Positions 1-64,000 of a stretch of DNA of 64,000 nt are shown here, piece by piece. The DNA is from an uncultured Actinomycetota bacterium. GTDB taxonomy: Bacteria; Actinomycetota; Actinomycetes; JAHEKZ01. The notes under the pieces are model-generated. The model saw only the letters and a list, made by a program, of their open reading frames with translations. It was not told where the DNA came from and searched no databases. Made by a program: the position numbers and the translations under genes. Within the stretch, counting starts at the first letter, position 1. Each line of letters starts with the position of its first letter. Where the stretch lies: positions 160,001-224,000 of the forward strand of contig CAVURN010000003.1 of NCBI GenBank assembly GCA_963743915.1, read 5' to 3'.

Positions 1-882
1 GACCGGTCGACAGCGTCCCGGCGATCACCGCCATGGCCAAACAGGTGGCTGCGTCGCGCCCGAGCAGCCGTCCGGCCAGGAATGCCGCGTCGAAGGTGTC
101 GCCCGCACCCACGGCATCGACGAAGTCGACCGGCGGCGTCCGCACCGCCCGGTACGTGCGCCCACCCACACGCGCCACGCCCCCGCGCTCGCCCCGCTTC
201 ACCGCCGACGTCGCAGCCGAGCTCGGCGACCGTTGCGAGCGCGCGGTCGAGGATCGGCGAGCGGGTGATCGCGGTGAGCTCAGCCTCGTTCGGCAGGAAC
301 ACGTCGGTCTCCCGCAGCAGGCTCTGGACGTCCCACCGCTCCGCAGGATCCCAGTTCGTGTCGACCGACGTGGTCGCACCTGCGGCCCGGAAGCGCCGGA
401 AGGCGTCGGGAAGGGCCTCCCGGTACTCCGGAGTCATCAGGTGGTACGACGCCGCGTGCACGTGCCGGGCCGGGATGATCAGGCAGCGCCGCCAGGTCGT
501 CCGGCGTCAGGGCGGAGATCGTGCCGGACGCCGTGAGCACCGCGCGGTCGTCCCCCCGGTTGAGGATCACCGACATCCCCGTGGGCCGGTACGCGTCGAC
601 GACCAGGTGCTCGAGGTCGACGCCCGCCTCGGCGAGCTTCACCGTCATCAGCCGTCCGAGGTCGTCGTTGCCCACCACCGCGCACAGACCGACCCGCAGA
701 CCGAGCCGGGCAGCCCCCATCGCGGTGATGGCGCCCGAGCCGCCCACCACCAGCGCCGCGGAGTCGACGAGCTGCTCCGCCTGCCCGAACCGCGGTTCGA
801 GGTCGGGCGAGGAGACGATCACGTCGGGGTTGGCGTCCCCCACGACGAGGAGGTCGAGCTCGGCCACTCCGCTCTCGGCCAC
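1..882 (-). CDS. PfkB-family carbohydrate kinase (frameshift ~465; runs off the left edge)
   Basis: N-terminal 'LLVVGDANPD...GGSGAITAMGAARLG...VGNDDLG'; C-terminal PfkB signature 'VDAVGAGDTFDAAFLAG' at ~75-130 in another frame; GTG start at 882 with GAGGA upstream. Confidence 0.9.
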
Positions 883-904
883 GGGGTCCTCTCGTCCAGG
901 GCGG

Positions 905-2212
905 TCAGTGCAGATAGCTCGGAAGGTGCTCGCGCTGTGCGTCCACCATCTCGTCGAACATCTCACGGATCTGCTGCAGCTCGCACGCCGCTGCCGTCAG
1001 CGGGTCGAGCATCAGTGCGTGCACGGCCGCCTCACGGTCCCGCTCCAGGATCGAGGTCACCGCCAGGTCGTTGAACTCCTGGTGGCGCCGGACCAGGGAC
1101 GCCAGATGCGGCGGCAAGGAGCCGAACGGCTGCGGGTGGATGCCGTCGGCGTCCACCACTGCTGCGACCTCGACCGCGTTGTCAGGAAGCAGGTTGTCGA
1201 CCCAGCCCTCGTTGGGCGTGGTCACGTAGACCGTCGTGGGAGTCCCGGAGGTCATGGCCTCGACGATGTGCGAGGGGTACTCACCGCCGCGTTCCATCGG
1301 GAACTCGCGCGTGCCGTCCAGCACCGCGCGCAGCATCTCGTCGTTCTCGCGACGCCACGTCGGCCAGTTGTGCGCATAGAAGCCGGACTCGCCGATGTAC
1401 TCCTTGCCCGTCCACCGCTTCACGAGGTCGGGGTGGGTGCGGAAGTAGGGCAGGTACTCCGAGACGTGACCGCTGCTCTCGGTGGGGAACGCCCCGAGCT
1501 GGTACATCAGCTCGAACCGCACCGGGTCCTGCTCGAGCACCTCGGGGATGCGACCACGTTCGCGCAGCATCGGGTAGAGGTCCTCACCGTTGCGTGTCAG
1601 CTCGACCAGCCACGCCAGGTGGTTCACACCGGCGGCCCGGAACTCGATCTCCTTCTTGTCGAGCTGCAGGTAGTCGGCGAGGTTCTCGACGGTGTAGTGC
1701 ACCGAGTGGCACATGCCCCACACGGGGATCTGCGACGCCCGGGACGCCGCGAGCACCGTCATCGACATCGGGTTCGTGTGGTTGAGCACCATCGCGTCCG
1801 GGCAGAGCCGTTCGACGTCGGCGAGGATCTCCAGGAAGGTCGGGATCGTGCGGAGCGCCTTGAAGAGGCCCCCGGGGCCGATGGTGTCGCCGATGCACTG
1901 GTCGACGCCGTACTTCATCGGGATGTCGTAGTCGAAGCCCACCGTGGCCAGGCCGGCCACCTCGATGGTGCTGATGACGACGGTCGATCCGGGCAGCAGC
2001 TCGGTCCGGTCGACCGACGACTTCACCGTCCAGTCGCGGCCCGAGCGCTCGATCAGGTAGTCGGCGAACCGGTGAGCGAGCGCCAGACGTTCGGCGTCGA
2101 TGTCGACCAGACGGAACTCACCGGCGTCCAGCCCAGGGGCCGACAGGAAGTCGGTCATCAGCTCGGCGGCGAACACGGTGCTGCCGGCACCGATGATGGT
2201 GAGGACGGTCAT
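905..2212 (-). CDS. melA: GH4 NAD+/Mn-dependent glycosidase, alpha-galactosidase (MelA) type
   Basis: 'IIGAGSTVFA', 'QCIGDTIGPGG', 'LNHTNPM', 'GMCHSV', 'AGVNHLAW', 'TESSGHVSEYLPYF'. Confidence 0.85.
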   Translation of the reverse strand: MTVLTIIGAGSTVFAAELMTDFLSAPGLDAGEFRLVDIDAERLALAHRFADYLIERSGRDWTVKSSVDRTELLPGSTVVISTIEVAGLATVGFDYDIPMKYGVDQCIGDTIGPGGLFKALRTIPTFLEILADVERLCPDAMVLNHTNPMSMTVLAASRASQIPVWGMCHSVHYTVENLADYLQLDKKEIEFRAAGVNHLAWLVELTRNGEDLYPMLRERGRIPEVLEQDPVRFELMYQLGAFPTESSGHVSEYLPYFRTHPDLVKRWTGKEYIGESGFYAHNWPTWRRENDEMLRAVLDGTREFPMERGGEYPSHIVEAMTSGTPTTVYVTTPNEGWVDNLLPDNAVEVAAVVDADGIHPQPFGSLPPHLASLVRRHQEFNDLAVTSILERDREAAVHALMLDPLTAAACELQQIREMFDEMVDAQREHLPSYLH

Positions 2213-2213
2213 G

Positions 2214-3105
2214 TCACTTGCCTCCCGTCAGGGTCAGGCCGGTCACGATCCAGCGCTGAGTGGCGATGAAGAAGATGAGCACCGGAATCACCATCAGCAC
2301 CGAGGCCGCCATCACGAGGTTCGTCTGCGCCGAGTGCTGGGTGGAGTACCAGCTCAGGATCACCGGAATGGTGCGCTTCTCGTTCTCGGTGAGGACGATG
2401 AGCGGCCACAGGTAGGCATTCCAGTGGAACATGAAGGTGAGCAGCCCCAGCGTGGCCAGCGCCGGCTTGATCTGCGGCAGCACGACCGAGCGGTAGATCC
2501 GGAACTCCGACGCCCCGTCCACCCGGGCAGACTCGATCTGCTCGTCGGGCAGTGACCGGATGAACTGCCGCATGACCAGGATGGCGAAGGGGTCGATCGC
2601 TGCGGTGACGATCAAGCCCCAGAGGTTGTTGAGCAGCCCGATCTCGACTCAGGATCAGGTAGTTGGGGATCATCAGCACGCTGGCCGGCACCATCATCAA
2701 CGCCATCAGGTACCAGAACAGGATGTCGCGTCCCCGGAACACGTACTTGGCGAAGATGTAGCCGAGGACCGAGGAGGTGAAGAGCGTGATGACGACGTTG
2801 CTGACCGCTACGAAGAGAGAGTTCCGGTAGAAGGTCCACAGCGGCAGCGTCGGGTCTTCGAGGATCGTGGTGAAGTTCTCGAGCGTCCACTCCTGGGGGA
2901 GGAAGGTCGGGGGAATCTGCCGGATGTCCGGACCGGTCTTGAAGGCGCCGAAGATCATCCACAGGAACGGCAATGCCGCGATGACGGCACCCACGACCAG
3001 CACCACGTACATGACGATCCGGCCGACAGGAACCCGCTTGCGCGGCGGACGGACGACCGTGATGTCGGACTCGCGTGGCAGCTCTGCTGCAGAGACGACG
3101 GCCAT
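2214..3105 (-). CDS. Carbohydrate ABC transporter permease, MalG-like (frameshift ~2645)
   Basis: 'LPFLWMIFGAFKT...WTLENF...YRNSLFVA' and EAA loop 'EQIESARVDGASEFRIYRSVVLP' split over two frames. Confidence 0.92.
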
Positions 3106-4121
3106 CAGTACGACCACTTCGTCCGGAGCAGCCGCGACTGCAGCAGAGTGATCAGCAGGACGATCGCCAGCAGCACGAGTGACTCGGCGGCTGCCCAGCC
3201 CATGGACTGGAAACGAAAGGCGTTCTCGTAGATGTCCAGCGACATCACCCGCGTCTGGTTGTCCGGGCCACCCAGCGTCATCACCTGGAACAGGTCGAAC
3301 ACCTGGAACGACGAGATCATCGTCAGGATCGCCACGAGCAGGATCGTGGGCTTCAGCAGCGGCAGCGTCACGTACCGGAACCGCTGCCAGGCGTTGGCAC
3401 CGTCGAGCAGCGAGGCCTCGTTCAGCTGACGTGGGATGCCCTGCAGCGCAGCGATGAAGATGACCAGGTTGTAGCCGATGTCCATCCACAGGTAGGTGAT
3501 GGTCACCGCGATCAGGGCGATGGGGACACCGAGCACGGTCAGGGTCGGGTCGTTCAACCACGAGATCACGGTCGTGTCGCCGGTGAACTTGGTGATGAGG
3601 CCGTTGAGCAGCCCGTACTGCGGGTTCAGCACGTACTGCCAGATCACTGCCACGGCGACGGCGGATGTCAGCACCGGCATGAAGAAGACGGTGCGAAGGA
3701 ACGGACGCAGGCGTCGGGCGGCCGACTCGATCATCACCGCCAGCGGCAGCGTGATGAGCAGGTTGAGCGGCAGCACCAGGAAGGCGAAGACCAGGGTGAC
3801 GATGACCGACGTCTGAAAGGTCTGCGTCAGCTGGGACGCCTGGTCGGAGAAGTCGAAGAGCTGCTGGAAGTTCTCGAGCCCGACGAACGGGTTGTCGCCC
3901 CCGAGGCCGCCGATCGTGGCGCCCTCACGTCGCGGACTGTAGTTGAAGAGCGAGAGCGCGAACACCCACACCAGCGGCAGCAGCGTGAAGAACGCAAGGT
4001 AGACCAGGATCGGCGAAAGGACGATCGTGCGGAACCGGCGCTGAGGTGCGTCCAACGCCCCCCGTGACCGACGCGACGGAGGCGGGGTCACGGGGGGGCG
4101 GACGGCTGTCTCGGCTGACAT
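3105..4121 (-). CDS. Carbohydrate ABC transporter permease, MalF-like
   Basis: 'FVGLENF', EAA loop 'LNEASLLDGANAWQRFRYVTLPLLKP', several TM helices. Confidence 0.95.
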   Translation of the reverse strand: MSAETAVRPPVTPPPSRRSRGALDAPQRRFRTIVLSPILVYLAFFTLLPLVWVFALSLFNYSPRREGATIGGLGGDNPFVGLENFQQLFDFSDQASQLTQTFQTSVIVTLVFAFLVLPLNLLITLPLAVMIESAARRLRPFLRTVFFMPVLTSAVAVAVIWQYVLNPQYGLLNGLITKFTGDTTVISWLNDPTLTVLGVPIALIAVTITYLWMDIGYNLVIFIAALQGIPRQLNEASLLDGANAWQRFRYVTLPLLKPTILLVAILTMISSFQVFDLFQVMTLGGPDNQTRVMSLDIYENAFRFQSMGWAAAESLVLLAIVLLITLLQSRLLRTKWSY

Positions 4122-4136
4122 GGTTCGGCGTCCTCG

Positions 4137-5426
4137 CTAGAGGGCGTTCGCCTCCTGCTCGATCGACGCCAGCGCGTCCGCGGTGCTCTTCTGCCCGTTC
4201 AGCACGTCGAGCACGTTGGGCACGATGATCTTGTAGAAGAGCCGGTCACGGTCAGGCAGGCTACCGAGGTACTGAGCGTCGCCGAGGATGTTGAGCCACG
4301 GCTCCATGAACGGCGGCGTTGGCGACGAGCTCGTCGCGCGCCGTCCCCTCCGCGTTCTCCTTGAGTGCGGGCAGCGTTCCGGTGCCGAGGTTCCATTGCA
4401 GGGCGTTGTCGGCGTTGTTGGCGACGTAGTTCACGAAGTCCCACGCCAGCTCCTGCTCCGGGCTGTTCGACGAGACGGTCAGGCCCCAGCCGGAGTCGGC
4501 GGCGAAGTTCCCGTTCTCGAGCGTCGGCAGTGCCACGTACTCGGTGACCGCCGCGACCTCGGGAAAGTCGGCTTCGTACTCGGGCACGACCCACGGCCCG
4601 ACCAGGCCCATGGCGCACAGCTCGGTGAAGAAGCAGTCGCCCACCCAGTTGGCGGTGTCGGTGTACAGCGTCGGGATCGACGATGCCCTCGTCGACGAAG
4701 CTCTTCATCAGGTCCATCGACGCGGTCGCTTCCGGCGTCTGGAAGGTGAAGGTGCCGTCGTCGGCCAGATAGCTGCCACCGTTCTGCAGGATCAGCGACA
4801 GGAAGGTGTACGAGATCCCGTCGTTGGTGGTGAAGTGGTAGCCGGCGCGCGTGATCTCGCCGTCCTCGGTGACGGTCATCGCCTTGGCGTCGGCCTTGAA
4901 GTCGTCGTAGGAGTCCCAGCCGTCGAGGGCCACGTCGGCGTCCTCGGCCATCGCGGTGTTGACCAGCGTGGCGCCGTACTCGACGTTGGACTCCTGCGGC
5001 ATCCCGTAGAGCGCGTCGTCGCACTGGTAGCCGCCGAGCGGGCCCGGGAAGAACGCGCTCCTCCGCATCGGCCGAGGAGAGCACGTCCTCGGGCACGGTG
5101 GACAGGTTCGACGAGTAGCTGCACGTCCAGCTGCCGAACATCTGCAGGATGTCAGCCTCGTTGCCGGCGGGCAGCGATGTCTGCAGCGTCTGGATGTAGG
5201 TGTCGTAGTCGAATGTCTCGAGCTCGATCTGCGCGTCAGGGTTCTCCGCCTCGTACGACGCGATGAGCGCCTCGTACGACTTGTTGAACGACTTGTTGAT
5301 GTGCGTCCAGATCGTGATGGTGCCGCCCGGAGCCGCAGCGTCCTCGTCGTCGTTGGAGGAAGAGCAGCCGGTCGCCAGCAAGGCGAGCGCCATCGCTCCC
5401 ACCGCAAGGGTTCGTGCGCTTCTCAT
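4137..5426 (-). CDS. Sugar ABC transporter substrate-binding lipoprotein (frameshifts ~5060, ~4670, ~4310)
   Basis: Lipobox 'LLATGC', 'GTITIWTH...IASYEAENPDAQIEL', 'DALYGMP', 'GWGLTVSSNS...AWDFVNY'; C-terminus 'EQEANAL*' ends at 4137. Confidence 0.9.
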
Positions 5427-5439
5427 GCTTCCTCCTCGT

Positions 5440-6455
5440 TCAGGACGTCTCGGGCGAGCCGTCCAGGTGGATCACTGCTGTCAGGTGTCGGGGATGGTCG
5501 GGATCGAGCCCCTTGGCGAGCGAACGCTCGAGGGCGAGCAGCTGCAGGGGCAGCAGGTAGAGGGCCGGGGCGGCCCAGCTGGGGACCTGCGGGGGGATCT
5601 GGTCGGCCGAGCCGATGGTCACCAGGTGCGCCCCGAACGGCGCGATGTCGGTCGAGCACCGCCTGCTCGAGCGGTGCCCGCTCGCGTGAGAGCAGCGCGA
5701 TGACGACGGCCGAGGCGTCGCACATCGACATGGGCCCGTGCCGGAACTCCATGGAGTGGTAGGCCTCGGACGCCGTGAGCGACATCTCCTTGAGCTTGAG
5801 CATGCCCTCGGACGCGATGCCGAAGAGCGGTCCGGAGCCGAGGAAGTAGAACGCCTCGATCGAGGAGTCGCGCCGCGAGGGCAGCCATCGCGTCCCGCGA
5901 GTGGGTGAGGATTCCGGCGGCAGCTGAGGGAAGGGTGTCGAGCACCCCGAGGTCCGCTCCGCGCAGGGCGCCGGCCACCGCGGAGGCGATGACCTGCATC
6001 GAGGTGAACGAGCGCGTCTGCGCGACGGACTGCTCGGCCGCAGCCGGGGCTGCCCAGACGACGTCGGAGGCATCCGCCAGGGCCGAGTCGGGATAGCAGG
6101 TGACGGTGGCCACGCGGGCACCGCCGAGGCGTCGGAAGTGCTCGACCGCCCGCACCGTCTCCGTCGTCGTCCCCGATCGCGAGATGGCCAGCAGCAGGGT
6201 CCGCTGCGGGTCGACCAGCCGTGGCTGCGCCTGCTCGAGCAGCTCGGACGCCGGCAGCGCCCAGGCGCGACGACCGGCGTCCCGCAGCAGGGCGGCCGCG
6301 GTCATCGCCAGGTAGTGCGTGGACCCGCAGCCGGTCACGAGCACGTCGGTGATGCCGTCGAAGGCGGAGACGAACGAGAGGGGGTCGAGCGCGTCGAGCG
6401 TCTGCTGCCACACCTCGGGCTGCGACAGGATCTCCTTCTCGGTGTGCGTCGTCAT
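5440..6455 (-). CDS. SIS-domain sugar-phosphate deaminase/isomerase, AgaS/GlmS-C-terminal-like (frameshifts ~5880, ~5655)
   Basis: 'TEKEILSQPEVW', 'VTGCGSTHY', 'AISRSGTTTET', 'EQSVAQTRSFTS', 'LGSGPLFGIASEGMLKLKEMS', 'EFRHGP', 'KGLDPDHPRHLT'. Confidence 0.9.
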
Positions 6456-7234
6456 GGGGCCAGCTCCGCGACGACGACCTGGGTACCGGCGGCTCGCAGC
6501 TCGTCGATGACAGCGGGCGGAGCGCCGGGATCGGTGACCACGGTGTGTAGCGCGTCCAGCGGGACGACCTGCCGGGTGCTGACGCGCCCGAGCTTGGTGT
6601 GGTCGGCGAGCACGACGGTGCGTTGCGCCATGGCGATGAAGGCCGAGTCGGTGGCCGCCTCGACATCGCCGTCCGCGGTGAACCCGTGCTGGCTGTCGAG
6701 CGCGGGCACGCCGAGGAACGCGGTGCTGGCCCGGTAGGAGCGAATGCCGTCGACGGCACGCGGGCCGACGAGCGAGAGCTCGGGCGCACGCAGCGTGCCG
6801 CCGACCACGATCACCTGTCCGCGCTGACCCCGGGAGAGCTCGCTCGCCACCGGCAGCGAGTTGGTGACGACGGTGACGTCCGCGTCCACGCAGCAGCTCG
6901 GCCAGGCGCAGCGTGGTGGAGCCACCCCCGAGGAAGAGGGTGTCTCCCTGACCGACCATGGTGGCGGCGACCCGCGCGATCGCCTTCTTCTCCAGCACCT
7001 GCACGACTGCTGCGCGCCGGGAAAGGCAGCTCACGGACCTGGGTGGCGACCGCGCCGCCGTGCGTGCGCTGCACGACCCCGGAGCGCTGCAGGGCATCGA
7101 GGTCGCGGCGCACCGTGGCCTCGCTCACCCCGAGCCGGTCGGGTCAGCTCGCCGATGGTGACGGCGTCCGCACCCTCCAGCATCTGCTGGATCTGCGCCA
7201 GCCGGCTGACCCGCAGGGTGGATCGGCTCGCCAT
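6452..7234 (-). CDS. DeoR/GlpR-family transcriptional regulator (frameshifted)
   Basis: HTH 'SEATVRRDLDALQRSGVVQRTHGGAV'; sensor domain 'GDTLFLGGGSTT', 'VTVVTNSL', 'VLADHTKLG'. Confidence 0.92.
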
Positions 7235-7270
7235 GCTCGGATCCTGCTCGTTTCTGCGTCGAATCTGTCA

Positions 7271-7289
7271 AGAACTTTCAGGAAGTTCT
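7271..7289. promoter_or_regulatory. Perfect 7-5-7 inverted repeat, candidate operator in the divergent sugar-cluster promoter
   Basis: AGAACTT-TCAGG-AAGTTCT between deoR (7234) and the ABC ATPase (7375); a second palindrome GTGAGCG-TTT-CGCTCAC lies at 7329-7345. Confidence 0.55.
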
Positions 7290-7374
7290 GGTCGAACTGG
7301 TACTTCGTGCGGCAGAATCACGGACGCCGTGAGCGTTTCGCTCACTGCTTCGGCCCCGGCCGTCAGGAGGTGAC

Positions 7375-8516
7375 ATGGCCCCGATCGTGCTCGAGGGCGT
7401 CACGAAGGTCTTCCCGGACGGCACCACCGCCGTGCGCGAGGTCGACCTGACCGTGGCGTCCGGGGAGTTCATGGTGCTCGTCGGACCGTCCGGCTGCGGC
7501 AAGTCGACGCTGCTGCGGATGATCGCCGGGCTCGAGCAGACCACCGAGGGACGCATCCTGATCGGCGACCGGGACGTCACGCAACGCCGCACCGCGGGAC
7601 CGCGACGTCGCGATGGTGTTCCAGAACTACGCGCTCTACCCGCACATGTCGGTGCGCGACAACCTCGGCTTCTCGCTCAAGGTCGGGGGCACCCCGAAGG
7701 CCGAGCTGCGCGAGCGGGTCGACGAGCGTGGCGTCCATGCTCGGACTGAGCGACTACCTGGACCGCAAGCCAGGACAGCTCTCCGGCGGTCAGCGGCAGC
7801 GCGTCGCGATGGGGCGCGCCATCGTCCGTCAGCCGACGGCGTACCTGATGGACGAGCCGCTCTCGAACCTCGACGCCAAGCTGCGCGTCTCGATGCGGGC
7901 CGAGCTGACCAACCTGCACAAGCGGCTCGGCGTCACCACGGTGTACGTCACGCACGACCAGATCGAGGCCATGACCCTCGGTCAGCGCGTCGCGGTGATC
8001 GAGGAAGGCACCGTGCAGCAGGTGGCACAGCCGCAGGAGCTCTACCGGCGTCCGGCCAACGTCTTCGTCGCCACCTTCATCGGTTCACCGTCGATGAACG
8101 TGGCGCAGGCCGAGGTCGTCGACGACACGCTCCGGTTCGGCGCTTTCACGCTGCCGATCCCCGAGCGGCTGCGCCCGGTCGTCGGCACCCGCTCGACGGT
8201 GATCGCCGGGCTCCGCCCAGAGGCGTTCAGCACCGCCGGCTCCGGCGTCCAGGTCACCGTCGACGCTGCCGCCGTCGAGAACCTCGGCACCGAGTCACAC
8301 GTCTTCTTCGGCGTCGACGCCCCGCCCGTGGGCGTCGCCACGCACCGCGTGGTCGACGACTCCGGTCCGGCGATCGTCGAAGGGACATCGACGGTGTTCA
8401 TCGCCCGGCTCGGGCCAGACTCCGAGGTGCAGCCTGGCTCCACGCTCACCCTCTGCGTCGACGCCGAGCGCCTCTACCTCTTCGACGCCGACACCGGCGT
8501 CACCCTGCTGGCCTGA
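7375..8516 (+). CDS. Sugar ABC transporter ATP-binding protein, MsmK/UgpC-like (frameshifts ~7590, ~7725)
   Basis: Walker A 'GPSGCGKST', '[12 protein letters not shown]', '[15 protein letters not shown]', '[13 protein letters not shown]', 'VTHDQ'; AGGAGG RBS. Confidence 0.95.
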
Positions 8517-8520
8517 CAAC

Positions 8521-8605
8521 GCCGAGTGCGGTGCTGGTTGACGGCTCCGCCGTCAACCAGCACCGCACTCGGCAGGCTGTGACGTCAACCAGCACTGCAC
8601 TCGGC
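8521..8605. repeat. REP-like palindrome: perfect 25-bp-arm hairpin plus a third arm copy, between convergent genes
   Basis: GCCGAGTGCGGTGCTGGTTGACGGC-TCC-GCCGTCAACCAGCACCGCACTCGGC (8521-8573); extra arm at 8583-8605. Confidence 0.85.
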
Positions 8606-8612
8606 GGGCCCT

Positions 8613-8882
8613 TCAGCCGGCGAGGATCTTGGCCTTCTCCGACTCGAACTCGGCCTCGGTCAAGATGCCCTGAGCCTTCAGCTCACCAAGCTCCTTGAGC
8701 TTGGTCAGCTTGTCGTCGCCGCCGGACGCCGGAGCGGCCGCTGGCGGCGGAGGGGGCGGGGCCTGCTGCTGGTCCTGCTGTGCCCACTTGTTGGCCTGGC
8801 GGCGGGACACGTTGTTGGACACGTGGGTCGCGGTACCGGCGATGACCGCCGTGCGGGCGACGCCTCGGATGAGACCTGGCAT
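8613..8882 (-). CDS. Small SHOCT-domain protein
   Basis: '[29 protein letters not shown]', Pro/Gln linker, C-terminal SHOCT '[26 protein letters not shown]'. Confidence 0.9.
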
Positions 8883-8900
8883 GAGCGGCTCCTTGTCAGT

Positions 8901-9344
8901 TCAGTCTTCGATGCCGAGCGCGGCGAGCAGCGCCTGGACCGGGATTCGTCCGGCGGCCACCAGCTGACCGCCGCCACGCCGCACCGCTGCCGCGAACGGC
9001 GCCGCCCAGCGGTTCTCGTACACCAGCAGGGCGGCCGAGCTGCCGCCCTCGACCGCCGCGGCGGCCTCGTTGATGTCGTCCTCGCCGAGGATGCCCGAGG
9101 ATGCGCCCTCGAAGATGGCCAGGTCGAGCGACCCGTCACCGTCGAAGTCGGCGATCTCGACGACCGCCACCGAGCCGTCCTCGGCCTTGGTGAAGAACAC
9201 CAGGTCGAGCAGCCGGATGATGCCGCGGTCGACCAGATCGACCAGGATCGGCAGTCCCTCCCCAGTCATCCTGTTGCCGGGGAACTCCACGACGATGTAG
9301 TCGATCGGTCCCAGCTCGTCCACGCTGACATCCGCGATGCTCAT
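8901..9344 (-). CDS. DUF6325 (DUF1269-like) family protein
   Basis: 'LGPIDYIVVEFPG...LVDRGIIRLLDLVF...SSAALLVYENRWAAPF...GRIP'. Confidence 0.85.
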   Translation of the reverse strand: MSIADVSVDELGPIDYIVVEFPGNRMTGEGLPILVDLVDRGIIRLLDLVFFTKAEDGSVAVVEIADFDGDGSLDLAIFEGASSGILGEDDINEAAAAVEGGSSAALLVYENRWAAPFAAAVRRGGGQLVAAGRIPVQALLAALGIED

Positions 9345-9376
9345 CGAGGGCGCCTTCCTGTTCTCGAAGTGTGGTC

Positions 9377-9781
9377 CTAGACCTTGGTGATGTCGCGTCC
9401 GTGCGCCGTCACCGACCAGATGATGAAGACGTTGAGGATGATGATGATGATGCTCCACCACGGCTGGTAGGGCAGCCACAGGAAGTTCGCCACGGCACTG
9501 AGCGAGGCGATGATCACGGCCAGGGTGCGGGCCCAAATGGCACCCTGCAGCAACGCAAGGCCGGCCAGGAACAGGATCACGCCCATGAGCAGGTGGATCC
9601 AGCCCCACGTCGTGGTGTCGAACTTGAAGACGTACTCGGATCCGATGACGAAGGTCTCGTCGTTGACGAGAGCCGCGATACCGGCGAAGAACTGGAAGGA
9701 GCCGACGATCATCAGGATCACGCTGGCGAACATGCTGCCGGCGACTGCGGCGCCGCTGTACCCACTGCTTTCGGACGACAT
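9377..9781 (-). CDS. DUF7144-like 4-TM membrane protein
   Basis: 'FASVILMIVGSFQFFAGIAAL...FDTTTWGWIHLLMG...WLPYQPWWS'; GAGGAGG RBS. Confidence 0.8.
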   Translation of the reverse strand: MSSESSGYSGAAVAGSMFASVILMIVGSFQFFAGIAALVNDETFVIGSEYVFKFDTTTWGWIHLLMGVILFLAGLALLQGAIWARTLAVIIASLSAVANFLWLPYQPWWSIIIIILNVFIIWSVTAHGRDITKV

Positions 9782-9863
9782 TTGTGCCTCCTCGAACGTC
9801 CGGCCCCCTACCGGTGGCCATGAGCCTGCCCTGTCATGGTCCAGCGACACAAGTACCGACACA

Positions 9864-9880
9864 TCACCCCGATGGGATCA
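9864..9880. promoter_or_regulatory. 17-bp TCACCC-N5-GGATCA site (recurring motif, copy 1)
   Basis: Upstream of the DUF7144/DUF6325/SHOCT operon, 22 bp from a minus-strand GACCAT -10-like hexamer. Confidence 0.6.
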
Positions 9881-9896
9881 ACAACCCGACGGCAGC

Positions 9897-12103
9897 TCAG
9901 ACGCTGGGCAGCAGGCCTCGCGCTCGCGCTCGTTCGACGGCGTCCCCCCGTGAGGTCGCACCCAGCTTGCGGTAGATGGAGATCGCCTGGCTCTTGACCG
10001 TGTGCCGGGACAGGAACAGTGCCTCGGCGATCTGCGGGAAGGACAGGTGGGTCGGCAGGTACTGGAGTACGCGCAGCTCTGCGGTGCTGAGGGTCTGACC
10101 CGCCTCGTCCGCCGCGTCCACGCCGAGAAGATCCTCCGTCTCCGCCAGAAGAGCCGTCAGCACGGCCGACCCCTGACCGTCGCCGAAGAGCTCCTTCGCC
10201 TCCTGCAGCAGGACGCGCGCTCTTCTCGGATCATCCAGATGCAGCCACACTTGCGCGAGCACCAGGCGACCCTGGATCGCGAACCAGGGGAGGCTCGGAC
10301 CGATCAGAGCGGTGAGGCGCAGGGCGTGGTCGGCCTCGGCCCGAGCCTGGTCCCGGCGTCCGGCAGCCAGGTGCACCCGGGCCAGGGTCGTGTGGATGAC
10401 CGCCCCCGGCGGCAGGTACTGCAGCTGGTGCGCGGCCTGGATCTTCGACGCCCGCGCCGCCAAGCCATCGGCCCGCATCCAGGGCCTCGGTCTGCAGCGC
10501 CAGCATCGCTTCACCGGCGAGGGCGAAGGCGAGCAGGTGCGGCACCGGCACCCGCTCGGACAGATCCCTGCACGAGACCAGGTCCGCGGCCGCCCGCTCC
10601 TGACGTCCGAGCAGGCTCTCCGCGCTCGCCCGCAGGTAGTACGCGACCGTGAGCCAGGGCTCCTGGTCGGAGAAGCCTGCGATCGCGCGGCTCGTCCTCT
10701 CGACCATGCCGTCGAGTCCGCCGACACCGAGGAAGGCCTCGAGGATCGCCAGGTCGAGGTGGTAGCGGCCGCCCGCCGTCCTCATGCGCGACCCGACGGC
10801 TCACCGCCGCCGCGTAGTGGGAGATGCGCTCGGCGTCCCCGACGTGCGAGGCAGTCCACGCAGCGGTGAGCGCTAGTCCGCACTGCGCCTCCAGCCGCTC
10901 TTCGGGGATCCCGTCGATGAGGCGCTGGACCACGGAGTACTTGCCGGAACCCAGGAGCAGCCCCGAGTGCTCCCAGACGAGGTCGCCGAGGAAGCGGTCG
11001 TCGGCACACTGGCGGGCGTGAGCGACAGCAGGCTCCAGCTCACCGGCGTCGGCGTACCACTCGGCGGCGGCTCGGTGCGCGGCGTGGAACCGCTCGGTGG
11101 AGCGGGCACGTAGCTCACTGCGGAGGAAGTCGGAGAACATCTGGTGAAGCCGGAACGACTCGCCGTCGCCACGGACATGCCCAATGAGCTGGTTGTGGGC
11201 GGCGAGGGTTCGGAGCCGAGCCAGCGACCCGGGGGACCCGGAGACAGAGTCGCAGATCGGTCCGGACAGCTCGTCGAGCACGGAGACCGACATGAGGAAC
11301 GCCGCGTCGGACTCGGAGAGGGCGGCGAAGAGCTCGTCACGGATGTAGTCCGACATCCAGCTCGGCGCCCAGGCCGAGGGGTGGGTCTCGGCAACGAGCT
11401 CCGGCGAGGTCAAGATGGCGCGTCCGAGAAGGTAGACGCCGATCGGCCAGCCCTCGGTGAGCTCGACCACCCGCTCCAGCTGATCTCCGGGCAGGTGCAC
11501 CCCGAGCTCGTCCAGCAACAGCTGCGTCTCGTCGTCGTCGAGCGCGAGATCGTCCGAAGCGAGCTCAAGTGTGCGGCCGGTGCTGCGCAGACGCCGGATC
11601 GCCTGCGGAGTCTCTTCGCGACTGGCGACCACGATCTGCGAGCCAGCGGGCAGAGCGGCAGCAAGCGACGCCAGCAGTGCGTCCGTCGTCGGGTCGGTGA
11701 CGTTCATGGCGTCGTCCAGCACCAGGACGAAGGGCTCGTCCTGGCTGGCGACCATCCGTTCGAGGGACGGCAGCACCACCGAGAACCAGAGCGCGGAGTC
11801 GTGCACCACGGGCAGGGCTGACAGCCCCGGCGCCGGCCCCGACAGCTCGACGGCCAGTCGCTCCGCCAGCATGGCGGCGTTCGTCCCCACGGGGAGGGCG
11901 AGCCAGATGACCCGTCGGGGCTGGCGCTGCGTCCACTGGGCCACGAGGGTCGACTTGCCGTAGCCACCGGGTGCACTGAGCGAGATGACCCGCGCGTCGG
12001 CCGCGGCGTCCAGCCGCTCGAGCAGCCTCGTCCTGGGGACGACAGCTGAGGGCGGAACGACCGGGGCCGATCCCGCCTGGACGGGGCCCGGGCCGAGACT
12101 CAC
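9897..12103 (-). CDS. MalT-like ATP-dependent LuxR-family transcriptional activator (frameshifts ~10780, ~10470; start approximate)
   Basis: 'VPRTRLLERL', Walker A 'APGGYGKSTL', 'LVLDD', 'TEGWPIG', C-terminal HTH 'LSTAELRVLQYLPTHLSFPQIAEALFLSRHTVKSQAISIYRKLG'. Confidence 0.92.
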
Positions 12104-12191
12104 GCGCCAAAGGGTAGAGGAGCGGCGCTCGCGCTGCGCCTCGGCGTCAACGAGGTGTGCACTCACCGGGTCTCGGGTGTTGGATCGGGAG

Positions 12192-13113
12192 ATGCTGCTC
12201 GATCCTCGGGAGGTGCCCCTCGGCGGGCCGCGCGCGATGCTCGTGCGTCGCACCCTTCCGCACAAGGCCATCCGGACCATCGGCGCGTTCTGCTTCGTCG
12301 ACCACTACGGCCCGAACCGCGGTGAACCCATGGTCGTCCCGCCACACCCGCACACCGGCCTGCAGACCGTCTCGTGGCTGCTCTCGGGGACCATCGACCA
12401 CCGGGACAGCGTCGGCTCGGTGCAGCGGATCCACCCCGGTGAGCTGAACCTCATGACCGCCGGTAGCGGGCATCGCGCACTCGGAGTACTCCGTGGGCGA
12501 CGACGCCTTGCACGGCGTCCAGCTCTGGGTCGCGCTGCCTGAAGACACCAGGCACCAAGATCCCCACTTCGAGCACCATGCCGAACTGCCCACGACCGCT
12601 CGCGACGATCTCGAGGTGCGCGTGGTCATGGGTGATCTGCTCGGCCTGCGTTCGCCGGCCGCGACCTACTCGCCGCTGGTCTGTGCCGAGCTCCGCCTGC
12701 GGCCCGGAGACCATCGGCTGCCGGTCGAGTCGGAGTTCGAGCACGGGCTGTTGCTGATCGACGGTGATCTGGTGGTGGACGGGACCCCAGTCCCTCGCAC
12801 CGCGCTCCTGCACCGCTCGTCGGGGACCGATGCGCTTGACCTCGCGTCGTCCGGCGGCGCCACGGCTCTGCTGATCGGTGGCGAGCCGCTCGCCGAAGAC
12901 CTGCTCATGTGGTGGAACTTCGTGGGTCGGACGCACGAGGAGATCGTCGCCGCCCGGGACGCCTGGGCCTCCGGTCGCTTCGCCCCTGTGGTGGACGACG
13001 CGAGGGACCCGCTGCCGGCGCCGGACCTTCCCGGCGTCCGGCTGAAGCCACGGCCCAACCGGCCTGTCCGTCCGGAGGGAGTTGCCGACTCTATACCCCC
13101 TGGGGTATTCTGA
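12192..13113 (+). CDS. Pirin family protein (frameshift ~12465)
   Basis: 'VRRTLP...IGAFCFVDHYGP...PHPHTGLQTVSWL...HRDS...LNLMTAG', 'LHGVQLWVALP', 'MWWNFV'. Confidence 0.93.
13082..13111 (+). promoter_or_regulatory. Housekeeping-type promoter (TTGCCG-N18-TATTCT) overlapped by a CsoR/CstR/RicR-type operator ATACCCCCTGGGGTAT (13093-13108)
   Basis: ATA-C4-CT-G4-TAT palindrome lies between the -35 and -10 hexamers and overlaps the -10. Confidence 0.8.
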
Positions 13114-13145
13114 CGCGACCTTCCGACGACCGAGGAGAGCGAAGC

Positions 13146-13262
13146 ATGTGCAGTCCTGCCCGATGCCGCGGATGCGGAAAGACCACCTGGTCCGGCTGCG
13201 GAAACCACGCCGACCAGGTCCTCAGCTCCGTCGCACCGAGTGACCGCTGCGGCTGCCGCTGA
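13146..13262 (+). CDS. 38-aa Cys-rich peptide MCSPARCRGCGKTTWSGCGNHADQVLSSVAPSDRCGCR, putative metal or sulfur binder
   Basis: GAGGAG RBS, own promoter and operator, downstream hairpin; 6 Cys + 1 His (CxxC, CxxH, CxC). Confidence 0.85.
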   Translation: MCSPARCRGCGKTTWSGCGNHADQVLSSVAPSDRCGCR

Positions 13263-13272
13263 GCCGCCCAAT

Positions 13273-13323
13273 GCCGAGTGCGGGGCTGGATGACGTGGAG
13301 CGTCATCCAGCCCCGCACTCGGC
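13273..13323. repeat. REP-like perfect 23-bp-arm hairpin (same family as 8521), likely also a bidirectional terminator
   Basis: GCCGAGTGCGGGGCTGGATGACG-TGGAG-CGTCATCCAGCCCCGCACTCGGC followed by GGGCTTTT. Confidence 0.85.
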
Positions 13324-13347
13324 GGGCTTTTCCGGTCTTTGGTGTGG

Positions 13348-13722
13348 CTAGCTGAGGGCCTTCGCCTTGATCGAGTCGAACTCGGCCTGGCTGATGGCGC
13401 CGGAGTCGAGCAGCTCCTTGGCGCGCGCGATCTGGTCAGCAGGTGAGCTGCCGGCCGCCTCGCGGATGTAGGCGTCCTGGGCCTGCTTCATCTCGGTGGC
13501 TGCGGCCGCGTTGCGCTCGGCCATGCCGTGGCCCCGGACGATCAGGTAGATCAGCGCGGTGAGGAACGGGATGAAGATCAGAGCGAAGACCCAGATCGCC
13601 TTGACGAAGCCATTGGTCTCCTTGTCGCGGAACAGGTCGCTCAGGATCGAGAAGAGCACCATCAGCCACGCGAAGAACAGGAACGAGATGGCGATGAACC
13701 AGACGATGTCCCAGAAGCTCAC
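13348..13722 (-). CDS. PLDc_N-like 2-TM + SHOCT membrane protein
   Basis: 'FSILSDLFRDKETNGFVKAIWV...YLIVRGHGMAER', SHOCT 'ADQIARAKELLDSGAISQAEFDSIKAKAL'. Confidence 0.9.
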   Translation of the reverse strand: MSFWDIVWFIAISFLFFAWLMVLFSILSDLFRDKETNGFVKAIWVFALIFIPFLTALIYLIVRGHGMAERNAAAATEMKQAQDAYIREAAGSSPADQIARAKELLDSGAISQAEFDSIKAKALS

Positions 13723-13805
13723 AGGACTACCTTTCTGACAGCGACGGACACCCCGACGGCACCCGATCGGGGCTCATGCTCCCACAGGAGCCGCGCCATA
13801 CCCCA

Positions 13806-13822
13806 TCACCCCGGCGGCATGA
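13806..13822. promoter_or_regulatory. 17-bp TCACCC-N5-GCATGA site (recurring motif, copy 2)
   Basis: Upstream of SHOCT gene 13722, 24 bp from a minus-strand GAGCAT -10-like hexamer. Confidence 0.55.
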
Positions 13823-13832
13823 AGCGCCCCGC

Positions 13833-15993
13833 TCAGCCCCGGGGCAGGTCCTGCCGGTGCCCGGCGGAAGGCAGGTCCTGCCGGTGCCCGAGGCGCTCCA
13901 GCCAGCGGACGAACTGCCGGTGGATGTTCTCCGCCCCCCAGATGCGCCCCGCTGGGTCGGTGAGGTCGGCGTCGACGGTCCACGCGGCCGGGTGCACCAC
14001 CATCGGGAAGGTCTGCCAGCCGCCGAGTCCGCCGTGGCAGCCCACGAGCTCCTCGAAGGCCGCGACCTCGTCGAGGCTCTCGTTGTAGAACGAGTTCAGG
14101 TAGACGTCGGGAGCGTCGGGGAACTCGGCGATCCGCAGCAGGTCCTCGCGGGCGTGGGCCTCGAAGCCGGACAAGCGGGTCGTCACCGGTCACCTCTCCG
14201 GTGCGCAGGTCCATCGAGCCGTGCTTCCCGATCACCACCGGACCACGCTCCGACATCACCGTGGCGAATCCGACTCCGGGGTGGGCGACCAGACCGGCGA
14301 CCAGACCCGGGTACGCCTCCTCGAGCTGGCCGAGGTGCTGCCTTCCCGGCAGGCGGGGAAACCAGACTCCCCCGAGGTTCCCCGACCCCACGACCACCAG
14401 GGCCGGACGTTCGGCGTCCGGGCCGCCTGCCGCCTGCTTCTGCTCGGCGACCGGTCCCAGGGCGCTGTCGGAGTCCCGCCTCTTGGTCACGCGTCGGGCG
14501 ACCTTGGCCGACACCGACTGCTGCTGGGCGAGCTGGCCGACGAGCACGTTGACCGGTCCCCACGCCTCGACGTCAGCCAACGCCTCCACGCCGGCGCCGC
14601 CGTCGTCCATCAGCGACTCCACCAGCTGCTGCAGCGTCATGCCGTACCGCTGCTTGAAGGTGGCGCCCTGGCTCTGCCCGTGGTCGGAGACGAGGACGAT
14701 CTCGTACGGACGCGGAGTGATCCCTGAGCTGGCGACCCGCTCGAGCGTGGACACGACGCGGTCGAGTCCGAAGAGCGCATCGGTGGCCTCGCGCCGCACC
14801 ACGCCGGCGTGGTGGGCGATCTCGTCGTAGTCGACGTAGTCGACGTAGATCGACTTCGCGCCGCGCATCATCGACTCGACCACGAGCGCGGTGTTGAGGT
14901 CACGCAGCAGCACGTTCGTGACGCCACGCAGCAGCACGTAGCTGCCGTGCCGGTCGATGCGGGGCTCGATCCCACGCCGCCGCTGCTGGCGAGCCTGGTA
15001 GAGCTCCTTGAGCATCTCGCCGATCGTCATCACGAACGCGCGCGCGAAGCCGGCCGGGTGCGTGAAGAAGGCCGCATACGACTGCGACGGGCCGAGCCCG
15101 GATCTCGGCTGCTTCATGCCGCTCATCGTCAACAGGGAGACCGGGGCGTCACCGGAGAAGAGGTTGCTGATGCTCACCCCGTCGTCGGCCAGCAGTCCTC
15201 GTCCGTCGCTGACCCGCGACTCGATGAGTGCGGCGTCCGGTGGGTGGTTGGCGACGACGAGCTCGCCCCGCTCCTTCTCGTACCAGCGGAACGCCGGGAT
15301 GTTGTCGTTGTTGCCGTGCAGGATCCCCGCCTGGCTGACCGGTGTCGTGCTCGGCAGCGCGGTGTTCCACGCGTCCATGCGGTGCGTGCCCGTCCGCAGC
15401 CAGCGACTGATCGTGGGCACGTTGCCGGCCAGCACGTGCCAACGCAGCACCGCTTCGGGTACGCCGTCGAGCTGCAGGAACAGCACCCCAGGCTGGTCGG
15501 TCGGCTCCTGCTGCTCGTTGCGCATGCTCATGCGGGCGGCGTGCACGATCAGATAGTTCTGGGTGTTCACCGAGAACAGCCAGCTGATCAGGGCCAGGAT
15601 GATGCCGTAGATCCAGGACGCCAGCAGCGTCTCCCAGAAGCTGCCCACCACCATGCCTGGGGTCAGGTTCAGGATGATGTCGATGACCACCGCGTTCGCG
15701 AAGATGGCGAGCAGGATCGCTCCCACCCAGCCGAGGAAGCTCGCCACCCACGCGAGCACGACCTGCGCGAAGGGGCTCAGCAGCGAGAACAACAGCGCCG
15801 CCAGCGGGATGGACCACCACTCGTCCGGGTAGATCCCCGGTGTGAGGGCGATGGTGAAGGCCAGCACCGCCCACGTCACGACGTAGTTGGCCACCATCTG
15901 CCGAAGCGTGGAGCGGCGGTCGGGGGTCGATCGGCCGGCCAGCGCCGCTGCGAGCTTCTGCTCGCGCCTCCGTCGCTCCCAGAAGCGGCTCAT
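13833..15993 (-). CDS. 4-TM holin-like domain fused to an alkaline-phosphatase/nucleotide-pyrophosphatase domain (frameshift ~14180)
   Basis: N-terminal 4 TM; 'FLQLDGV', 'LPSTTPVSQAGILHG', 'YVDYDEIAHHAG', 'LVSDHGQSQG', C-terminal 'FEELVGCHGGLGGWQ' in another frame. Confidence 0.85.
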
Positions 15994-16066
15994 GAGTACG
16001 GCGATCCCTTCTTTCTACGGGATCCCTGTGACAGGGCACCCGAAGGGTTGAGCGGGGCGCGCCTCA

Positions 16067-16137
16067 CGGGGTCACTCGCATGGGGTCACTCGCATGGGTC
16101 ACTCGCCGGGCTCACTCGCATGGGGTCACTCGCCGCC
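16067..16137. repeat. Tandem repeat of ~5 imperfect 13-14-bp units (GG)GGTCACTCGCAT
   Basis: ggggtcactcgcat ggggtcactcgcat gggtcactcgcc gggctcactcgcat ggggtcactcgcc; the last unit contains the LURP1 stop codon. Confidence 0.85.
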
Positions 16138-16635
16138 TCGGCGGGAGAGGGCGTCGATGCAGACGGTGATCGCCAGCAGCAACGGGACGTTCTGCTCGCC
16201 CTCGACCTCGACCCCGTAGGTGTCCCTGACCCGGAACCACTTGCGCGAGACCTCGGCCACCTGGTCGCCGTCACGCTCGATCTCGTACTCGTGGTCGAGG
16301 AAGTTGCCCTTGGCCGTGTAGTCCTCGCCGTCCTCGAAGTCGACGACGTACCGGTCACGGATGCCGAGCAGACGCTTGTGCACCTTCGCCTCACGCCCAC
16401 CGATCTCGATCGTCATCGTGTCGCGGATCGCGAGCTTCTTCTCCTTGATGGTGGCGAGCTCCTTGCCGGACGCGTCCTCGAGGACGAACGTCTCTCGGAA
16501 ACGCACGGCCTTTCCGTCGACCTTGTACACCTTCTCGCCGTCGGAGTCCTCGACCCAGAAGTCGTTCCCGATGTCGAAGACCTTCTCGCGCATGCAGAAG
16601 GTGCGCTTGGTGGGCTTGTCGCGCCGTAGTCCCAT
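16126..16635 (-). CDS. LURP-one-related / scramblase-like (Tubby C-terminal) protein
   Basis: 'MREKVFDIGNDFWVEDSDGEKVYKVDGK', 'GNFLDHEYEI', 'VSRKWFRVRDTYGVEV'. Confidence 0.9.
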   Translation of the reverse strand: MGLRRDKPTKRTFCMREKVFDIGNDFWVEDSDGEKVYKVDGKAVRFRETFVLEDASGKELATIKEKKLAIRDTMTIEIGGREAKVHKRLLGIRDRYVVDFEDGEDYTAKGNFLDHEYEIERDGDQVAEVSRKWFRVRDTYGVEVEGEQNVPLLLAITVCIDALSRRGGE

Positions 16636-16689
16636 GGCTGTCCCTTCGGTTGCTACCGGGACCGTACCGGGGGTTGGGCGTGGCGCGAA

Positions 16690-16706
16690 TCACCCTGCCG
16701 GGGCGA
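16690..16706. promoter_or_regulatory. 17-bp TCACCC-N5-GGGCGA site (recurring motif, copy 3), between divergent genes
   Basis: 23 bp from minus-strand TACGGT (16661-16666) and 22 bp from plus-strand CAGGGT (16729-16734). Confidence 0.65.
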
Positions 16707-16767
16707 TGCCGGTGTGGTCGATCGGAGGCAGGGTATGGAGTAGGGCACTACTACCAAGGAGGACGAC

Positions 16768-16935
16768 ATGGCCGAGGCCACGACCGCAGACCGGCTCGAG
16801 ATCGTCGAGGTGCCCGAGCTTGCCGACCTCGAACAGGCCAAGAGCCGCGGGCTGCTCAAGGGGATCCTGATCGCGGCCGGAGTGGCTATCATCGCGGCGG
16901 CGATCGCCACCGTCTTCAGTCGGCGCTCCGGCTAA
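16768..16935 (+). CDS. 55-aa C-terminally anchored small membrane protein (absent from the ORF track)
   Basis: AAGGAGG RBS; MAEATTADRLEIVEVPELADLEQAKSRGLLKGILIAAGVAIIAAAIATVFSRRSG*; GC3-rich codons. Confidence 0.75.
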   Translation: MAEATTADRLEIVEVPELADLEQAKSRGLLKGILIAAGVAIIAAAIATVFSRRSG

Positions 16936-16969
16936 GCCCCTGGCGTCGTGAGACGCGAAGGAGGCGCGG

Positions 16970-18160
16970 GTGCCCGATCCGCTCACCAGCCTCTTCGTCG
17001 TCATGCTGGTGGCAGCAGCGGCACCGATCGTCACGCGACTGCTGCCGGACGCCGTGCCCCAGGTCCTCGTCCTGCTCATCGGCGGAGTCCTGATCGGGCC
17101 AGAGGTGCTCGGGTGGGCCGAACGCCCTGACATCGAGCTCATTGCCCAGGTCGGCCTCGGACTTCTCTTCCTGCTCGCGGGCTACGAGCTTCCGCCGTTG
17201 CTGCTCCGCCAGCGGACCGGACGCCTCGCCCTCTACGCCTGGCTCGTCTCCGTCGTGCTGGCGATGGCCATCGTGGGACTGCTCGAGCTGGCCGGCCTGG
17301 TCAAGACGTTCGTCCCGGTCTCCCTGGCCCTCACCACGACGGCGCTGGGGACGCTGCTGCCGATCCTCCGCGACAACGGGATGCTCACCGGACCGATCGG
17401 CTCCTACATCTTCGCCGCCGGAGCAGTCGGCGAGCTCGGTCCCGTTCTGGCCATCTCGATCTTCCTGGGCGCGAACGGGTCCTGGCAGTCTCTGCTGGCC
17501 ATCCTCGCCATCGCCGGCGTCGCCTACGTCCTCGCCCGACTCCCCCGCCACCTGGCGGGTACGCGACTCGGTGAGATCGTCGCGACCACGCAGGAGGCGA
17601 CGTCACAGTCGGTGCTCCGCGCCACCATCTGCCTGCTCCTCGGCGCCCTGCTGCTCACCCGGGACTTCGGCCTCGACATCGTGCTCGGCGCCTTCCTGGC
17701 CGGAATGATCCTCAAGGGCTCCAGCGACACCCCCGAGGCGCAGCACGAGCGCCTGCTCGACAAGCTGGACGCGGTCGCCTACGGCTTCTTCATCCCGGTC
17801 TTCTTCGTGTTCTCCGGGATGGGGCTCGACCTGGCGTCGCTGGCCGACAACCCGGTGCGCCTGCTCGTGTTCTTCGCCCTGATGCTGCTGGTCCGCGGCG
17901 GCCCTGCCCTGTGGGTCTACCGGAAGGACCTCCGGTTGCCCGAGCGGGTCGAGCTGATGCTGCTGTCGGCCACGGCGCTGCCGCTGATCATCGCCCTGGC
18001 CGAGATCGGGCTCGAGAACGGCACGATGCTCCCGGAGAACGCGGCCGCCCTGGTCGGCGCCGGCGCACTGACGGTCGCGGTGTTCCCGTGGGCCGCCACC
18101 TGGGTCCGCGATCGCCACCGACCCGAGACCGCTCCGGCCACCGCCTCTGACCTGCGATAA
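16970..18160 (+). CDS. Cation:proton antiporter (CPA2/Na_H_Exchanger)
   Basis: About 12 TM; 'GLGLLFLLAGYEL', 'LALTTTALGTLLPILRD', 'LGAFLAG', 'GFFIPVFFVFSG'. Confidence 0.92.
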   Translation: MPDPLTSLFVVMLVAAAAPIVTRLLPDAVPQVLVLLIGGVLIGPEVLGWAERPDIELIAQVGLGLLFLLAGYELPPLLLRQRTGRLALYAWLVSVVLAMAIVGLLELAGLVKTFVPVSLALTTTALGTLLPILRDNGMLTGPIGSYIFAAGAVGELGPVLAISIFLGANGSWQSLLAILAIAGVAYVLARLPRHLAGTRLGEIVATTQEATSQSVLRATICLLLGALLLTRDFGLDIVLGAFLAGMILKGSSDTPEAQHERLLDKLDAVAYGFFIPVFFVFSGMGLDLASLADNPVRLLVFFALMLLVRGGPALWVYRKDLRLPERVELMLLSATALPLIIALAEIGLENGTMLPENAAALVGAGALTVAVFPWAATWVRDRHRPETAPATASDLR

Positions 18161-18167
18161 CTCCTGC

Positions 18168-18211
18168 TGCAAGCGGCATACAAGGGCACGACAAGGGGCC
18201 ACGGCGACGGT
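18168..18211 (+). promoter_or_regulatory. Three direct repeats at 11-bp phase (TGCAAG/TACAAG/GACAAG) plus -10 GACGGT; SARP-type target promoter
   Basis: Repeats start at 18168, 18179 and 18190; -10-like hexamer at 18206-18211. Confidence 0.65.
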
Positions 18212-18251
18212 GGGTGCACCCGAAAGGCACCACACCCAAGGAGCAGTCACC

Positions 18252-19640
18252 GTGACCACCACATCCACCCCCACCATCCTCGACGAGCACACCCTGGTCG
18301 AGGCTCTCCGCCGGGTCTGCGGCGGAGCCGTCCACGAGCCGGGCGACCCCGGCTACGACGACGCCCGGCAGCCCTGGGCGATCGAGGTCGACCAACGTCC
18401 GCGCGTCGTCGTCTACCCCGCAGACGCCGAAGAGGTGGCGGCCGTCGTCCGCCTCGCGGCCGCTGCTCGCGTACCCGTCGTGCCCCAGGGCACCGGACAC
18501 AACCCGGGCCCGATCGGTCCGATGCACGACGCGATCCTGCTGCGCACCGGCGCCATCCGGGATGTCGAGGTCGACGCGGAGAGCCGCATCGCGCGCGTCG
18601 GAGCCGGAGCGCTCTGGATCGACGTCGTCGAGACCGTGGCTCCGTACGGCCTGATGGCCCTGCACGGCTCCTCGCCCGACGTCGGCGTCACCGGCTACTC
18701 GCTCGGCGGCGGCATCGGTTGGTACGCCCGGTTCCACGGGATGCAGACGAACAACCTCACCGCGGTCGAGCTCGTGCTCCCGGACGGCACACCGACGCGT
18801 GCCAGTGCCGACGAGAACCCTGACCTGTTCTGGGCGCTCCGCGGCGGCGGCGGCAACTTCGGTGTCGTGACCGCGCTCGAGATGAAGCTGTTCCCGATCG
18901 AGACGGCCTACGCGGGCTGGCTCATCTGGGACTGGAGCCAGGCCGAGCGGGTGCTCACCGGCTGGGCCGAGTGGTCGCTCACCGCGCCGGACGAGATCTC
19001 GACGTCGTTCCGCATCCTGCAGCTGCCCGACATCGAGGACGTCCCCCCGCCCCTGCGCGGACGCCAGATCGTCGCGATCAACGGGGCCGTGCTCGGCACC
19101 GACGACGAGGCCGCGGCGATCATCGCGCCGCTCCGGGACATGCAGCCCGACATGGACACCTTCGAACGTCAGCCCGCCGCCGCGCTCTCGCGGCTGCACG
19201 CCGACCCCGAAGGCCCCACGCCGGCGGTGTCCGGCGCGTACATGCTCGGCAAGCTGGACGCTGCAGGCATCCGTGCCTTCGTCGAGCAGTTCGGTCACGA
19301 GTCCGGGTCGCACCTGCTGCTCGCCGAGCTGCGTCAGCTGGGTGGAGCACTGGCGCGTCCCCACGAAGGGGCCGGAGCGCTGCCCTCCCTCGACGGTGAG
19401 TACGCGTTCCTGGCGGTCGGCGTGCCGATGGACGAGGACACGGCCAAGCTGCAGCAGGCCGAGATCGAGCGCGCGCTGGACGCGCTGCGTCCCTGGGCGA
19501 ACGGTCGCGAGTACGGGAACTTCGCCGAGAACCCGACCGACCCGGCACGGTTCTACGCTCCGGGCGTCTACGAGCGCCTGCAGCGCATTCGCCGGCAGGT
19601 CGACCCGTTCCACCAGCTGCGGGCCAACCACCGCATCTGA
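18252..19640 (+). CDS. FAD-binding oxidoreductase (VAO/berberine-bridge-like)
   Basis: 'PGDPGYDDARQPW', 'QGTGHN', 'VGVTGYSLGGGIGW', 'DLFWALRGGGGNFGVVT', 'YGNF...RLQRIRRQVDP'; AAGGAG RBS. Confidence 0.93.
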   Translation: MTTTSTPTILDEHTLVEALRRVCGGAVHEPGDPGYDDARQPWAIEVDQRPRVVVYPADAEEVAAVVRLAAAARVPVVPQGTGHNPGPIGPMHDAILLRTGAIRDVEVDAESRIARVGAGALWIDVVETVAPYGLMALHGSSPDVGVTGYSLGGGIGWYARFHGMQTNNLTAVELVLPDGTPTRASADENPDLFWALRGGGGNFGVVTALEMKLFPIETAYAGWLIWDWSQAERVLTGWAEWSLTAPDEISTSFRILQLPDIEDVPPPLRGRQIVAINGAVLGTDDEAAAIIAPLRDMQPDMDTFERQPAAALSRLHADPEGPTPAVSGAYMLGKLDAAGIRAFVEQFGHESGSHLLLAELRQLGGALARPHEGAGALPSLDGEYAFLAVGVPMDEDTAKLQQAEIERALDALRPWANGREYGNFAENPTDPARFYAPGVYERLQRIRRQVDPFHQLRANHRI

Positions 19641-19658
19641 CCGGCCCCCTCACGGGGG

Positions 19659-22600
19659 TCACAGCGCCAACGGCTCGGCGGGCTGGACGCCGAGCCGTTG
19701 GCGTGCCCCGGCCACCAGCACCTCGACGGTGCGGGGTGCGACGAACAGCGCCCGCGCGACGTCGTCCACGCAGGTGCCGGAGTCGAACAGCTGCAGTGCC
19801 CTCAGCTCCAGCTCTGTCACCGTCTCGCGAGGGGTCGGCGGTCGAGGTGGCGTGACACCGCTGGCGGCGAGCCTCTGCGCAACCTGTTCGCGAAGACCGC
19901 CTGCCCGGCACTCGTCCACGATCTCCAGTGCGCGTTGCAGCGACGTCGCCCGTTCGTCCGCGTCGGACGTCAGCTCGGCGAGCACGAGCAGGGCGCGCAC
20001 CTGCTCCAGTGGCCGAGGCTCGGTCACGGTCACCGAGTGCCGTGCCAGCTCGACGGAGGCGTCGAGCTCCGCGAGTCGTCGCTCGATCGACCCGGTGACC
20101 ACCGGTGCACCCCAGTGCTCGGCCCGCTGCAGCTCGACGCGCAGGATCGCGCGCGCGGCGTCCTTCTCCCCCTGCGCGGCGAGCGCGTCGGCCCGGAGCA
20201 GTCGAGAGGTGTCCCAGCCGGGGTTGTGCATGCCGATGACCTCCGGCAGGAAGGTGTCGATGACGTCCAACGCTCCGGACCGGTCACCTTCGGCGAGCAG
20301 CGACCGCCGCGTGCGCCACGTGCAGCAGCCTGCGTCCCGTCCCGATCCCGGGAGCGGCCAGTGCCCGGTCGAGCAGGTCACGCGCACCGGTGAGGTCGCC
20401 CAGGTCGAGAGCGATGAGGACGAGCACCGCGTCGCAGAGCGGCACACCGATGGCCGCAGACCCCCACTCCTCGGTCTCGTAGCGTGCGCTCAGCACCGCT
20501 TGCTGGGCCTCGCGCAGCTGACCACCGAGCCACAGCGCGACTCCGCGCCACAGGTGCAGACCCACCGTGGACGTGTCGCCTCGCGCCTGAGCGCTCGCCA
20601 TGGCCGCGCCCCAGTGCTCGGCGGTGTCCTCTCCGGCGATGATGAGGGCGATGCCGGCCACCTCGTAGAAGACGTCGGCGGCTCCGGTCTGCCAGGTCGG
20701 GTCGTCGAGGGCGCCCCGGAGCAGGTCGAGCATCCGTTGCCGGTCGGTGCCCCTCAGGCTCAGCTCGAACGCCTGCTCCACCGCGAGCATCCGAGCGCCG
20801 AATCCCGACGGCGTCACGTCCAGCTCGCCCATCCAGCGGTCCGGGGGCAGGTCGTGGATCCACCCGGACACCTTGGCCAACGCGATGAGTGCCTGACGCT
20901 GGTCGACGGCGTCCGCCGGCAGCTCGGTGACGGCCGACAGGGCGAATGAGGTCGCCTCACCCTCGGTGCCCACGAAGACCAGCGCGCTGGTCAGCCACAG
21001 GGCGATCTCGCCCCGCTGCTCGACGTCGGTGCAGAGTGCGTAGGCCCGTTCGAGCGTCTGCCGGGCGAAGACACCGTCACTCGTCCCGCCGAGGACTGCC
21101 GTGCGCACGAGCAGGTCCACGACATCGTCCTCCGGTGGAGGCTCCTCCAGGGCGCGACGCAGGAACGTGGTTGCGGCTTCGAGCGAGCCGCGCGACTCCG
21201 CCTGGTCGGCTGCGCGGAGGAGAAGATCCACCGTCTCGGGTCGTCCCCGCCGCGGGGCCTTCAGCAGATGCACTGCGACCTGCTCAGCAGGGTGACCGGA
21301 GTCGAGCAGCAGCTGTGCAGCGCTCTCGTGCAGGGAAGCCTGCTCCCCCGCGCCCAGTGACTGGTAGACCGCCTCTGCCACCAGAGGGTGCACGAAGCCG
21401 AGGGGGTACTCGTCGGTGAGCAGCTCGGCCCGCGCCAGCGCGGCCACGGCGTCCGCCACGTCCTGCTCGGAGGCGCCGACAAGAGCGGCGACGACGGGCA
21501 GCTCGGCCCGGTCACCGAGGACCGACACGGCTTTGGCCACTGCGCTCGCCTGCCCGGGAAGGCGTCGGAGTCGCAGCGTCACGAGGCTGCCGATCGCCCG
21601 CGAGCCGATGGCGATCACGGTCTCGGCGTGAGCCGCGTCCGGCTTCACCTTCTCCAGCGCGAGCGCTCGGAGCAGCTGGAGAAGCAGGAGGGGATTGCCG
21701 TCGGTCGCCCGGTGGCAGGCGTCGACAAAGGTCGGTGCGGCGTCCTTGCCGAGACGGCCCCGCACGAGCTCCGCCGAGGCCTGCGGCGACAGTCGGCCGG
21801 GACGGATGACGGTCGTATGCGGGTCGCCGGAGATCTCGGCGAGCAGCCGGTCGTCCGCGTGTGGCTCGCCGCTCCGGACGGTGCCCGCCACGACGACGCG
21901 CGAACCGGACAGCCGTTTCAGCACGAAGGTGAGGAACCGGAGGGAGCTCGTGTCGGCCTCGTGAAGGTCGTCGATCGAGAGCAGCACCGGTCGTTCCCCG
22001 GCTGCGGCCGCCACCAGTCGTGACAGACCCTGCAGCTGCCGGTACGAGTCGCCGGCCGTCGCCTCGTCCGCCCGGTCGAAGACGGCCCCGACGGAGGGTC
22101 CGAGCTCGACCAGGAGATGCTCGACCTCGGGCTCGTCGAGCAACGGTTCGAGCATCTGGCGCACCACTCCGAATCCGAACTCGTGCTCCATCGCGCTGCC
22201 CCGCGCCTCGAGCACCAGGAACCCCGCGTCCGCTGCCTGCGTCCGCATCTCGGCGAGGAGCCTGGACTTGCCGATCCCCGCGGGCCCCTCGACGACGACG
22301 AAGGCGCCCTGCCCGGCTGCGGCCCCGTCGAGGCAACCCCGCACCTGGGAGACCTCCGCGTCGCGGTCCACAAGGGGGTCGACCGCGGCCACCACCGCAG
22401 TCGGTCGAGCCATCGCTGGTGGAGGGGGTGGCGGCGGCGCGTCCAGATCGGACGCCTGCGCCAGCACGTCTGCCTCGAGCTGACGCAGGGCGGGGCCGGG
22501 GTCGACGCCGAGCTCGTCGGCGAGCAGCTCCCGTGCCCGACGGAGCGCGGCGAGGGCGTCGGCCTGCCGTGAGGAGCGGTAGAGCGCCAGGGCCAGGAGG

Positions 22601-23202
22601 CGCCAGTACTCCTCGTGCAGCGGGTCGTCGCTGGTGAGCCGCTCCAGCTCCGGGACCAGGACGCGGTGCTCTCCCGCGTCCAGGCGGGCGGCGAGCAGCT
22701 GATCGCGCGCGACCTGACGCAGCCCGTCCAGCCGGGCCGCCTCCGGTCGCGCCCAGTCCTCGTCCGGGTAGTCGACCAGGGCCGGTCCGCGCCAGAGGGC
22801 AAGAGCCTGCTCGAGGTGCGCCACCCGACGAGGCCCGGGAACCGATCCCGCCTCGTCGAGCAGTCGCTCGAAGCGCCACGCGTCCACCGCCTCCGATTCC
22901 GCGTCGAGCCGGTACCCGGTTCCCTGGCGGACGATCACCTGCGACTGCGCGGTCTTGAGCCGCCCGCGCAGACGGCTGATGTGCGAGTGCAGAGTCGAGG
23001 TGGCCGCGGGGGTGGGGCGGTCACCCCAGATCGCGTCCATCAACCGGTCTGCCGGGACAGCGTCCCCCCGGGCCAGCACGAGGAGCGCCAGGACGCTCCG
23101 CGGTTGGAGTCCCCCGAGGTCGATGGGGTCCCCGCCACGCGTCGCCACGACGGGGCCGAGGATGCCGATCTCGAGCCGAGCAGTGTCTGCCGTGACGGAC
23201 AC
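19659..23202 (-). CDS. SARP (wHTH+BTAD)-AAA ATPase regulator with a C-terminal LuxR-like HTH (frameshift ~20300)
   Basis: 'IGILGPV...QPRSVLALL', 'VDAWRFERL', 'ALALWRGPAL', 'PLHEEYWRLLALALYRSSRQADAL', Walker A 'GPAGIGKS', C-terminal 'TELELRALQL...VARALFVAPRTVE'. Confidence 0.9.
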
Positions 23203-23308
23203 CTGGCCTCCTCCGGACAACCGCACCTCGCCGAATGGCGGCAGCCTACGTCTGCACGTCGAGTGCACCAAGGTGTCGAGTGCGGAGCTGATGGACGTCA
23301 CAGCCTGG

Positions 23309-24166
23309 TCAGTTCTGGGGCTGTTCCTCGCAGGAGGTGGCCTGGTCGCCGCTGTCGTAGTGGCAGGTGTCGGTGCCCGCCTGCCCGTCGACCACGTCGG
23401 CCGTGAGGTCCTGGTCATAGGTCTCGAGGGAGTCCCAGCCGGCACCGCCGCGCACCACGTCGGTGTCGTTGCCGACAGTGTCGAGGATCTGGTCGCTCCC
23501 GGCCCCACCGATGAGTCTGTCGTCGCCACCGACGAAGTCCCCGACGTAGAGGCTGGGACGGAAAGGGTCACCCGTGCCGCGCCCCCCGGCGCCCGAGAAC
23601 ACGTCGTCACCCATCGCTCCCTCGAAGGCGACCTGCTCGACGCTCCTCAGCCGCACATCGGCGTCCACGCCCGTGGTCTCGGTCGGGTTCAGGTTGAGCA
23701 GATGATCGCCCTGCTTGGTGCCGGCGCGGACGGTGCTGCCGGCGTCGTAGGCACGGATCTCGAAGTAGTCCGATCCTTCACCGAGAGCGACGTCGAACTC
23801 GATCTCGTCCGAGCCTCCTGGCTCCGCACCTCGTCCAGGAGTGAACGGTCCGCCGTCGAAGTCGATGACGACCGCCTGCTCGGACGACCCACCGCGGACG
23901 ACGACCTTCGAGATGTTGGACAGGTCGGCAACCTTTCCGCCGGGGGACGTGCACAGGTCCGCATTGACGAGGAGCTCCTCGTCCATCGAACGCTCGAAGG
24001 CCACAGAGGCCTCGATGCCCTTGACGTCGACACGGACGACGCCGGTGTCGGCGGCGTATGAGCACGTGACGACGGAGGCAGCGTCGGCTGTGCCGACGAG
24101 GATGGGGAGGGTGAGCAGCGACGCGGCCACCAGGGCAGTCCGGCGCCGAAGGGTGGACATGTTCAT
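23309..24166 (-). CDS. Secreted protein with RTX-like Ca-binding GGxGxD repeats
   Basis: Signal peptide 'RRRTALVAASLLTLPILVGTADA'; 'GAMGDDVF', 'GGAGSDQI', 'GGAGWDSL', 'GQAGTDTC'. Confidence 0.75.
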   Translation of the reverse strand: MNMSTLRRRTALVAASLLTLPILVGTADAASVVTCSYAADTGVVRVDVKGIEASVAFERSMDEELLVNADLCTSPGGKVADLSNISKVVVRGGSSEQAVVIDFDGGPFTPGRGAEPGGSDEIEFDVALGEGSDYFEIRAYDAGSTVRAGTKQGDHLLNLNPTETTGVDADVRLRSVEQVAFEGAMGDDVFSGAGGRGTGDPFRPSLYVGDFVGGDDRLIGGAGSDQILDTVGNDTDVVRGGAGWDSLETYDQDLTADVVDGQAGTDTCHYDSGDQATSCEEQPQN

Positions 24167-24196
24167 CAGGGTTCCTCTGTCTCGAAGGTCAGGAGC

Positions 24197-24469
24197 TCAG
24201 GCGGAGATCGCCACGGCCGCGTGGGACTGCTGATCCGTGACGGCAGCCACTCGGCGGATCAGCCGCGCGACCGCTCGCTCACGTACCGCCTCGGGCGCGG
24301 ACGGGTCGAGCGCGACCTGGCAGAGCACCGGCGAGATGCCCAGGCCTCGGGCCGAGCGGACCAACGCGCGCACCTGCGTCAGGTGTGCTGCCAGGCCGTG
24401 CTCGTCGATCGCGCGGCCCAGGTCGGCCAGGTCGTGGGAGCCGGGGAGGGTGAGGGTGGTCGTGATCAT
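24197..24469 (-). CDS. 90-aa hypothetical protein
   Basis: GAAAGGA RBS, GC3-biased codons, 'GISPVLCQVALDPSAPEAVRERAVARL'; lies directly upstream of 24166. Confidence 0.7.
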   Translation of the reverse strand: MITTTLTLPGSHDLADLGRAIDEHGLAAHLTQVRALVRSARGLGISPVLCQVALDPSAPEAVRERAVARLIRRVAAVTDQQSHAAVAISA

Positions 24470-24529
24470 GGAAGGGTCCTTTCGGGAGTTGCTGACCCCA
24501 TGAGTCAAGGGCCGATCCTCGGGCCGGGA

Positions 24530-24548
24530 TTGAGTAGTCGATGCTCAA
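24530..24548. promoter_or_regulatory. Inverted repeat TTGAGTA-N5-TGCTCAA, candidate site for the adjacent LuxR-type regulator
   Basis: One mismatch from a perfect palindrome; extra half-site TTGAGTA at 24567-24573; in the divergent intergenic region. Confidence 0.6.
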
Positions 24549-24640
24549 TTCCCGCCCGCGCCGCCCTTGAGTACCTCCCGAACCCCCGCATGAAGGGCGC
24601 GCTGGGTGCGAGAGTGGGGCGCACGGCGGCGGGAGGTGAC

Positions 24641-27274
24641 GTGGCGGCACGCTCGGCGGACGACTGGCCCCTCACGGGTCGGGACGCGGTGGTCGACGCG
24701 GCGTGGGCTGCCCTCACGACGGGTCCGGCCGTCGTGCTCGCCGGAGAGGCCGGCATCGGCAAGTCCCGCGTGGCCGCCGCGTTGAGCGAACGGGCCCAGA
24801 CGGCGGGATGGGTCGTGCGACGCGCGACCGCGTCCACCTCGGCCTCGACGATCCCGTTCGGAGCGCTCGCCGCGCTGCTGCCCCGCGTTGCCGGTGACGG
24901 GGGCCCCTTGGCCTTGCTGCAGGAGGCGCAGGAGTCACTGACGACGATTGCAGGCGATGCGCCGTTGCTGCTGTGGCTCGATGACGCCCACCTGCTCGAT
25001 GCCGGGTCAGCCTCCTTGGTCCTGCAGCTCGCGGACGCGGGGACCGCACGGCTGCTCGCCACCGTGCGCAGTGGTGAGGCGGCGCCCGATGCCGTCGAAC
25101 AGCTGTGGCGGGACGACCGCGGCAGGCGTCTTGACCTCGAAACCCTGGACGCGCGCGACACCGAGCGCCTGCTCGAGGCCGCCCTGGGGCCGCCGGTCGC
25201 CGCCGGTACCGCGCACCGCCTCTGGCGTCGCTCGGGGGGCAACCCACTCATGCTCCGCGAGCTCGTGCGTGCCTGCCTGCACTCGGAGACCCTCACGGAC
25301 GCCTCCGGAGCCTGGCTGCTGGACGACAGCGACGTCGAGTCCCCGGCTCTGACCGATCTCGTCGCGCGTCGGATCGGGACGCTCGATCCGGCGTCCCAGC
25401 AGGCGGTCGAGATGCTGGCACTCTCCGACGTCCTCTCGGTCCCCCTGCTGCAGGAACTGGTGCCGGACGCCGACCTCGTGGGGCTCGAGGAGCGGGCGCT
25501 GGTCGACATCGACCAGGACGGGCAGCGGGTGGAGGCACGCCTCGCCCATCCGCTCTACGGCGAGGTCATTCGGCGGGGACTGTCGACTCTCCGACGCCGG
25601 CGCGACCACGGCCGTCTCATCGACGCACTGGTGGCGACCGGCACACGTCGACGCGAGGACCCGCTCAGGATCGGCTCCTGGTCCCTCGACAGCGACCACA
25701 GTCCCGACGCAAGTCTGCTGGCGGACGCCGCCAAGCAGGCGTTGGCGCGCTTCGACCTCGCGCTCGGCGAACGCCTGGCTCAGGCAGCGGTCGACACCGG
25801 TGGTGGCGTTCCCGCACTGGTGACCCTCGGGGACATCACCTGGCGGCGGGGTCGCTACGAGGATGCCATCGGCGTCCTCGAGCGTGCTGCCGAGCTCGCG
25901 GTGTCCGAGGACGAGATCGCCGACGTCGCCAACAGCCGCTCGTACGTGCTCGAGCTCGCAGGGCGACCCGGAGATGCCTGGCAGGTCCTGGTGGAGGCAG
26001 CCGACCGCGTCGGTCCCGATCGGCACGACCTGCTCGACTCCCAGGCGGCGATCCTCAGCCTGCTTGCCGGGCGCTCCCGCGAGGCGCAGGAGGCCGTTGC
26101 CCGCGTGCTGGCGGCGCACGAGGGTGACCGAGACTCGCTGGAGCTGCTCGTCAGGTTCCGCGTCGACTACGCGGAGGTCTTCGCCCTCGCCATGCTCGGG
26201 CGGTTCGACGACGCGACCCGGATCGCCACCGACGCGTCCACCTTCATCGCTGACCATCCCGAGGCACACATGCCCCCCGAACTCGCCCTGCTCGGGCGCG
26301 TTCTCGCCGACACGTGGTCCGGTCACCTCGACCGGGCACAGGCGGACGCGGTCCTCATCGAGCAGGCAGCCCTCGCACTGGGAGACCGTGATGCGGAATG
26401 GACCGCGGCGCTGTACCGGGGTCGGGTCGCTCTCGCGCGTGGCGAGCTTCCCGATGCGCTCCAGCACTTCGAGCGCGCGACGGCCCTCGCGCGCGAGCTC
26501 GGTGACCCCGCGGGCATCCGATGGACCGTGGGGGGTCAGGCACTCTGCCTGAGCATGCTGGGCCGGGTCGACGACTGCGCCCCAGTGGGCGAGGAGCTGG
26601 CGACGCTGCCGGCTCCCGGCGGTCTGTTCGACATCGACCTGCTGCATCGCGGGCGGGCCTGGGCGCACGTCTGCGCGGGAGGGCTCTCGACCGCGCGCGA
26701 GATCTTGCGTGAGGCGGCGCACGACGCGTCTGCCTTGGGCCAGCCGTCCGTGGAGGTGATCGTCCGGCATGACCTCGTCCGGCTCGGGGACGGCGACCAG
26801 GAGGCAGCCCTCGCTGCGCTGGCCGAGGAGTGCAACGGCCCGTGGCCGACGGCCGCGGCCGCGCACGCGGCCGCACGTCGATCGGGAAGCGGTGACGAGC
26901 TCATGGGTGCGGCGCAGCTGCTGGCTGCCTGCGGTGCCCGGCTGGACGCCGCCGAGTGCGCCACTGCGGCGGCCGAGGCCCACCGACGTTCCGGGCGACC
27001 TCGGGACGCAACCGCCGCGCTACGGGCCGCGGCCACCTGGCTGGAGGTCGCCCCCGGAGCGCGGACGCCCGCGTTGGTGGCGACACCCGACGCGACGCCG
27101 CTGACCAACCGCGAGCGTGAGATCGCGGCACTCGCCGCCCAGCAGATGTCGGCCGCTGACATCGCCGCGCAGCTGCACCTGTCCCGGCGCACCGTCGAGA
27201 ACCATCTGCAGCGCATCTACACCAAGCTCGGGATCGGCAGCCGCGCCGAGCTGGCTGACGCCCTGGACCGCTGA
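24641..27274 (+). CDS. LAL-type AAA ATPase-LuxR transcriptional regulator
   Basis: 'WPLTGRD', Walker A 'GEAGIGKS', 'WLDDAHLLD', 'SGGNPLMLREL', HTH 'LTNREREIA...LHLSRRTVENHLQRIYTKLGI'. Confidence 0.93.
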   Translation: MAARSADDWPLTGRDAVVDAAWAALTTGPAVVLAGEAGIGKSRVAAALSERAQTAGWVVRRATASTSASTIPFGALAALLPRVAGDGGPLALLQEAQESLTTIAGDAPLLLWLDDAHLLDAGSASLVLQLADAGTARLLATVRSGEAAPDAVEQLWRDDRGRRLDLETLDARDTERLLEAALGPPVAAGTAHRLWRRSGGNPLMLRELVRACLHSETLTDASGAWLLDDSDVESPALTDLVARRIGTLDPASQQAVEMLALSDVLSVPLLQELVPDADLVGLEERALVDIDQDGQRVEARLAHPLYGEVIRRGLSTLRRRRDHGRLIDALVATGTRRREDPLRIGSWSLDSDHSPDASLLADAAKQALARFDLALGERLAQAAVDTGGGVPALVTLGDITWRRGRYEDAIGVLERAAELAVSEDEIADVANSRSYVLELAGRPGDAWQVLVEAADRVGPDRHDLLDSQAAILSLLAGRSREAQEAVARVLAAHEGDRDSLELLVRFRVDYAEVFALAMLGRFDDATRIATDASTFIADHPEAHMPPELALLGRVLADTWSGHLDRAQADAVLIEQAALALGDRDAEWTAALYRGRVALARGELPDALQHFERATALARELGDPAGIRWTVGGQALCLSMLGRVDDCAPVGEELATLPAPGGLFDIDLLHRGRAWAHVCAGGLSTAREILREAAHDASALGQPSVEVIVRHDLVRLGDGDQEAALAALAEECNGPWPTAAAAHAAARRSGSGDELMGAAQLLAACGARLDAAECATAAAEAHRRSGRPRDATAALRAAATWLEVAPGARTPALVATPDATPLTNREREIAALAAQQMSAADIAAQLHLSRRTVENHLQRIYTKLGIGSRAELADALDR

Positions 27275-27338
27275 CCGATCCCCCTGCGCCGAGGTCACTA
27301 CAGTTGTGGTCTCGCCGGACTCACCTCGAGGACTGACC

Positions 27339-28220
27339 ATGAACCGCGTCACTGCTCTGCTCGATGGCCGCACCCCTGTCGTCTTCGACGGCGCCATGGG
27401 CACGTTCCTTCAGGAGCGTGGGCTCAGCGGAGGTGACGCGGGCGAGCTCTGGAATGTCGACAACCCGGATGCCGTGCGCCAGATCCACGAGGACTACGCA
27501 GCGGCCGGGGCCACCATCCTGACGACGAACACGTTCGGTGGCACCCGCCCCCGCCTCGACATGCACGGCCTCGGTGACCGCGTTCACGAGCTGAACCGAG
27601 CCGCTGCCGCGATCGCCTCCGACGTCGCCCAGCGCCATGGTCTGCTCGTCGCCGGTGATCTGGGTCCCACAGGTGAGCTCTTCGAGCCGATGGGGGCGCT
27701 GACCGAGGACGAGGCCCAGGCCTTCTTCGCCGAGCAGCTGCAGGGACTGGTCGCCGGTGGGATCGACCTGGTGCTGATCGAGACCCTCAGCGACCTCTCC
27801 GAGGTGCGCGCAGCGATCGCCGCCGCCAAGAACGTGTGCCCCGACAAGCCGGTGGTCGTCACGATGAGCTTCGACACCAACCTGCACACGATGATGGGCG
27901 TCTCCCCCGAGTCAGCGGTGCGGGCGATGGCCGACGCCGGCGCGGACGCCGTGGGCGCGAACTGCGGACGTGGGCCACAGGAGATGGAGGCCATCATGGC
28001 CAAGATGGCCGAGGCCCGACCGGACGGCGTCCTGCTCGTCGCGCAGTCGAACGCCGGCCTGCCTCACCTGGTCGGGGACCACTTCGAGTACGACTGCCCG
28101 CCGGAGGAGATGGCCAAGCACGCGCTCTCCCTGCGCGACCTCGGCGTCGAGCTGATCGGTGCCTGTTGCGGCTCGAGCCCGGAGCACATCGCTCAGATGC
28201 ACTCGGCACTGGCGCAGTAA
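27339..28220 (+). CDS. Stand-alone homocysteine S-methyltransferase domain protein (MetH N-terminal-like)
   Basis: 'FDGAMGT', 'TNTFG', 'AGDLGPTG', 'IETLSD', Zn ligands 'GANCG' and 'GACCG', 'NAGLP'. Confidence 0.9.
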   Translation: MNRVTALLDGRTPVVFDGAMGTFLQERGLSGGDAGELWNVDNPDAVRQIHEDYAAAGATILTTNTFGGTRPRLDMHGLGDRVHELNRAAAAIASDVAQRHGLLVAGDLGPTGELFEPMGALTEDEAQAFFAEQLQGLVAGGIDLVLIETLSDLSEVRAAIAAAKNVCPDKPVVVTMSFDTNLHTMMGVSPESAVRAMADAGADAVGANCGRGPQEMEAIMAKMAEARPDGVLLVAQSNAGLPHLVGDHFEYDCPPEEMAKHALSLRDLGVELIGACCGSSPEHIAQMHSALAQ

Positions 28221-28225
28221 CCACC

Positions 28226-28239
28226 GGGCCCATCGCCCC
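28226..28239 (+). promoter_or_regulatory. Possible DosR/DevR-like box GGGCCCATCGCCCC upstream of -10 TAGTGT (28264)
   Basis: Fits GGGnCnWWnGnCCC, centred about -43 from the inferred TSS. Confidence 0.4.
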
Positions 28240-28296
28240 TGCCCGAGACCCGGGTTGCGTTCCTAGTGTTACTCGAAGAGAGCACTGGAGGTACCC

Positions 28297-28797
28297 ATGC
28301 GTAAAGCACTGGTCGTCTACGAATCCATGTTCGGCAACACCCACGCGGTGGCCGACGCCGTCGCCGAAGGTCTGCGCCAGTCACTTGACGTCGAAGTCCT
28401 CGAGGTCGAGAAGGCTCCACTGCAGGTGGCCGACGACGTCGACCTGGTCGTGGTCGGCGGACCCACGCATGCGTTCAGCATGAGCCGACCCTCGACCCGG
28501 CAGTCCGCCGGCGAACAGGGCGCCGACCCCGAAGCCGCGTCACACTCCGGCATCCGCGAATGGATCTCCGGGGTCGCGGCCCCCAAGGGGCTGGCGACCG
28601 CCGCCTTCGACACCCGGATCGCCAAGCCGCACCTTCCCGGCTCGGCCGCCAAGAGCGCCGAGCGCAAGCTGAAGCGTCGCGGCTTCACCGAGCTCGCGCA
28701 CCCGGAGAGCTTCTACGTCACGGACACCAGCGGCGGACTGGTCGAGGGAGAGCTGGAGCGCGCACAGGCTTGGGGTGCCGAGCTGGCGCACCACTGA
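28297..28797 (+). CDS. Flavodoxin family protein
   Basis: 'LVVYESMFGNT', 'VVGGPTHAFSMSR', 'AAFDTR', 'GELERAQAWG'. Confidence 0.92.
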   Translation: MRKALVVYESMFGNTHAVADAVAEGLRQSLDVEVLEVEKAPLQVADDVDLVVVGGPTHAFSMSRPSTRQSAGEQGADPEAASHSGIREWISGVAAPKGLATAAFDTRIAKPHLPGSAAKSAERKLKRRGFTELAHPESFYVTDTSGGLVEGELERAQAWGAELAHH

Positions 28798-28808
28798 GCC
28801 CGGACGCG

Positions 28809-29147
28809 TCAGCCGTCGGTGACCACGAGCACCAGGACGAATCGGCAGGGCGTCTCGGCCACCAACGCGTGGCGGGCGTCCGGGGCGAGGTACACGACGT
28901 CACCGCCGGCGAGCCGTTGCTCGTCGCCGTCCACGGTGAAGCGCAGTGTCCCCTCGACCATCTGCACCACCACTGCACGGGGTGAGGAGTGGTCGGTCAG
29001 CTCCTGCCCGGCGTCCATCGCGAAGGCAACGACGCGCAGCAGGGCGTTGTTGACCACCACGCGTGAGGTGGTCGCCGACGAAGAGATGGGCAGCGCTGTC
29101 GCAAGGTCGGCGCTGACGAGGGACTCGGTGATCGCGGTGGTCGTCAT
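28809..29147 (-). CDS. Cupin domain protein
   Basis: 'VVAFAMDAGQELTDHSS...EGTLRF...HALVA'. Confidence 0.88.
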   Translation of the reverse strand: MTTTAITESLVSADLATALPISSSATTSRVVVNNALLRVVAFAMDAGQELTDHSSPRAVVVQMVEGTLRFTVDGDEQRLAGGDVVYLAPDARHALVAETPCRFVLVLVVTDG

Positions 29148-29219
29148 ACGTTGATCCAACGGCCCAGCCGGTGGGACGTCAACGTCGGGGTCACGTCCTC
29201 GGTGCGGAACGATGGCTCC

Positions 29220-30461
29220 ATGACGCAGCGAGTGGCCGTGGTCGGTGCCGGCATGGCCGGACTGGCAACGGCCTGGTTCCTGCAGGAGCACGGCATCGCC
29301 GTGACCGTCCTAGAGCGTGAACGGGTCGCTGCAGGGGCGTCCTGGGGCAATGCGGGCTGGCTGATGGCCGGCGACTCCACTCCTCTCCCGCACCCGGACG
29401 TCCTGCGCTACGGCCTGCGCGCCTGGGTCGACCCCTCATCGTCGTTCTCAGTGCCCTGGCGGGCGGACCTCGGTCTCTACCGGTTCCTGCTGCAGTTCGC
29501 GCGGCACTGCACCCGACGGCACTGGGAGGACGGCATGCGGGCGTTCGCCCCGCTGGCCAATGGCGCGCTGGCCGCGTACGACGTGCTCGAACAGGGGGGC
29601 GTCGCTCCTGCCTCACGCAGCACCAACCACCTGGCCTGCTTCACCGATCTCTCGCGCCGCGACGAGTACGCGACGCATCTGGAGCACCTCCAGCACTTCG
29701 GGCTCACCACCGAGTTCGAGGTGCTGGACGCCGGCGCGGCCAGAGACGCGACGCCGATCGCGTCAGCGGCGGTCCGGGGCGCGGTGGCCCTGCGCGGGCA
29801 GCGGTTCCTCGACCCCATGCTCGTCGTGCCCTCCTTGGCCGAGAGCGTCGTCGCCCGCGGCGGTGAGCTGCGGGTGGGAGTAGAGGTGAAAGGCGTTCGG
29901 GCAGGGGCTAGTGGCGTCGACGTGCTGGTCGCCGGTTCTCCCCCTCGCGTCGAGCGGTATGACGCTGTCGTGGTCTGCACCGGTGCCTGGTTGAGCGCGT
30001 TGGTGCAGCGACACGGCGTCCGCGTGCGGGTGCGGGCTGGACGCGGCTACAGCTTCACCGCGCGGCTCGATGTGCCCGTCGCCGACCCTCTCTATCTGCC
30101 GGAGCAGCACGTGGCCTGCACCCCGATGCGCGGGCGGCTGCGGCTTGCCGGGTTGATGGAGTTCCGTCGGCCAGGCGACCCGCTCGACCCTCGCCGAATC
30201 CGCACTCTGATCGAGGCTGCGCGTCCGATGCTCGAGGGCGTCGACCTGGACGACCGCGCTGAGGAGTGGGTGGGGCCGCGTCCCGTGGCGGCCGACGGAT
30301 TGCCGCTCGCCGGACCGACATCCACGCCGGGAGTCTGGTGCGTGGGCGGGCATGCCATGGAGGGCATGGTGCTGGGGCCGGTCACCGCACGGCTGGTGGC
30401 GGAGGGTGTGGCATCCGGTTCGGTGCCCGACGTGCTCAGGCCGTTCGACCCCCGGCGCTGA
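29220..30461 (+). CDS. FAD-dependent D-amino-acid dehydrogenase-like oxidoreductase (DadA family)
   Basis: 'VVGAGMAG', 'GASWGNAG', 'GRGYS', 'WVGPRPVAADGLP', 'GGHAMEGMVLGPVTA'. Confidence 0.88.
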   Translation: MTQRVAVVGAGMAGLATAWFLQEHGIAVTVLERERVAAGASWGNAGWLMAGDSTPLPHPDVLRYGLRAWVDPSSSFSVPWRADLGLYRFLLQFARHCTRRHWEDGMRAFAPLANGALAAYDVLEQGGVAPASRSTNHLACFTDLSRRDEYATHLEHLQHFGLTTEFEVLDAGAARDATPIASAAVRGAVALRGQRFLDPMLVVPSLAESVVARGGELRVGVEVKGVRAGASGVDVLVAGSPPRVERYDAVVVCTGAWLSALVQRHGVRVRVRAGRGYSFTARLDVPVADPLYLPEQHVACTPMRGRLRLAGLMEFRRPGDPLDPRRIRTLIEAARPMLEGVDLDDRAEEWVGPRPVAADGLPLAGPTSTPGVWCVGGHAMEGMVLGPVTARLVAEGVASGSVPDVLRPFDPRR

Positions 30462-30471
30462 CGCCGAGCGC

Positions 30472-30544
30472 CGCCGAGTGGCGCGCTCCATGCATTCTGG
30501 AGCTGATGTGGTCCCGCATTCTGCGCGCTGCGCACCACTCGGCG
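30472..30544. repeat. Degenerate REP-like element with CGCCGAGTGG...CCACTCGGCG ends
   Basis: Shares the GCCGAGTG terminal motif with 8521 and 13273; between convergent genes. Confidence 0.55.
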
Positions 30545-30556
30545 CGCTGAAGGTCG

Positions 30557-30871
30557 TCAGTCGCTCGAGGTGGTGGTGGCGAGGACGGTACGCAGCCGGG
30601 CACGGTTCGCCTCAGGCCCGGTCAGCTGGAGCCAGAGCACGCGTTCGTCGTCGGCGACGATGCCCACGTAGAGGGGGTAGGCGCCGGGACAGTCACACAT
30701 CGGCGGCACGATCAGCGCGCCCTTGGCGCCACCGACCCGCAGCGGGCTGACCACGCTGGGGCCGCCGAAGAACGGGTCGGGGTTGTTCGCCAGGTAGTCG
30801 GCGAAGCGCGCCGCGCCCGCTGACGTGGTGAACACGAGCACCCGGCTCTCCGCACCGGTGATCTCGGGCAT
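30557..30871 (-). pseudogene. Probable 3' fragment of an unknown gene (5' end lost at junction ~30866)
   Basis: GC3-biased frame 'PEITGAESRVLVF...PPMCDCPGAYPLYVG...TTSSD*'; its upstream DNA is aldolase coding sequence on the other strand. Confidence 0.5.
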
Positions 30872-31202
30872 CGCGCTCAACCTCGACGAGCAGCAGCGAC
30901 TCGTGGCCGACCTCGGAGACCACCACGCCTTGATCCTGCGCAACCACGGATTGCTGACGGTCGGAGAGACGGCGGCCCGGGCGTTCCTGCGGATGTTCTA
31001 CCTCGACCGCGCCTGTGAGATCCAGCTGTCGGCGGCCGCTGCCGGTCCGCTGCGGCTCCCCTCACCGGAGGTCTGCGAGTACACGGCCGGCCAGTTCGAG
31101 GGCACCGTGGTCGGAGACTACGGCGACCCCGAGGGGATGGACCTGGCGTGGCAGGCGCTGCTGCGTCTCGTCGAGCGCGTCGCCCCCGACTACGCCGACT
31201 GA
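30867..31202 (+). pseudogene. C-terminal half of a class II aldolase/adducin family gene (5'-truncated)
   Basis: 'GIALNLDEQQRLVADLGDHHALILRNHGLLTVG...FYLDRACEIQL'; no N-terminal 'NH.S.R' or 'H.H' region in any frame upstream. Confidence 0.8.
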
Positions 31203-31849
31203 TGACACGGCCGCCGACCCTGGCCCAGCCCTATCTCGAGGCAGCCGCGAGCGCTCTTGAGCTGGTCGGGCACCCCGAGGTGGAACGCTCGTGGACGGAG
31301 CCGAGCGCCCTAGCCGACCTGAGCATCGGCGCCCTTGCCGCCCACCTCACCAGTCAGGTGGGCAGCACGGAGCTCACCCTCGACCATGAGGTGCGCGCCG
31401 ACGGGCCGGTGTCGACCCAGGAGCACTACGCAAGGGTGGCGTGGCGCGGGGCACCACTGGACGAGGAGACGAATCTCTCTATCCGTTCGAGCTCGGAGCG
31501 GCAAGCTGCTGCTGGTCGCGGCACGCTGCTGCACGAGGCCGAGAAAGCTCTGGAACGGCTCACTGCGCGGCTGCACGCAACGGATGGCGACACGGTCGTC
31601 CAACCGCCGTGGACGAGGTGGTCCTTGCGTCTCGACGACTTCTTGCTGACCAGACTCGTCGAGATCAGCGTGCACGCCGACGACCTCGCCGTGAGTGTCG
31701 GCGTCCAGGCTCCGGGACTGCCGGACGTCGTGCGGTCACCGGTGCGCCACCTGCTCATCGATCTTGCCGCGCAACGGCACGGTGACACCGCGGTGCTCCG
31801 AGCACTGAGCCGGTCCGAACGTGCTCCCGGGACGATCGCAGCCATCTGA
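31202..31849 (+). CDS. Mycothiol-dependent maleylpyruvate isomerase N-terminal (MDMPI/DinB-like) protein
   Basis: 'WTEPSALADLSIGALAAHL', 'FLLTRLVEISVHADDLAVSVG'; TGATG coupling to the aldolase fragment. Confidence 0.85.
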   Translation: MTRPPTLAQPYLEAAASALELVGHPEVERSWTEPSALADLSIGALAAHLTSQVGSTELTLDHEVRADGPVSTQEHYARVAWRGAPLDEETNLSIRSSSERQAAAGRGTLLHEAEKALERLTARLHATDGDTVVQPPWTRWSLRLDDFLLTRLVEISVHADDLAVSVGVQAPGLPDVVRSPVRHLLIDLAAQRHGDTAVLRALSRSERAPGTIAAI

Positions 31850-31852
31850 CCG

Positions 31853-34066
31853 TCACCGCAGGACGCTTACCACCGACGAGTAGTCGTCGGTCCACAGAGG
31901 ACCCTCGCGACCCGCCAGTGACTGCCATCCATCCGCCAGCAAACCCTCCACCCGGCTGTCCGCGCGGGAGAGAACGATCCAGGTGGACGAGGTCGCACTG
32001 TCCTCCACCGGTTGCACATCCACGCGGAACGCGGCCGCGACGCCGGCCTCCCCGGCCAGAGCCGCGGCAACGGACACCAGATCGAGATGACGGTTGCTGA
32101 CGTGCAGCGCAATCACACCGTCGGCGTCGAGACGGTCCAGGTACAGGGCCAGCGCCTCGCGGGTCAGCAGATGCACGGGGATGGCATCACTGCTGAAGGC
32201 GTCCACGACGAGGACGTCGAAGGTGGCGTCGGGAAGCTCGTCCTGCAACACGAGACGTCCGTCGCCGACGTGCACGTCGACGTCCGGGCCAGCGGCGTCG
32301 AGATAGCTGAACCAGCGCGTGTCGGAGGCCACGTCGACGATGACCTGGTCGATCTCGACGACGTCAGCGGTGTCCTCGGGACCGACGTACGCCAGCGCCG
32401 TCCCGATCCCCAGGCCGACGAAGCCGAGAGAGCGGGGTTCGGCGTCGGGAGCGGAGGCCATGATGTCGCCGAGCGGGCCGCTGCGTGAGTAGTAGGTCGT
32501 CGGCGTCGGGTCCGCGCTGCCCCCCGGCCACTCCTGCCAGCCATGGATGGTGGTGCCGTGGGTGAGGATGTGGCGCTCCCCGGCCACCTCGATCTCGTAG
32601 GAGCCGAAGAAGGTGCGGTCGCGCCACGCGGCGTCCTGCCGGAGGAGCGGCACCGCCGCCGCGACCACGAGCAAGGTGCAGGCTAGGCCGGCGAAGACCC
32701 GCGGAACCGCCACCACCATCAGACCCGAGGTGACCCACGCGAGTCCGAGCACGACCGACGTGAGGACGGCCCACTCCGCCTCTGGCCACAGCTTCACCAC
32801 GACGGTCACGGCACCGACGACCACGAGGACCTCGAGCACCCATCCGAGGGTGCCGAAGCGGGTCAGGACCCGCGCCCGCGGAACCGGAAGACGGAGTCCG
32901 ACCGCGAGCAAGGGGATGAGCGCCAGCTGCAGTGCGTACTCCCATGGACCGTTGAACAGCAACGGCGCCACGACGCCATTCAGCACCCCGCCGAGCAGTC
33001 CACCGATCGAGACCACCAGGTAGAAACCGGTGAGATGTCGGACGGCAGGCCGGTCTGCGGCGAGCCGAGAGTGGCCTGCCATCCCCGTCATGAAGACCAA
33101 CGCCAGCCCGAGCGTGACATCGACGAGCACGGGGGTCTGGAGCCGCGGCAGCGCCAGGATCAGTGAACCGAGAGCCAGCATCGTGGCGAGCAAGACGGGC
33201 CAGCTCGGCGCGACCCGGCGGCGCTGCCCGAAGGCCACGATGAAGGTGAGCAGGTAGAGCGCCAGGGGGAGCACCCACAACAGTGGGATGGCCGCGACAT
33301 CGGTGGTCAGGTGCGTCGTGACACCCAGGGACACCCCGGCCGGAAGAAACGCCCAGAAGAGCCAGCGCAGCCGCCGTCGGGCATCGACGTCGCCGGCTGC
33401 ACCGAGCGGCCCGTCACCGTCGATCTCCGCGGCCGGGGTCGAGGTGGGAGCAGGGATCGTGGCTCCGCGACGCGCGCGCCAGACCGCTGCACCACACCCC
33501 ACCATCAGCAGCACGTAGCCGACGTAGCCGATCGACCACCACCGGGTCTGCGCCGAGAGCGGCAGGGTCCACTCGATCAGGAAGGGATAGGAGAGCAGGC
33601 CGATGAGTGAACCGGCATTGCTGGCGGCGTAGAGGATGTACGGGTCCTGCCCGACCCGCAGGCCCGTCCACGAGTACCACAGCTGCAGCACTGGTCCCGT
33701 CGTGGCGAGCACGACGAACGGCAACCCGATCGCGAGCATCAGTGTTCGGATCAGCCACCACACAGGGTCGACGTCGGAACTGGGTGCGGCGTCCTCCGGA
33801 AGAGCCAGGGGCAGGACCAGTAGCGGGAGGACGACCAGCAGGAGCTGGAGGGGAAGCTGTCGACGTCCGAGGCGTGATGCCGTCACGTGGACGAGCGCGT
33901 ATCCGACCAGGAGGAGCAGCTGGAAGAGGAACGTGGCCGTCGCCCACACCGACGGAGAGCCCCCGTAGCTCGGGAGGATCAGCTTCGTCAGCATGGGCTG
34001 GCACATGAAGAGCAGAGCGGCGCCCCACGCGATGGCGAGGGCGAACAACCCTGAGACGATCTTCAC
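31853..34066 (-). CDS. Multi-TM membrane protein fused to a spermidine-synthase-like SAM methyltransferase domain
   Basis: 'QPMLTKLILPSYGGSPSVW', 'PYILYAASNAGS', 'HGTTIHG', 'VGLGIGT', 'VEID', 'GDGR', 'DAFSSDAIPVHLLT', 'WTDDYS'; leaderless with TAGTCT -10. Confidence 0.92.
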   Translation of the reverse strand: MKIVSGLFALAIAWGAALLFMCQPMLTKLILPSYGGSPSVWATATFLFQLLLLVGYALVHVTASRLGRRQLPLQLLLVVLPLLVLPLALPEDAAPSSDVDPVWWLIRTLMLAIGLPFVVLATTGPVLQLWYSWTGLRVGQDPYILYAASNAGSLIGLLSYPFLIEWTLPLSAQTRWWSIGYVGYVLLMVGCGAAVWRARRGATIPAPTSTPAAEIDGDGPLGAAGDVDARRRLRWLFWAFLPAGVSLGVTTHLTTDVAAIPLLWVLPLALYLLTFIVAFGQRRRVAPSWPVLLATMLALGSLILALPRLQTPVLVDVTLGLALVFMTGMAGHSRLAADRPAVRHLTGFYLVVSIGGLLGGVLNGVVAPLLFNGPWEYALQLALIPLLAVGLRLPVPRARVLTRFGTLGWVLEVLVVVGAVTVVVKLWPEAEWAVLTSVVLGLAWVTSGLMVVAVPRVFAGLACTLLVVAAAVPLLRQDAAWRDRTFFGSYEIEVAGERHILTHGTTIHGWQEWPGGSADPTPTTYYSRSGPLGDIMASAPDAEPRSLGFVGLGIGTALAYVGPEDTADVVEIDQVIVDVASDTRWFSYLDAAGPDVDVHVGDGRLVLQDELPDATFDVLVVDAFSSDAIPVHLLTREALALYLDRLDADGVIALHVSNRHLDLVSVAAALAGEAGVAAAFRVDVQPVEDSATSSTWIVLSRADSRVEGLLADGWQSLAGREGPLWTDDYSSVVSVLR

Positions 34067-34141
34067 CCGGTGAGACTAGGGGCGCGCTCCCGGTCTCCGA
34101 AGCGCCAATGCCCCGGCACGTCATCCGAAGGGCCGAACCGG

Positions 34142-35837
34142 CTACGGGTCGTTGATGTCGACGAGTGCCTCCTCGATCGCGTCGATCTCGGCGGCGGGCA
34201 GACTCGGCGGTCCGAGGATCTCCGACCAGGCGGTGGCACTGACATCGCCGTAGATGTGGCCGTGCCCGGCCGGGACTCCGTTGGCGGCGAACAGGTCGAC
34301 GCTGGCCTGCAGGCCCCCGATGATGGGGAGCGCCTGCACCTCGGGCAGCACGTCGTCGCCCCGCGGGTCGAGCCAGGCCGAACGGTCCGCCGTCCACGCG
34401 ACGATCGGATCCGAGGAGTTGACGAGGTACACGATCCGGTTGTCGGTCTGCCACGTGAGCGACGGGTCGGTGATCTGCTCCGAGCGTGGACGCCACCCGG
34501 ACGAGCGCACCCGCGTCGTAGTCCGGGCGCCACAGCGGCGATCCGGGTTCGCGGTTGTCCTGCACGCGCTGCCACGTCGCGTCGAAGCTCGGTGGGCCGA
34601 TCAGCAGCGCACCGTTGGTCGTCGTGGACATGTCCTCGACGCTGGTGAACGCGCTGCCCGTGGAGAAGGCACCCAGGCTCTCGCCGTACACGTACAGCCG
34701 TGGTCGGTCATCGGCCGGCATGGTGTCGAGCTCCACCCGGATGGCGGTGAGCAGCTCCTCGGCGTTGGCCTGCGCACGTGCGCGGTCCATCAGGAACGAC
34801 AGCCAGCTCGGCAGGTAGGAGTACTGGGTCGTGACGGTGGCGACGTCGCCGTGCGCGGCGAACTCGAGCGCGGCAGCGGTCTTGGGGTCGATCCATCCGC
34901 TGCCGGTGGTCCCCGCGACCGCGAGGATCGACCGGTCGAAGCCACCGAGACGCCGGAGCTCCTCGACGGCCAGCTGCGCACGCTCGGTGGCGGTGTCAGC
35001 CGCCTCGAGGCCGACGAAGGCGCGGATCGGCTCGACCGCGTCCGTCACGCCGGTGACCTCGGCCACATCGGCGGCTGTCCTCCCCTGCCAGATGAACTGA
35101 CGCCCCTCGCGACCGATGGACTCCCAGCTGACCGCAGAGTTCGGACCGCCTGACCGGTAAGGGGACTCGGGGTTCTCGACTCCGGGCTTGTTGTCATCAT
35201 TGCGGACCGCGAAGGCTGCGTCGGCGGCCGTGAGAAGGTTGTCGACCAGCACACCGGACACGACGTACCAGGTGAGCAGAGCGGTCACGACCACCGCGAT
35301 CGTCGCCGCGAGTCGACCGGGGATGCGCAGTCGCTTGCCCAGGAAGCCGTACAGGCGCACTCCGATCCAGCGGACGCCCCGCCCAAGGGCGAGCAGAAGG
35401 GCCGCCAGCACGACGCTGAGCAGCGGAGCGAGGACCCAGACCATGGGGACGTCGTCCTGCAGGCCCAGGAGCAGCTTCTGGTCCTGCTGCCATCCACGGC
35501 CGAGCCACCCCGCCACGAGCAGACCGAGGGGCGCAAGCACTGCCAGTGCGAGCCACGCGACCCGCCTGAACCCTGCAGGCGCAACCGGCAGCTCCAGGCT
35601 GCGATAGGCCCAGCCGAGGAAGGCCCCGACGCCGTAGACCAGGGCCATCGTCACCCCGGTGAGGAGCAGCTGGACCGCCCAGCTGCGCGGGACGAGCGAG
35701 GGGGTGGTGGTCATCCATCCCGCAAGGGTGGCCAGCACCGCTCCGGTGAGGCTGAGTCGACGCAACCGGCGCCAGCCTCGTGGGTGGGTGACCGGGGCGG
35801 CGACAGGCTCAGCCGTCGCCTGCTTTGCGTGGGACAT
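34142..35837 (-). CDS. Membrane-anchored alpha/beta hydrolase, Abhydrolase_9-like (frameshift ~34485)
   Basis: 'TPSLVPR', 'WESIGREGRQF', 'TTGSGWID', 'QYSYLPSWLSF', nucleophile 'GESLGA', 'SDPIVAW', 'GHGHIY'. Confidence 0.9.
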
Positions 35838-35954
35838 GTGCACTCCTGCTTCGTGGGCATCGAGTCGTCGAGCCGCTCGGCGGTCATGATCGCGGAGAGA
35901 GGGAAGACCCGCCACTCACCGCGACCGTGTCGTGACCCGCGACGCCGGCCTCCG

Positions 35955-36662
35955 ATGGGTGCCGCGACGTCCGTGAAAGAGTGCGGCCGTGACCGAGCGA
36001 CCGAGTGGCGCGCGCGCCACCGTCGTGGTCGCGGTCGCGTGCTCGTCGTCCTGATGGCGGCCAACCTGCTGCTGGTCGCCCTGCCCTCGGGGTGGGACGT
36101 GGTGGCTGCCGTCCTCGGGTCGGTCGGCGTCATTGCGGTGGGCCGGTGGCGTGACCTCACCTGGAGGCAGATGGGGCTGGGGGCGGACACCTGGCGCAGC
36201 GGGCTTCGATGGGGCGCCGCCGCCGCAGCAGCGGTCGCCATCGCCTACGCGGTGATCCTGCTGCTGCCCTTCGGACGGGAGACCTCGAACGACCTCGCCG
36301 CGCCCGCGGGCGACAGCCTCTGGCTGACCGCCCTGCTGCTGATCCCGCTGCGCACGGTGATCCTGGAGGAGCTGACGTTCCGCGGCGTGCTGTGGGGCCT
36401 GATCGAGCGGAGCTCGGGCACGCGCTGGGCGCTGCTCGGCACGTCCGTCGCCTTCGGCTGCTGGCACGTCGCACCGGCCTTGTCGCTCGCCGACCGCACC
36501 GGGGGCGCGACCGGGCTCAGCGTGCTCGGCGTCATCACGTTCACCGGGCTGGCCGGGATGTTGCTCGGCGAGCTGCGCAGGCGCAGCGGGAGCGTGATCG
36601 CTCCCGCTGCGCTGCACTGGGCCGCCAACGGCCTCGGGCTGGTCGTCGCCTCCCTCGCCTGA
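35955..36662 (+). CDS. CPBP (CAAX-like) intramembrane metalloprotease (start approximate)
   Basis: 'EELTFRG', 'FGCWH', 'HWAAN'. Confidence 0.9.
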   Translation: MGAATSVKECGRDRATEWRARHRRGRGRVLVVLMAANLLLVALPSGWDVVAAVLGSVGVIAVGRWRDLTWRQMGLGADTWRSGLRWGAAAAAAVAIAYAVILLLPFGRETSNDLAAPAGDSLWLTALLLIPLRTVILEELTFRGVLWGLIERSSGTRWALLGTSVAFGCWHVAPALSLADRTGGATGLSVLGVITFTGLAGMLLGELRRRSGSVIAPAALHWAANGLGLVVASLA

Positions 36663-36665
36663 GGC

Positions 36666-38350
36666 TCAGCCGAGCGGGCGGGCCCGTCCGTCGGTCGGGT
36701 AGGTCTGCTCGATGCCCATCGCCTGCAGGATCGTCGGCATCACATCCGGTGTGTGGAACGTGGCAGCCAGTCGGCCCGCATCCGGCCATCGACGGCGACC
36801 AGAACACCATCGGCACCCGCTGCACGGACTCGCTGGCACCGCCGTGGTCGCCGTAGGCGCCGTAGCTCACCTTGTCGCGCAGCAGTCCGACGATGTCCGG
36901 ACCGTTGGCGTCCGCCATCGTGTTGACGATGGTCTGCGCCGTCGACTTGAACCATGCCCGCTCGCCTGCGGGAATCGCGTTCTTGTCGAACAGCACGTAC
37001 TTGCCGCCGTTGCGCCAGTAGGTCGCGATCACGCCGGGGAGCGTCTTCATGACCTTCAGCGCCTCGTTGCGCTTCGGCTTCGACGCGTCCTTCAGCCACG
37101 TCTGGATCGACGTCGACTGGTAGCTGAACGCCACGTTCCCGGTGTCGACGAGCGGCTGGATCGACGGCGACGGCAAGTTGTAGGGCGTCGGCAGCGAGTT
37201 GGGTCCGTAGTACCAGTTGGTGTCGCTGGACGTACTCCCCGCGGCCGTCTTGCCGTAGAAGTCCTCGCCCCACGTGGCACCGTGGTCGGCGGTGAGCACG
37301 ACCAGGGTGTCGTCGAGCTGACCGAGCTCCTCGAGCTTGTCGAGCATGCGGCCGAGCTGGACATCGGCAAGCTCGGCGTTGTACTGCACGTGGGTCTGGT
37401 AGTCGGGCGAACCTGGGAGCGACTGGCGGTCGTTCTGTGCGCCCCACATGTGGCCGGCCTTGTCGATGCCACCCATGGTGACGAACATGCCGGACCAGTC
37501 CTCGTTCTCCATCATGGCCATCGCCGCGTCAGCCACCCAGACGTCGCCACCGAGGTGCGCGTGGTCGTTGCCCGGCACGAACCGGTTGCCGTCGAGCGGG
37601 TAGATCCACGACGGGAAGGCAGCATCTGTGCCGTAGGTGTTGGTGCTGTCGGAGTTGACGAACCAGCGTCCGCACGGGTCCTTCAGGTACGACGGCACGT
37701 TGACGCCGGACGGGAGAGCGGTAGCGCCCGCCCAGGGCGATCTGGCAGGGGTCGGCGGGGTTGTTCGCGCTTCGACTTCCGAAGCGCACGGCGATGTCGG
37801 TGCCGTCGCCGCTGAATGTGTCCCACGCAGACTCGGCAGCCGCGGACTCGACGGCGTATCCCTTCTGCCCGACGACGATGAACTTCTTGCCGGGCTGCGC
37901 CTCCTGCAGGTAGTCGGCGAGCTTGGGGTAGCCCTTGTCCTTGATCAGGGTGCCGTACTGGGCGTAGCTGAGCTCACCGGTGATCCACATCTGGTTCGTG
38001 TCGCTGCTCAGCAGCCCTTTGCGGTCGCGGTAGGCCTCGTCGACCCACCCCATGTTCCTCGGCGTCTGGCCCGACATCAGCACGTTGTGCGCGATGACGG
38101 TCTCCGAACCCATGTAGTTCAGGTACGCCTTCGAGAAGCTGGTGCCCTCGCCTTGCAGCGCCCTGAAGTTCGGCATGTTGAAGCGAGTGGCGTACTCCGG
38201 CCGCATCTGGTCGAAGAGCACGATCAGCACCTTGCTCGGCGGATCCGCACTCGGTTCCGCTTGGGCGCTGCCCCCTCCGACCAGCGCGGCTGACGCCAAC
38301 GCGGCCGAGGTGGTGAGAGCGATCAGGACTGGGCGAATTCGTGGGGTCAT
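36666..38350 (-). CDS. Secreted alkaline phosphatase / nucleotide pyrophosphatase superfamily protein (frameshifts ~37710, ~36780)
   Basis: Signal peptide, 'LFDQMRPEY', 'SETVIAH', 'IDKAGHMWG', 'LTADHG', 'GDHGG', 'DVMPTIL'. Confidence 0.88.
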
Positions 38351-38391
38351 CGCGCTGCCTCTCGGAGGGGTTGCGCGGGAGTCTGTACCCG

Positions 38392-38407
38392 TGTGACCCA
38401 GGTCACA
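38392..38407. promoter_or_regulatory. Perfect CRP/GlxR-type site TGTGA-N6-TCACA
   Basis: TGTGACCCAGGTCACA, 41 bp upstream of the phosphatase start. Confidence 0.7.
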
Positions 38408-38515
38408 ATATGAAGCCTCACTCGCGAATCTCACTACATCTGTGGGTTCGCGGCGTTCGTCGGTTTCGTCCCCCACGGGCAGACACGACGTGGCACCGTG
38501 GGCGCAGGAGGTGTC

Positions 38516-38902
38516 ATGGCGACGTGGGCGACGCTCCGCTCGATCGCGCGTGCGCTGCCCGAGCTGGAGGAGCAGGCGCCGCGGGACTGGCGGGTCCGCA
38601 ACAAGATGGTCGTGTGGGAGCGGCCGCTGCGCGCATCGGACCTCGAGGCGCTCGGGGAAGGCGCACCGACCGGCGACATCGTCGGTGTCCGGGTGAGCGA
38701 CGAAGGCGTCAAGCACGCACTCATCGCCGACGACCCCGACGTGTACTTCACGACCCCGCACTTCGACGGGTACGCGGCGGTGCTGGTGAGGCTGGCCGCC
38801 ATCTCCCGATCCGAGCTGGAGGAGATCGTCACCGAGGCGTGGCTCGACCGGGCCCCTCGCCGGCTGGCCAAGCAATGGCTCGCACACCGCGACGGAGAAT
38901 GA
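38516..38902 (+). CDS. MmcQ/YjbR family protein
   Basis: 'MATWATLRSIARALP', 'WERPLR', 'FTTPHFDGYAAVLVRL', 'EAWLDRAP'. Confidence 0.9.
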   Translation: MATWATLRSIARALPELEEQAPRDWRVRNKMVVWERPLRASDLEALGEGAPTGDIVGVRVSDEGVKHALIADDPDVYFTTPHFDGYAAVLVRLAAISRSELEEIVTEAWLDRAPRRLAKQWLAHRDGE

Positions 38903-38979
38903 GCGAAGTCTCGTAAACCCCGAGCCCTCGCCGAAGCGACTAAGGAGGAGAACCGTCCACACTGGCAGGTGACCTTCTG

Positions 38980-39534
38980 ATGGACGAGGTGTCAGGTCCC
39001 GACACTGACCACGCTGCCTCCACCGGTGAGGCGCCGCGCGTCGAGACCTTCACGGCCCTGTTCCGGCGGGAGTACCCGAACCTCGTCACACTTGGATGGA
39101 CACTGACCGGTTCCCGTGAGGCCGCCGAGGACATCGCGCAGGACGCGATGACCGAGGTGTACCGGCGGTGGGACGACCTGGGCTCCATCGCCGACCCTCA
39201 TGCCTACCTACGGCGCATCTGCATCAACCGGGCTGCATCGTCCTTCCGTCGTCGCGCAACCGAGCTGCGCGCTCTTCTGCGTCTGTCGTCCGAGCGGCCA
39301 CGGGCTGACCTGCTCCCGGACGAGTGCGAGGCGTTCTGGTCAGAGGTGCGCGCGCTGCCTCGTCGGCAAGCACAGACGATCGCACTGTTCTACGGCTGCG
39401 ACATGTCGGTCGACCAGGTCGCCGAGACTCTCGAGATGGCACCGGGAACCGTCAAGTCACACCTGAGCCGAGCACGGAGCTCCCTCGCCGAGAGTCTTGC
39501 CGCGCGTCAGGCTGAAGAGGGGGTGGCGCGGTGA
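38980..39534 (+). CDS. ECF RNA polymerase sigma factor (SigE-like)
   Basis: 'AAEDIAQDA...RW...AYLRR', region 4 'LPRRQAQTIALFY...VAETL...GTVKSHLSRAR'. Confidence 0.93.
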   Translation: MDEVSGPDTDHAASTGEAPRVETFTALFRREYPNLVTLGWTLTGSREAAEDIAQDAMTEVYRRWDDLGSIADPHAYLRRICINRAASSFRRRATELRALLRLSSERPRADLLPDECEAFWSEVRALPRRQAQTIALFYGCDMSVDQVAETLEMAPGTVKSHLSRARSSLAESLAARQAEEGVAR

Positions 39535-40631
39535 ACATCGAAGAGCTCGCCACCGCGATGGGCAGGAAGACCCGCGAGGCCGTCCGGGCCAGCCTTGACG
39601 ACGAGGCAGCCCTTCAAGCCGTGACATCCCGCGAACGCGTGAACCGGCGTACGACCATCGCGGTCGCGATCGCCGTAGCCGTCACGCTGGCCGCTGTGCT
39701 CGTCGCACAGCTGATGAGGCCCGACGCGCCTGCGTTGAACCCCTCACCGGCTCCGGCGGCTCCCACGGCGACACCGACTGCAACGCCGAGTCCCACGAGC
39801 GCGCCGACACCGCATGATGCCGACCACTCGCTGCTCGCCGATGTGCGCCTCGTCGAGCTTCGCGGCGGCACGTCGACCGACCTTCCCCGGAGCATCCGCA
39901 GCATCAACAGTGTGCAGAACTTCGAGACCTCCCCCGACGGCGATCAGCTGGCGTTCTACGGTGACGGCAGCATCTACGTGGCCGGGCTCGACGGGGCCTT
40001 GCCTCGGAAGCTCTGCAGTGCCTCGCCCTATGCGGCGCCGAGCTGGGCACCGGACGGGCAGAGCCTGGTCTTCAGTGAGGACCGCGCCTTGCGGGTGGTC
40101 GATGTCTCCACGGGCGAAGTTCGGCGCATCACCACGGGCGAACACCCCATCCACACCCCGGACTTCAGCCCCGATGGCGGCACGGTTCTCTTCACCATGC
40201 AGCACAACGACGCCCTCGCACTTTGGAATGTCTCGTCGCAGGGCGGTGACCCGGTGCTGCTTCTCGACAGAGCGGCCTTCGGCACCTACTCGCCCGATGG
40301 CCGGTCGATAGCCTTCCGACGCACCGACTTCGTCGACGGTGACTATTCGCAGATGTCCAACGGTTCGGTCTGGTTGGCCAGCGCAAGTGGAGGGAATCCG
40401 CGCAGGATAGGTCCCTCGACCGCTTGGATGAGCCAGATCTCATCGTCGGCTCTCTGGCCGGCATGGTCACCTGACGGCACGCGGATCGCCTACGAACCGC
40501 TCATGGGTCGGCCCCTCAGGGTCGTCGATGTCTCCACCGGCCGGACCCACACGGTCGCAACGGGAACGAAGGTCGACTGGCTGGACGATGACACTCTCAT
40601 CGTCGGCGACGCGACACTGACGCCGGGCTGA
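39531..40631 (+). CDS. Putative anti-sigma factor: single TM, Pro/Thr linker, TolB-like PD40 beta-propeller
   Basis: GTGA overlap with the sigma gene; repeats 'SPDGDQLAF', 'WAPDGQSLVF', 'FSPDGGTVLF', 'YSPDGRSIAF', 'WSPDGTRIAY'. Confidence 0.8.
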   Translation: MNIEELATAMGRKTREAVRASLDDEAALQAVTSRERVNRRTTIAVAIAVAVTLAAVLVAQLMRPDAPALNPSPAPAAPTATPTATPSPTSAPTPHDADHSLLADVRLVELRGGTSTDLPRSIRSINSVQNFETSPDGDQLAFYGDGSIYVAGLDGALPRKLCSASPYAAPSWAPDGQSLVFSEDRALRVVDVSTGEVRRITTGEHPIHTPDFSPDGGTVLFTMQHNDALALWNVSSQGGDPVLLLDRAAFGTYSPDGRSIAFRRTDFVDGDYSQMSNGSVWLASASGGNPRRIGPSTAWMSQISSSALWPAWSPDGTRIAYEPLMGRPLRVVDVSTGRTHTVATGTKVDWLDDDTLIVGDATLTPG

Positions 40632-40671
40632 GCCTTACCCCGACAGCCACACCGCCACTACCCTGACGACG

Positions 40672-43663
40672 ATGACCGCCCTGATGCATCGCGTAGGTCG
40701 CATCTGTGCGGACAACGCCCTGGTGGTCGTCATCCTTTGGGTGCTCGTCGCGATCAGCCTCACCATCGCCATCCGCGTCTTCGGCGCGCAGACCGACAAC
40801 GACCTCTCCCTGCCGGGCACCGGCAGCCAGGACGCCACCGACGTCCTGGCTCAGCGCTTCCCGCCCCAGCAGAACGGCACCAGCCCCATCGTCTTCTACA
40901 CGCCCGACGGGAAGCTGACCGACAAGCAGCACAAGCCGGCGATGAAGGACGCCGTGGCCGCCCTCAAGAAGGCACCGGACGTCTACAGCGTCATCAGCCC
41001 CGTCTCCAGCAAGGGTCAGACAGCCGGACTGATCTCGAAGGACGAGGCCACCGGCTACGCACCGGTGCTGCTCACCATCGACTCCGGTCTGGTGGACGAG
41101 GACCTCGCGCAACAGATCCTGGACGCCGCGCGCGACCCGGCGTCGAAGGCGGGCATCCAGGTCGAGGCCGGAGGTTCGATCGGCAGCCGGCTGAGCGAGC
41201 CGAAGACCGAGAGCAGCGAGGTCGTCGGCCTGACAGCAGCGATGGTCATCCTCACCCTGGTGCTCGGGAGTCTCGTGGCGATGGGGCTGCCCATCCTGGT
41301 GGCGGTGTTCTCACTGTCGGCGGCGCTGTCGGTGATCGGGCTGCTCGGGCACCTCTTCGGGATCCCCAGCATCGCCCCGACGGTGGCGACGATGATCGGC
41401 CTCGGTGTCGGCATCGACTACGCGCTCTTCATGGTCACCCGCCACAAGGATCAGCTCGCGCGGGGAATGGGGATCAGAGAGTCGGTCGCCGAAGCGGTCG
41501 CGACGTCGGGAAGTGCGATCGTCTTCGCCGGCAGCACGGTGATCATCGCGTTGACTGCCCTCGTGCTGGCGGACATTCCCCTGGTCACCTCGATCGGTCT
41601 GGCCGCGGCTGTCGCGGTCCTCATCGCTGTCCTCGGCGCGACCACGCTGCTCCCCGCGGGCCTGTCCTTGGTCGGGAACGGCATCCACCGTCTCGCCGTC
41701 CCGTCCTTCCTGCAGCGACGCGAGGCGTCCTCGACCGGTGGCTTCTGGGGCGGCTGGGCGCGCGCCGATCACCGGACACCCCTGGATCGCACTCGTGGGA
41801 TCGGTCGCCCTGCTGGTGCCGCTGATCATCCCGGTCTTCTCGCTGGAGCTGGGCCAGGAGGACATCTCGGTGGCACCCACCTCGACGACGGAGCGTCGGG
41901 CGTACGACCTGACCACCGCTGGACTCGGTGTCGGGTACAACGGCCCGCTGCTCGTCGCGTCGACCCTCGACCCGGTGGCAACCCCAAGTGACAAGTACCA
42001 GAACCAGTACGACGAGGCCACGTCGCTGCAGAAGGAGCTCGAGCGGGAGAAGAAGTCACTCACCCAGCAGCAGAAGCAGCTCGAGGCGCAGCAGGCCGAG
42101 CTCGAGCAGCAGCAGGCAGAGCTCGAGGTCGAGGCCGCTGACCTGCAGACGCAGCAGGACGAGCTGCTCGCGGAGCAGAGCGCTCTGGAGTCGGAGAAGT
42201 CACAGCTGCAGGCCGCGCAGCTCGAGCTCGAGCAGCAGCAGGCCACCCTCGCAGCAGGAGGCACGGACGCTGAGAAGCGACGCCGAGGTGCTGGCAGGAG
42301 AGGCAAAGCGCACCGCGGCCGCCCTGGCAGCGGTGCGCGCTCGCGAGGCGGTCATCCAGGCAGCGGCTCGACGAAACCACCGATCCGAGCAGGATCGCGC
42401 GCCTCGAGCGACGCCTCGAGCGCGTCCAGGTCGCGCGAGCAGGCACTGGTGAGTCGTGCCGAGAGGCTCGAACGTGAAGGGCGTCGGCTCGCGCGGGAGG
42501 GGCGTCGACTCGCCGCCCAGGCGGAGCGGCTGCAGCAGGAGGGCGACGCTCTGCAGGCACAGGCAACGGCACTCAGCGCGCAGGCCGATGCGCTCAGCGC
42601 CCAGGCGTCCGGGCTGCAGAGGCAGGCTGACCAGCTGCAGGCAGAGGGTGACCAGCTCCAGGCGAAGGGCGACGCGCTGCAGGGTCAGGCGGACCAGCTG
42701 AAGGCGGAGCAGCAGAAGGCACAGAAGCAGCAGAAACGCGCCGAGAAGCTGCAGCGCGAGCTGACCAAGGAGCTGACGCAGGCAGGGGGGGACGATCGCG
42801 CGACCGACTCGAGAGTCGTGGCGCTGCAGAACACCCTGCTGGCGACTCCCGGTGTCGTGGCTCTGACGCCGCCGCAGGTGTCGAAGAAGGGCGACGCGCT
42901 GGTCATCAACGCGATACCGGCAACGGCCCCAGCCTCTGACGAGACCGCGGCACTCGTGGGCGAGCTCCGAGACGACGTGCTGCCCACTCTCACCGACGAC
43001 GGTCAGATGGAGTCGTACGTGGGCGGCTACACCGCCAGCTACGTCGACCTCGCGACGAAGATCGCCGACCGGCTGCTACTGGTGGTGCTGGCCGTGCTGA
43101 CGCTGAGCTTCCTGTTGCTGCTCGTCGCCTTCCGCTCGGTGCTGGTGCCGCTGCAGGCGGCCATCATGAACCTGCTGTCGGTCGCGGCGTCATTCGGCGT
43201 ACTCACGGCCGTCTTCCAGTGGGGCTGGGGACTGTCGCTGGTCGGGCTGGACGCGCCCGCGGGAACCGTCCCGATCGCCAGCTACGTCCCGCTGCTCATG
43301 TTCGCGATCCTCTTCGGGCTGTCGATGGACTACGAGGTCTTCCTGGTGAGCCAGATCGTCGCCCACCGTGACCAGGGATCAGCGCCACGTCCGGCCGTTG
43401 CCGAGGGTCTCGCCGGAAGTGCCAAGGTGATCAGCGCCGCCGCCCTCATCATGTTCTGTGTCTTCGGCAGCTTCATCCTGAACGGTGACCCGACCGTCAA
43501 ACAGTTCGGCGTCGGCTTGTCCGTCGCCGTCTTCCTGGCCGGGACGCTGGTGCTGATCCTCGCTCCGGCACTGCTGTACCTGTTCGGCGACCACACCTGG
43601 CGCCTGCCGCGCTGGATGGAGCGCCTGCTGCCCGACATCGGACTGAAGGAGGGCCCTCCGTGA
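40672..43663 (+). CDS. MmpL/RND-family transporter with a long coiled-coil insertion (frameshifts ~41765, ~42270-42430)
   Basis: 'LPGTGSQ', 'GLGVGIDYALF', 'ATSGSAIVFAG', 'GYNGPL', 'FGLSMDYEVFL', 'AALIM'; leaderless with TACCCT -10. Confidence 0.92.
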
Positions 43664-43690
43664 CCGTCGACTTGAACGCGGGCGCCGACG

Positions 43691-44524
43691 TCACGGCAGG
43701 CGAGGGACGAGCGGGGCCAGCACGTCCTGACCCTCCTGCACGATCCCGTAGTGCGACTCCGGCACCTCGATCCATGCGCCGCTGAGGTCCGACAGCGGTT
43801 CGGAGACGATGATGCGCGTCTCGTCGGAGACGTCACGCAGGACCTCCAGCTCGGGATGCAGCTCACGGACCGTCGCGACCAGGGCGCTGTAGAAGAGCGT
43901 GCGCGACTGTCCCTCACTCGAGTAGCGGAAGGCCCAGACGCGAACCCCGTCGGTGGTCACCACCGTCATCTGGATCGGCAGCTCGACGCCGTGGGCGCGT
44001 CCCACCTGCTCGACGTAGCCGATCATCCGCTCCACCGCGGTGACCGGATCCTGCTGCAGCCCGAAGCTGAGCGCCAGGTGGAAGAGCACCTCGGAGTCCG
44101 TGGAACCGACGATCGCCGGGTAGAGGCTGGCATCCACCGCCATCACGAGGTCACGCTTGACCTTCGCGAACTCGCGCACCGCCCCGTTGTGCGCCCACAG
44201 CCAGTTCTCGTGCCGGAACGGGTGGCAGTTGGTCTGCTGGACGGGGGTGCCGGTCGTCGCGCGCACGTGTGCGATGAAGAGCGGCGAGTGGATGTGCCGG
44301 GCCATCTCCTCCAGATTCGCGTCGGCCCATGCGGGTTGGACGCTCCGGAACAACCCGGGCACTGGGTCACCCGGGGCGTACCACCCCACCCCGAAGCCAT
44401 CGGCATTGAGCGCGGTCGCCCCCATCGCCGACTCGCGGCTCTGGTGGATGAGCGAGTTCGCCGGCTTCGAGACGAGGTACTCGATGGGCAGGGTCGATCC
44501 GGAGTACGCCAACCACCGACACAT
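43691..44524 (-). CDS. Stand-alone class II glutamine amidotransferase (Ntn, EgtC/YafJ-like)
   Basis: 'MCRWLAY', 'NADGFGVGWY', 'AHVRATT', 'NCHPF', 'HNG', 'GSTDSE', 'VSEPL'. Confidence 0.93.
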   Translation of the reverse strand: MCRWLAYSGSTLPIEYLVSKPANSLIHQSRESAMGATALNADGFGVGWYAPGDPVPGLFRSVQPAWADANLEEMARHIHSPLFIAHVRATTGTPVQQTNCHPFRHENWLWAHNGAVREFAKVKRDLVMAVDASLYPAIVGSTDSEVLFHLALSFGLQQDPVTAVERMIGYVEQVGRAHGVELPIQMTVVTTDGVRVWAFRYSSEGQSRTLFYSALVATVRELHPELEVLRDVSDETRIIVSEPLSDLSGAWIEVPESHYGIVQEGQDVLAPLVPRLP

Positions 44525-44551
44525 GCGTGACCTCCTCGCTCGGGACCAGCG

Positions 44552-45349
44552 TCACGTCTCCGTCGGGGCGACGGCCAGGGTCGGACGACCCTCGGACATC
44601 GTCATGAGCGCCGCCACGAGGAAGCAGACCGCACCGAGGAAGGTTCCACCGTTGGCGAGCGTCGCGTCGAGCATGGTCCCGGTGTCCGTGACGTAGGCCC
44701 CGACGGCAGAGACTCCGAAGAACACCGACCCCCACAGGTTCAGCGCGGTCACGTGCCAGTCGCGGTGCCGGGGACGCCACGACCACCACCGATGCCCCGC
44801 CTCGGCGAACGCGATCGCCGACGCCACCAGGAAGCAGGCCGAGCCGATCACGTCCGGACGCCAGATCACCCGGTTCACGAGGTCCTCGGGGACGGAGAAG
44901 AGGGACAGGAACGTCATCACGTTGAAGTAGAGCGTGCCGACCAGCTGGATCGCCGTCGCCCAGAAGCCCATCGCGTGCGGCGTCCATCCGAACCAACGGT
45001 GGCCGGACTCCCGCACCACCTGCAGGTAGGACAGGTAGGCGGCCGTGGTGAAGAACAACGAGCCGACGAAGTACGTCAGCGCCGTCGCCTCGCCACCGAC
45101 GGCGGACGCGTAGGCGGGGATCGGTCCCAGCACGAAACAGGTTGAGCCGATCGCGAACAACAGGCCGATCCACCAGGTCAGTCCGCGGTGCGAGACATCG
45201 GCCGCCTTGCGGTGCTGTCTGGCCTGCCACCGCACGACGCTTCCGTCAGGCAGCGAGTACCGGACCTCGGTGACGAAGGGACGCGGTCCCCGGACGACGA
45301 CGTCCGTCGCGTCGTCCGGGACGTCGACCGGCAGCCGAGCGGGTCGCAC
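44552..45349 (-). CDS. 6-TM membrane protein (YrhK-like)
   Basis: 'WIGLLFAIGSTCF', 'FVGSLFFT', 'WRPDVIGSACFL', 'NLWGSVFFG', 'GTFLGAVCF'; starts 2 bp after the gadB stop. Confidence 0.75.
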   Translation of the reverse strand: MRPARLPVDVPDDATDVVVRGPRPFVTEVRYSLPDGSVVRWQARQHRKAADVSHRGLTWWIGLLFAIGSTCFVLGPIPAYASAVGGEATALTYFVGSLFFTTAAYLSYLQVVRESGHRWFGWTPHAMGFWATAIQLVGTLYFNVMTFLSLFSVPEDLVNRVIWRPDVIGSACFLVASAIAFAEAGHRWWSWRPRHRDWHVTALNLWGSVFFGVSAVGAYVTDTGTMLDATLANGGTFLGAVCFLVAALMTMSEGRPTLAVAPTET

Positions 45350-45351
45350 GC

Positions 45352-46746
45352 TCAGTGGCGGAACGACTCGGTGTGATCAGGGTCGTGGGGCAGCTTGGCC
45401 GGGAGATTCTCGAGAAACTCGGTGGTCCGGCGCAGGTCGTCGAGGAAGAGATCGGCCAGGTCGCGGCCGAAACCGTTGCGCACGACGACACGCAGCCCGG
45501 AGAGGTCGGTGAGGTTGTCCGGAAGCGAGTAGGCGGGAACCTGCCATCCGCGCTCACGCAGCTTGGCCGACACGTCGTACACCGTGTAGTTGGTGACGTC
45601 AGGCTTGAGCCGGAAGAAGAACACGGGTAGCTCCGAGCCGTCCGAGAGCAGCTCGTACGGACCGATCTGAGCAACGGCCGCCGACAGGTACATCGCCGTG
45701 TCACGACACGCCTGCTGCACCTCGCGGTATCCCTCCCGGCCGAGCCGGATCAGGTTGTAGTACTGCGCGATGACCTGCGCGCCAGGACGGGAAAAGTTCA
45801 GCGCGAACGTCGGCATGTCGCCACCGAGGTAGTTCACGTGGAACACGAGGTCCTCGGGAAGGTCCTCGGGCGTGCGCCAGATGACCCACCCGACACCCGG
45901 GTAGACCAGGCCGAACTTGTGACCGGATGCGTTGATCGACCGCACCCGCGGGACCCGGAAGTCCCAAGGAAGATCTGGATCGATGAAGGGTGCGACGAAA
46001 CCGCCGGAGGCTGCGTCGACGTGCACCGGGATGTCCGGGCCACCGGACGCCGCCAGTGCGTCGAGCGCGTCCGCGATCTCCTTCACCGGTTCGTACGAGC
46101 CGTCGAAGGTCGACCCGAGGATGGCGACCACCCCGATGGTGTTCTCGTCGCAGAGCTTGAGTGCCTCCTCGGCGTTGAGCTGGAGTCGACCCTCCTCGAT
46201 CGGGGCGTACCGGGGCTCGACGTCCCAGTAACGGCAGAACTTCTCCCAGACCACCTGGACGTTGATCCCCATGACGAGGTTCGGGCGGTCCGTCGACAGT
46301 CCGGCCGCCTCACGGCGCTGCCGCCACCGCCACTTCAGAGCCAAGCCCCCGAGCATCACCGCTTCGCTCGACCCGGTGGTGGAGGTGCCGGTGGCCTGCG
46401 CGTCGCCCGGCGCGTTCCACAGCGCGGAGATGATGCTGACGCAGCGACCTTCGATCGCGGCCGTCTGTGGGTACTCGTCCTTGTCGATCATGTTCTTGTC
46501 GGAGGACTCGGCCATCAGCCGGTCGGCTTCCTCGTCCATGAACGTGGTGACGAAGGTGGCCAGGTTCTGCCGGGCGTTCCCGTCGAGCATCAGCTCGTCG
46601 TGGATCAGCCGGTAGGCCACCTTGGGGTCGAGTCCCTCAGGAGGCAGCGCGTCCTTGGGGATGCCATTGAGCTCGCCGGGCCGTGCGTACACCGGGGCGA
46701 TCGCCAGCCGTTCGAGCTCGAGAATCTCGTTGCGGTGCAGAGCCAT
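45352..46746 (-). CDS. gadB: Glutamate decarboxylase
   Basis: 'LDGNARQNLATFVTT', 'KNMIDKDEYPQT', 'GSSEA', 'HVDAASGGF', PLP lysine 'SGHKFG', 'NFSRPG', 'GWQVPAY'. Confidence 0.97.
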   Translation of the reverse strand: MALHRNEILELERLAIAPVYARPGELNGIPKDALPPEGLDPKVAYRLIHDELMLDGNARQNLATFVTTFMDEEADRLMAESSDKNMIDKDEYPQTAAIEGRCVSIISALWNAPGDAQATGTSTTGSSEAVMLGGLALKWRWRQRREAAGLSTDRPNLVMGINVQVVWEKFCRYWDVEPRYAPIEEGRLQLNAEEALKLCDENTIGVVAILGSTFDGSYEPVKEIADALDALAASGGPDIPVHVDAASGGFVAPFIDPDLPWDFRVPRVRSINASGHKFGLVYPGVGWVIWRTPEDLPEDLVFHVNYLGGDMPTFALNFSRPGAQVIAQYYNLIRLGREGYREVQQACRDTAMYLSAAVAQIGPYELLSDGSELPVFFFRLKPDVTNYTVYDVSAKLRERGWQVPAYSLPDNLTDLSGLRVVVRNGFGRDLADLFLDDLRRTTEFLENLPAKLPHDPDHTESFRH

Positions 46747-46781
46747 GGCGTCAACCTAGGCCCGCGCGGCCCTCGGGTCCA

Positions 46782-46798
46782 TCGTCCCGATCGGACCA
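46782..46798. promoter_or_regulatory. 17-bp TCGTCC-N5-GGACCA site (recurring motif, copy 4) at -36 to -52 of the leaderless gadB promoter
   Basis: 23 bp from minus-strand TAGGTT (46753-46758), which sits 6 nt before the ATG. Confidence 0.55.
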
Positions 46799-46806
46799 TT
46801 CACGGG

Positions 46807-47478
46807 CTATGCCTGGGGGACCAGCGCCAGTACGCGAGCCGGGAACCCAGAGGCACCGGAGATCCTGGGCACGCCCACCACCGCCCAGGCACCCACCGGA
46901 GGCACCTCCGCGAGGTTCGTCAGGTTCTCGACGTGCCAGACGCCGCGGGGCAGCGTGACGTCCCGGTGGACGCTGAAGTCGGCGACCTGGCCAGGGTCGA
47001 TCCCGAGGGTGTCGATCCCCAGTCCCACCACACCCCGCTCGACGAGCAGGGTGGCCGCGTCGACCCCGAAACCCGGGAAGCGCAGCACGTCCGTGCCCGG
47101 GTCGGGCCAGTCGGTGCGCAGGAACACCACGGAGCCTTCCTCGACCCGACCGTGCCTCTGCTCGTGGGCCGCCACCTCGGCCGCCGAAAGCGCGGCGTCC
47201 GGGTCCTCGTGGGCCCTGTCGCAGAAGTCGATCACCTGAAGCGGCCGGACCAGGTGCTCCGCGGGAACGTCGGCGACGCTCCACGCACCGTCCACGAAGT
47301 GGCTCGGCGCATCGAAGTGTGTCCCGCTGTGCTCGTCGAGCGTCAGTCGTCTGGTGAAGGAGCCGTCATGCTCGATGGTCTCGATCGACTCGACGACCAG
47401 CGGTGGCGTACCTGGCCAGAGCAGGGTCGAGTCGTCGAGTGGACGCGTCAGGTCGATCACCCGCAGGGACAGTGCCAT
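46807..47478 (-). CDS. Cyclase family (kynurenine-formamidase-like) metal hydrolase
   Basis: 'IDLTRPL', 'EHSGTHFDAPSHF', 'GIDTLGID', 'ENLTNL', 'GFPARV'. Confidence 0.92.
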   Translation of the reverse strand: MALSLRVIDLTRPLDDSTLLWPGTPPLVVESIETIEHDGSFTRRLTLDEHSGTHFDAPSHFVDGAWSVADVPAEHLVRPLQVIDFCDRAHEDPDAALSAAEVAAHEQRHGRVEEGSVVFLRTDWPDPGTDVLRFPGFGVDAATLLVERGVVGLGIDTLGIDPGQVADFSVHRDVTLPRGVWHVENLTNLAEVPPVGAWAVVGVPRISGASGFPARVLALVPQA

Positions 47479-47629
47479 GAGCACAGTGTGGTGGCGTGCC
47501 CGCGATGTGTCATCGGCGTCGCCGGCCTCCAAACACCGAGCCAGGCGCGTGCGCCTGCTTGCCTCCGCTTTCGATGCCGTCAAGACTCGAGCCACATCCC
47601 GGGGACGCCTCGGGACTGGAGGGGGACCA

Positions 47630-50219
47630 ATGCGCGCGTACCTGGCTCGGGTGGCCCTGCTCGGCATGGTCGCCGGTACCGCCCTGCTGTCGGTCGGATT
47701 CCCGGCGGACGCCGAACCACAGCTGGTGTCCGAGCTGACCTTCAGCCCGGACGACCCCGCTTTCGACCCCTACGGCACGGGCACCGCGGTGCTCGGTGAC
47801 GTGGGTGTGGCTCCGGAAGGGTGGCTCGACTTCTTCGGACGCAGCGTGGTCCAGACGCCCGACCGCCCGTCACTCAATCCTGGGACGGCCGACTTCTCCT
47901 TCGGAGCCCGCATCGCACTCACCCGCGGCGTGGGCGACTGGAACGTCATGCAGAAGGGGTTCTTCAAGGACCGTCAGTGGAAGCTGTCGATCCACGCCCG
48001 CAACGGGGCAGCACAGCTCAGCTGCCGCGTCTCCGGGTCTTCGGGGGTCGTGCACGTCTTCACCGACGGAGCGGTGATCACCGACGACGAATGGCACCAA
48101 GCGGTCTGCGCCCGGGTGGGGGACGAGGTCCAGGTGCGGGTCGACGGCGCCATCGTCGCCCGGGGCACCGGCGCCATCGGCTCCGTGGCCACCACCAAGC
48201 CCTACCTGATCGGTTCCAAGGGGATCGGTGACCTTGCCGACCCTGACCAGTACTTGGGGCTGCTCGACGACGCCTTCGTCATCGTCGACGACCAGGACGT
48301 CACCAGCGAACCGGCCCCGGACGGTGACGCCGTCACCGCAACGGTCGAGACCGACCCCGTGCTGCACGCCGGCGATGCAGCCGACGACCCCGCCATCTGG
48401 CCACATCCGACTGATCCTTCCCAGTCGCTGGTGATCGGAAACGACAAAGGTGGGGCGCTGGACGTCTACGACATGCAAGGCCGCCTCGTCCAGCGCATCG
48501 AGGAGGGGTTCTTCGGCAACGTCGACGTGCGCACCGCCGTGACCACCGGGACGACCACGCGTGACATCGCGGCCGTGTACCGCTCCGGGCTGCGGCTGTA
48601 TGCCATCGATCCGGAGAGTCGACGACTCACGAACGCGACGGACTCGTCGACCGGCAGCGTTCCCGTCCCCACGGGGGGTGAAGGCTTGTGTCTCTATCAG
48701 AGCCCCCGGTCGGGGAGCACGTACGCCTTCGTCATCAGTCGCGGCGGCACGATCGCCCAGTACGAGCTCACCGATGCCGACGCCGACGGCCTGGTCGATG
48801 CCACGCGCGTCCGACAGTGGTCGCTCGGCTCCGAGGCGGAGGGGTGCGTCGCTGACGACGAACTCGGCCGGCTGTACGTCGCCGAGGAGGATGTGGCCAT
48901 CTGGCGCTACGGCGCCGAACCGGCGGACGGGACCACGACCGACGATCGTCTCGCCGTCGACCGCGTGACGAGTGCGGGCGGGCGCCTGGCTCCCGACATC
49001 GAGGGCCTCACCCTGACGGACAGCGGGGCAGGTGAGGGGTACCTCATCGCCTCGTCCCAGGCAGCCTCGAACTCATCGAACTTCTTCGCTCTCTACGACC
49101 GCGCAGGTGACAACGCGTTCGTGCGGACGTTCCAGGTCGAGTCCGGAGCCGAGACCGACGGGTGCGGCCGCACCGATGGCGTCGCCGCCTGGGCCGGAAG
49201 CCTCGGCCCGGCCTTCCCCGACGGGGCCTTCGTGTGCCAGGACAACCTCAACACCGCTCCCGGTTCCTCGGGGAACCAGAACTTCAAGATCGTGCCGTTG
49301 CAGCGCATCGTGGCCCCCGAGCCGAGGGTCAACCGACCCCCGTCGGCGGTGCTCGACGTGGTGGACTGCGCAGGGCTGTCCTGCACGTTCGATGCGTCGC
49401 GGTCATCCGACCCTGACGGGGATGCACTCGCCTACTCGTGGGAGCTCGGAGACGGCACCGGCGCGGCCGGCCCCCGCGTGACGCACGAGTTCGCCGCTGC
49501 GGGGACCTATGACGTCGTCCTCAGCGTCACGGACGTCCAAGGGGCCAGCGACGTCCGGCAGCAGACCGTCGATGTGGCTCCGCTCCCGGATCCGACGATC
49601 GAGTTCCGGGCTGCTGTGGGAGTGGGTACGAACGCGAGCAACGTGTCACCGCGCATCCCGACGACGGTGAATGCCGGAGATGCGCTTCTCCTCGCGGTCA
49701 CGGCCAACCGAGCCGATGCGACCCTCCAGCCACCTGTCGGTTGGCGAACCCTCGGACGGCAGATCGACGAGACGATGCAGACCCAGCTCTGGATGAAGGT
49801 CGCCGAGACCGGTGATGCGGGGGCGACCGTGCAGGTGACCTCGAGCCGGCGTGCCAAGCTGGCCGCGCAGATAGCGGCGTACGGGGGAACACACCCCGTC
49901 GACCCCGTGGCGGCGGTGCTCTCGGCGAGCGAGACCGGTACGAGTGCAGTTCACACCACACCCACGGCTGCCACCGACCGGACCTCCTGGATCGTGTCCC
50001 TGTGGTCGAACAAGTCGTCGGCCACCACCGGCTGGCAGGCCCCGACCGAGGTGACCGCACGCCAGTACCAGGGGACCTCAGGAACCGGCCGGGTCACCGC
50101 CCTGCTGGCAGACTCCGGGTCACCGATCAACGCCACGTCCGCCGGCGGACTCGGGGCGACCGCCTCCCAGTCCGGCTCCATGGCGACGATGTGGACCGAT
50201 CGTGCTGACACCCGCATAG
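47630..50219 (+). CDS. Secreted beta-propeller phytase with LamG, PKD and C-terminal beta-sandwich domains (1-nt insertion ~50198 near the stop)
   Basis: Signal peptide; LamG 'DDEWHQAVCAR...VRVDG...IGSK...GLLDD'; phytase 'DAADDPAIW', 'GNDK', 'EGLCLY', 'EGCVADD', 'DIEGLT', 'FVCQD'; PKD 'DASRSSDPDG...YSWELGDG'; the ORF-track read-through is an artefact. Confidence 0.9.
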
Positions 50220-50235
50220 TCCGGAGGGGGCACCG

Positions 50236-51717
50236 ATGCCGACCCACGACGCCGTCCTGCGTGGTGCCCGCACGTTGGACCCGGAGACGGCACTCGACGC
50301 CGTCTGCGACGTCGCAGTCACGGACGGACGGATCAGCGCGGTGGCCGTCGGCGGCGACCCGGCCCTGGAGGGGCAGGTCGACCTCTCGGTGGCCGACCAC
50401 GTCCTCGCCCCCGGGTTCATCGATCTGCACAGCCACTGCCGCGACCTTCCTTCGCGCTGGCTCCAGGTCTGCGACGGCGTCACGACCGCTCTCGAGCTCG
50501 AGGCCGGTGAGCTCGACGTCGCTCGCGTCTACCAAGAGTGCGCCGAGGAGGGTCAGCCGAACCACTACGGGTTCTCGGCGTCCTGGGCCCTCGCCCGGAT
50601 GGCCGCCTGCGGACTGGACGTCACGACTGGTGGAGACGACGCCTTCTTCGAGCACATCGATGCCCCTGCCTGGCACCGCACGATGTCACTGGACCAACGC
50701 CGCCGCATGCTGGACGCACTGCACAGCGACCTGGCAGAGGGTGCGCTCGGCATCGGGATCCTGCTGGGTTACTGCGTGGAGTCGGAGGCCGCCGAGTACT
50801 TCGACGTCGCGGCACTCGCCGGGCGGCTCGGCGTTCCGACCTTCACGCACGTCCGTGAGCTCGACCGGCCGGACGGCGGTCTCATGGGGGCGGCGGAGGT
50901 CGTCACAGCCGCACTCGCCACCGGCGCGCACATGCATCTCTGTCACATCAACAGCACGTCGCTGCGCGAGGTCGATCGGGCTCACTCCCTGCTCGACCGG
51001 GCTCGTCAGCAGGGTCTGCGCGTGACGTCCGAGGCCTACCCCTACGGAGCCGGGTGCACGGGTATCGGTGCGGGTTTCCTCGACCCTGCATTCCTCTCGC
51101 ACCTCGGCCTCACGTCGATCGACATCCGGGTGCTGTCCACCGGGGAACGACCGGCGTCCGACGCACGACTGGCCGAGCTGCGTGCCGCCGACCCGGGCGC
51201 ACTCGTCGTGATCGATCTGCTGCGCGAGGGGGACCCGGACGACCTCGGATTCCTCACTCGAGCCCTGCTGGCCGACGACACTGCCGTGGCATCGGACGCG
51301 ATGCCGCTCGTCTCTGCATCGGGGTCACCACAAGACCTGCGCTGGCCCGAGCTGAACGGCGCGATGACCCACCCCCGCACCGCGGGCACCTTCAGCCGGG
51401 TCATGAGGTGGTACGTCCGCGAGCTCGGCGTCCTGTCGCTCACCGAGGCCGTTCGCCGGTGCACCCTGGTGCCGGCCGACATCCTGCGCGACGTGGCTCC
51501 GGCCATGGCACGCAAGGGCCGGGTCCAGGTGGGAGCCGACGCCGACCTGGTCGTCTTCGATCCGGACACCATCACCGACCGTGCCACGTACGAAGACCCC
51601 ACTCGCACGTCGGAGGGCATCCGCCACGTCCTCGTCGGAGGTGCGTTCGTCGTGCGCGACGGAGTGCTCGACACCGCTGTCCGACCGGGTCGTCCGGTAC
51701 GCGGAGCCGTCACCTGA
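50236..51717 (+). CDS. Amidohydrolase (D-aminoacylase/dihydroorotase-like)
   Basis: 'PGFIDLHSH', 'DGVTTALELE', 'FTHVR', 'CHINS', 'EAYPY', 'ASDA', 'HPRTAGTF', 'ADLVVFD'. Confidence 0.92.
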   Translation: MPTHDAVLRGARTLDPETALDAVCDVAVTDGRISAVAVGGDPALEGQVDLSVADHVLAPGFIDLHSHCRDLPSRWLQVCDGVTTALELEAGELDVARVYQECAEEGQPNHYGFSASWALARMAACGLDVTTGGDDAFFEHIDAPAWHRTMSLDQRRRMLDALHSDLAEGALGIGILLGYCVESEAAEYFDVAALAGRLGVPTFTHVRELDRPDGGLMGAAEVVTAALATGAHMHLCHINSTSLREVDRAHSLLDRARQQGLRVTSEAYPYGAGCTGIGAGFLDPAFLSHLGLTSIDIRVLSTGERPASDARLAELRAADPGALVVIDLLREGDPDDLGFLTRALLADDTAVASDAMPLVSASGSPQDLRWPELNGAMTHPRTAGTFSRVMRWYVRELGVLSLTEAVRRCTLVPADILRDVAPAMARKGRVQVGADADLVVFDPDTITDRATYEDPTRTSEGIRHVLVGGAFVVRDGVLDTAVRPGRPVRGAVT

Positions 51718-51753
51718 GGACCACGGGTGCGCCACCAGCGGCGACCGGTGCGT

Positions 51754-52851
51754 TCAGCCGAACTGGAAGTGCTGCGGTGTGGAACTGCAAGGGTTGCCCC
51801 GACCGAAGGTGATGTGCCGGGCCTTGACGTCCGTCACGCACCAGAAGACAGTCTTGGTGTTCGTCTCGGGCACCGGGTGTCGGCACAACGAGTCGGGGGC
51901 GTTCTCGTGGTCGCTGAGCATGCCGATGAGTGCCTCCTCGGTCACCGAACCCGGAAGCGCCGATGCCTGCTCCAGCAGCTCGGCCCCCCGCTGGAGACGC
52001 ACCGCCGAACGCTTCGCGTACGCAGGGTCGTCCTCGTAGCCGAGCATCGACTCGCACACGTAGTGGTTGGTGTGCACGAGAGTGCCGGCCTCTCCCAGGG
52101 AGGTGGTCTCTCCGTCGGTCGCCGAACCTTCGACGTTGACCACCTGACCATCCGGGGTGGCGAAGATGGTGTTGTAGGCCGACGCACGCGCCGGATGCAG
52201 GGCCGCGTCCACGGCATCCTGCATGCTCGACCAACGGAGCTGCTCCCGAACAAGCAGGAGGCGGGGCACACCGATCCGGTTGTCGTTGGGGGCCAGCTCG
52301 TTCCCGCTCAGCACGAGGCCCGCGGAGTTCCACCCGACGCTGATCCAGGGCCCGACACCGATGGTGAACATCCCCGGCTCGCCGTCGACTTTCCACTCGA
52401 TGGCCGTCAGATGCGGTTCCACATCGGCATCGAGGTCGTTGTTGTGAGCGATGAGGACGCGCTCGTCTGCCGTCACCGGTGGGCCGGCCACCAGATCGCT
52501 GCACTTGCCCGGTTCGCTGCCCAGGGCCGAGCCGCCGCCCTCGGGGTCGCCGTCGGACTGCCAGATCTCTTCGATCGACGCCGCGAAGACGCGCAGCGGA
52601 TCGACGTCGGCCGCCTCGGCCACCGCGTCGAGCTCCTCCACGAGGTAGGGCAGTTCGCGCGCCGTCACGTCGCGGTACTCGGACGCGAGCGCGAGCTGTT
52701 CCGCCATCGTGCGACCGTCCCGCGGGGTCTCCCCGTGGTCGAAGCTGCTGGCGTTGCGGACCGCGTCGGCACAGGCTGCGCCGATCTGCAGCCCGACGTC
52801 GCGATGCGAGCCCTCGACCTGCAGGACCGGGAGTACTGGCCGTTGCGTCAT
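51754..52851 (-). CDS. Peptidase C45 autoproteolytic Ntn acyltransferase/hydrolase
   Basis: Cleavage site 'KCSD', 'AHNND', 'GWNSAGL', 'HTNHY', 'LSDH...SLCRH'. Confidence 0.9.
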   Translation of the reverse strand: MTQRPVLPVLQVEGSHRDVGLQIGAACADAVRNASSFDHGETPRDGRTMAEQLALASEYRDVTARELPYLVEELDAVAEAADVDPLRVFAASIEEIWQSDGDPEGGGSALGSEPGKCSDLVAGPPVTADERVLIAHNNDLDADVEPHLTAIEWKVDGEPGMFTIGVGPWISVGWNSAGLVLSGNELAPNDNRIGVPRLLLVREQLRWSSMQDAVDAALHPARASAYNTIFATPDGQVVNVEGSATDGETTSLGEAGTLVHTNHYVCESMLGYEDDPAYAKRSAVRLQRGAELLEQASALPGSVTEEALIGMLSDHENAPDSLCRHPVPETNTKTVFWCVTDVKARHITFGRGNPCSSTPQHFQFG

Positions 52852-54365
52852 CAGCGTCCTTCCGAGAGCCGGTCCAGCACGTTGCGGGTGACCTGGGTGA
52901 CCACTGGGTCATGACCAGCCAGGCCGTACACCCAGTCAGTGGTTCCGGACGTGAAGACGGTCCCACCCCTGGTGTAGATCCCCATGACCGCGTGGTTGTG
53001 CGACAGGCGCGCGATGTTCTGTGGCGTCGCCTCGCCGAACACCGCCACCGCCGTCTCCTCCAGGTCCCCGCTCTCGCTCGAGCGGTAGCGGGAGGGGAGC
53101 TCGCTGAAGCTCCACAGCCGAGCGGGAGCCGTCGCGAGGATCGTGAAGTCCGTCGGCGTCCCGTCCCGGCCGGTCGGCACCGGTAGGCCGTCCTCGTCGG
53201 AGAGGGTGAACTCGCAGCCGTCGACCTCGTAGACAGCGATCCGGTCCTCGGTCCCGAAGAGGTCGCCGTAGTGCAGGTCGGAGCCGGCGAACGTCCAGTG
53301 GTCCGGCCGCCACGCCGTGAGACCGCCTGACGCCCGCGGAACAGCCTCGCCCATGCGGATGTACCCGCCGCGCGAGAAGCTGACGCCGGTCAGATGGTTC
53401 TCGGGCCGACCCACCAGCGCGGAGCACCAGAGCGTCGACACCAGGTGCTGCTGATCGGTGCCGAAGAGGGGGTCCGACTCCGGGTCCGCCTTGTAGGAGA
53501 CCATCGTGCGTCCGTCGTCCTCGAAGCGCACCTGCCAGCAGACCGAGTTGCCGGACAGGAATGCGTAGTTTCCTCCGTCGGCGATGTAGGCCTCCGCGGT
53601 GTCGCGCATCCCCCACGACCAGTACTCGTCGTGCCCGACGCTGACGACCAGCGGATAGCCCTGCACGATCTCGGGGAGGTGCTCCAGGTCGGCGTTGACG
53701 GCGACGTCCACCTGGTACCCCGCCCGCTCCGCCCACTGCACGAACAACCGTTCCCACTGGTACCACCCCGAGGAGCCTGACCACCTGGCCAGGCCGTGCA
53801 GGTCGGCCCACGAGCGGAAGCGCTCGTGCTCGGGGTCGTGGACGTCGTCGAGGTTGGGGTAGCGCAGGTACGGCTCGGGCTTGCGGAGGAAGCCCTTGGC
53901 CAGAGGCCGTTGGAAGGACGCCCGGACCGCCCCGGTGTAGAGGCTCGGCCCGCCCCAGTCGTTGTAGGCGTTGTACGTGTTCGTGGCCAGGACCAGCAGC
54001 ATCGGTGCTCGCGGGTGAGGCTGGCCGGAGTGCCGGACGACGAAGAAGGCGAGGGCCTCTTCGCCACGGCCCGTCGCGTCATCCCGTGCCCGCATCACGA
54101 CTTCGTAGTAGCCGGAACGCCAGTGCTCGGGGACGGTGAACGAGACGGACGCGGGCCAGCCGCACCCGTCCTCCGAGGCCCGCTCCGGGACGGCGTGGAG
54201 CTGGCCGGTGACCTCATTGTCCCGCCACACGATCTCGCGGGTGCCGCCCACCCGGGCGACCTCCACGGAGAACGTCGGAGCGTCGGTCGAGCAGCAGAGC
54301 TCAACGGTCTCTCCCACCGCGTAGCTGAGATGGTTGCAGTAGCCGTCGATCGTCAGAAGTCCCAT
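52851..54365 (-). CDS. N,N-dimethylformamidase large-subunit-like protein
   Basis: 'WRSGYY', 'TNTYNAYNDWGGPSLY', 'SFQRP', 'SVGHDEYWS', 'FLSGN...WQVR', 'YEVD', 'GTVFTSGTTDW'. Confidence 0.88.
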   Translation of the reverse strand: MGLLTIDGYCNHLSYAVGETVELCCSTDAPTFSVEVARVGGTREIVWRDNEVTGQLHAVPERASEDGCGWPASVSFTVPEHWRSGYYEVVMRARDDATGRGEEALAFFVVRHSGQPHPRAPMLLVLATNTYNAYNDWGGPSLYTGAVRASFQRPLAKGFLRKPEPYLRYPNLDDVHDPEHERFRSWADLHGLARWSGSSGWYQWERLFVQWAERAGYQVDVAVNADLEHLPEIVQGYPLVVSVGHDEYWSWGMRDTAEAYIADGGNYAFLSGNSVCWQVRFEDDGRTMVSYKADPESDPLFGTDQQHLVSTLWCSALVGRPENHLTGVSFSRGGYIRMGEAVPRASGGLTAWRPDHWTFAGSDLHYGDLFGTEDRIAVYEVDGCEFTLSDEDGLPVPTGRDGTPTDFTILATAPARLWSFSELPSRYRSSESGDLEETAVAVFGEATPQNIARLSHNHAVMGIYTRGGTVFTSGTTDWVYGLAGHDPVVTQVTRNVLDRLSEGR

Positions 54366-54505
54366 GGGCTGCGTCAGACCTCCTCACGCTCCGGCTCCAT
54401 CCTCACCCTAACGGCGGGAGGACCCTCCCCCGTCAGCGACGAGAGTCGATGCCGCATGTGTCCGACGAGCCTTGTTCCCGTCGCGGGCGATGTCCCGGTT
54501 CTGGC

Positions 54506-55357
54506 TCAGACGAGCGTGAGGGCAGCCGCAAGGGCCTCGTCCCACGGACGCATCGAAGGCAGCCCGGCACGGGCCCAGCCGTCGTGGCCGAGTACCGACC
54601 ACGCCGGACGTGGTGCCGGCCGCGGGTACTCCTGTGTCGTGCAGGGGACGACTCGTGTGGTCGTGTCACCGGCGTGCCTCAGCACCGCCTTGGCCAGGCC
54701 ATGCCACGTCGTCGCACCGGCGTTCGTCGCGTGGTAGGTCCCAGGCGGGGCGTCCACCTCAACGACGTCAACGATGCGGTTCGCCAGGTCCACCGTCCAC
54801 GTGGGCTGGCCGTGCTGGTCGTCGACGACCCGCAGCTCGTCCCGCTCGGCAGCGATCCGCCGGATCGTCGCAACGAAGTTGGGCCCGTGCCACCCGTAGA
54901 GCCAGGCGGTGCGCAACACCCACGAGCGGTCGGGCAGCTCGGCTCGGACGGCCCACTCCCCCGCGGCCTTCGTCCGCCCGTACGCAGTCCGTGGGTCCTG
55001 CGGCGCGTCCTCGGGGTACGGGGTGACGGCCTGCCCAGCAAACACGTAGTCGGTGGAGAGCTGAAGCAGCCGGGCCCCGGTTGCCCCGCACGCCCGGGCC
55101 AGCAGCGCCGGCCCGACGGCGTTCACCCGGAACGCAGCCGCCTCGGCGGCTTCGGCGCCGTCGACGTCGGTCCATGCGGCGGCGTTCACCACCACGTCCA
55201 CACCACGTACCGCGTCGTCGACCTGCGCCTCGTCAGTGACGTCGAGGGTGGCCCGGTTGGCCGCCCGGATGTCATCGAGCGGTCGTCGGTCGGCCAGCAC
55301 AGCCAGCAGGTCGGTGCCGAGCAATCCGCCGGCACCGGTGACGAGCCAGCGCGTCAT
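54506..55357 (-). CDS. rmlD: dTDP-4-dehydrorhamnose reductase
   Basis: 'LVTGAGGLLG', 'NAAAWTDVD', 'STDYVF', 'YGRTK', 'DQHGQPT', 'APRP'. Confidence 0.95.
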   Translation of the reverse strand: MTRWLVTGAGGLLGTDLLAVLADRRPLDDIRAANRATLDVTDEAQVDDAVRGVDVVVNAAAWTDVDGAEAAEAAAFRVNAVGPALLARACGATGARLLQLSTDYVFAGQAVTPYPEDAPQDPRTAYGRTKAAGEWAVRAELPDRSWVLRTAWLYGWHGPNFVATIRRIAAERDELRVVDDQHGQPTWTVDLANRIVDVVEVDAPPGTYHATNAGATTWHGLAKAVLRHAGDTTTRVVPCTTQEYPRPAPRPAWSVLGHDGWARAGLPSMRPWDEALAAALTLV

Positions 55358-56349
55358 GAGCCCACTGGTGCCGCGCGCGCCTTCAGCGGCTCCCACCAGT
55401 CTCGATGCTCCTGGTACCAGGCGACGGTCGCGGCCAGCCCGGCGTCGAAGGTGATCTGCGGCCGGTAGCCGAGCTCGTCGGCGATCTTGGAGATGTCGAC
55501 TGAGTAGCGCAGGTCGTGGCCGAGGCGGTCTTCGACATGGCGCACGCGCTCCCAGCCCGCGCCCACCGCGGCGAGCAGGCGCTCGGTCAGCGCCCGGTTG
55601 GACAGCTCGGTGCCGCCACCGATGTTGTAGACCTCGCCCGGGCGGCCGGCGTCCGCAACGAGTTGCACGCCCCGGCAGTGATCGTCGACATGGAGCCAGT
55701 CGCGGACGTTCCGACCGTCGCCGTAGAGCGGGACGGTGCCACCGTCGAGCAGATTCGTCACGAACAGCGGGATGACCTTCTCGGGGAACTGGTAGGGCCC
55801 GTAGTTGTTGGAGCAGCGGGTGACGACGACGGGAAGCCCGTACGTGCGATGGTAGGCGAGGGCGATCAGGTCGGAAGAAGCCTTGCTGGCCGCGTACGGC
55901 GAGTTCGGCGACACCGGGTTCGTCTCTGCCCAGGAGCCAGCCTCGATCGAGCCGTACACCTCGTCGGTGGACACGTGCACGAACCGGGCGACGCGGTGGC
56001 GGCGGGCGGCGTCGAGGAGAGTCTGGGTGCCCAGGATGTTGGTGAGAACGAAGTCGGCGGCGCCGGTGATGGAGCGGTCGACGTGGGACTCCGCGGCAAA
56101 GTGCACGACGACATCGGCGCCGGCCAGGACGTCGTCGACGCGGGCCGGGTCACAGATGTCGCCCTCGACGAACGACAGTCGCGGATCGTCGGCAACTGGG
56201 TCGAGATTGGCGCGCACGCCGGCATAGGTGAGCTTGTCGAGCACGGTGAGGGCGGTTGGCGCAGCGGGGGTGGCCATGCGGCCGTCCAGGAGCATGCGGA
56301 CATAGTTGGAGCCGATGAAGCCTGCACCACCGGTCACGACGTAGCGCAC
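55354..56349 (-). CDS. rmlB: dTDP-glucose 4,6-dehydratase
   Basis: 'TGGAGFIGSN', 'DKLTYAG', 'HFAAESHVDRSI', 'STDEVYG', 'SPYAASKA', 'CSNNYGPYQFPEK'. Confidence 0.97.
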   Translation of the reverse strand: MRYVVTGGAGFIGSNYVRMLLDGRMATPAAPTALTVLDKLTYAGVRANLDPVADDPRLSFVEGDICDPARVDDVLAGADVVVHFAAESHVDRSITGAADFVLTNILGTQTLLDAARRHRVARFVHVSTDEVYGSIEAGSWAETNPVSPNSPYAASKASSDLIALAYHRTYGLPVVVTRCSNNYGPYQFPEKVIPLFVTNLLDGGTVPLYGDGRNVRDWLHVDDHCRGVQLVADAGRPGEVYNIGGGTELSNRALTERLLAAVGAGWERVRHVEDRLGHDLRYSVDISKIADELGYRPQITFDAGLAATVAWYQEHRDWWEPLKARAAPVGS

Positions 56350-56409
56350 CGGCCCAGTCTGACACGACGCAAGGGCTGAGGACACCCGGCAAGGGCTTAC
56401 GGTACGGGG

Positions 56410-57288
56410 ATGCGTGGAATCGTGCTCGCCGGTGGGACCGGATCGCGGCTGTGGCCGGTCACGCAGGCCGTGAGCAAGCAGCTGATGCCGGTGTACGACA
56501 AGCCGATGGTCTACTACCCGCTGGCCACGTTGATGGTCGCGGGGATCCGTGAGGTGCTCGTCATCACCACCCCCGAGGACACTTGGGCGTTCCGTCGACT
56601 GCTCGGCGACGGGTCCGCCTGGGGGATGCGGATCGAGTACGCCGAGCAGCCACGGCCCGAGGGGCTGGCGCAGGCGTTCGTCATCGGCGCGGACTTCATC
56701 GGTGGCGAGCCGGTGGCGCTCGTCCTCGGCGACAACATCTTCTACGGAGTGGGGTTGGGCAGCCAACTGCGGGCAGCAACCGCGGTCGAGGGCGGGCGGG
56801 TCTTTGCCTACCGGGTGGCCAACCCCAGCGAGTACGGGGTGGTGGAATTCGACCCCGCCGGGGCGGTGCGCTCGATCGAGGAGAAGCCGGCGGTGCCGAA
56901 GAGCAGCTACGCGGTGCCGGGGCTGTACTTCTTCGCCCCCGACGTCGTCGAGATCGCCCGGGGGGTCACGCCCAGCGCTCGTGGGGAGCTGGAGATCACT
57001 GCGGTGCATGCCGAGTACCTCCGACAGGACCGGCTGGAGGTGGAAGTGCTGCCCCGGGGGACGGCCTGGCTGGACACCGGAACGTTCACCACGTTGATGC
57101 AGGCCGCGGAGTTCGTGCGGGTGATTGAGGACCGGCAGGGCCGCAAGATCGGCTGCCCGGAGGAGGTGGCCTGGCGCAACGGCTGGATCGACGATGACGC
57201 GCTGACGGCACTGGCCGAGCCGCTGCGGCGGAGCGGGTACGGAGAGTACCTCCTGGGGCTGCTTGTCGACCGCGACGGGCGGCGCTGA
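56410..57288 (+). CDS. rmlA: Glucose-1-phosphate thymidylyltransferase
   Basis: '[12 protein letters not shown]', '[12 protein letters not shown]', 'LGDNIFYG', 'EEKP', 'RGELEIT', 'WLDTGT'. Confidence 0.97.
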
Positions 57289-57290
57289 GC

Positions 57291-57881
57291 ATGCACGTCG
57301 AGCCGCTCGCCGTCCCTGACGCCTTCGTCGTGACCCCCCGCCAGCACGCCGACGACCGAGGCGTCTTCCTCGAGTGGTTCAAGGCGGAGGTGTTCCAGAG
57401 CGCCACCGGCCACCGGTTGCCCTTGGGGCAGGCCAACTGCTCGGTGTCGCGACGCGGGACGCTGCGCGGCATCCACTTCGCCGATGTGCCACCCGGGCAG
57501 GCCAAGTACGTGACGTGCCCCTCCGGGGCGGTCCTCGACGTCGTCGTCGACCTCCGCGTCGGGTCGCCGACGTTCGGGGTGGGCGACACCGTGGTCCTCG
57601 ACGACCAGGACCGGCGAGCGGTGTTCCTCGCCGAGGGCCTCGGCCACGCGTTCCTCGCCCTCAGCGAGACCGCGACCGTCGTGTACCTGTGCTCGACGCC
57701 CTACAACCCTGTTGCTGAGCACGGCATCCAGCCGCTCGATCCCGGGCTCGCAATCCCCTGGCCCGCCGACCTTGAGCCGTTGCTGTCAAAGAAGGACGCC
57801 GCCGCCCCCAGCCTCACCGAGGCACAGTCGGCCGGGTTGCTGCCCAGCCATGACGACTGCCTGGCGGCGTACCGGGACTGA
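57291..57881 (+). CDS. rmlC: dTDP-4-dehydrorhamnose 3,5-epimerase
   Basis: 'DDRGVFLE', 'RGIH', 'QAKYV', 'DVVVDLRVGSPTFG', 'GLGHAF'. Confidence 0.95.
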   Translation: MHVEPLAVPDAFVVTPRQHADDRGVFLEWFKAEVFQSATGHRLPLGQANCSVSRRGTLRGIHFADVPPGQAKYVTCPSGAVLDVVVDLRVGSPTFGVGDTVVLDDQDRRAVFLAEGLGHAFLALSETATVVYLCSTPYNPVAEHGIQPLDPGLAIPWPADLEPLLSKKDAAAPSLTEAQSAGLLPSHDDCLAAYRD

Positions 57882-57888
57882 CCTGCCC

Positions 57889-60018
57889 TCACACGCCGTC
57901 GAGGACGGCGCCGAGCTGCTCCCCGTAGACCGAGAGGTCCACGCTGAACGTGGTCAACCTCTCCTTCTTCACCGGTCCGCTGGGGTCCCACTCGTCGGGC
58001 GGCATCCAGAAGTAGTGCAGGTCGGCACCCAGCGTCGCCGCGAACAGGTGCTCGTTGCGAGCGGGATAGCCGTTGTGGCCGAGCACGACGATCGCGTCGA
58101 GTCGTCGGCAGTGCATCAGGTTGAACAGAGCGGAGCCCGCGAACCCCGCCACCACGCGGGCTCCCGCGAACAAGGCCGCCTGTTCCGGAAGGGGCAATTC
58201 CTCGGGGTAGAAGACGTGGAAGCCGTGGCTGGCGAACACCTCCTCGACCTCCGACTGATTCGTGCAGCCTCGGCGGTGTGCGTACCTGGATCCCCGGGAC
58301 ACGAAGATCCGGTCGTGGGGGCTCGCGTCTCCATCCTTCAGGAGTCCGGTCGTGATGCGGTCCCACGTGTCCCGGATCGCGGGATGGGCGGAGTGGGGGG
58401 GCGCGTTGTGCCACATCGGCGAGGCCCCGACGACACTGCGCAGTCGGACCGGCCCGTCCGTCGAGACGATCTGGGCCGGATCGATCCCGTAGGAGGTGAA
58501 GAGCAGTCGCTCGAGAGTCCCATCCCGTCCCCGGGCGGACCGGGTGTGGAAGAGCGCCTTGAGGTCGGGGAACTCCGCTCTCGCCTGCTCCCAGCCCCAG
58601 AGCCGAGCCACGACCTCGGTGGTGAGGTGCCCGAAATGCCCCGAGAACAGGCAATCGAGGTAGTAGTAGGTCCCCTCGAGCTTCGGCGCGTTGTCCACCC
58701 GAGGAGCAACGGTGAACCCATTCCCCACTGCCGCCGACCGCGAGTGCGTGAGCTCCTCTGCGTACGGCCAGCGGAACGACTCCGGAAGCATCGTCGGCCC
58801 CAGGACGAGGCGGGTCGACCCGGCGCTCACGATGGGGCCGGCATAGTGGCGGAGCGTCAGGTCCGGACCCTGACCTTGACGCCACACCTCAGCAGGTGGC
58901 TCGCCGTAGTCGACGACGCGGGCCGCGTGGGGCGACGCCGCCGGGATCGTCGCCAGGATCGAGACTTTGGCGCGCGGCTCCCGAACGATCAGGAGGTCGC
59001 TGACCTGATCCTCGCGCAGCTTGAGCAGCGCCTGGCGGCGCGTCTTGACCACCGCGAACTCAGGGGTGACGCCGACGCTCCCCACAAGGTCGTCGCCCGC
59101 GGCCTCGTTGAGGAAGGACTCGACGGACTCAGGGGTCCGATCAGCAGAGGACGCCGTCGCGACCGTCAAGTCGAACAGGCACGAGCCACGGCGGCCCAGG
59201 TGCACGAGGAGCGCCCGCACACATGCCTGGGCCTCCGGAGACGACGGAGCTGTCGGACCGGCGTCCGCGGCGACGACGATGACGTCCCGGGGCTGGGCCT
59301 GCAACAGCTCGCCGAACACGTCCGGCCAGGCCTCGACGTTGCGTCGGCGCCGCACCCAAGGGGACTCGCTGGACCCTGGCGATCCCTCGCCCACCACGAT
59401 GACATCGACCGCATGGCCGGCGTACGTCTCGATCCACTTCGATGCTTGGCCGATCCCATCCGCATCGCAGATCACGCTGACCTTGAGTCGGCGTTGCATG
59501 CCCGCGGCGACCAGCGATGAAGGAGACGGATTCACAGCGCCGTCGCTGACAGGATTCCCTCGCGCGCGGGTCACTCGCTGAAGAGCTCGCCGCGCCACGG
59601 CCTTGGGTGTGGTGAGGTTCGCAGTGGCGGGTGGGTCCGGTGGTCGAGGCGGCGCCATCTTGCACGCGGGGGCTGGCCCGATGAGGAGCGCGCTCGGGCG
59701 GTTCTTTGCTGCGAGGAGCCGCGCATCCGTCGGCTGGGCTCCCCCAGTCGTCGGTCGGACAGCGATGTCCATAGCGCGCCAGCCGAGCTTGGCCCGCGGG
59801 ACGGCGAAGGTCAGCAGGAGACCGTCTCCCTCACGGTCGATCGATCCGGTGACGCGCACTTTGCTCGTGGGGCCAACCAGCATCACCTGGACCTCACCGA
59901 CACCGAGGTCGCCGGGACCAAGCCTGAGGCACACCAGGACGTCCTCGCCTTGCCGTCGGCAGTGGCTCGTCAGGGCATCGCACTGGATTGCCTGCTTCGT
60001 GTCCTTCTCCGGCGTCAC
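57889..60018 (-). CDS. Glycosyltransferase family 61 (DUF563) protein with a long N-terminal extension
   Basis: 'HFGHLTTEVVARLW', 'RIFVSR', 'CTNQSEVE', 'PEELPLPEQAALF', 'GSALFNLM'; GTGA overlap with the upstream methyltransferase. Confidence 0.85.
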   Translation of the reverse strand: MTPEKDTKQAIQCDALTSHCRRQGEDVLVCLRLGPGDLGVGEVQVMLVGPTSKVRVTGSIDREGDGLLLTFAVPRAKLGWRAMDIAVRPTTGGAQPTDARLLAAKNRPSALLIGPAPACKMAPPRPPDPPATANLTTPKAVARRALQRVTRARGNPVSDGAVNPSPSSLVAAGMQRRLKVSVICDADGIGQASKWIETYAGHAVDVIVVGEGSPGSSESPWVRRRRNVEAWPDVFGELLQAQPRDVIVVAADAGPTAPSSPEAQACVRALLVHLGRRGSCLFDLTVATASSADRTPESVESFLNEAAGDDLVGSVGVTPEFAVVKTRRQALLKLREDQVSDLLIVREPRAKVSILATIPAASPHAARVVDYGEPPAEVWRQGQGPDLTLRHYAGPIVSAGSTRLVLGPTMLPESFRWPYAEELTHSRSAAVGNGFTVAPRVDNAPKLEGTYYYLDCLFSGHFGHLTTEVVARLWGWEQARAEFPDLKALFHTRSARGRDGTLERLLFTSYGIDPAQIVSTDGPVRLRSVVGASPMWHNAPPHSAHPAIRDTWDRITTGLLKDGDASPHDRIFVSRGSRYAHRRGCTNQSEVEEVFASHGFHVFYPEELPLPEQAALFAGARVVAGFAGSALFNLMHCRRLDAIVVLGHNGYPARNEHLFAATLGADLHYFWMPPDEWDPSGPVKKERLTTFSVDLSVYGEQLGAVLDGV

Positions 60019-60779
60019 GGCGCGCTCACATGGCTCAGGAGACCGTGGTGCTCCAGTGCACCTCGGATCGACATGACGGCGTCCTGCCGTTCCATCGAGC
60101 GCGCCTGCCGGAGGACGGTCCACAACTCCGATCGCAGCAGCGCGGCTGGGTCGACGGCTCTCGTTCGCAGGGACGCCCAGGCGGGCAGTTCCTGGGGATC
60201 GGGCACGACCAGTCCCGGGACGAGGTCCTCGTACTGGTCGACCAACGTCCGGTTCTGTGGGTCCAGCAGGAGGATGACGAGAGTTCCCGTCGGCGTCGTG
60301 TCGACCTCGATGACCGCGAGATCTGGGCGGTGACCGCGGAGCACGTCGATGATCTTGTAGACGTCGCCGGCCCACGCCCCGTTCTTCGCGGCGCCGACAC
60401 GGCCCCGTCCGGCTTGTTCGACCGTCCTGGGAAGGACATCGTCGACGACGATCACACTCGCGGCGTGGCAGTACCGCTCGGTATTGATCACGTCTCGGAG
60501 CGCATACTCGGCGAGGTGCATGCCATCGATGAACGCGAGGTCGACGGGCTGCCCGGCAAGATGCGCGAACGGATTGCGACGTGCGAAGAACTCGTCGCTC
60601 GTGGTGCGCACCAGATGAACGTCACAGAGCAGCTCTCGAGTCACCTCGTAGTAGGGGTCCACCGCGACGCTCGGCACGCGGGACAGCGTGAGGCTCTTGC
60701 CGCTCCTGACGCCGACCTCGAAGTACGTGCGTGGTTGGAGCTTGCGATGGATTTTGGCCAGGAGCTGATGCTTCTTCAT
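60015..60779 (-). CDS. Class I SAM-dependent methyltransferase (Methyltransf_24-like)
   Basis: 'YFEVGVRSGKSL', 'AVDP', 'TSDEFF', 'DLAFIDGMH', 'VVDDVLP', 'WAGDVYK'. Confidence 0.9.
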   Translation of the reverse strand: MKKHQLLAKIHRKLQPRTYFEVGVRSGKSLTLSRVPSVAVDPYYEVTRELLCDVHLVRTTSDEFFARRNPFAHLAGQPVDLAFIDGMHLAEYALRDVINTERYCHAASVIVVDDVLPRTVEQAGRGRVGAAKNGAWAGDVYKIIDVLRGHRPDLAVIEVDTTPTGTLVILLLDPQNRTLVDQYEDLVPGLVVPDPQELPAWASLRTRAVDPAALLRSELWTVLRQARSMERQDAVMSIRGALEHHGLLSHVSAP

Positions 60780-61037
60780 GGAGGTCAACCGCCTTCTCTG
60801 AACGGGGCGCCTCATGTGTCGTCGAACACCCGCTGTAGCCATTCCGATGATAGAGCCGCCCTCCGGGGCGGTTCGCCTCGGCACCCTGCCGACGCCATCA
60901 CGACCCTGCGCCGTCCGAGCCTCGGCCAGCAGGAGGATGCCTACCGGTCATCCTTCACCGGCGCGTCCCCTCAAACTCCGAAACGGGCGGCACACCGACC
61001 TTCTCCCAGGGGCGGGGGCGTGATGTCCCCCGTCGGC

Positions 61038-61610
61038 TCACCTTCTGTGCGATCGGCAGATGACCCCGTCATAGTCGGTGGCGACAGCGGTCCAGTCGCG
61101 CCCCTCGGTGTCGACGAGGGTGAGTTCGAGTTCGGCCTTGACCCAGCCGAGTCTGCCGGCAGGACCAGGGGTGACGGCCCGACACGGAAGGGACTGCCGG
61201 AACAGGCTGACCGTGCCACCTTGCGCCTGCCAGGGCGTGTCGTAGTGAGTGGCGTCCGACTGCTTGAGCACGAGGCCGGCCTTCTCGGAGGTGACCGTGA
61301 GGGTCCACTTGCGGTCTGTGAAGCGCAGATCGTCCCTGTTGCAGGCCATCGCCGCACCTAGGTAGACCTTGACGACACCGGTCTGGTACACGACCCCCTG
61401 CTGGATCGGCTCGACGGTGGCGAAGCACTCGCTGCGCAGGTAGGTGGAGTCGGTGCCCGGGACCTCGTAGGCGAGCTGGCGGAACGCGTAGACGCCGTTG
61501 ATCGGCTGCCATCCGTCGTTCGGGGTGCCAGCGCGGGCAAAGGCCGAGGCACCGATGACGGCCGCTGCGATCAAGCCCACAACAACGACACTCGTCACCG
61601 CCTTGCGCAT
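61038..61610 (-). CDS. Secreted hypothetical protein
   Basis: Signal peptide 'MRKAVTSVVVVGLIAAAVIGASAFARA'; 4 Cys; GC3-biased codons. Confidence 0.7.
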   Translation of the reverse strand: MRKAVTSVVVVGLIAAAVIGASAFARAGTPNDGWQPINGVYAFRQLAYEVPGTDSTYLRSECFATVEPIQQGVVYQTGVVKVYLGAAMACNRDDLRFTDRKWTLTVTSEKAGLVLKQSDATHYDTPWQAQGGTVSLFRQSLPCRAVTPGPAGRLGWVKAELELTLVDTEGRDWTAVATDYDGVICRSHRR

Positions 61611-61878
61611 AGCCCTCACCCCAATCTACTGATCGTCACGGAGCGTAAGCGGGCACCCGAGGGCTTCGCAGGCAAACCGCGGGGATCCGCCCCGAACGGC
61701 CCAATCCGCGCGGGACGATCGTCTGACTACGGCCCCCACCCGGGCAGATGGCGCCCCCAACCCCTTGCTGTGTGGCGGGCACGGGTCCATGCTCGGCCCG
61801 GCAGCGCTTGGCGCCGCAAGGCGGAATGGTGCCGCCGCCACCCCGTTCTGCCGTGGTGGCGCGACTCTGGGAGGCGGC

Positions 61879-62550
61879 ATGGACGAGTCACGGGCTCTTC
61901 GGCGCGCCGCATGGGCCGGTGCCGCTTCGGTCGTGCTGCTCGGCTTCGGCGTGGGGCTGTGTGCGCTGGTCGGTGTCGACGACCCAGGGGTGTCGGACGC
62001 GGCCATCCTCGAGCGGATCGACGATGGCGCCAAGCAAACCGCCGCCGGGATCGGGTTGCCGGTGCTCGGCGTGGGGATCGCACTGCTGCTCTGGTTCGCC
62101 GTCGGACTGCGGCGGGTACTGGACCGGCTGTCCGGCGGCGACCCGCTCGCGCACGCGACCGTGCCGGCAGCGGCACTGCTCGGCGGGCTGCTGATCACAG
62201 GAGTGTCGCTCGACGTGTCGAGCGGAATCACGGCACTGTGGGACGAGTTCACCCCCGACCCGGACACCGCCCGTGTGCTCGGTACCGCCGGGGCCGTCGC
62301 CGGGCTCAGCGGACTGACCGGTGGCGCAGTGCTGGTCGCGGTGACGACCCGGATCGCCCAGCAGGCGCGCGTTCTGCCGACGTGGGCCGTCGGAGCGTCC
62401 TACACCGTCGCGGTGCTGTGTCTGACCGGCTTCTGGAGCCGTGGCATGGCGTCCGTGGCCTTCAGCGTGTGGCTCATCGGAGCGGTCATCGGGGTGCTGC
62501 GCGCGGCGCGGCGGACAGCGCCTGCCGTCGAGGAGACCGCGGTCACTTAG
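61879..62550 (+). CDS. Multi-TM hypothetical membrane protein (DUF4386-like)
   Basis: GGAGG RBS, 6 hydrophobic segments, 'LLLWFAVGLRRVL', 'LPTWA'. Confidence 0.7.
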   Translation: MDESRALRRAAWAGAASVVLLGFGVGLCALVGVDDPGVSDAAILERIDDGAKQTAAGIGLPVLGVGIALLLWFAVGLRRVLDRLSGGDPLAHATVPAAALLGGLLITGVSLDVSSGITALWDEFTPDPDTARVLGTAGAVAGLSGLTGGAVLVAVTTRIAQQARVLPTWAVGASYTVAVLCLTGFWSRGMASVAFSVWLIGAVIGVLRAARRTAPAVEETAVT

Positions 62551-62836
62551 TCGGTGAGCACATCCCTCTCGTCATCCGTGAGCTCCCGAACCGATCGTCC
62601 AACGCGTCGTACTCGCCCCGCCTCCGCGCGAGGAACCGCGTCCAGCTCTCCTCGTCGATCCAGCGGTCGACCGTCAGGAAGGTGAGTTCGTCCACGGCGT
62701 CTCGGAACAAAGCAGTCCCGATGAACCCCGGTTCGCGCCCGAACAGCTGAGCCCAGTCCCCCTCCGCCCCGTAGGCCCGCTCGAAGGCATCGACGCACTC
62801 GGGGCGAACGCGGTACTCCCAGACTCGGACGAACAC
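62547..62836 (-). CDS. Antibiotic biosynthesis monooxygenase (ABM) family protein (frameshift ~62590)
   Basis: 'FVRVWEYRV...FERAYGAEGDWAQLF...PGFIGT.L...FLTVDRW'. Confidence 0.8.
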
Positions 62837-62928
62837 CCCCTCATCAGACCACGCGGCCCGGTGACCGGCACGACTCGCCGAAGGCGCTCGATAGCCTGTT
62901 CGTCGCCCGTCCGCCATGGGAGGTCCCA

Positions 62929-63351
62929 GTGACGACACCCTTCACCCAGCGCCCCCAGATCACCGTCGCGACGGCATTGCGACTGGTCGAGGCTGCACTG
63001 GCACATGGCGCCGCGAGCGGTGTCCCGGTAGCCGTCGCCGTCTCGGACGCGGCAGGGAACGTCGTCGCGTCCGCCCGGATGGACGACGCGCCACTAGGGG
63101 CGACACGCCTCGCAGCGGACAAGGCATACACCTCAGCCCTCTGGCAGATGCCGTCGGGTGACCTGCATGAGTCATCCCAACCCGGGGGTGCCGACTGGGG
63201 CGTGACCTCGACCGAGGGCGGACGCATCGTCGCCTACGCCGGAGGGTTTCCGATCCTCGCTGACGGGGGTCTTGCCGGGGCGATCGGCGTCAGTGGCGGC
63301 ACCGGCGACCAGGACGCGGCCTGCGCCCAAACCGCGCTGGCTCAGCTCTAG
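62929..63351 (+). CDS. GlcG/HbpS heme-binding family protein
   Basis: 'VAVAVSDAAG', 'RMDDA', 'KAYTSA', 'GGFPI', 'GAIGVSGG...QD'. Confidence 0.92.
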   Translation: MTTPFTQRPQITVATALRLVEAALAHGAASGVPVAVAVSDAAGNVVASARMDDAPLGATRLAADKAYTSALWQMPSGDLHESSQPGGADWGVTSTEGGRIVAYAGGFPILADGGLAGAIGVSGGTGDQDAACAQTALAQL

Positions 63352-63373
63352 GCACCCGGGAGGAGCTCACCCC

Positions 63374-64000
63374 ATGAGGCTTGACGGAAAGGTGGCCATC
63401 ATCACCGGCGGTGGCAGCGGGATCGGTGCCGCGACCGCTCGCCTGTTCGCGGACGAGGGAGCGGGCGTCGTCGTGACAGGTCGCCGCCCGGAGCCACTGG
63501 CTGCGGTCGCGGAGGAGGTCGGGGGACTTGCTGTCACCGGTGACACCGGTGACCGTGCACACGTGGAGGAGGCCGTCGCTGCCACCGTGCATCACTTCGG
63601 CGGCGTCGACATCCTCGTTGCCGCTGCCGGGATCTCTCCCGCCGGTTCGGTGGGCGACATCGAGGACAACGCCTGGCGGACCACCCTCGACACCAACCTC
63701 ACAGGACCGTTGATGATGTCCCGCGCGGTGCTGCCCGCGATGCTCGAGCGCGGCGGTGGCTCCATCGTCCTGGTGTCCAGCACGGCCGGGCTGGCCGCAG
63801 CCCCGTCCTCCGTCGCCTACGACGTCTCGAAGGCGGGGGTGATTGCCCTTGCGCGTGCCATCGCCGTCGACCACGGACCGATGGGAATCAGGGCCAATGC
63901 GCTGCTGCCCGGCTGGGTCCGGACGCCCATGGCCGACAGGTCCATGGACGCGCTTGGCCTCGAGCGGGACATCACCAGGGACGAGGCCTACGCCAGAGCC
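63374..64000 (+). CDS. SDR family oxidoreductase (runs off the right edge; absent from the ORF track)
   Basis: 'LDGKVAIITGGGSGIG', catalytic 'YDVSK', 'PGWVRT'. Confidence 0.93.
   Translation, partial: MRLDGKVAIITGGGSGIGAATARLFADEGAGVVVTGRRPEPLAAVAEEVGGLAVTGDTGDRAHVEEAVAATVHHFGGVDILVAAAGISPAGSVGDIEDNAWRTTLDTNLTGPLMMSRAVLPAMLERGGGSIVLVSSTAGLAAAPSSVAYDVSKAGVIALARAIAVDHGPMGIRANALLPGWVRTPMADRSMDALGLERDITRDEAYARA

Follow-up and report, generated by a model that had tools for sequence, protein, structure and literature searches.

An uncultured Actinomycetota bacterium (genome G000) carries four 17-bp palindromes in a 64,000-nt stretch of its DNA, hereafter the window, and one of them adjoins a gene for a MalT-like LuxR protein. 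The question is what these sites do, and whether that protein acts through them. According to the original prediction, they occupy the position of a class II activator site and define an undescribed regulon that joins a SHOCT/DUF operon, LURP1, a cation:proton antiporter and gadB in a possible acid or ion-stress system. All four palindromes were found where predicted, each followed after 22-24 nt by a -10-like hexamer (Table 1).

Table 1. Predicted sites, with their -10 hexamers and distances, and genes of interest in the window
Feature	Position	Strand	Remarks
SHOCT-domain protein	8613..8882	-	Pfam PF09851
DUF6325 protein	8901..9344	-	Pfam PF19850
DUF7144 membrane protein	9377..9781	-	Pfam PF23636
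MalT-box palindrome	9864..9880	-	5' of DUF7144-DUF6325-SHOCT operon; GACCAT at 9841-9836, 22 nt
MalT-like STAND-TPR-LuxR regulator	9897..12103	-	start approximate; orthologue comparison
PLDc_N + SHOCT membrane protein	13348..13722	-	
MalT-box palindrome	13806..13822	-	5' of PLDc_N-SHOCT gene; GAGCAT at 13781-13776, 24 nt
Holin-like 4TM + phosphodiesterase protein	13833..15993	-	frameshift near 14185; cluster member
LURP-one-related protein (LURP1)	16126..16635	-	Pfam PF04525
MalT-box palindrome	16690..16706	.	between divergent LURP1 and 55-aa genes; leftward TACGGT at 16666-16661, 23 nt; rightward CAGGGT at 16729-16734, 22 nt
55-aa membrane peptide	16768..16935	+	conserved across genus
CPA2 cation:proton antiporter	16970..18160	+	target only if co-transcribed with 55-aa gene
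Class II glutamine amidotransferase	43691..44524	-	likely third gene of gadB operon
YrhK-like membrane protein	44552..45349	-	likely second gene of gadB operon
Glutamate decarboxylase gadB	45352..46746	-	TIGR01788 666 bits, cutoff 380
Degenerate MalT box	46782..46798	-	5' of gadB; TAGGTT at 46758-46753, 23 nt

The regulon cannot be called undescribed, because its motif, its position and its type of activator have been published for Actinoplanes SE50/110 (Droste et al. 2020, PMC7567727). In that organism, a MalT-like LuxR activator is associated with the motif TCATCC-N5-GGATGA, whose 3' end lies 34 nt ahead of the start site; 42 of 51 genes fall on malT deletion and 39 rise on overexpression. 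The region is induced by maltose relative to glucose, genes of maltose metabolism are unaffected, and the accessible text reports no direct binding assay for MalT (PMC7567727). The targets include SHOCT, DUF1269, AI-2E, glucosidase, alpha-amylase, diacylglycerol kinase, MFS and class II amidotransferase proteins (PMC7567727), families that all recur behind sites in related loci or in the window; DUF308 and, in A. missouriensis, DUF2252 are also common to both. Within G000 itself, the families held in common, compared by name and not by sequence, are SHOCT and class II amidotransferase (both in the window) and DUF2252 (C2:48631). The two systems also have in common the palindrome with a 5-base spacer, the distance to the start site and a MalT-like LuxR regulator (often two) inside the cluster, although the window's regulator is likened to Actinoplanes MalT (ACSP50_3915/ACSP50_3917) by type and context rather than by sequence. 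Unlike that of Actinoplanes, the regulon of G000 is small and scattered over several places.

The window's set is therefore a member of a known regulon, but one whose range is much wider than published. The published range is five Micromonosporaceae (PMC7567727), whereas we found the system in Streptomyces, Kribbella, Nocardioides, Pedococcus, Acidimicrobiia and further families belonging to at least two classes. The palindrome followed by a -10 box occurs in 40 of 201 sampled Actinomycetota genomes, in up to 29 copies. Targets found here but absent from the tables of that report are gadB-yrhK, LURP1, holin-phosphodiesterase, cytochrome bd, sulfatases, SulP and channels (PMC7567727). In Actinoplanes, maltose does not induce gadB (M 0.04); in the mutant, expression of this gene falls (M -2.49) without reaching significance (padj 1), and that of the cytochrome bd genes does not fall (PMC7567727). 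The phylum-wide pattern and the targets gadB, LURP1 and cytochrome bd appear to be new. Since the motif was already known, this is no new system, and the value of the finding lies in its range and testability: a precise promoter pattern now makes a regulon described in one family recognizable throughout the phylum and places a dozen uncharacterized protein families under one switch.

A de novo search of 22 groups of DUF7144 upstream regions from other taxa recovered the palindrome TCAnCCgnnncGGntGA. The log-likelihood was 58.0 for width 17 and 79.4 for width 19, versus 38.8-47.9 at widths 15, 16 and 18, and 26-32 in five shuffled controls. Among 17 loci around regulator homologues, a spacer of 5 gave 41 intergenic matches versus 8, 7, 7 and 7 for other spacers; 40-160 bp upstream of gene starts in the same loci, the counts were 33 versus 0-2. 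In 53 of 95 rows a -10 box lies 22 or 23 nt past the palindrome; no other offset between 14 and 35 has more than 6. This spacing implies a predicted distance of 34-35 nt from the motif's 3' end to the start site, in agreement with the published 34.4 +/- 1.0 nt (PMC7567727). Both the specificity for spacer 5 and the upstream positional bias are evident near orthologous regulators, and the consensus widens from that of Actinoplanes to (CA)TCAYCCG-N3-CGGRTGA(TG). One literature match, in PMC12211087, proved to be a primer and was discarded.

Conservation extends to individual sites of the window. The site at 9864 is matched by orthologous sites in three congeners (G004, G006 and G010), and that at 13806, whose spacing is 1 nt over the usual, by counterparts upstream of PLDc_N-SHOCT homologues in four loci (L100, L103, L113 and L045). 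A naive gene call puts site 13806 inside coding sequence; the holin-phosphodiesterase truly ends in the frame stopping at 13833, where its C-terminus is 73% identical to the end of its orthologue, and the site is therefore intergenic. Of the two hexamers flanking site 16690, the rightward one is the weaker. The hexamer of site 46782 lies 6 nt from the gadB ATG, and the gadB transcript is predicted to be leaderless.

How far could palindromes chosen after the fact in 70% GC DNA account for these sites by chance? A pattern fitted to the four sites had 6 strand-matches at 5 places versus 2.07 +/- 1.58 by chance (2 of 100 shuffles), which is weak evidence on its own. The four-site matrix is enriched only about 2-fold in intergenic DNA genome-wide and is uninformative, and G000 shows no enrichment of the strict palindrome (1 at spacer 5 versus 2-7 at other spacers), as a chance origin would have it. 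Against it stand the de novo recovery, the spacer specificity, the -10 spacing, the co-occurrence within the genus, the phylum survey and the identical published motif; we give chance a negligible probability, and for the motif as a class it is already refuted. A scoring model trained on sites from outside the genus gene cluster gave 23.7 for site 16690 leftwards, 21.9 for 13806 (24 nt allowed), 19.0 for 9864, 18.8 for 16690 rightwards and 15.0 for 46782; of the 1757 upstream regions in the genome, 2, 2, 4, 5 and 10, respectively, score at least as high. The four sites are a real promoter element, degenerate versions of the published motif. The weakest, 46782 (3.5 bits and rank 150 within the window by the first external matrix), could still, taken singly, have arisen by chance. 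Two further candidates, a 16-bp element at 16036 ahead of the holin-phosphatase and one at 35916, failed with scores of -14.2 and 0.1.

If the sites serve the regulator, the two should occur together. Within the genus, high-scoring sites are present in 4 of 4 genomes with the window's regulator type versus 0 of 9 without a syntenic copy. Genes heading units score at least 14 in 7 of 16 rows from G004, G006, G009 and G010 (8 of 17 before removal of one slicing artefact) versus 0 of 24 in the nine genomes without the syntenic regulator. In G002, G003 and G012, the genes flanking the regulator adjoin each other and the regulator is gone. Strict palindromes number 79 in 93.6 Mb of genomes with any MalT-like protein versus 20 in 95.2 Mb without, and at least three occur in 7 of 28 versus 0 of 32 genomes. 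Genomes that are related do not count as independent, and p-values are therefore overstated. A separate MalT-like clade in a quick tree, with a different HTH, has 1 site in 10 loci. The correspondence is imperfect: although G002 retains a distant regulator, broadly of the same type and carried by a 2.6-kb contig, the sites of its cluster score below 10; gadB sites are still partly recognizable in G001 and G002; and several type-A regulators (L102, L037, L040 and L111) have no site within 8 kb.

The regulator has a STAND NOD module with Walker A and B motifs, a TPR region and a C-terminal LuxR HTH. The NOD module is homologous to that of E. coli MalT (8BOB, E 5e-29, residues 11-406), which is also the top fold match. 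Likeness to E. coli MalT covers these modules, and the half-site GGATGA resembles its box, GGA(T/G)GA (cited in PMC7567727). The protein differs in its size (723 versus about 900 aa), its diverged sensor region, the use of a single inverted repeat and the lack of mal genes among the predicted targets scanned, as among those of Actinoplanes (PMC7567727). Its intact orthologue scores 227 bits, below the NCBIfam MalT equivalog cutoff of 537. Neither of the window's two remaining LuxR-type regulators (19659-23202 and 24221-27274) has an orthologue in the motif-bearing loci, where the search gave only weak HTH-level matches.

Relative to the intact orthologue in G004, the regulator gene carries two frameshifts, near 10765 and 10455. 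These, together with the degenerate window sites, the single strict palindrome in the genome and the loss of the syntenic regulator from 9 of 13 congeners, could mean that the regulon is a relic with a true pseudogene and decaying sites. We consider this improbable. Frameshifts also break the pirin, phosphodiesterase, ABC ATPase and MMPL genes; short-read contigs differ by one base in pirin (3 of 3 runs), and the two contigs spanning the regulator show 2 gaps each. The frameshifts are likely assembly errors, and -10 spacing is preserved at the sites.

A different protein might bind the sites, namely BldM or a BldM-like orphan response regulator. G000 encodes a 210-aa NarL-type regulator at C1:245881 (NCBIfam: sub-cutoff NarL-type matches only), whose C-terminus we take to be BldM-like. 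Its recognition helix has TVKTH in common with many MalT-like proteins. The Streptomyces BldM homodimer site, TCACcCgnncGgGTGA, has the same half-site, TCACCC, and is likewise bound by a LuxR-type HTH (Al-Bassam et al. 2014, PMC4125116). That site, however, is 16 bp long, whereas the signal here is specific to 17 bp (41 matches versus 7 at spacer 4); a single extra base between like half-sites separates MalT-like from BldM sites. BldM is moreover a response regulator with developmental targets rather than a STAND protein, the sites group around MalT-like genes and weaken in genomes that lack the syntenic copy, and Actinoplanes genetics favour MalT (PMC7567727). We regard binding by BldM as very unlikely.

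The motif, spacing, conservation and co-occurrence with the regulator all support an activator at a class II position, and the four very probably serve as binding sites for the MalT-like STAND-LuxR protein encoded in their neighbourhood. From about -44 this protein would switch on the four sites' promoters, as its Actinoplanes counterpart does genetically. By analogy with E. coli MalT, an inducer may bind the TPR region, the NOD module would take up ATP and then oligomerize, the inverted half-sites TCAYCC would be occupied by two LuxR helix-turn-helix domains, and recruitment of RNA polymerase would take place at promoters with the downstream half-site directly next to the -35 position. The regulator's own promoter has no site (score -2.1) and thus no sign of autoregulation.

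The predicted regulon within the window comprises DUF7144-DUF6325-SHOCT, PLDc_N-SHOCT, LURP1 and gadB-yrhK-amidotransferase, which bears out the targets originally proposed apart from the antiporter. Neither here nor in four congeners where it heads its unit does the latter have its own site, and its membership would depend on read-through from the 55-aa gene; this gene probably belongs to the regulon and the antiporter perhaps does. The holin-phosphodiesterase gene reaches only 11.3 (at 16072) and its own site is doubtful; the window's alpha/beta-hydrolase gene has no passing site, unlike its homologues in G066 and G219. No Pfam family matched the 38-aa ORF (in-frame protein). Predicted members elsewhere in the genome are DUF2252, a 436-aa membrane protein and a SulP transporter, with a sulfatase as a possible addition. 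The gadB operon is likely driven by the MalT-type switch; in three congeners the distance between gadB and the regulator is 6-9 kb. A class II amidotransferase is MalT-dependent in Actinoplanes (PMC7567727).

What the regulon is for is less certain. An acid or ion-stress role is plausible from gene content, and we see a little under an even chance that it mainly serves, in the late phase of carbon-rich growth, to protect the membrane and to keep cytoplasmic pH and ions in balance. Another LuxR-type activator, E. coli GadE, acts upstream of glutamate decarboxylase, but it is a small regulator with a different site; unlike in the E. coli glutamate acid-resistance system, no GadC-type antiporter was identified adjoining gadB. 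The regulon could instead be a response to maltodextrin or carbon surplus, with maltotriose as inducer as in E. coli, gadB and the transporters incidental and no role in pH. Maltose induction of the Actinoplanes region (PMC7567727) and targets such as GH15 glucosidases, alpha-amylase, G6PD and polyphosphate kinase suggest this. The unaffected maltose metabolism genes in Actinoplanes (PMC7567727) do not; nor does the sensor region, whose helical repeats match TPR_MalT at 23.8 bits, under the cutoff of 45, nor the solved-structure search, which matched only the NOD part of MalT, nor a target list made up mostly of membrane proteins, channels and sulfatases. We rate this a minority possibility.

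In the stress-protection reading, the maltose-regulated region of Actinoplanes might be, as we tentatively propose, a local copy of a phylum-wide, STAND-switched regulon that shields cytoplasmic pH and the membrane. It would have repeatedly recruited proton-consuming or ammonia-releasing enzymes, namely glutamate decarboxylase (in G000, G004/G009/G010, G034 and Kribbella) and the arginine deiminase-ornithine carbamoyltransferase-carbamate kinase operon of Actinoplanes, along with cation:proton antiporters, channels, cytochrome bd and lipid enzymes. It would be a global regulator in one family from outside the window's class, whose genomes have 14-29 strict promoters each, many of these being bidirectional from a single palindrome. 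If so, DUF7144, DUF6325, DUF1269, DUF2252 and bacterial LURP1 proteins would receive their first function. Arginine deiminase, ornithine carbamoyltransferase and carbamate kinase, with a permease, form a catabolic acid-resistance pathway. The Actinoplanes report placed these genes under arginine biosynthesis (PMC7567727), which suggests that its data are open to a new reading, as acid resistance.

By eye, motif variants appear to co-vary with HTH residues, as in Ilumatobacteraceae, where sites of the TCCGCC type accompany the helix SRYTVKTH.

The gene set in the window is a new member of a known regulon. The original prediction had presented it as undescribed, but the accessible text of Droste et al. 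2020 (PMC7567727) already reports the motif and MalT-like regulators for Actinoplanes SE50/110. Their regulon comprises 51 genes and two MalT-like LuxR regulators, with the motif TCATCC-N5-GGATGA located 34.4 +/- 1.0 nt ahead of 17 start sites; deletion of ACSP50_3915 lowered 42 genes and overexpression raised 39, its binding to the motif being assumed. Target families matched by name are common to that regulon and ours. Our literature search, with subscription journals mostly outside coverage, found no paper taking the regulon beyond Micromonosporaceae; PMC11205506, in its accessible part, merely cites Droste et al. 2020. The BldM site has a half-site identical to that of the MalT box, but is 16 bp long (accessible text of PMC4125116 and PMC8914203).

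The source genome is that of a 90%-complete actinomycete (2.92 Mb, 70% GC). All four palindromes are present as originally written, with -10-like hexamers downstream, which confirms that observation. Upstream of site 13806, the phosphodiesterase reading frame is shifted and stops at 13833, which leaves the site intergenic. TAGGTT precedes the gadB ATG by 6 nt, so the gadB transcript is predicted to be leaderless and the centre of the site falls at -44. By themselves, the four sites are little proof: a pattern fitted after the fact gave 6 strand-matches in the window against 2.07 expected (2/100 shuffles), and the four-site model was enriched 2-fold in intergenic regions.

Sites, further predicted targets and other features of the window and its genome (C, contigs of this genome)
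Location	Feature	Remarks
9864	Site, DUF7144-DUF6325-SHOCT	Hexamer 22 nt downstream
13806	Site, PLDc_N-SHOCT	Hexamer 24 nt downstream
16690	Site, LURP1/55-aa gene	Hexamer 23/22 nt downstream
46782	Site, gadB	Hexamer 23 nt downstream
C2:576182	Site, 436-aa membrane protein	Refined model; homologues also targets in loci L032, L162
C2:48542	Site, DUF2252	Refined model
C3	Site, SulP gene	Refined model
C5	Site, sulfatase	Refined model; no -10 match
9897-12103	MalT-like regulator	AAA, TPR, LuxR domains
7375-8516	ABC ATPase	Frameshift-split
12192-13113	Pirin	Frameshift-split
13833-15993	Holin-phosphodiesterase	Frameshift-split
40672-43663	MMPL	Frameshift-split
13091-13109	Palindrome TATACCCCCTGGGGTAT, presumably CsoR/RicR copper operator-like	Ahead of 38-aa Cys-rich ORF 13146-13262 (+), no Pfam family; similar palindrome upstream of regulator in G004, G010
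16066-16135	Three to four short tandem ggggtcactcgcat-like copies	Between LURP1 and holin-phosphodiesterase genes; two overlap marginal motif matches (16072, 16112)
19659-23202	SARP-BTAD-AAA regulator, C-terminal LuxR-like piece	No link to motif
24221-27274	Second AAA-TPR-LuxR regulator	No link to motif; with 19659-23202 flanks 285-aa protein with weak RTX-repeat match
47354-51025 (+)	Long frame	Laminin G, phytase, PKD domains
54403-54419	Motif-like palindrome, 11.3 bits	46 bp ahead of DMFA2-like gene 52851-54365; no -10 box at right distance
C1:245881-246510	NarL-type regulator (L145)	C-terminus presumably BldM-like

The motif was also modelled from other taxa. We fetched 67 loci with DUF7144 homologues and used 66 (L096, a partial match, was excluded), whose upstream regions collapsed to 22 groups. 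De novo search returned TCAnCCgnnncGGntGA, scoring 58.0 at width 17 and 79.4 at width 19, versus 38.8-47.9 at widths 15, 16 and 18 and 26-32 in five shuffles; about half of the groups had a clear site. Ten hand-picked sites from these loci made up a first matrix, with which we scanned 17 loci surrounding homologues of the regulator (L098-L114; the distant or short loci L115, L116 and L012 were excluded). The scan gave 41 intergenic matches at spacer 5 versus 8, 7, 7 and 7 at other spacers, and 33 versus 0-2 among matches 40-160 bp upstream of a start. Of 95 site-gene rows, which cover 73 sites and include about ten for related Streptomyces genes, 53 have a -10 pattern that starts 22 or 23 nt after the site; no other offset accounts for more than 6. 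For the refined model we left the genus cluster loci out of the training set; it has the consensus (CA)TCAYCCG-N3-CGGRTGA(TG) and scores the window sites at 23.7, 21.9, 19.0, 18.8 and 15.0, matched or exceeded by 2-10 of 1757 upstream regions. The weak further sites proposed at 16036 and 35916 both fail it.

Five Ilumatobacteraceae loci (L035-L037, L040, L043) carry a variant palindrome, TCCGCC-N5-GGCGGA, upstream of DUF7144 and ahead of a TACGTT/TACGGT box. Loci of this type lie mostly beside regulators with the helix SRYTVKTH, and site and HTH possibly co-vary. In Streptomyces loci (L045, L046, L049, L063 and others; about 9500-9810), a conserved 65-69-aa gene without Pfam family, with its own site and -10 box, lies between the MalT-like gene and DUF7144.

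Co-occurrence, the lack of sites where the syntenic regulator is missing and a contrast between HTH clades tie the motif to the MalT-like family. Among 60 relatives, in which kin are not independent, the 28 with a MalT-like protein have 79 strict palindromes in 93.6 Mb, versus 20 in 95.2 Mb for the 32 without; at least three occur in 7/28 versus 0/32 genomes. Parts of the cluster (gadB, 55-aa gene, LURP1, antiporter, holin-phosphodiesterase, PLDc_N-SHOCT, DUF7144, DUF6325, SHOCT) are conserved through the genus. Sites scoring at least 14 were found in 7 of 16 unit-heading rows in G004, G006, G009 and G010 (one slicing artefact removed; gadB and the 55-aa gene have one site in common), and in 0 of 24 rows in nine genomes without the syntenic regulator, four of them just 73-85% complete. 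In G002, G003 and G012 the genes flanking the regulator position stand adjacent. In the gadB promoter alignment, G004, G009 and G010 retain both the site and the -10 box around a variable spacer, and in the remaining genomes these are eroded. In a quick tree, MalT-like proteins whose HTH differs form a well-supported clade; its 10 loci contain 1 site, and G003, G007 and G008 have MalT-like proteins of this clade only. Against the link count G002, where sites are eroded yet a distant broad-type regulator is present, and four loci of type-A regulators that lack any site within 8 kb. Neither of the other two LuxR-type regulators in the window has an orthologue among the motif-bearing loci.

The regulator gene has two frameshifts relative to the intact 723-aa G004 orthologue. 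Short-read contigs across it have 2 gaps each (gap positions not displayed), and the split pirin gene shows a one-base difference in 3/3 short-read runs; the frameshifts are therefore likely an assembly error. Four other genes of the window are split as well, which suggests that indel errors are common in the assembly. The G004 orthologue aligns with E. coli MalT over the NOD module (E 5e-29), which is also the top fold match of its model (pLDDT 89), but it falls under the MalT cutoff and its sensor region has diverged. In E. coli, inducer and ATP drive MalT oligomerisation. By analogy, the MalT-like regulator would oligomerise with inducer and ATP, occupy the inverted half-sites beside the -35 position through two HTH domains, and recruit polymerase.

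Targets include DUF1269, DUF308, GAP, AI-2E, SulP, sulfatases, GH15, cytochrome bd, G6PD, channels, cardiolipin synthase and, inside operons, cation:proton antiporters. The window's antiporter (16970) had been proposed as a direct target; it lacks its own site here and in four congeners. gadB directly follows a site in the window's genome, G004, G009 and G010, and is a downstream gene of a site-headed unit in G034 and Kribbella. The window's gadB shares about 55% identity with those of congeners and 85% with the gadB of G027, a member of another family, which suggests separate recruitment. The original interpretation is partly supported: the results favour a MalT-like protein as the likely activator and gadB among its targets, and do not back the weak sites, the antiporter as a direct target or novelty. 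A possible role in pH, ion and membrane protection fits the target list and the Actinoplanes arginine deiminase operon, which is strongly MalT-dependent (M -4.9). Against it, gadB of Actinoplanes (PMC7567727) shows no induction by maltose, its decrease in the mutant falls short of significance, and the cytochrome bd genes there do not decrease. Maltose dependence is demonstrated for Actinoplanes only.

Named loci with sites come from Streptomyces, Kribbella, Nocardioides, Pedococcus and Acidimicrobiia. Across 200 genomes sampled from the phylum plus the window's own, the strict palindrome with -10 box gave 192 matches in 40 genomes versus 18 in the control, where no genome exceeded 3. Sixteen genomes had at least 3 of the palindrome matches; MalT-like genes occurred in 11 of 20 stretches fetched around matches. 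This tally and that of the 60 relatives include unpublished genomes (G048, G050, G060, G106), on which no claim rests. In one family outside the window genome's class (f53), 11 of 13 genomes have the pattern, in up to 29 copies, often bidirectional from one palindrome. The pattern points to a candidate global regulator in this family that deserves separate study. Six f53 genomes (G066, G124, G138, G152, G219, G231) have 14-29 strict promoters each and several MalT-like paralogues, and sites also precede some MalT-like regulators themselves (L208, L212, L220).
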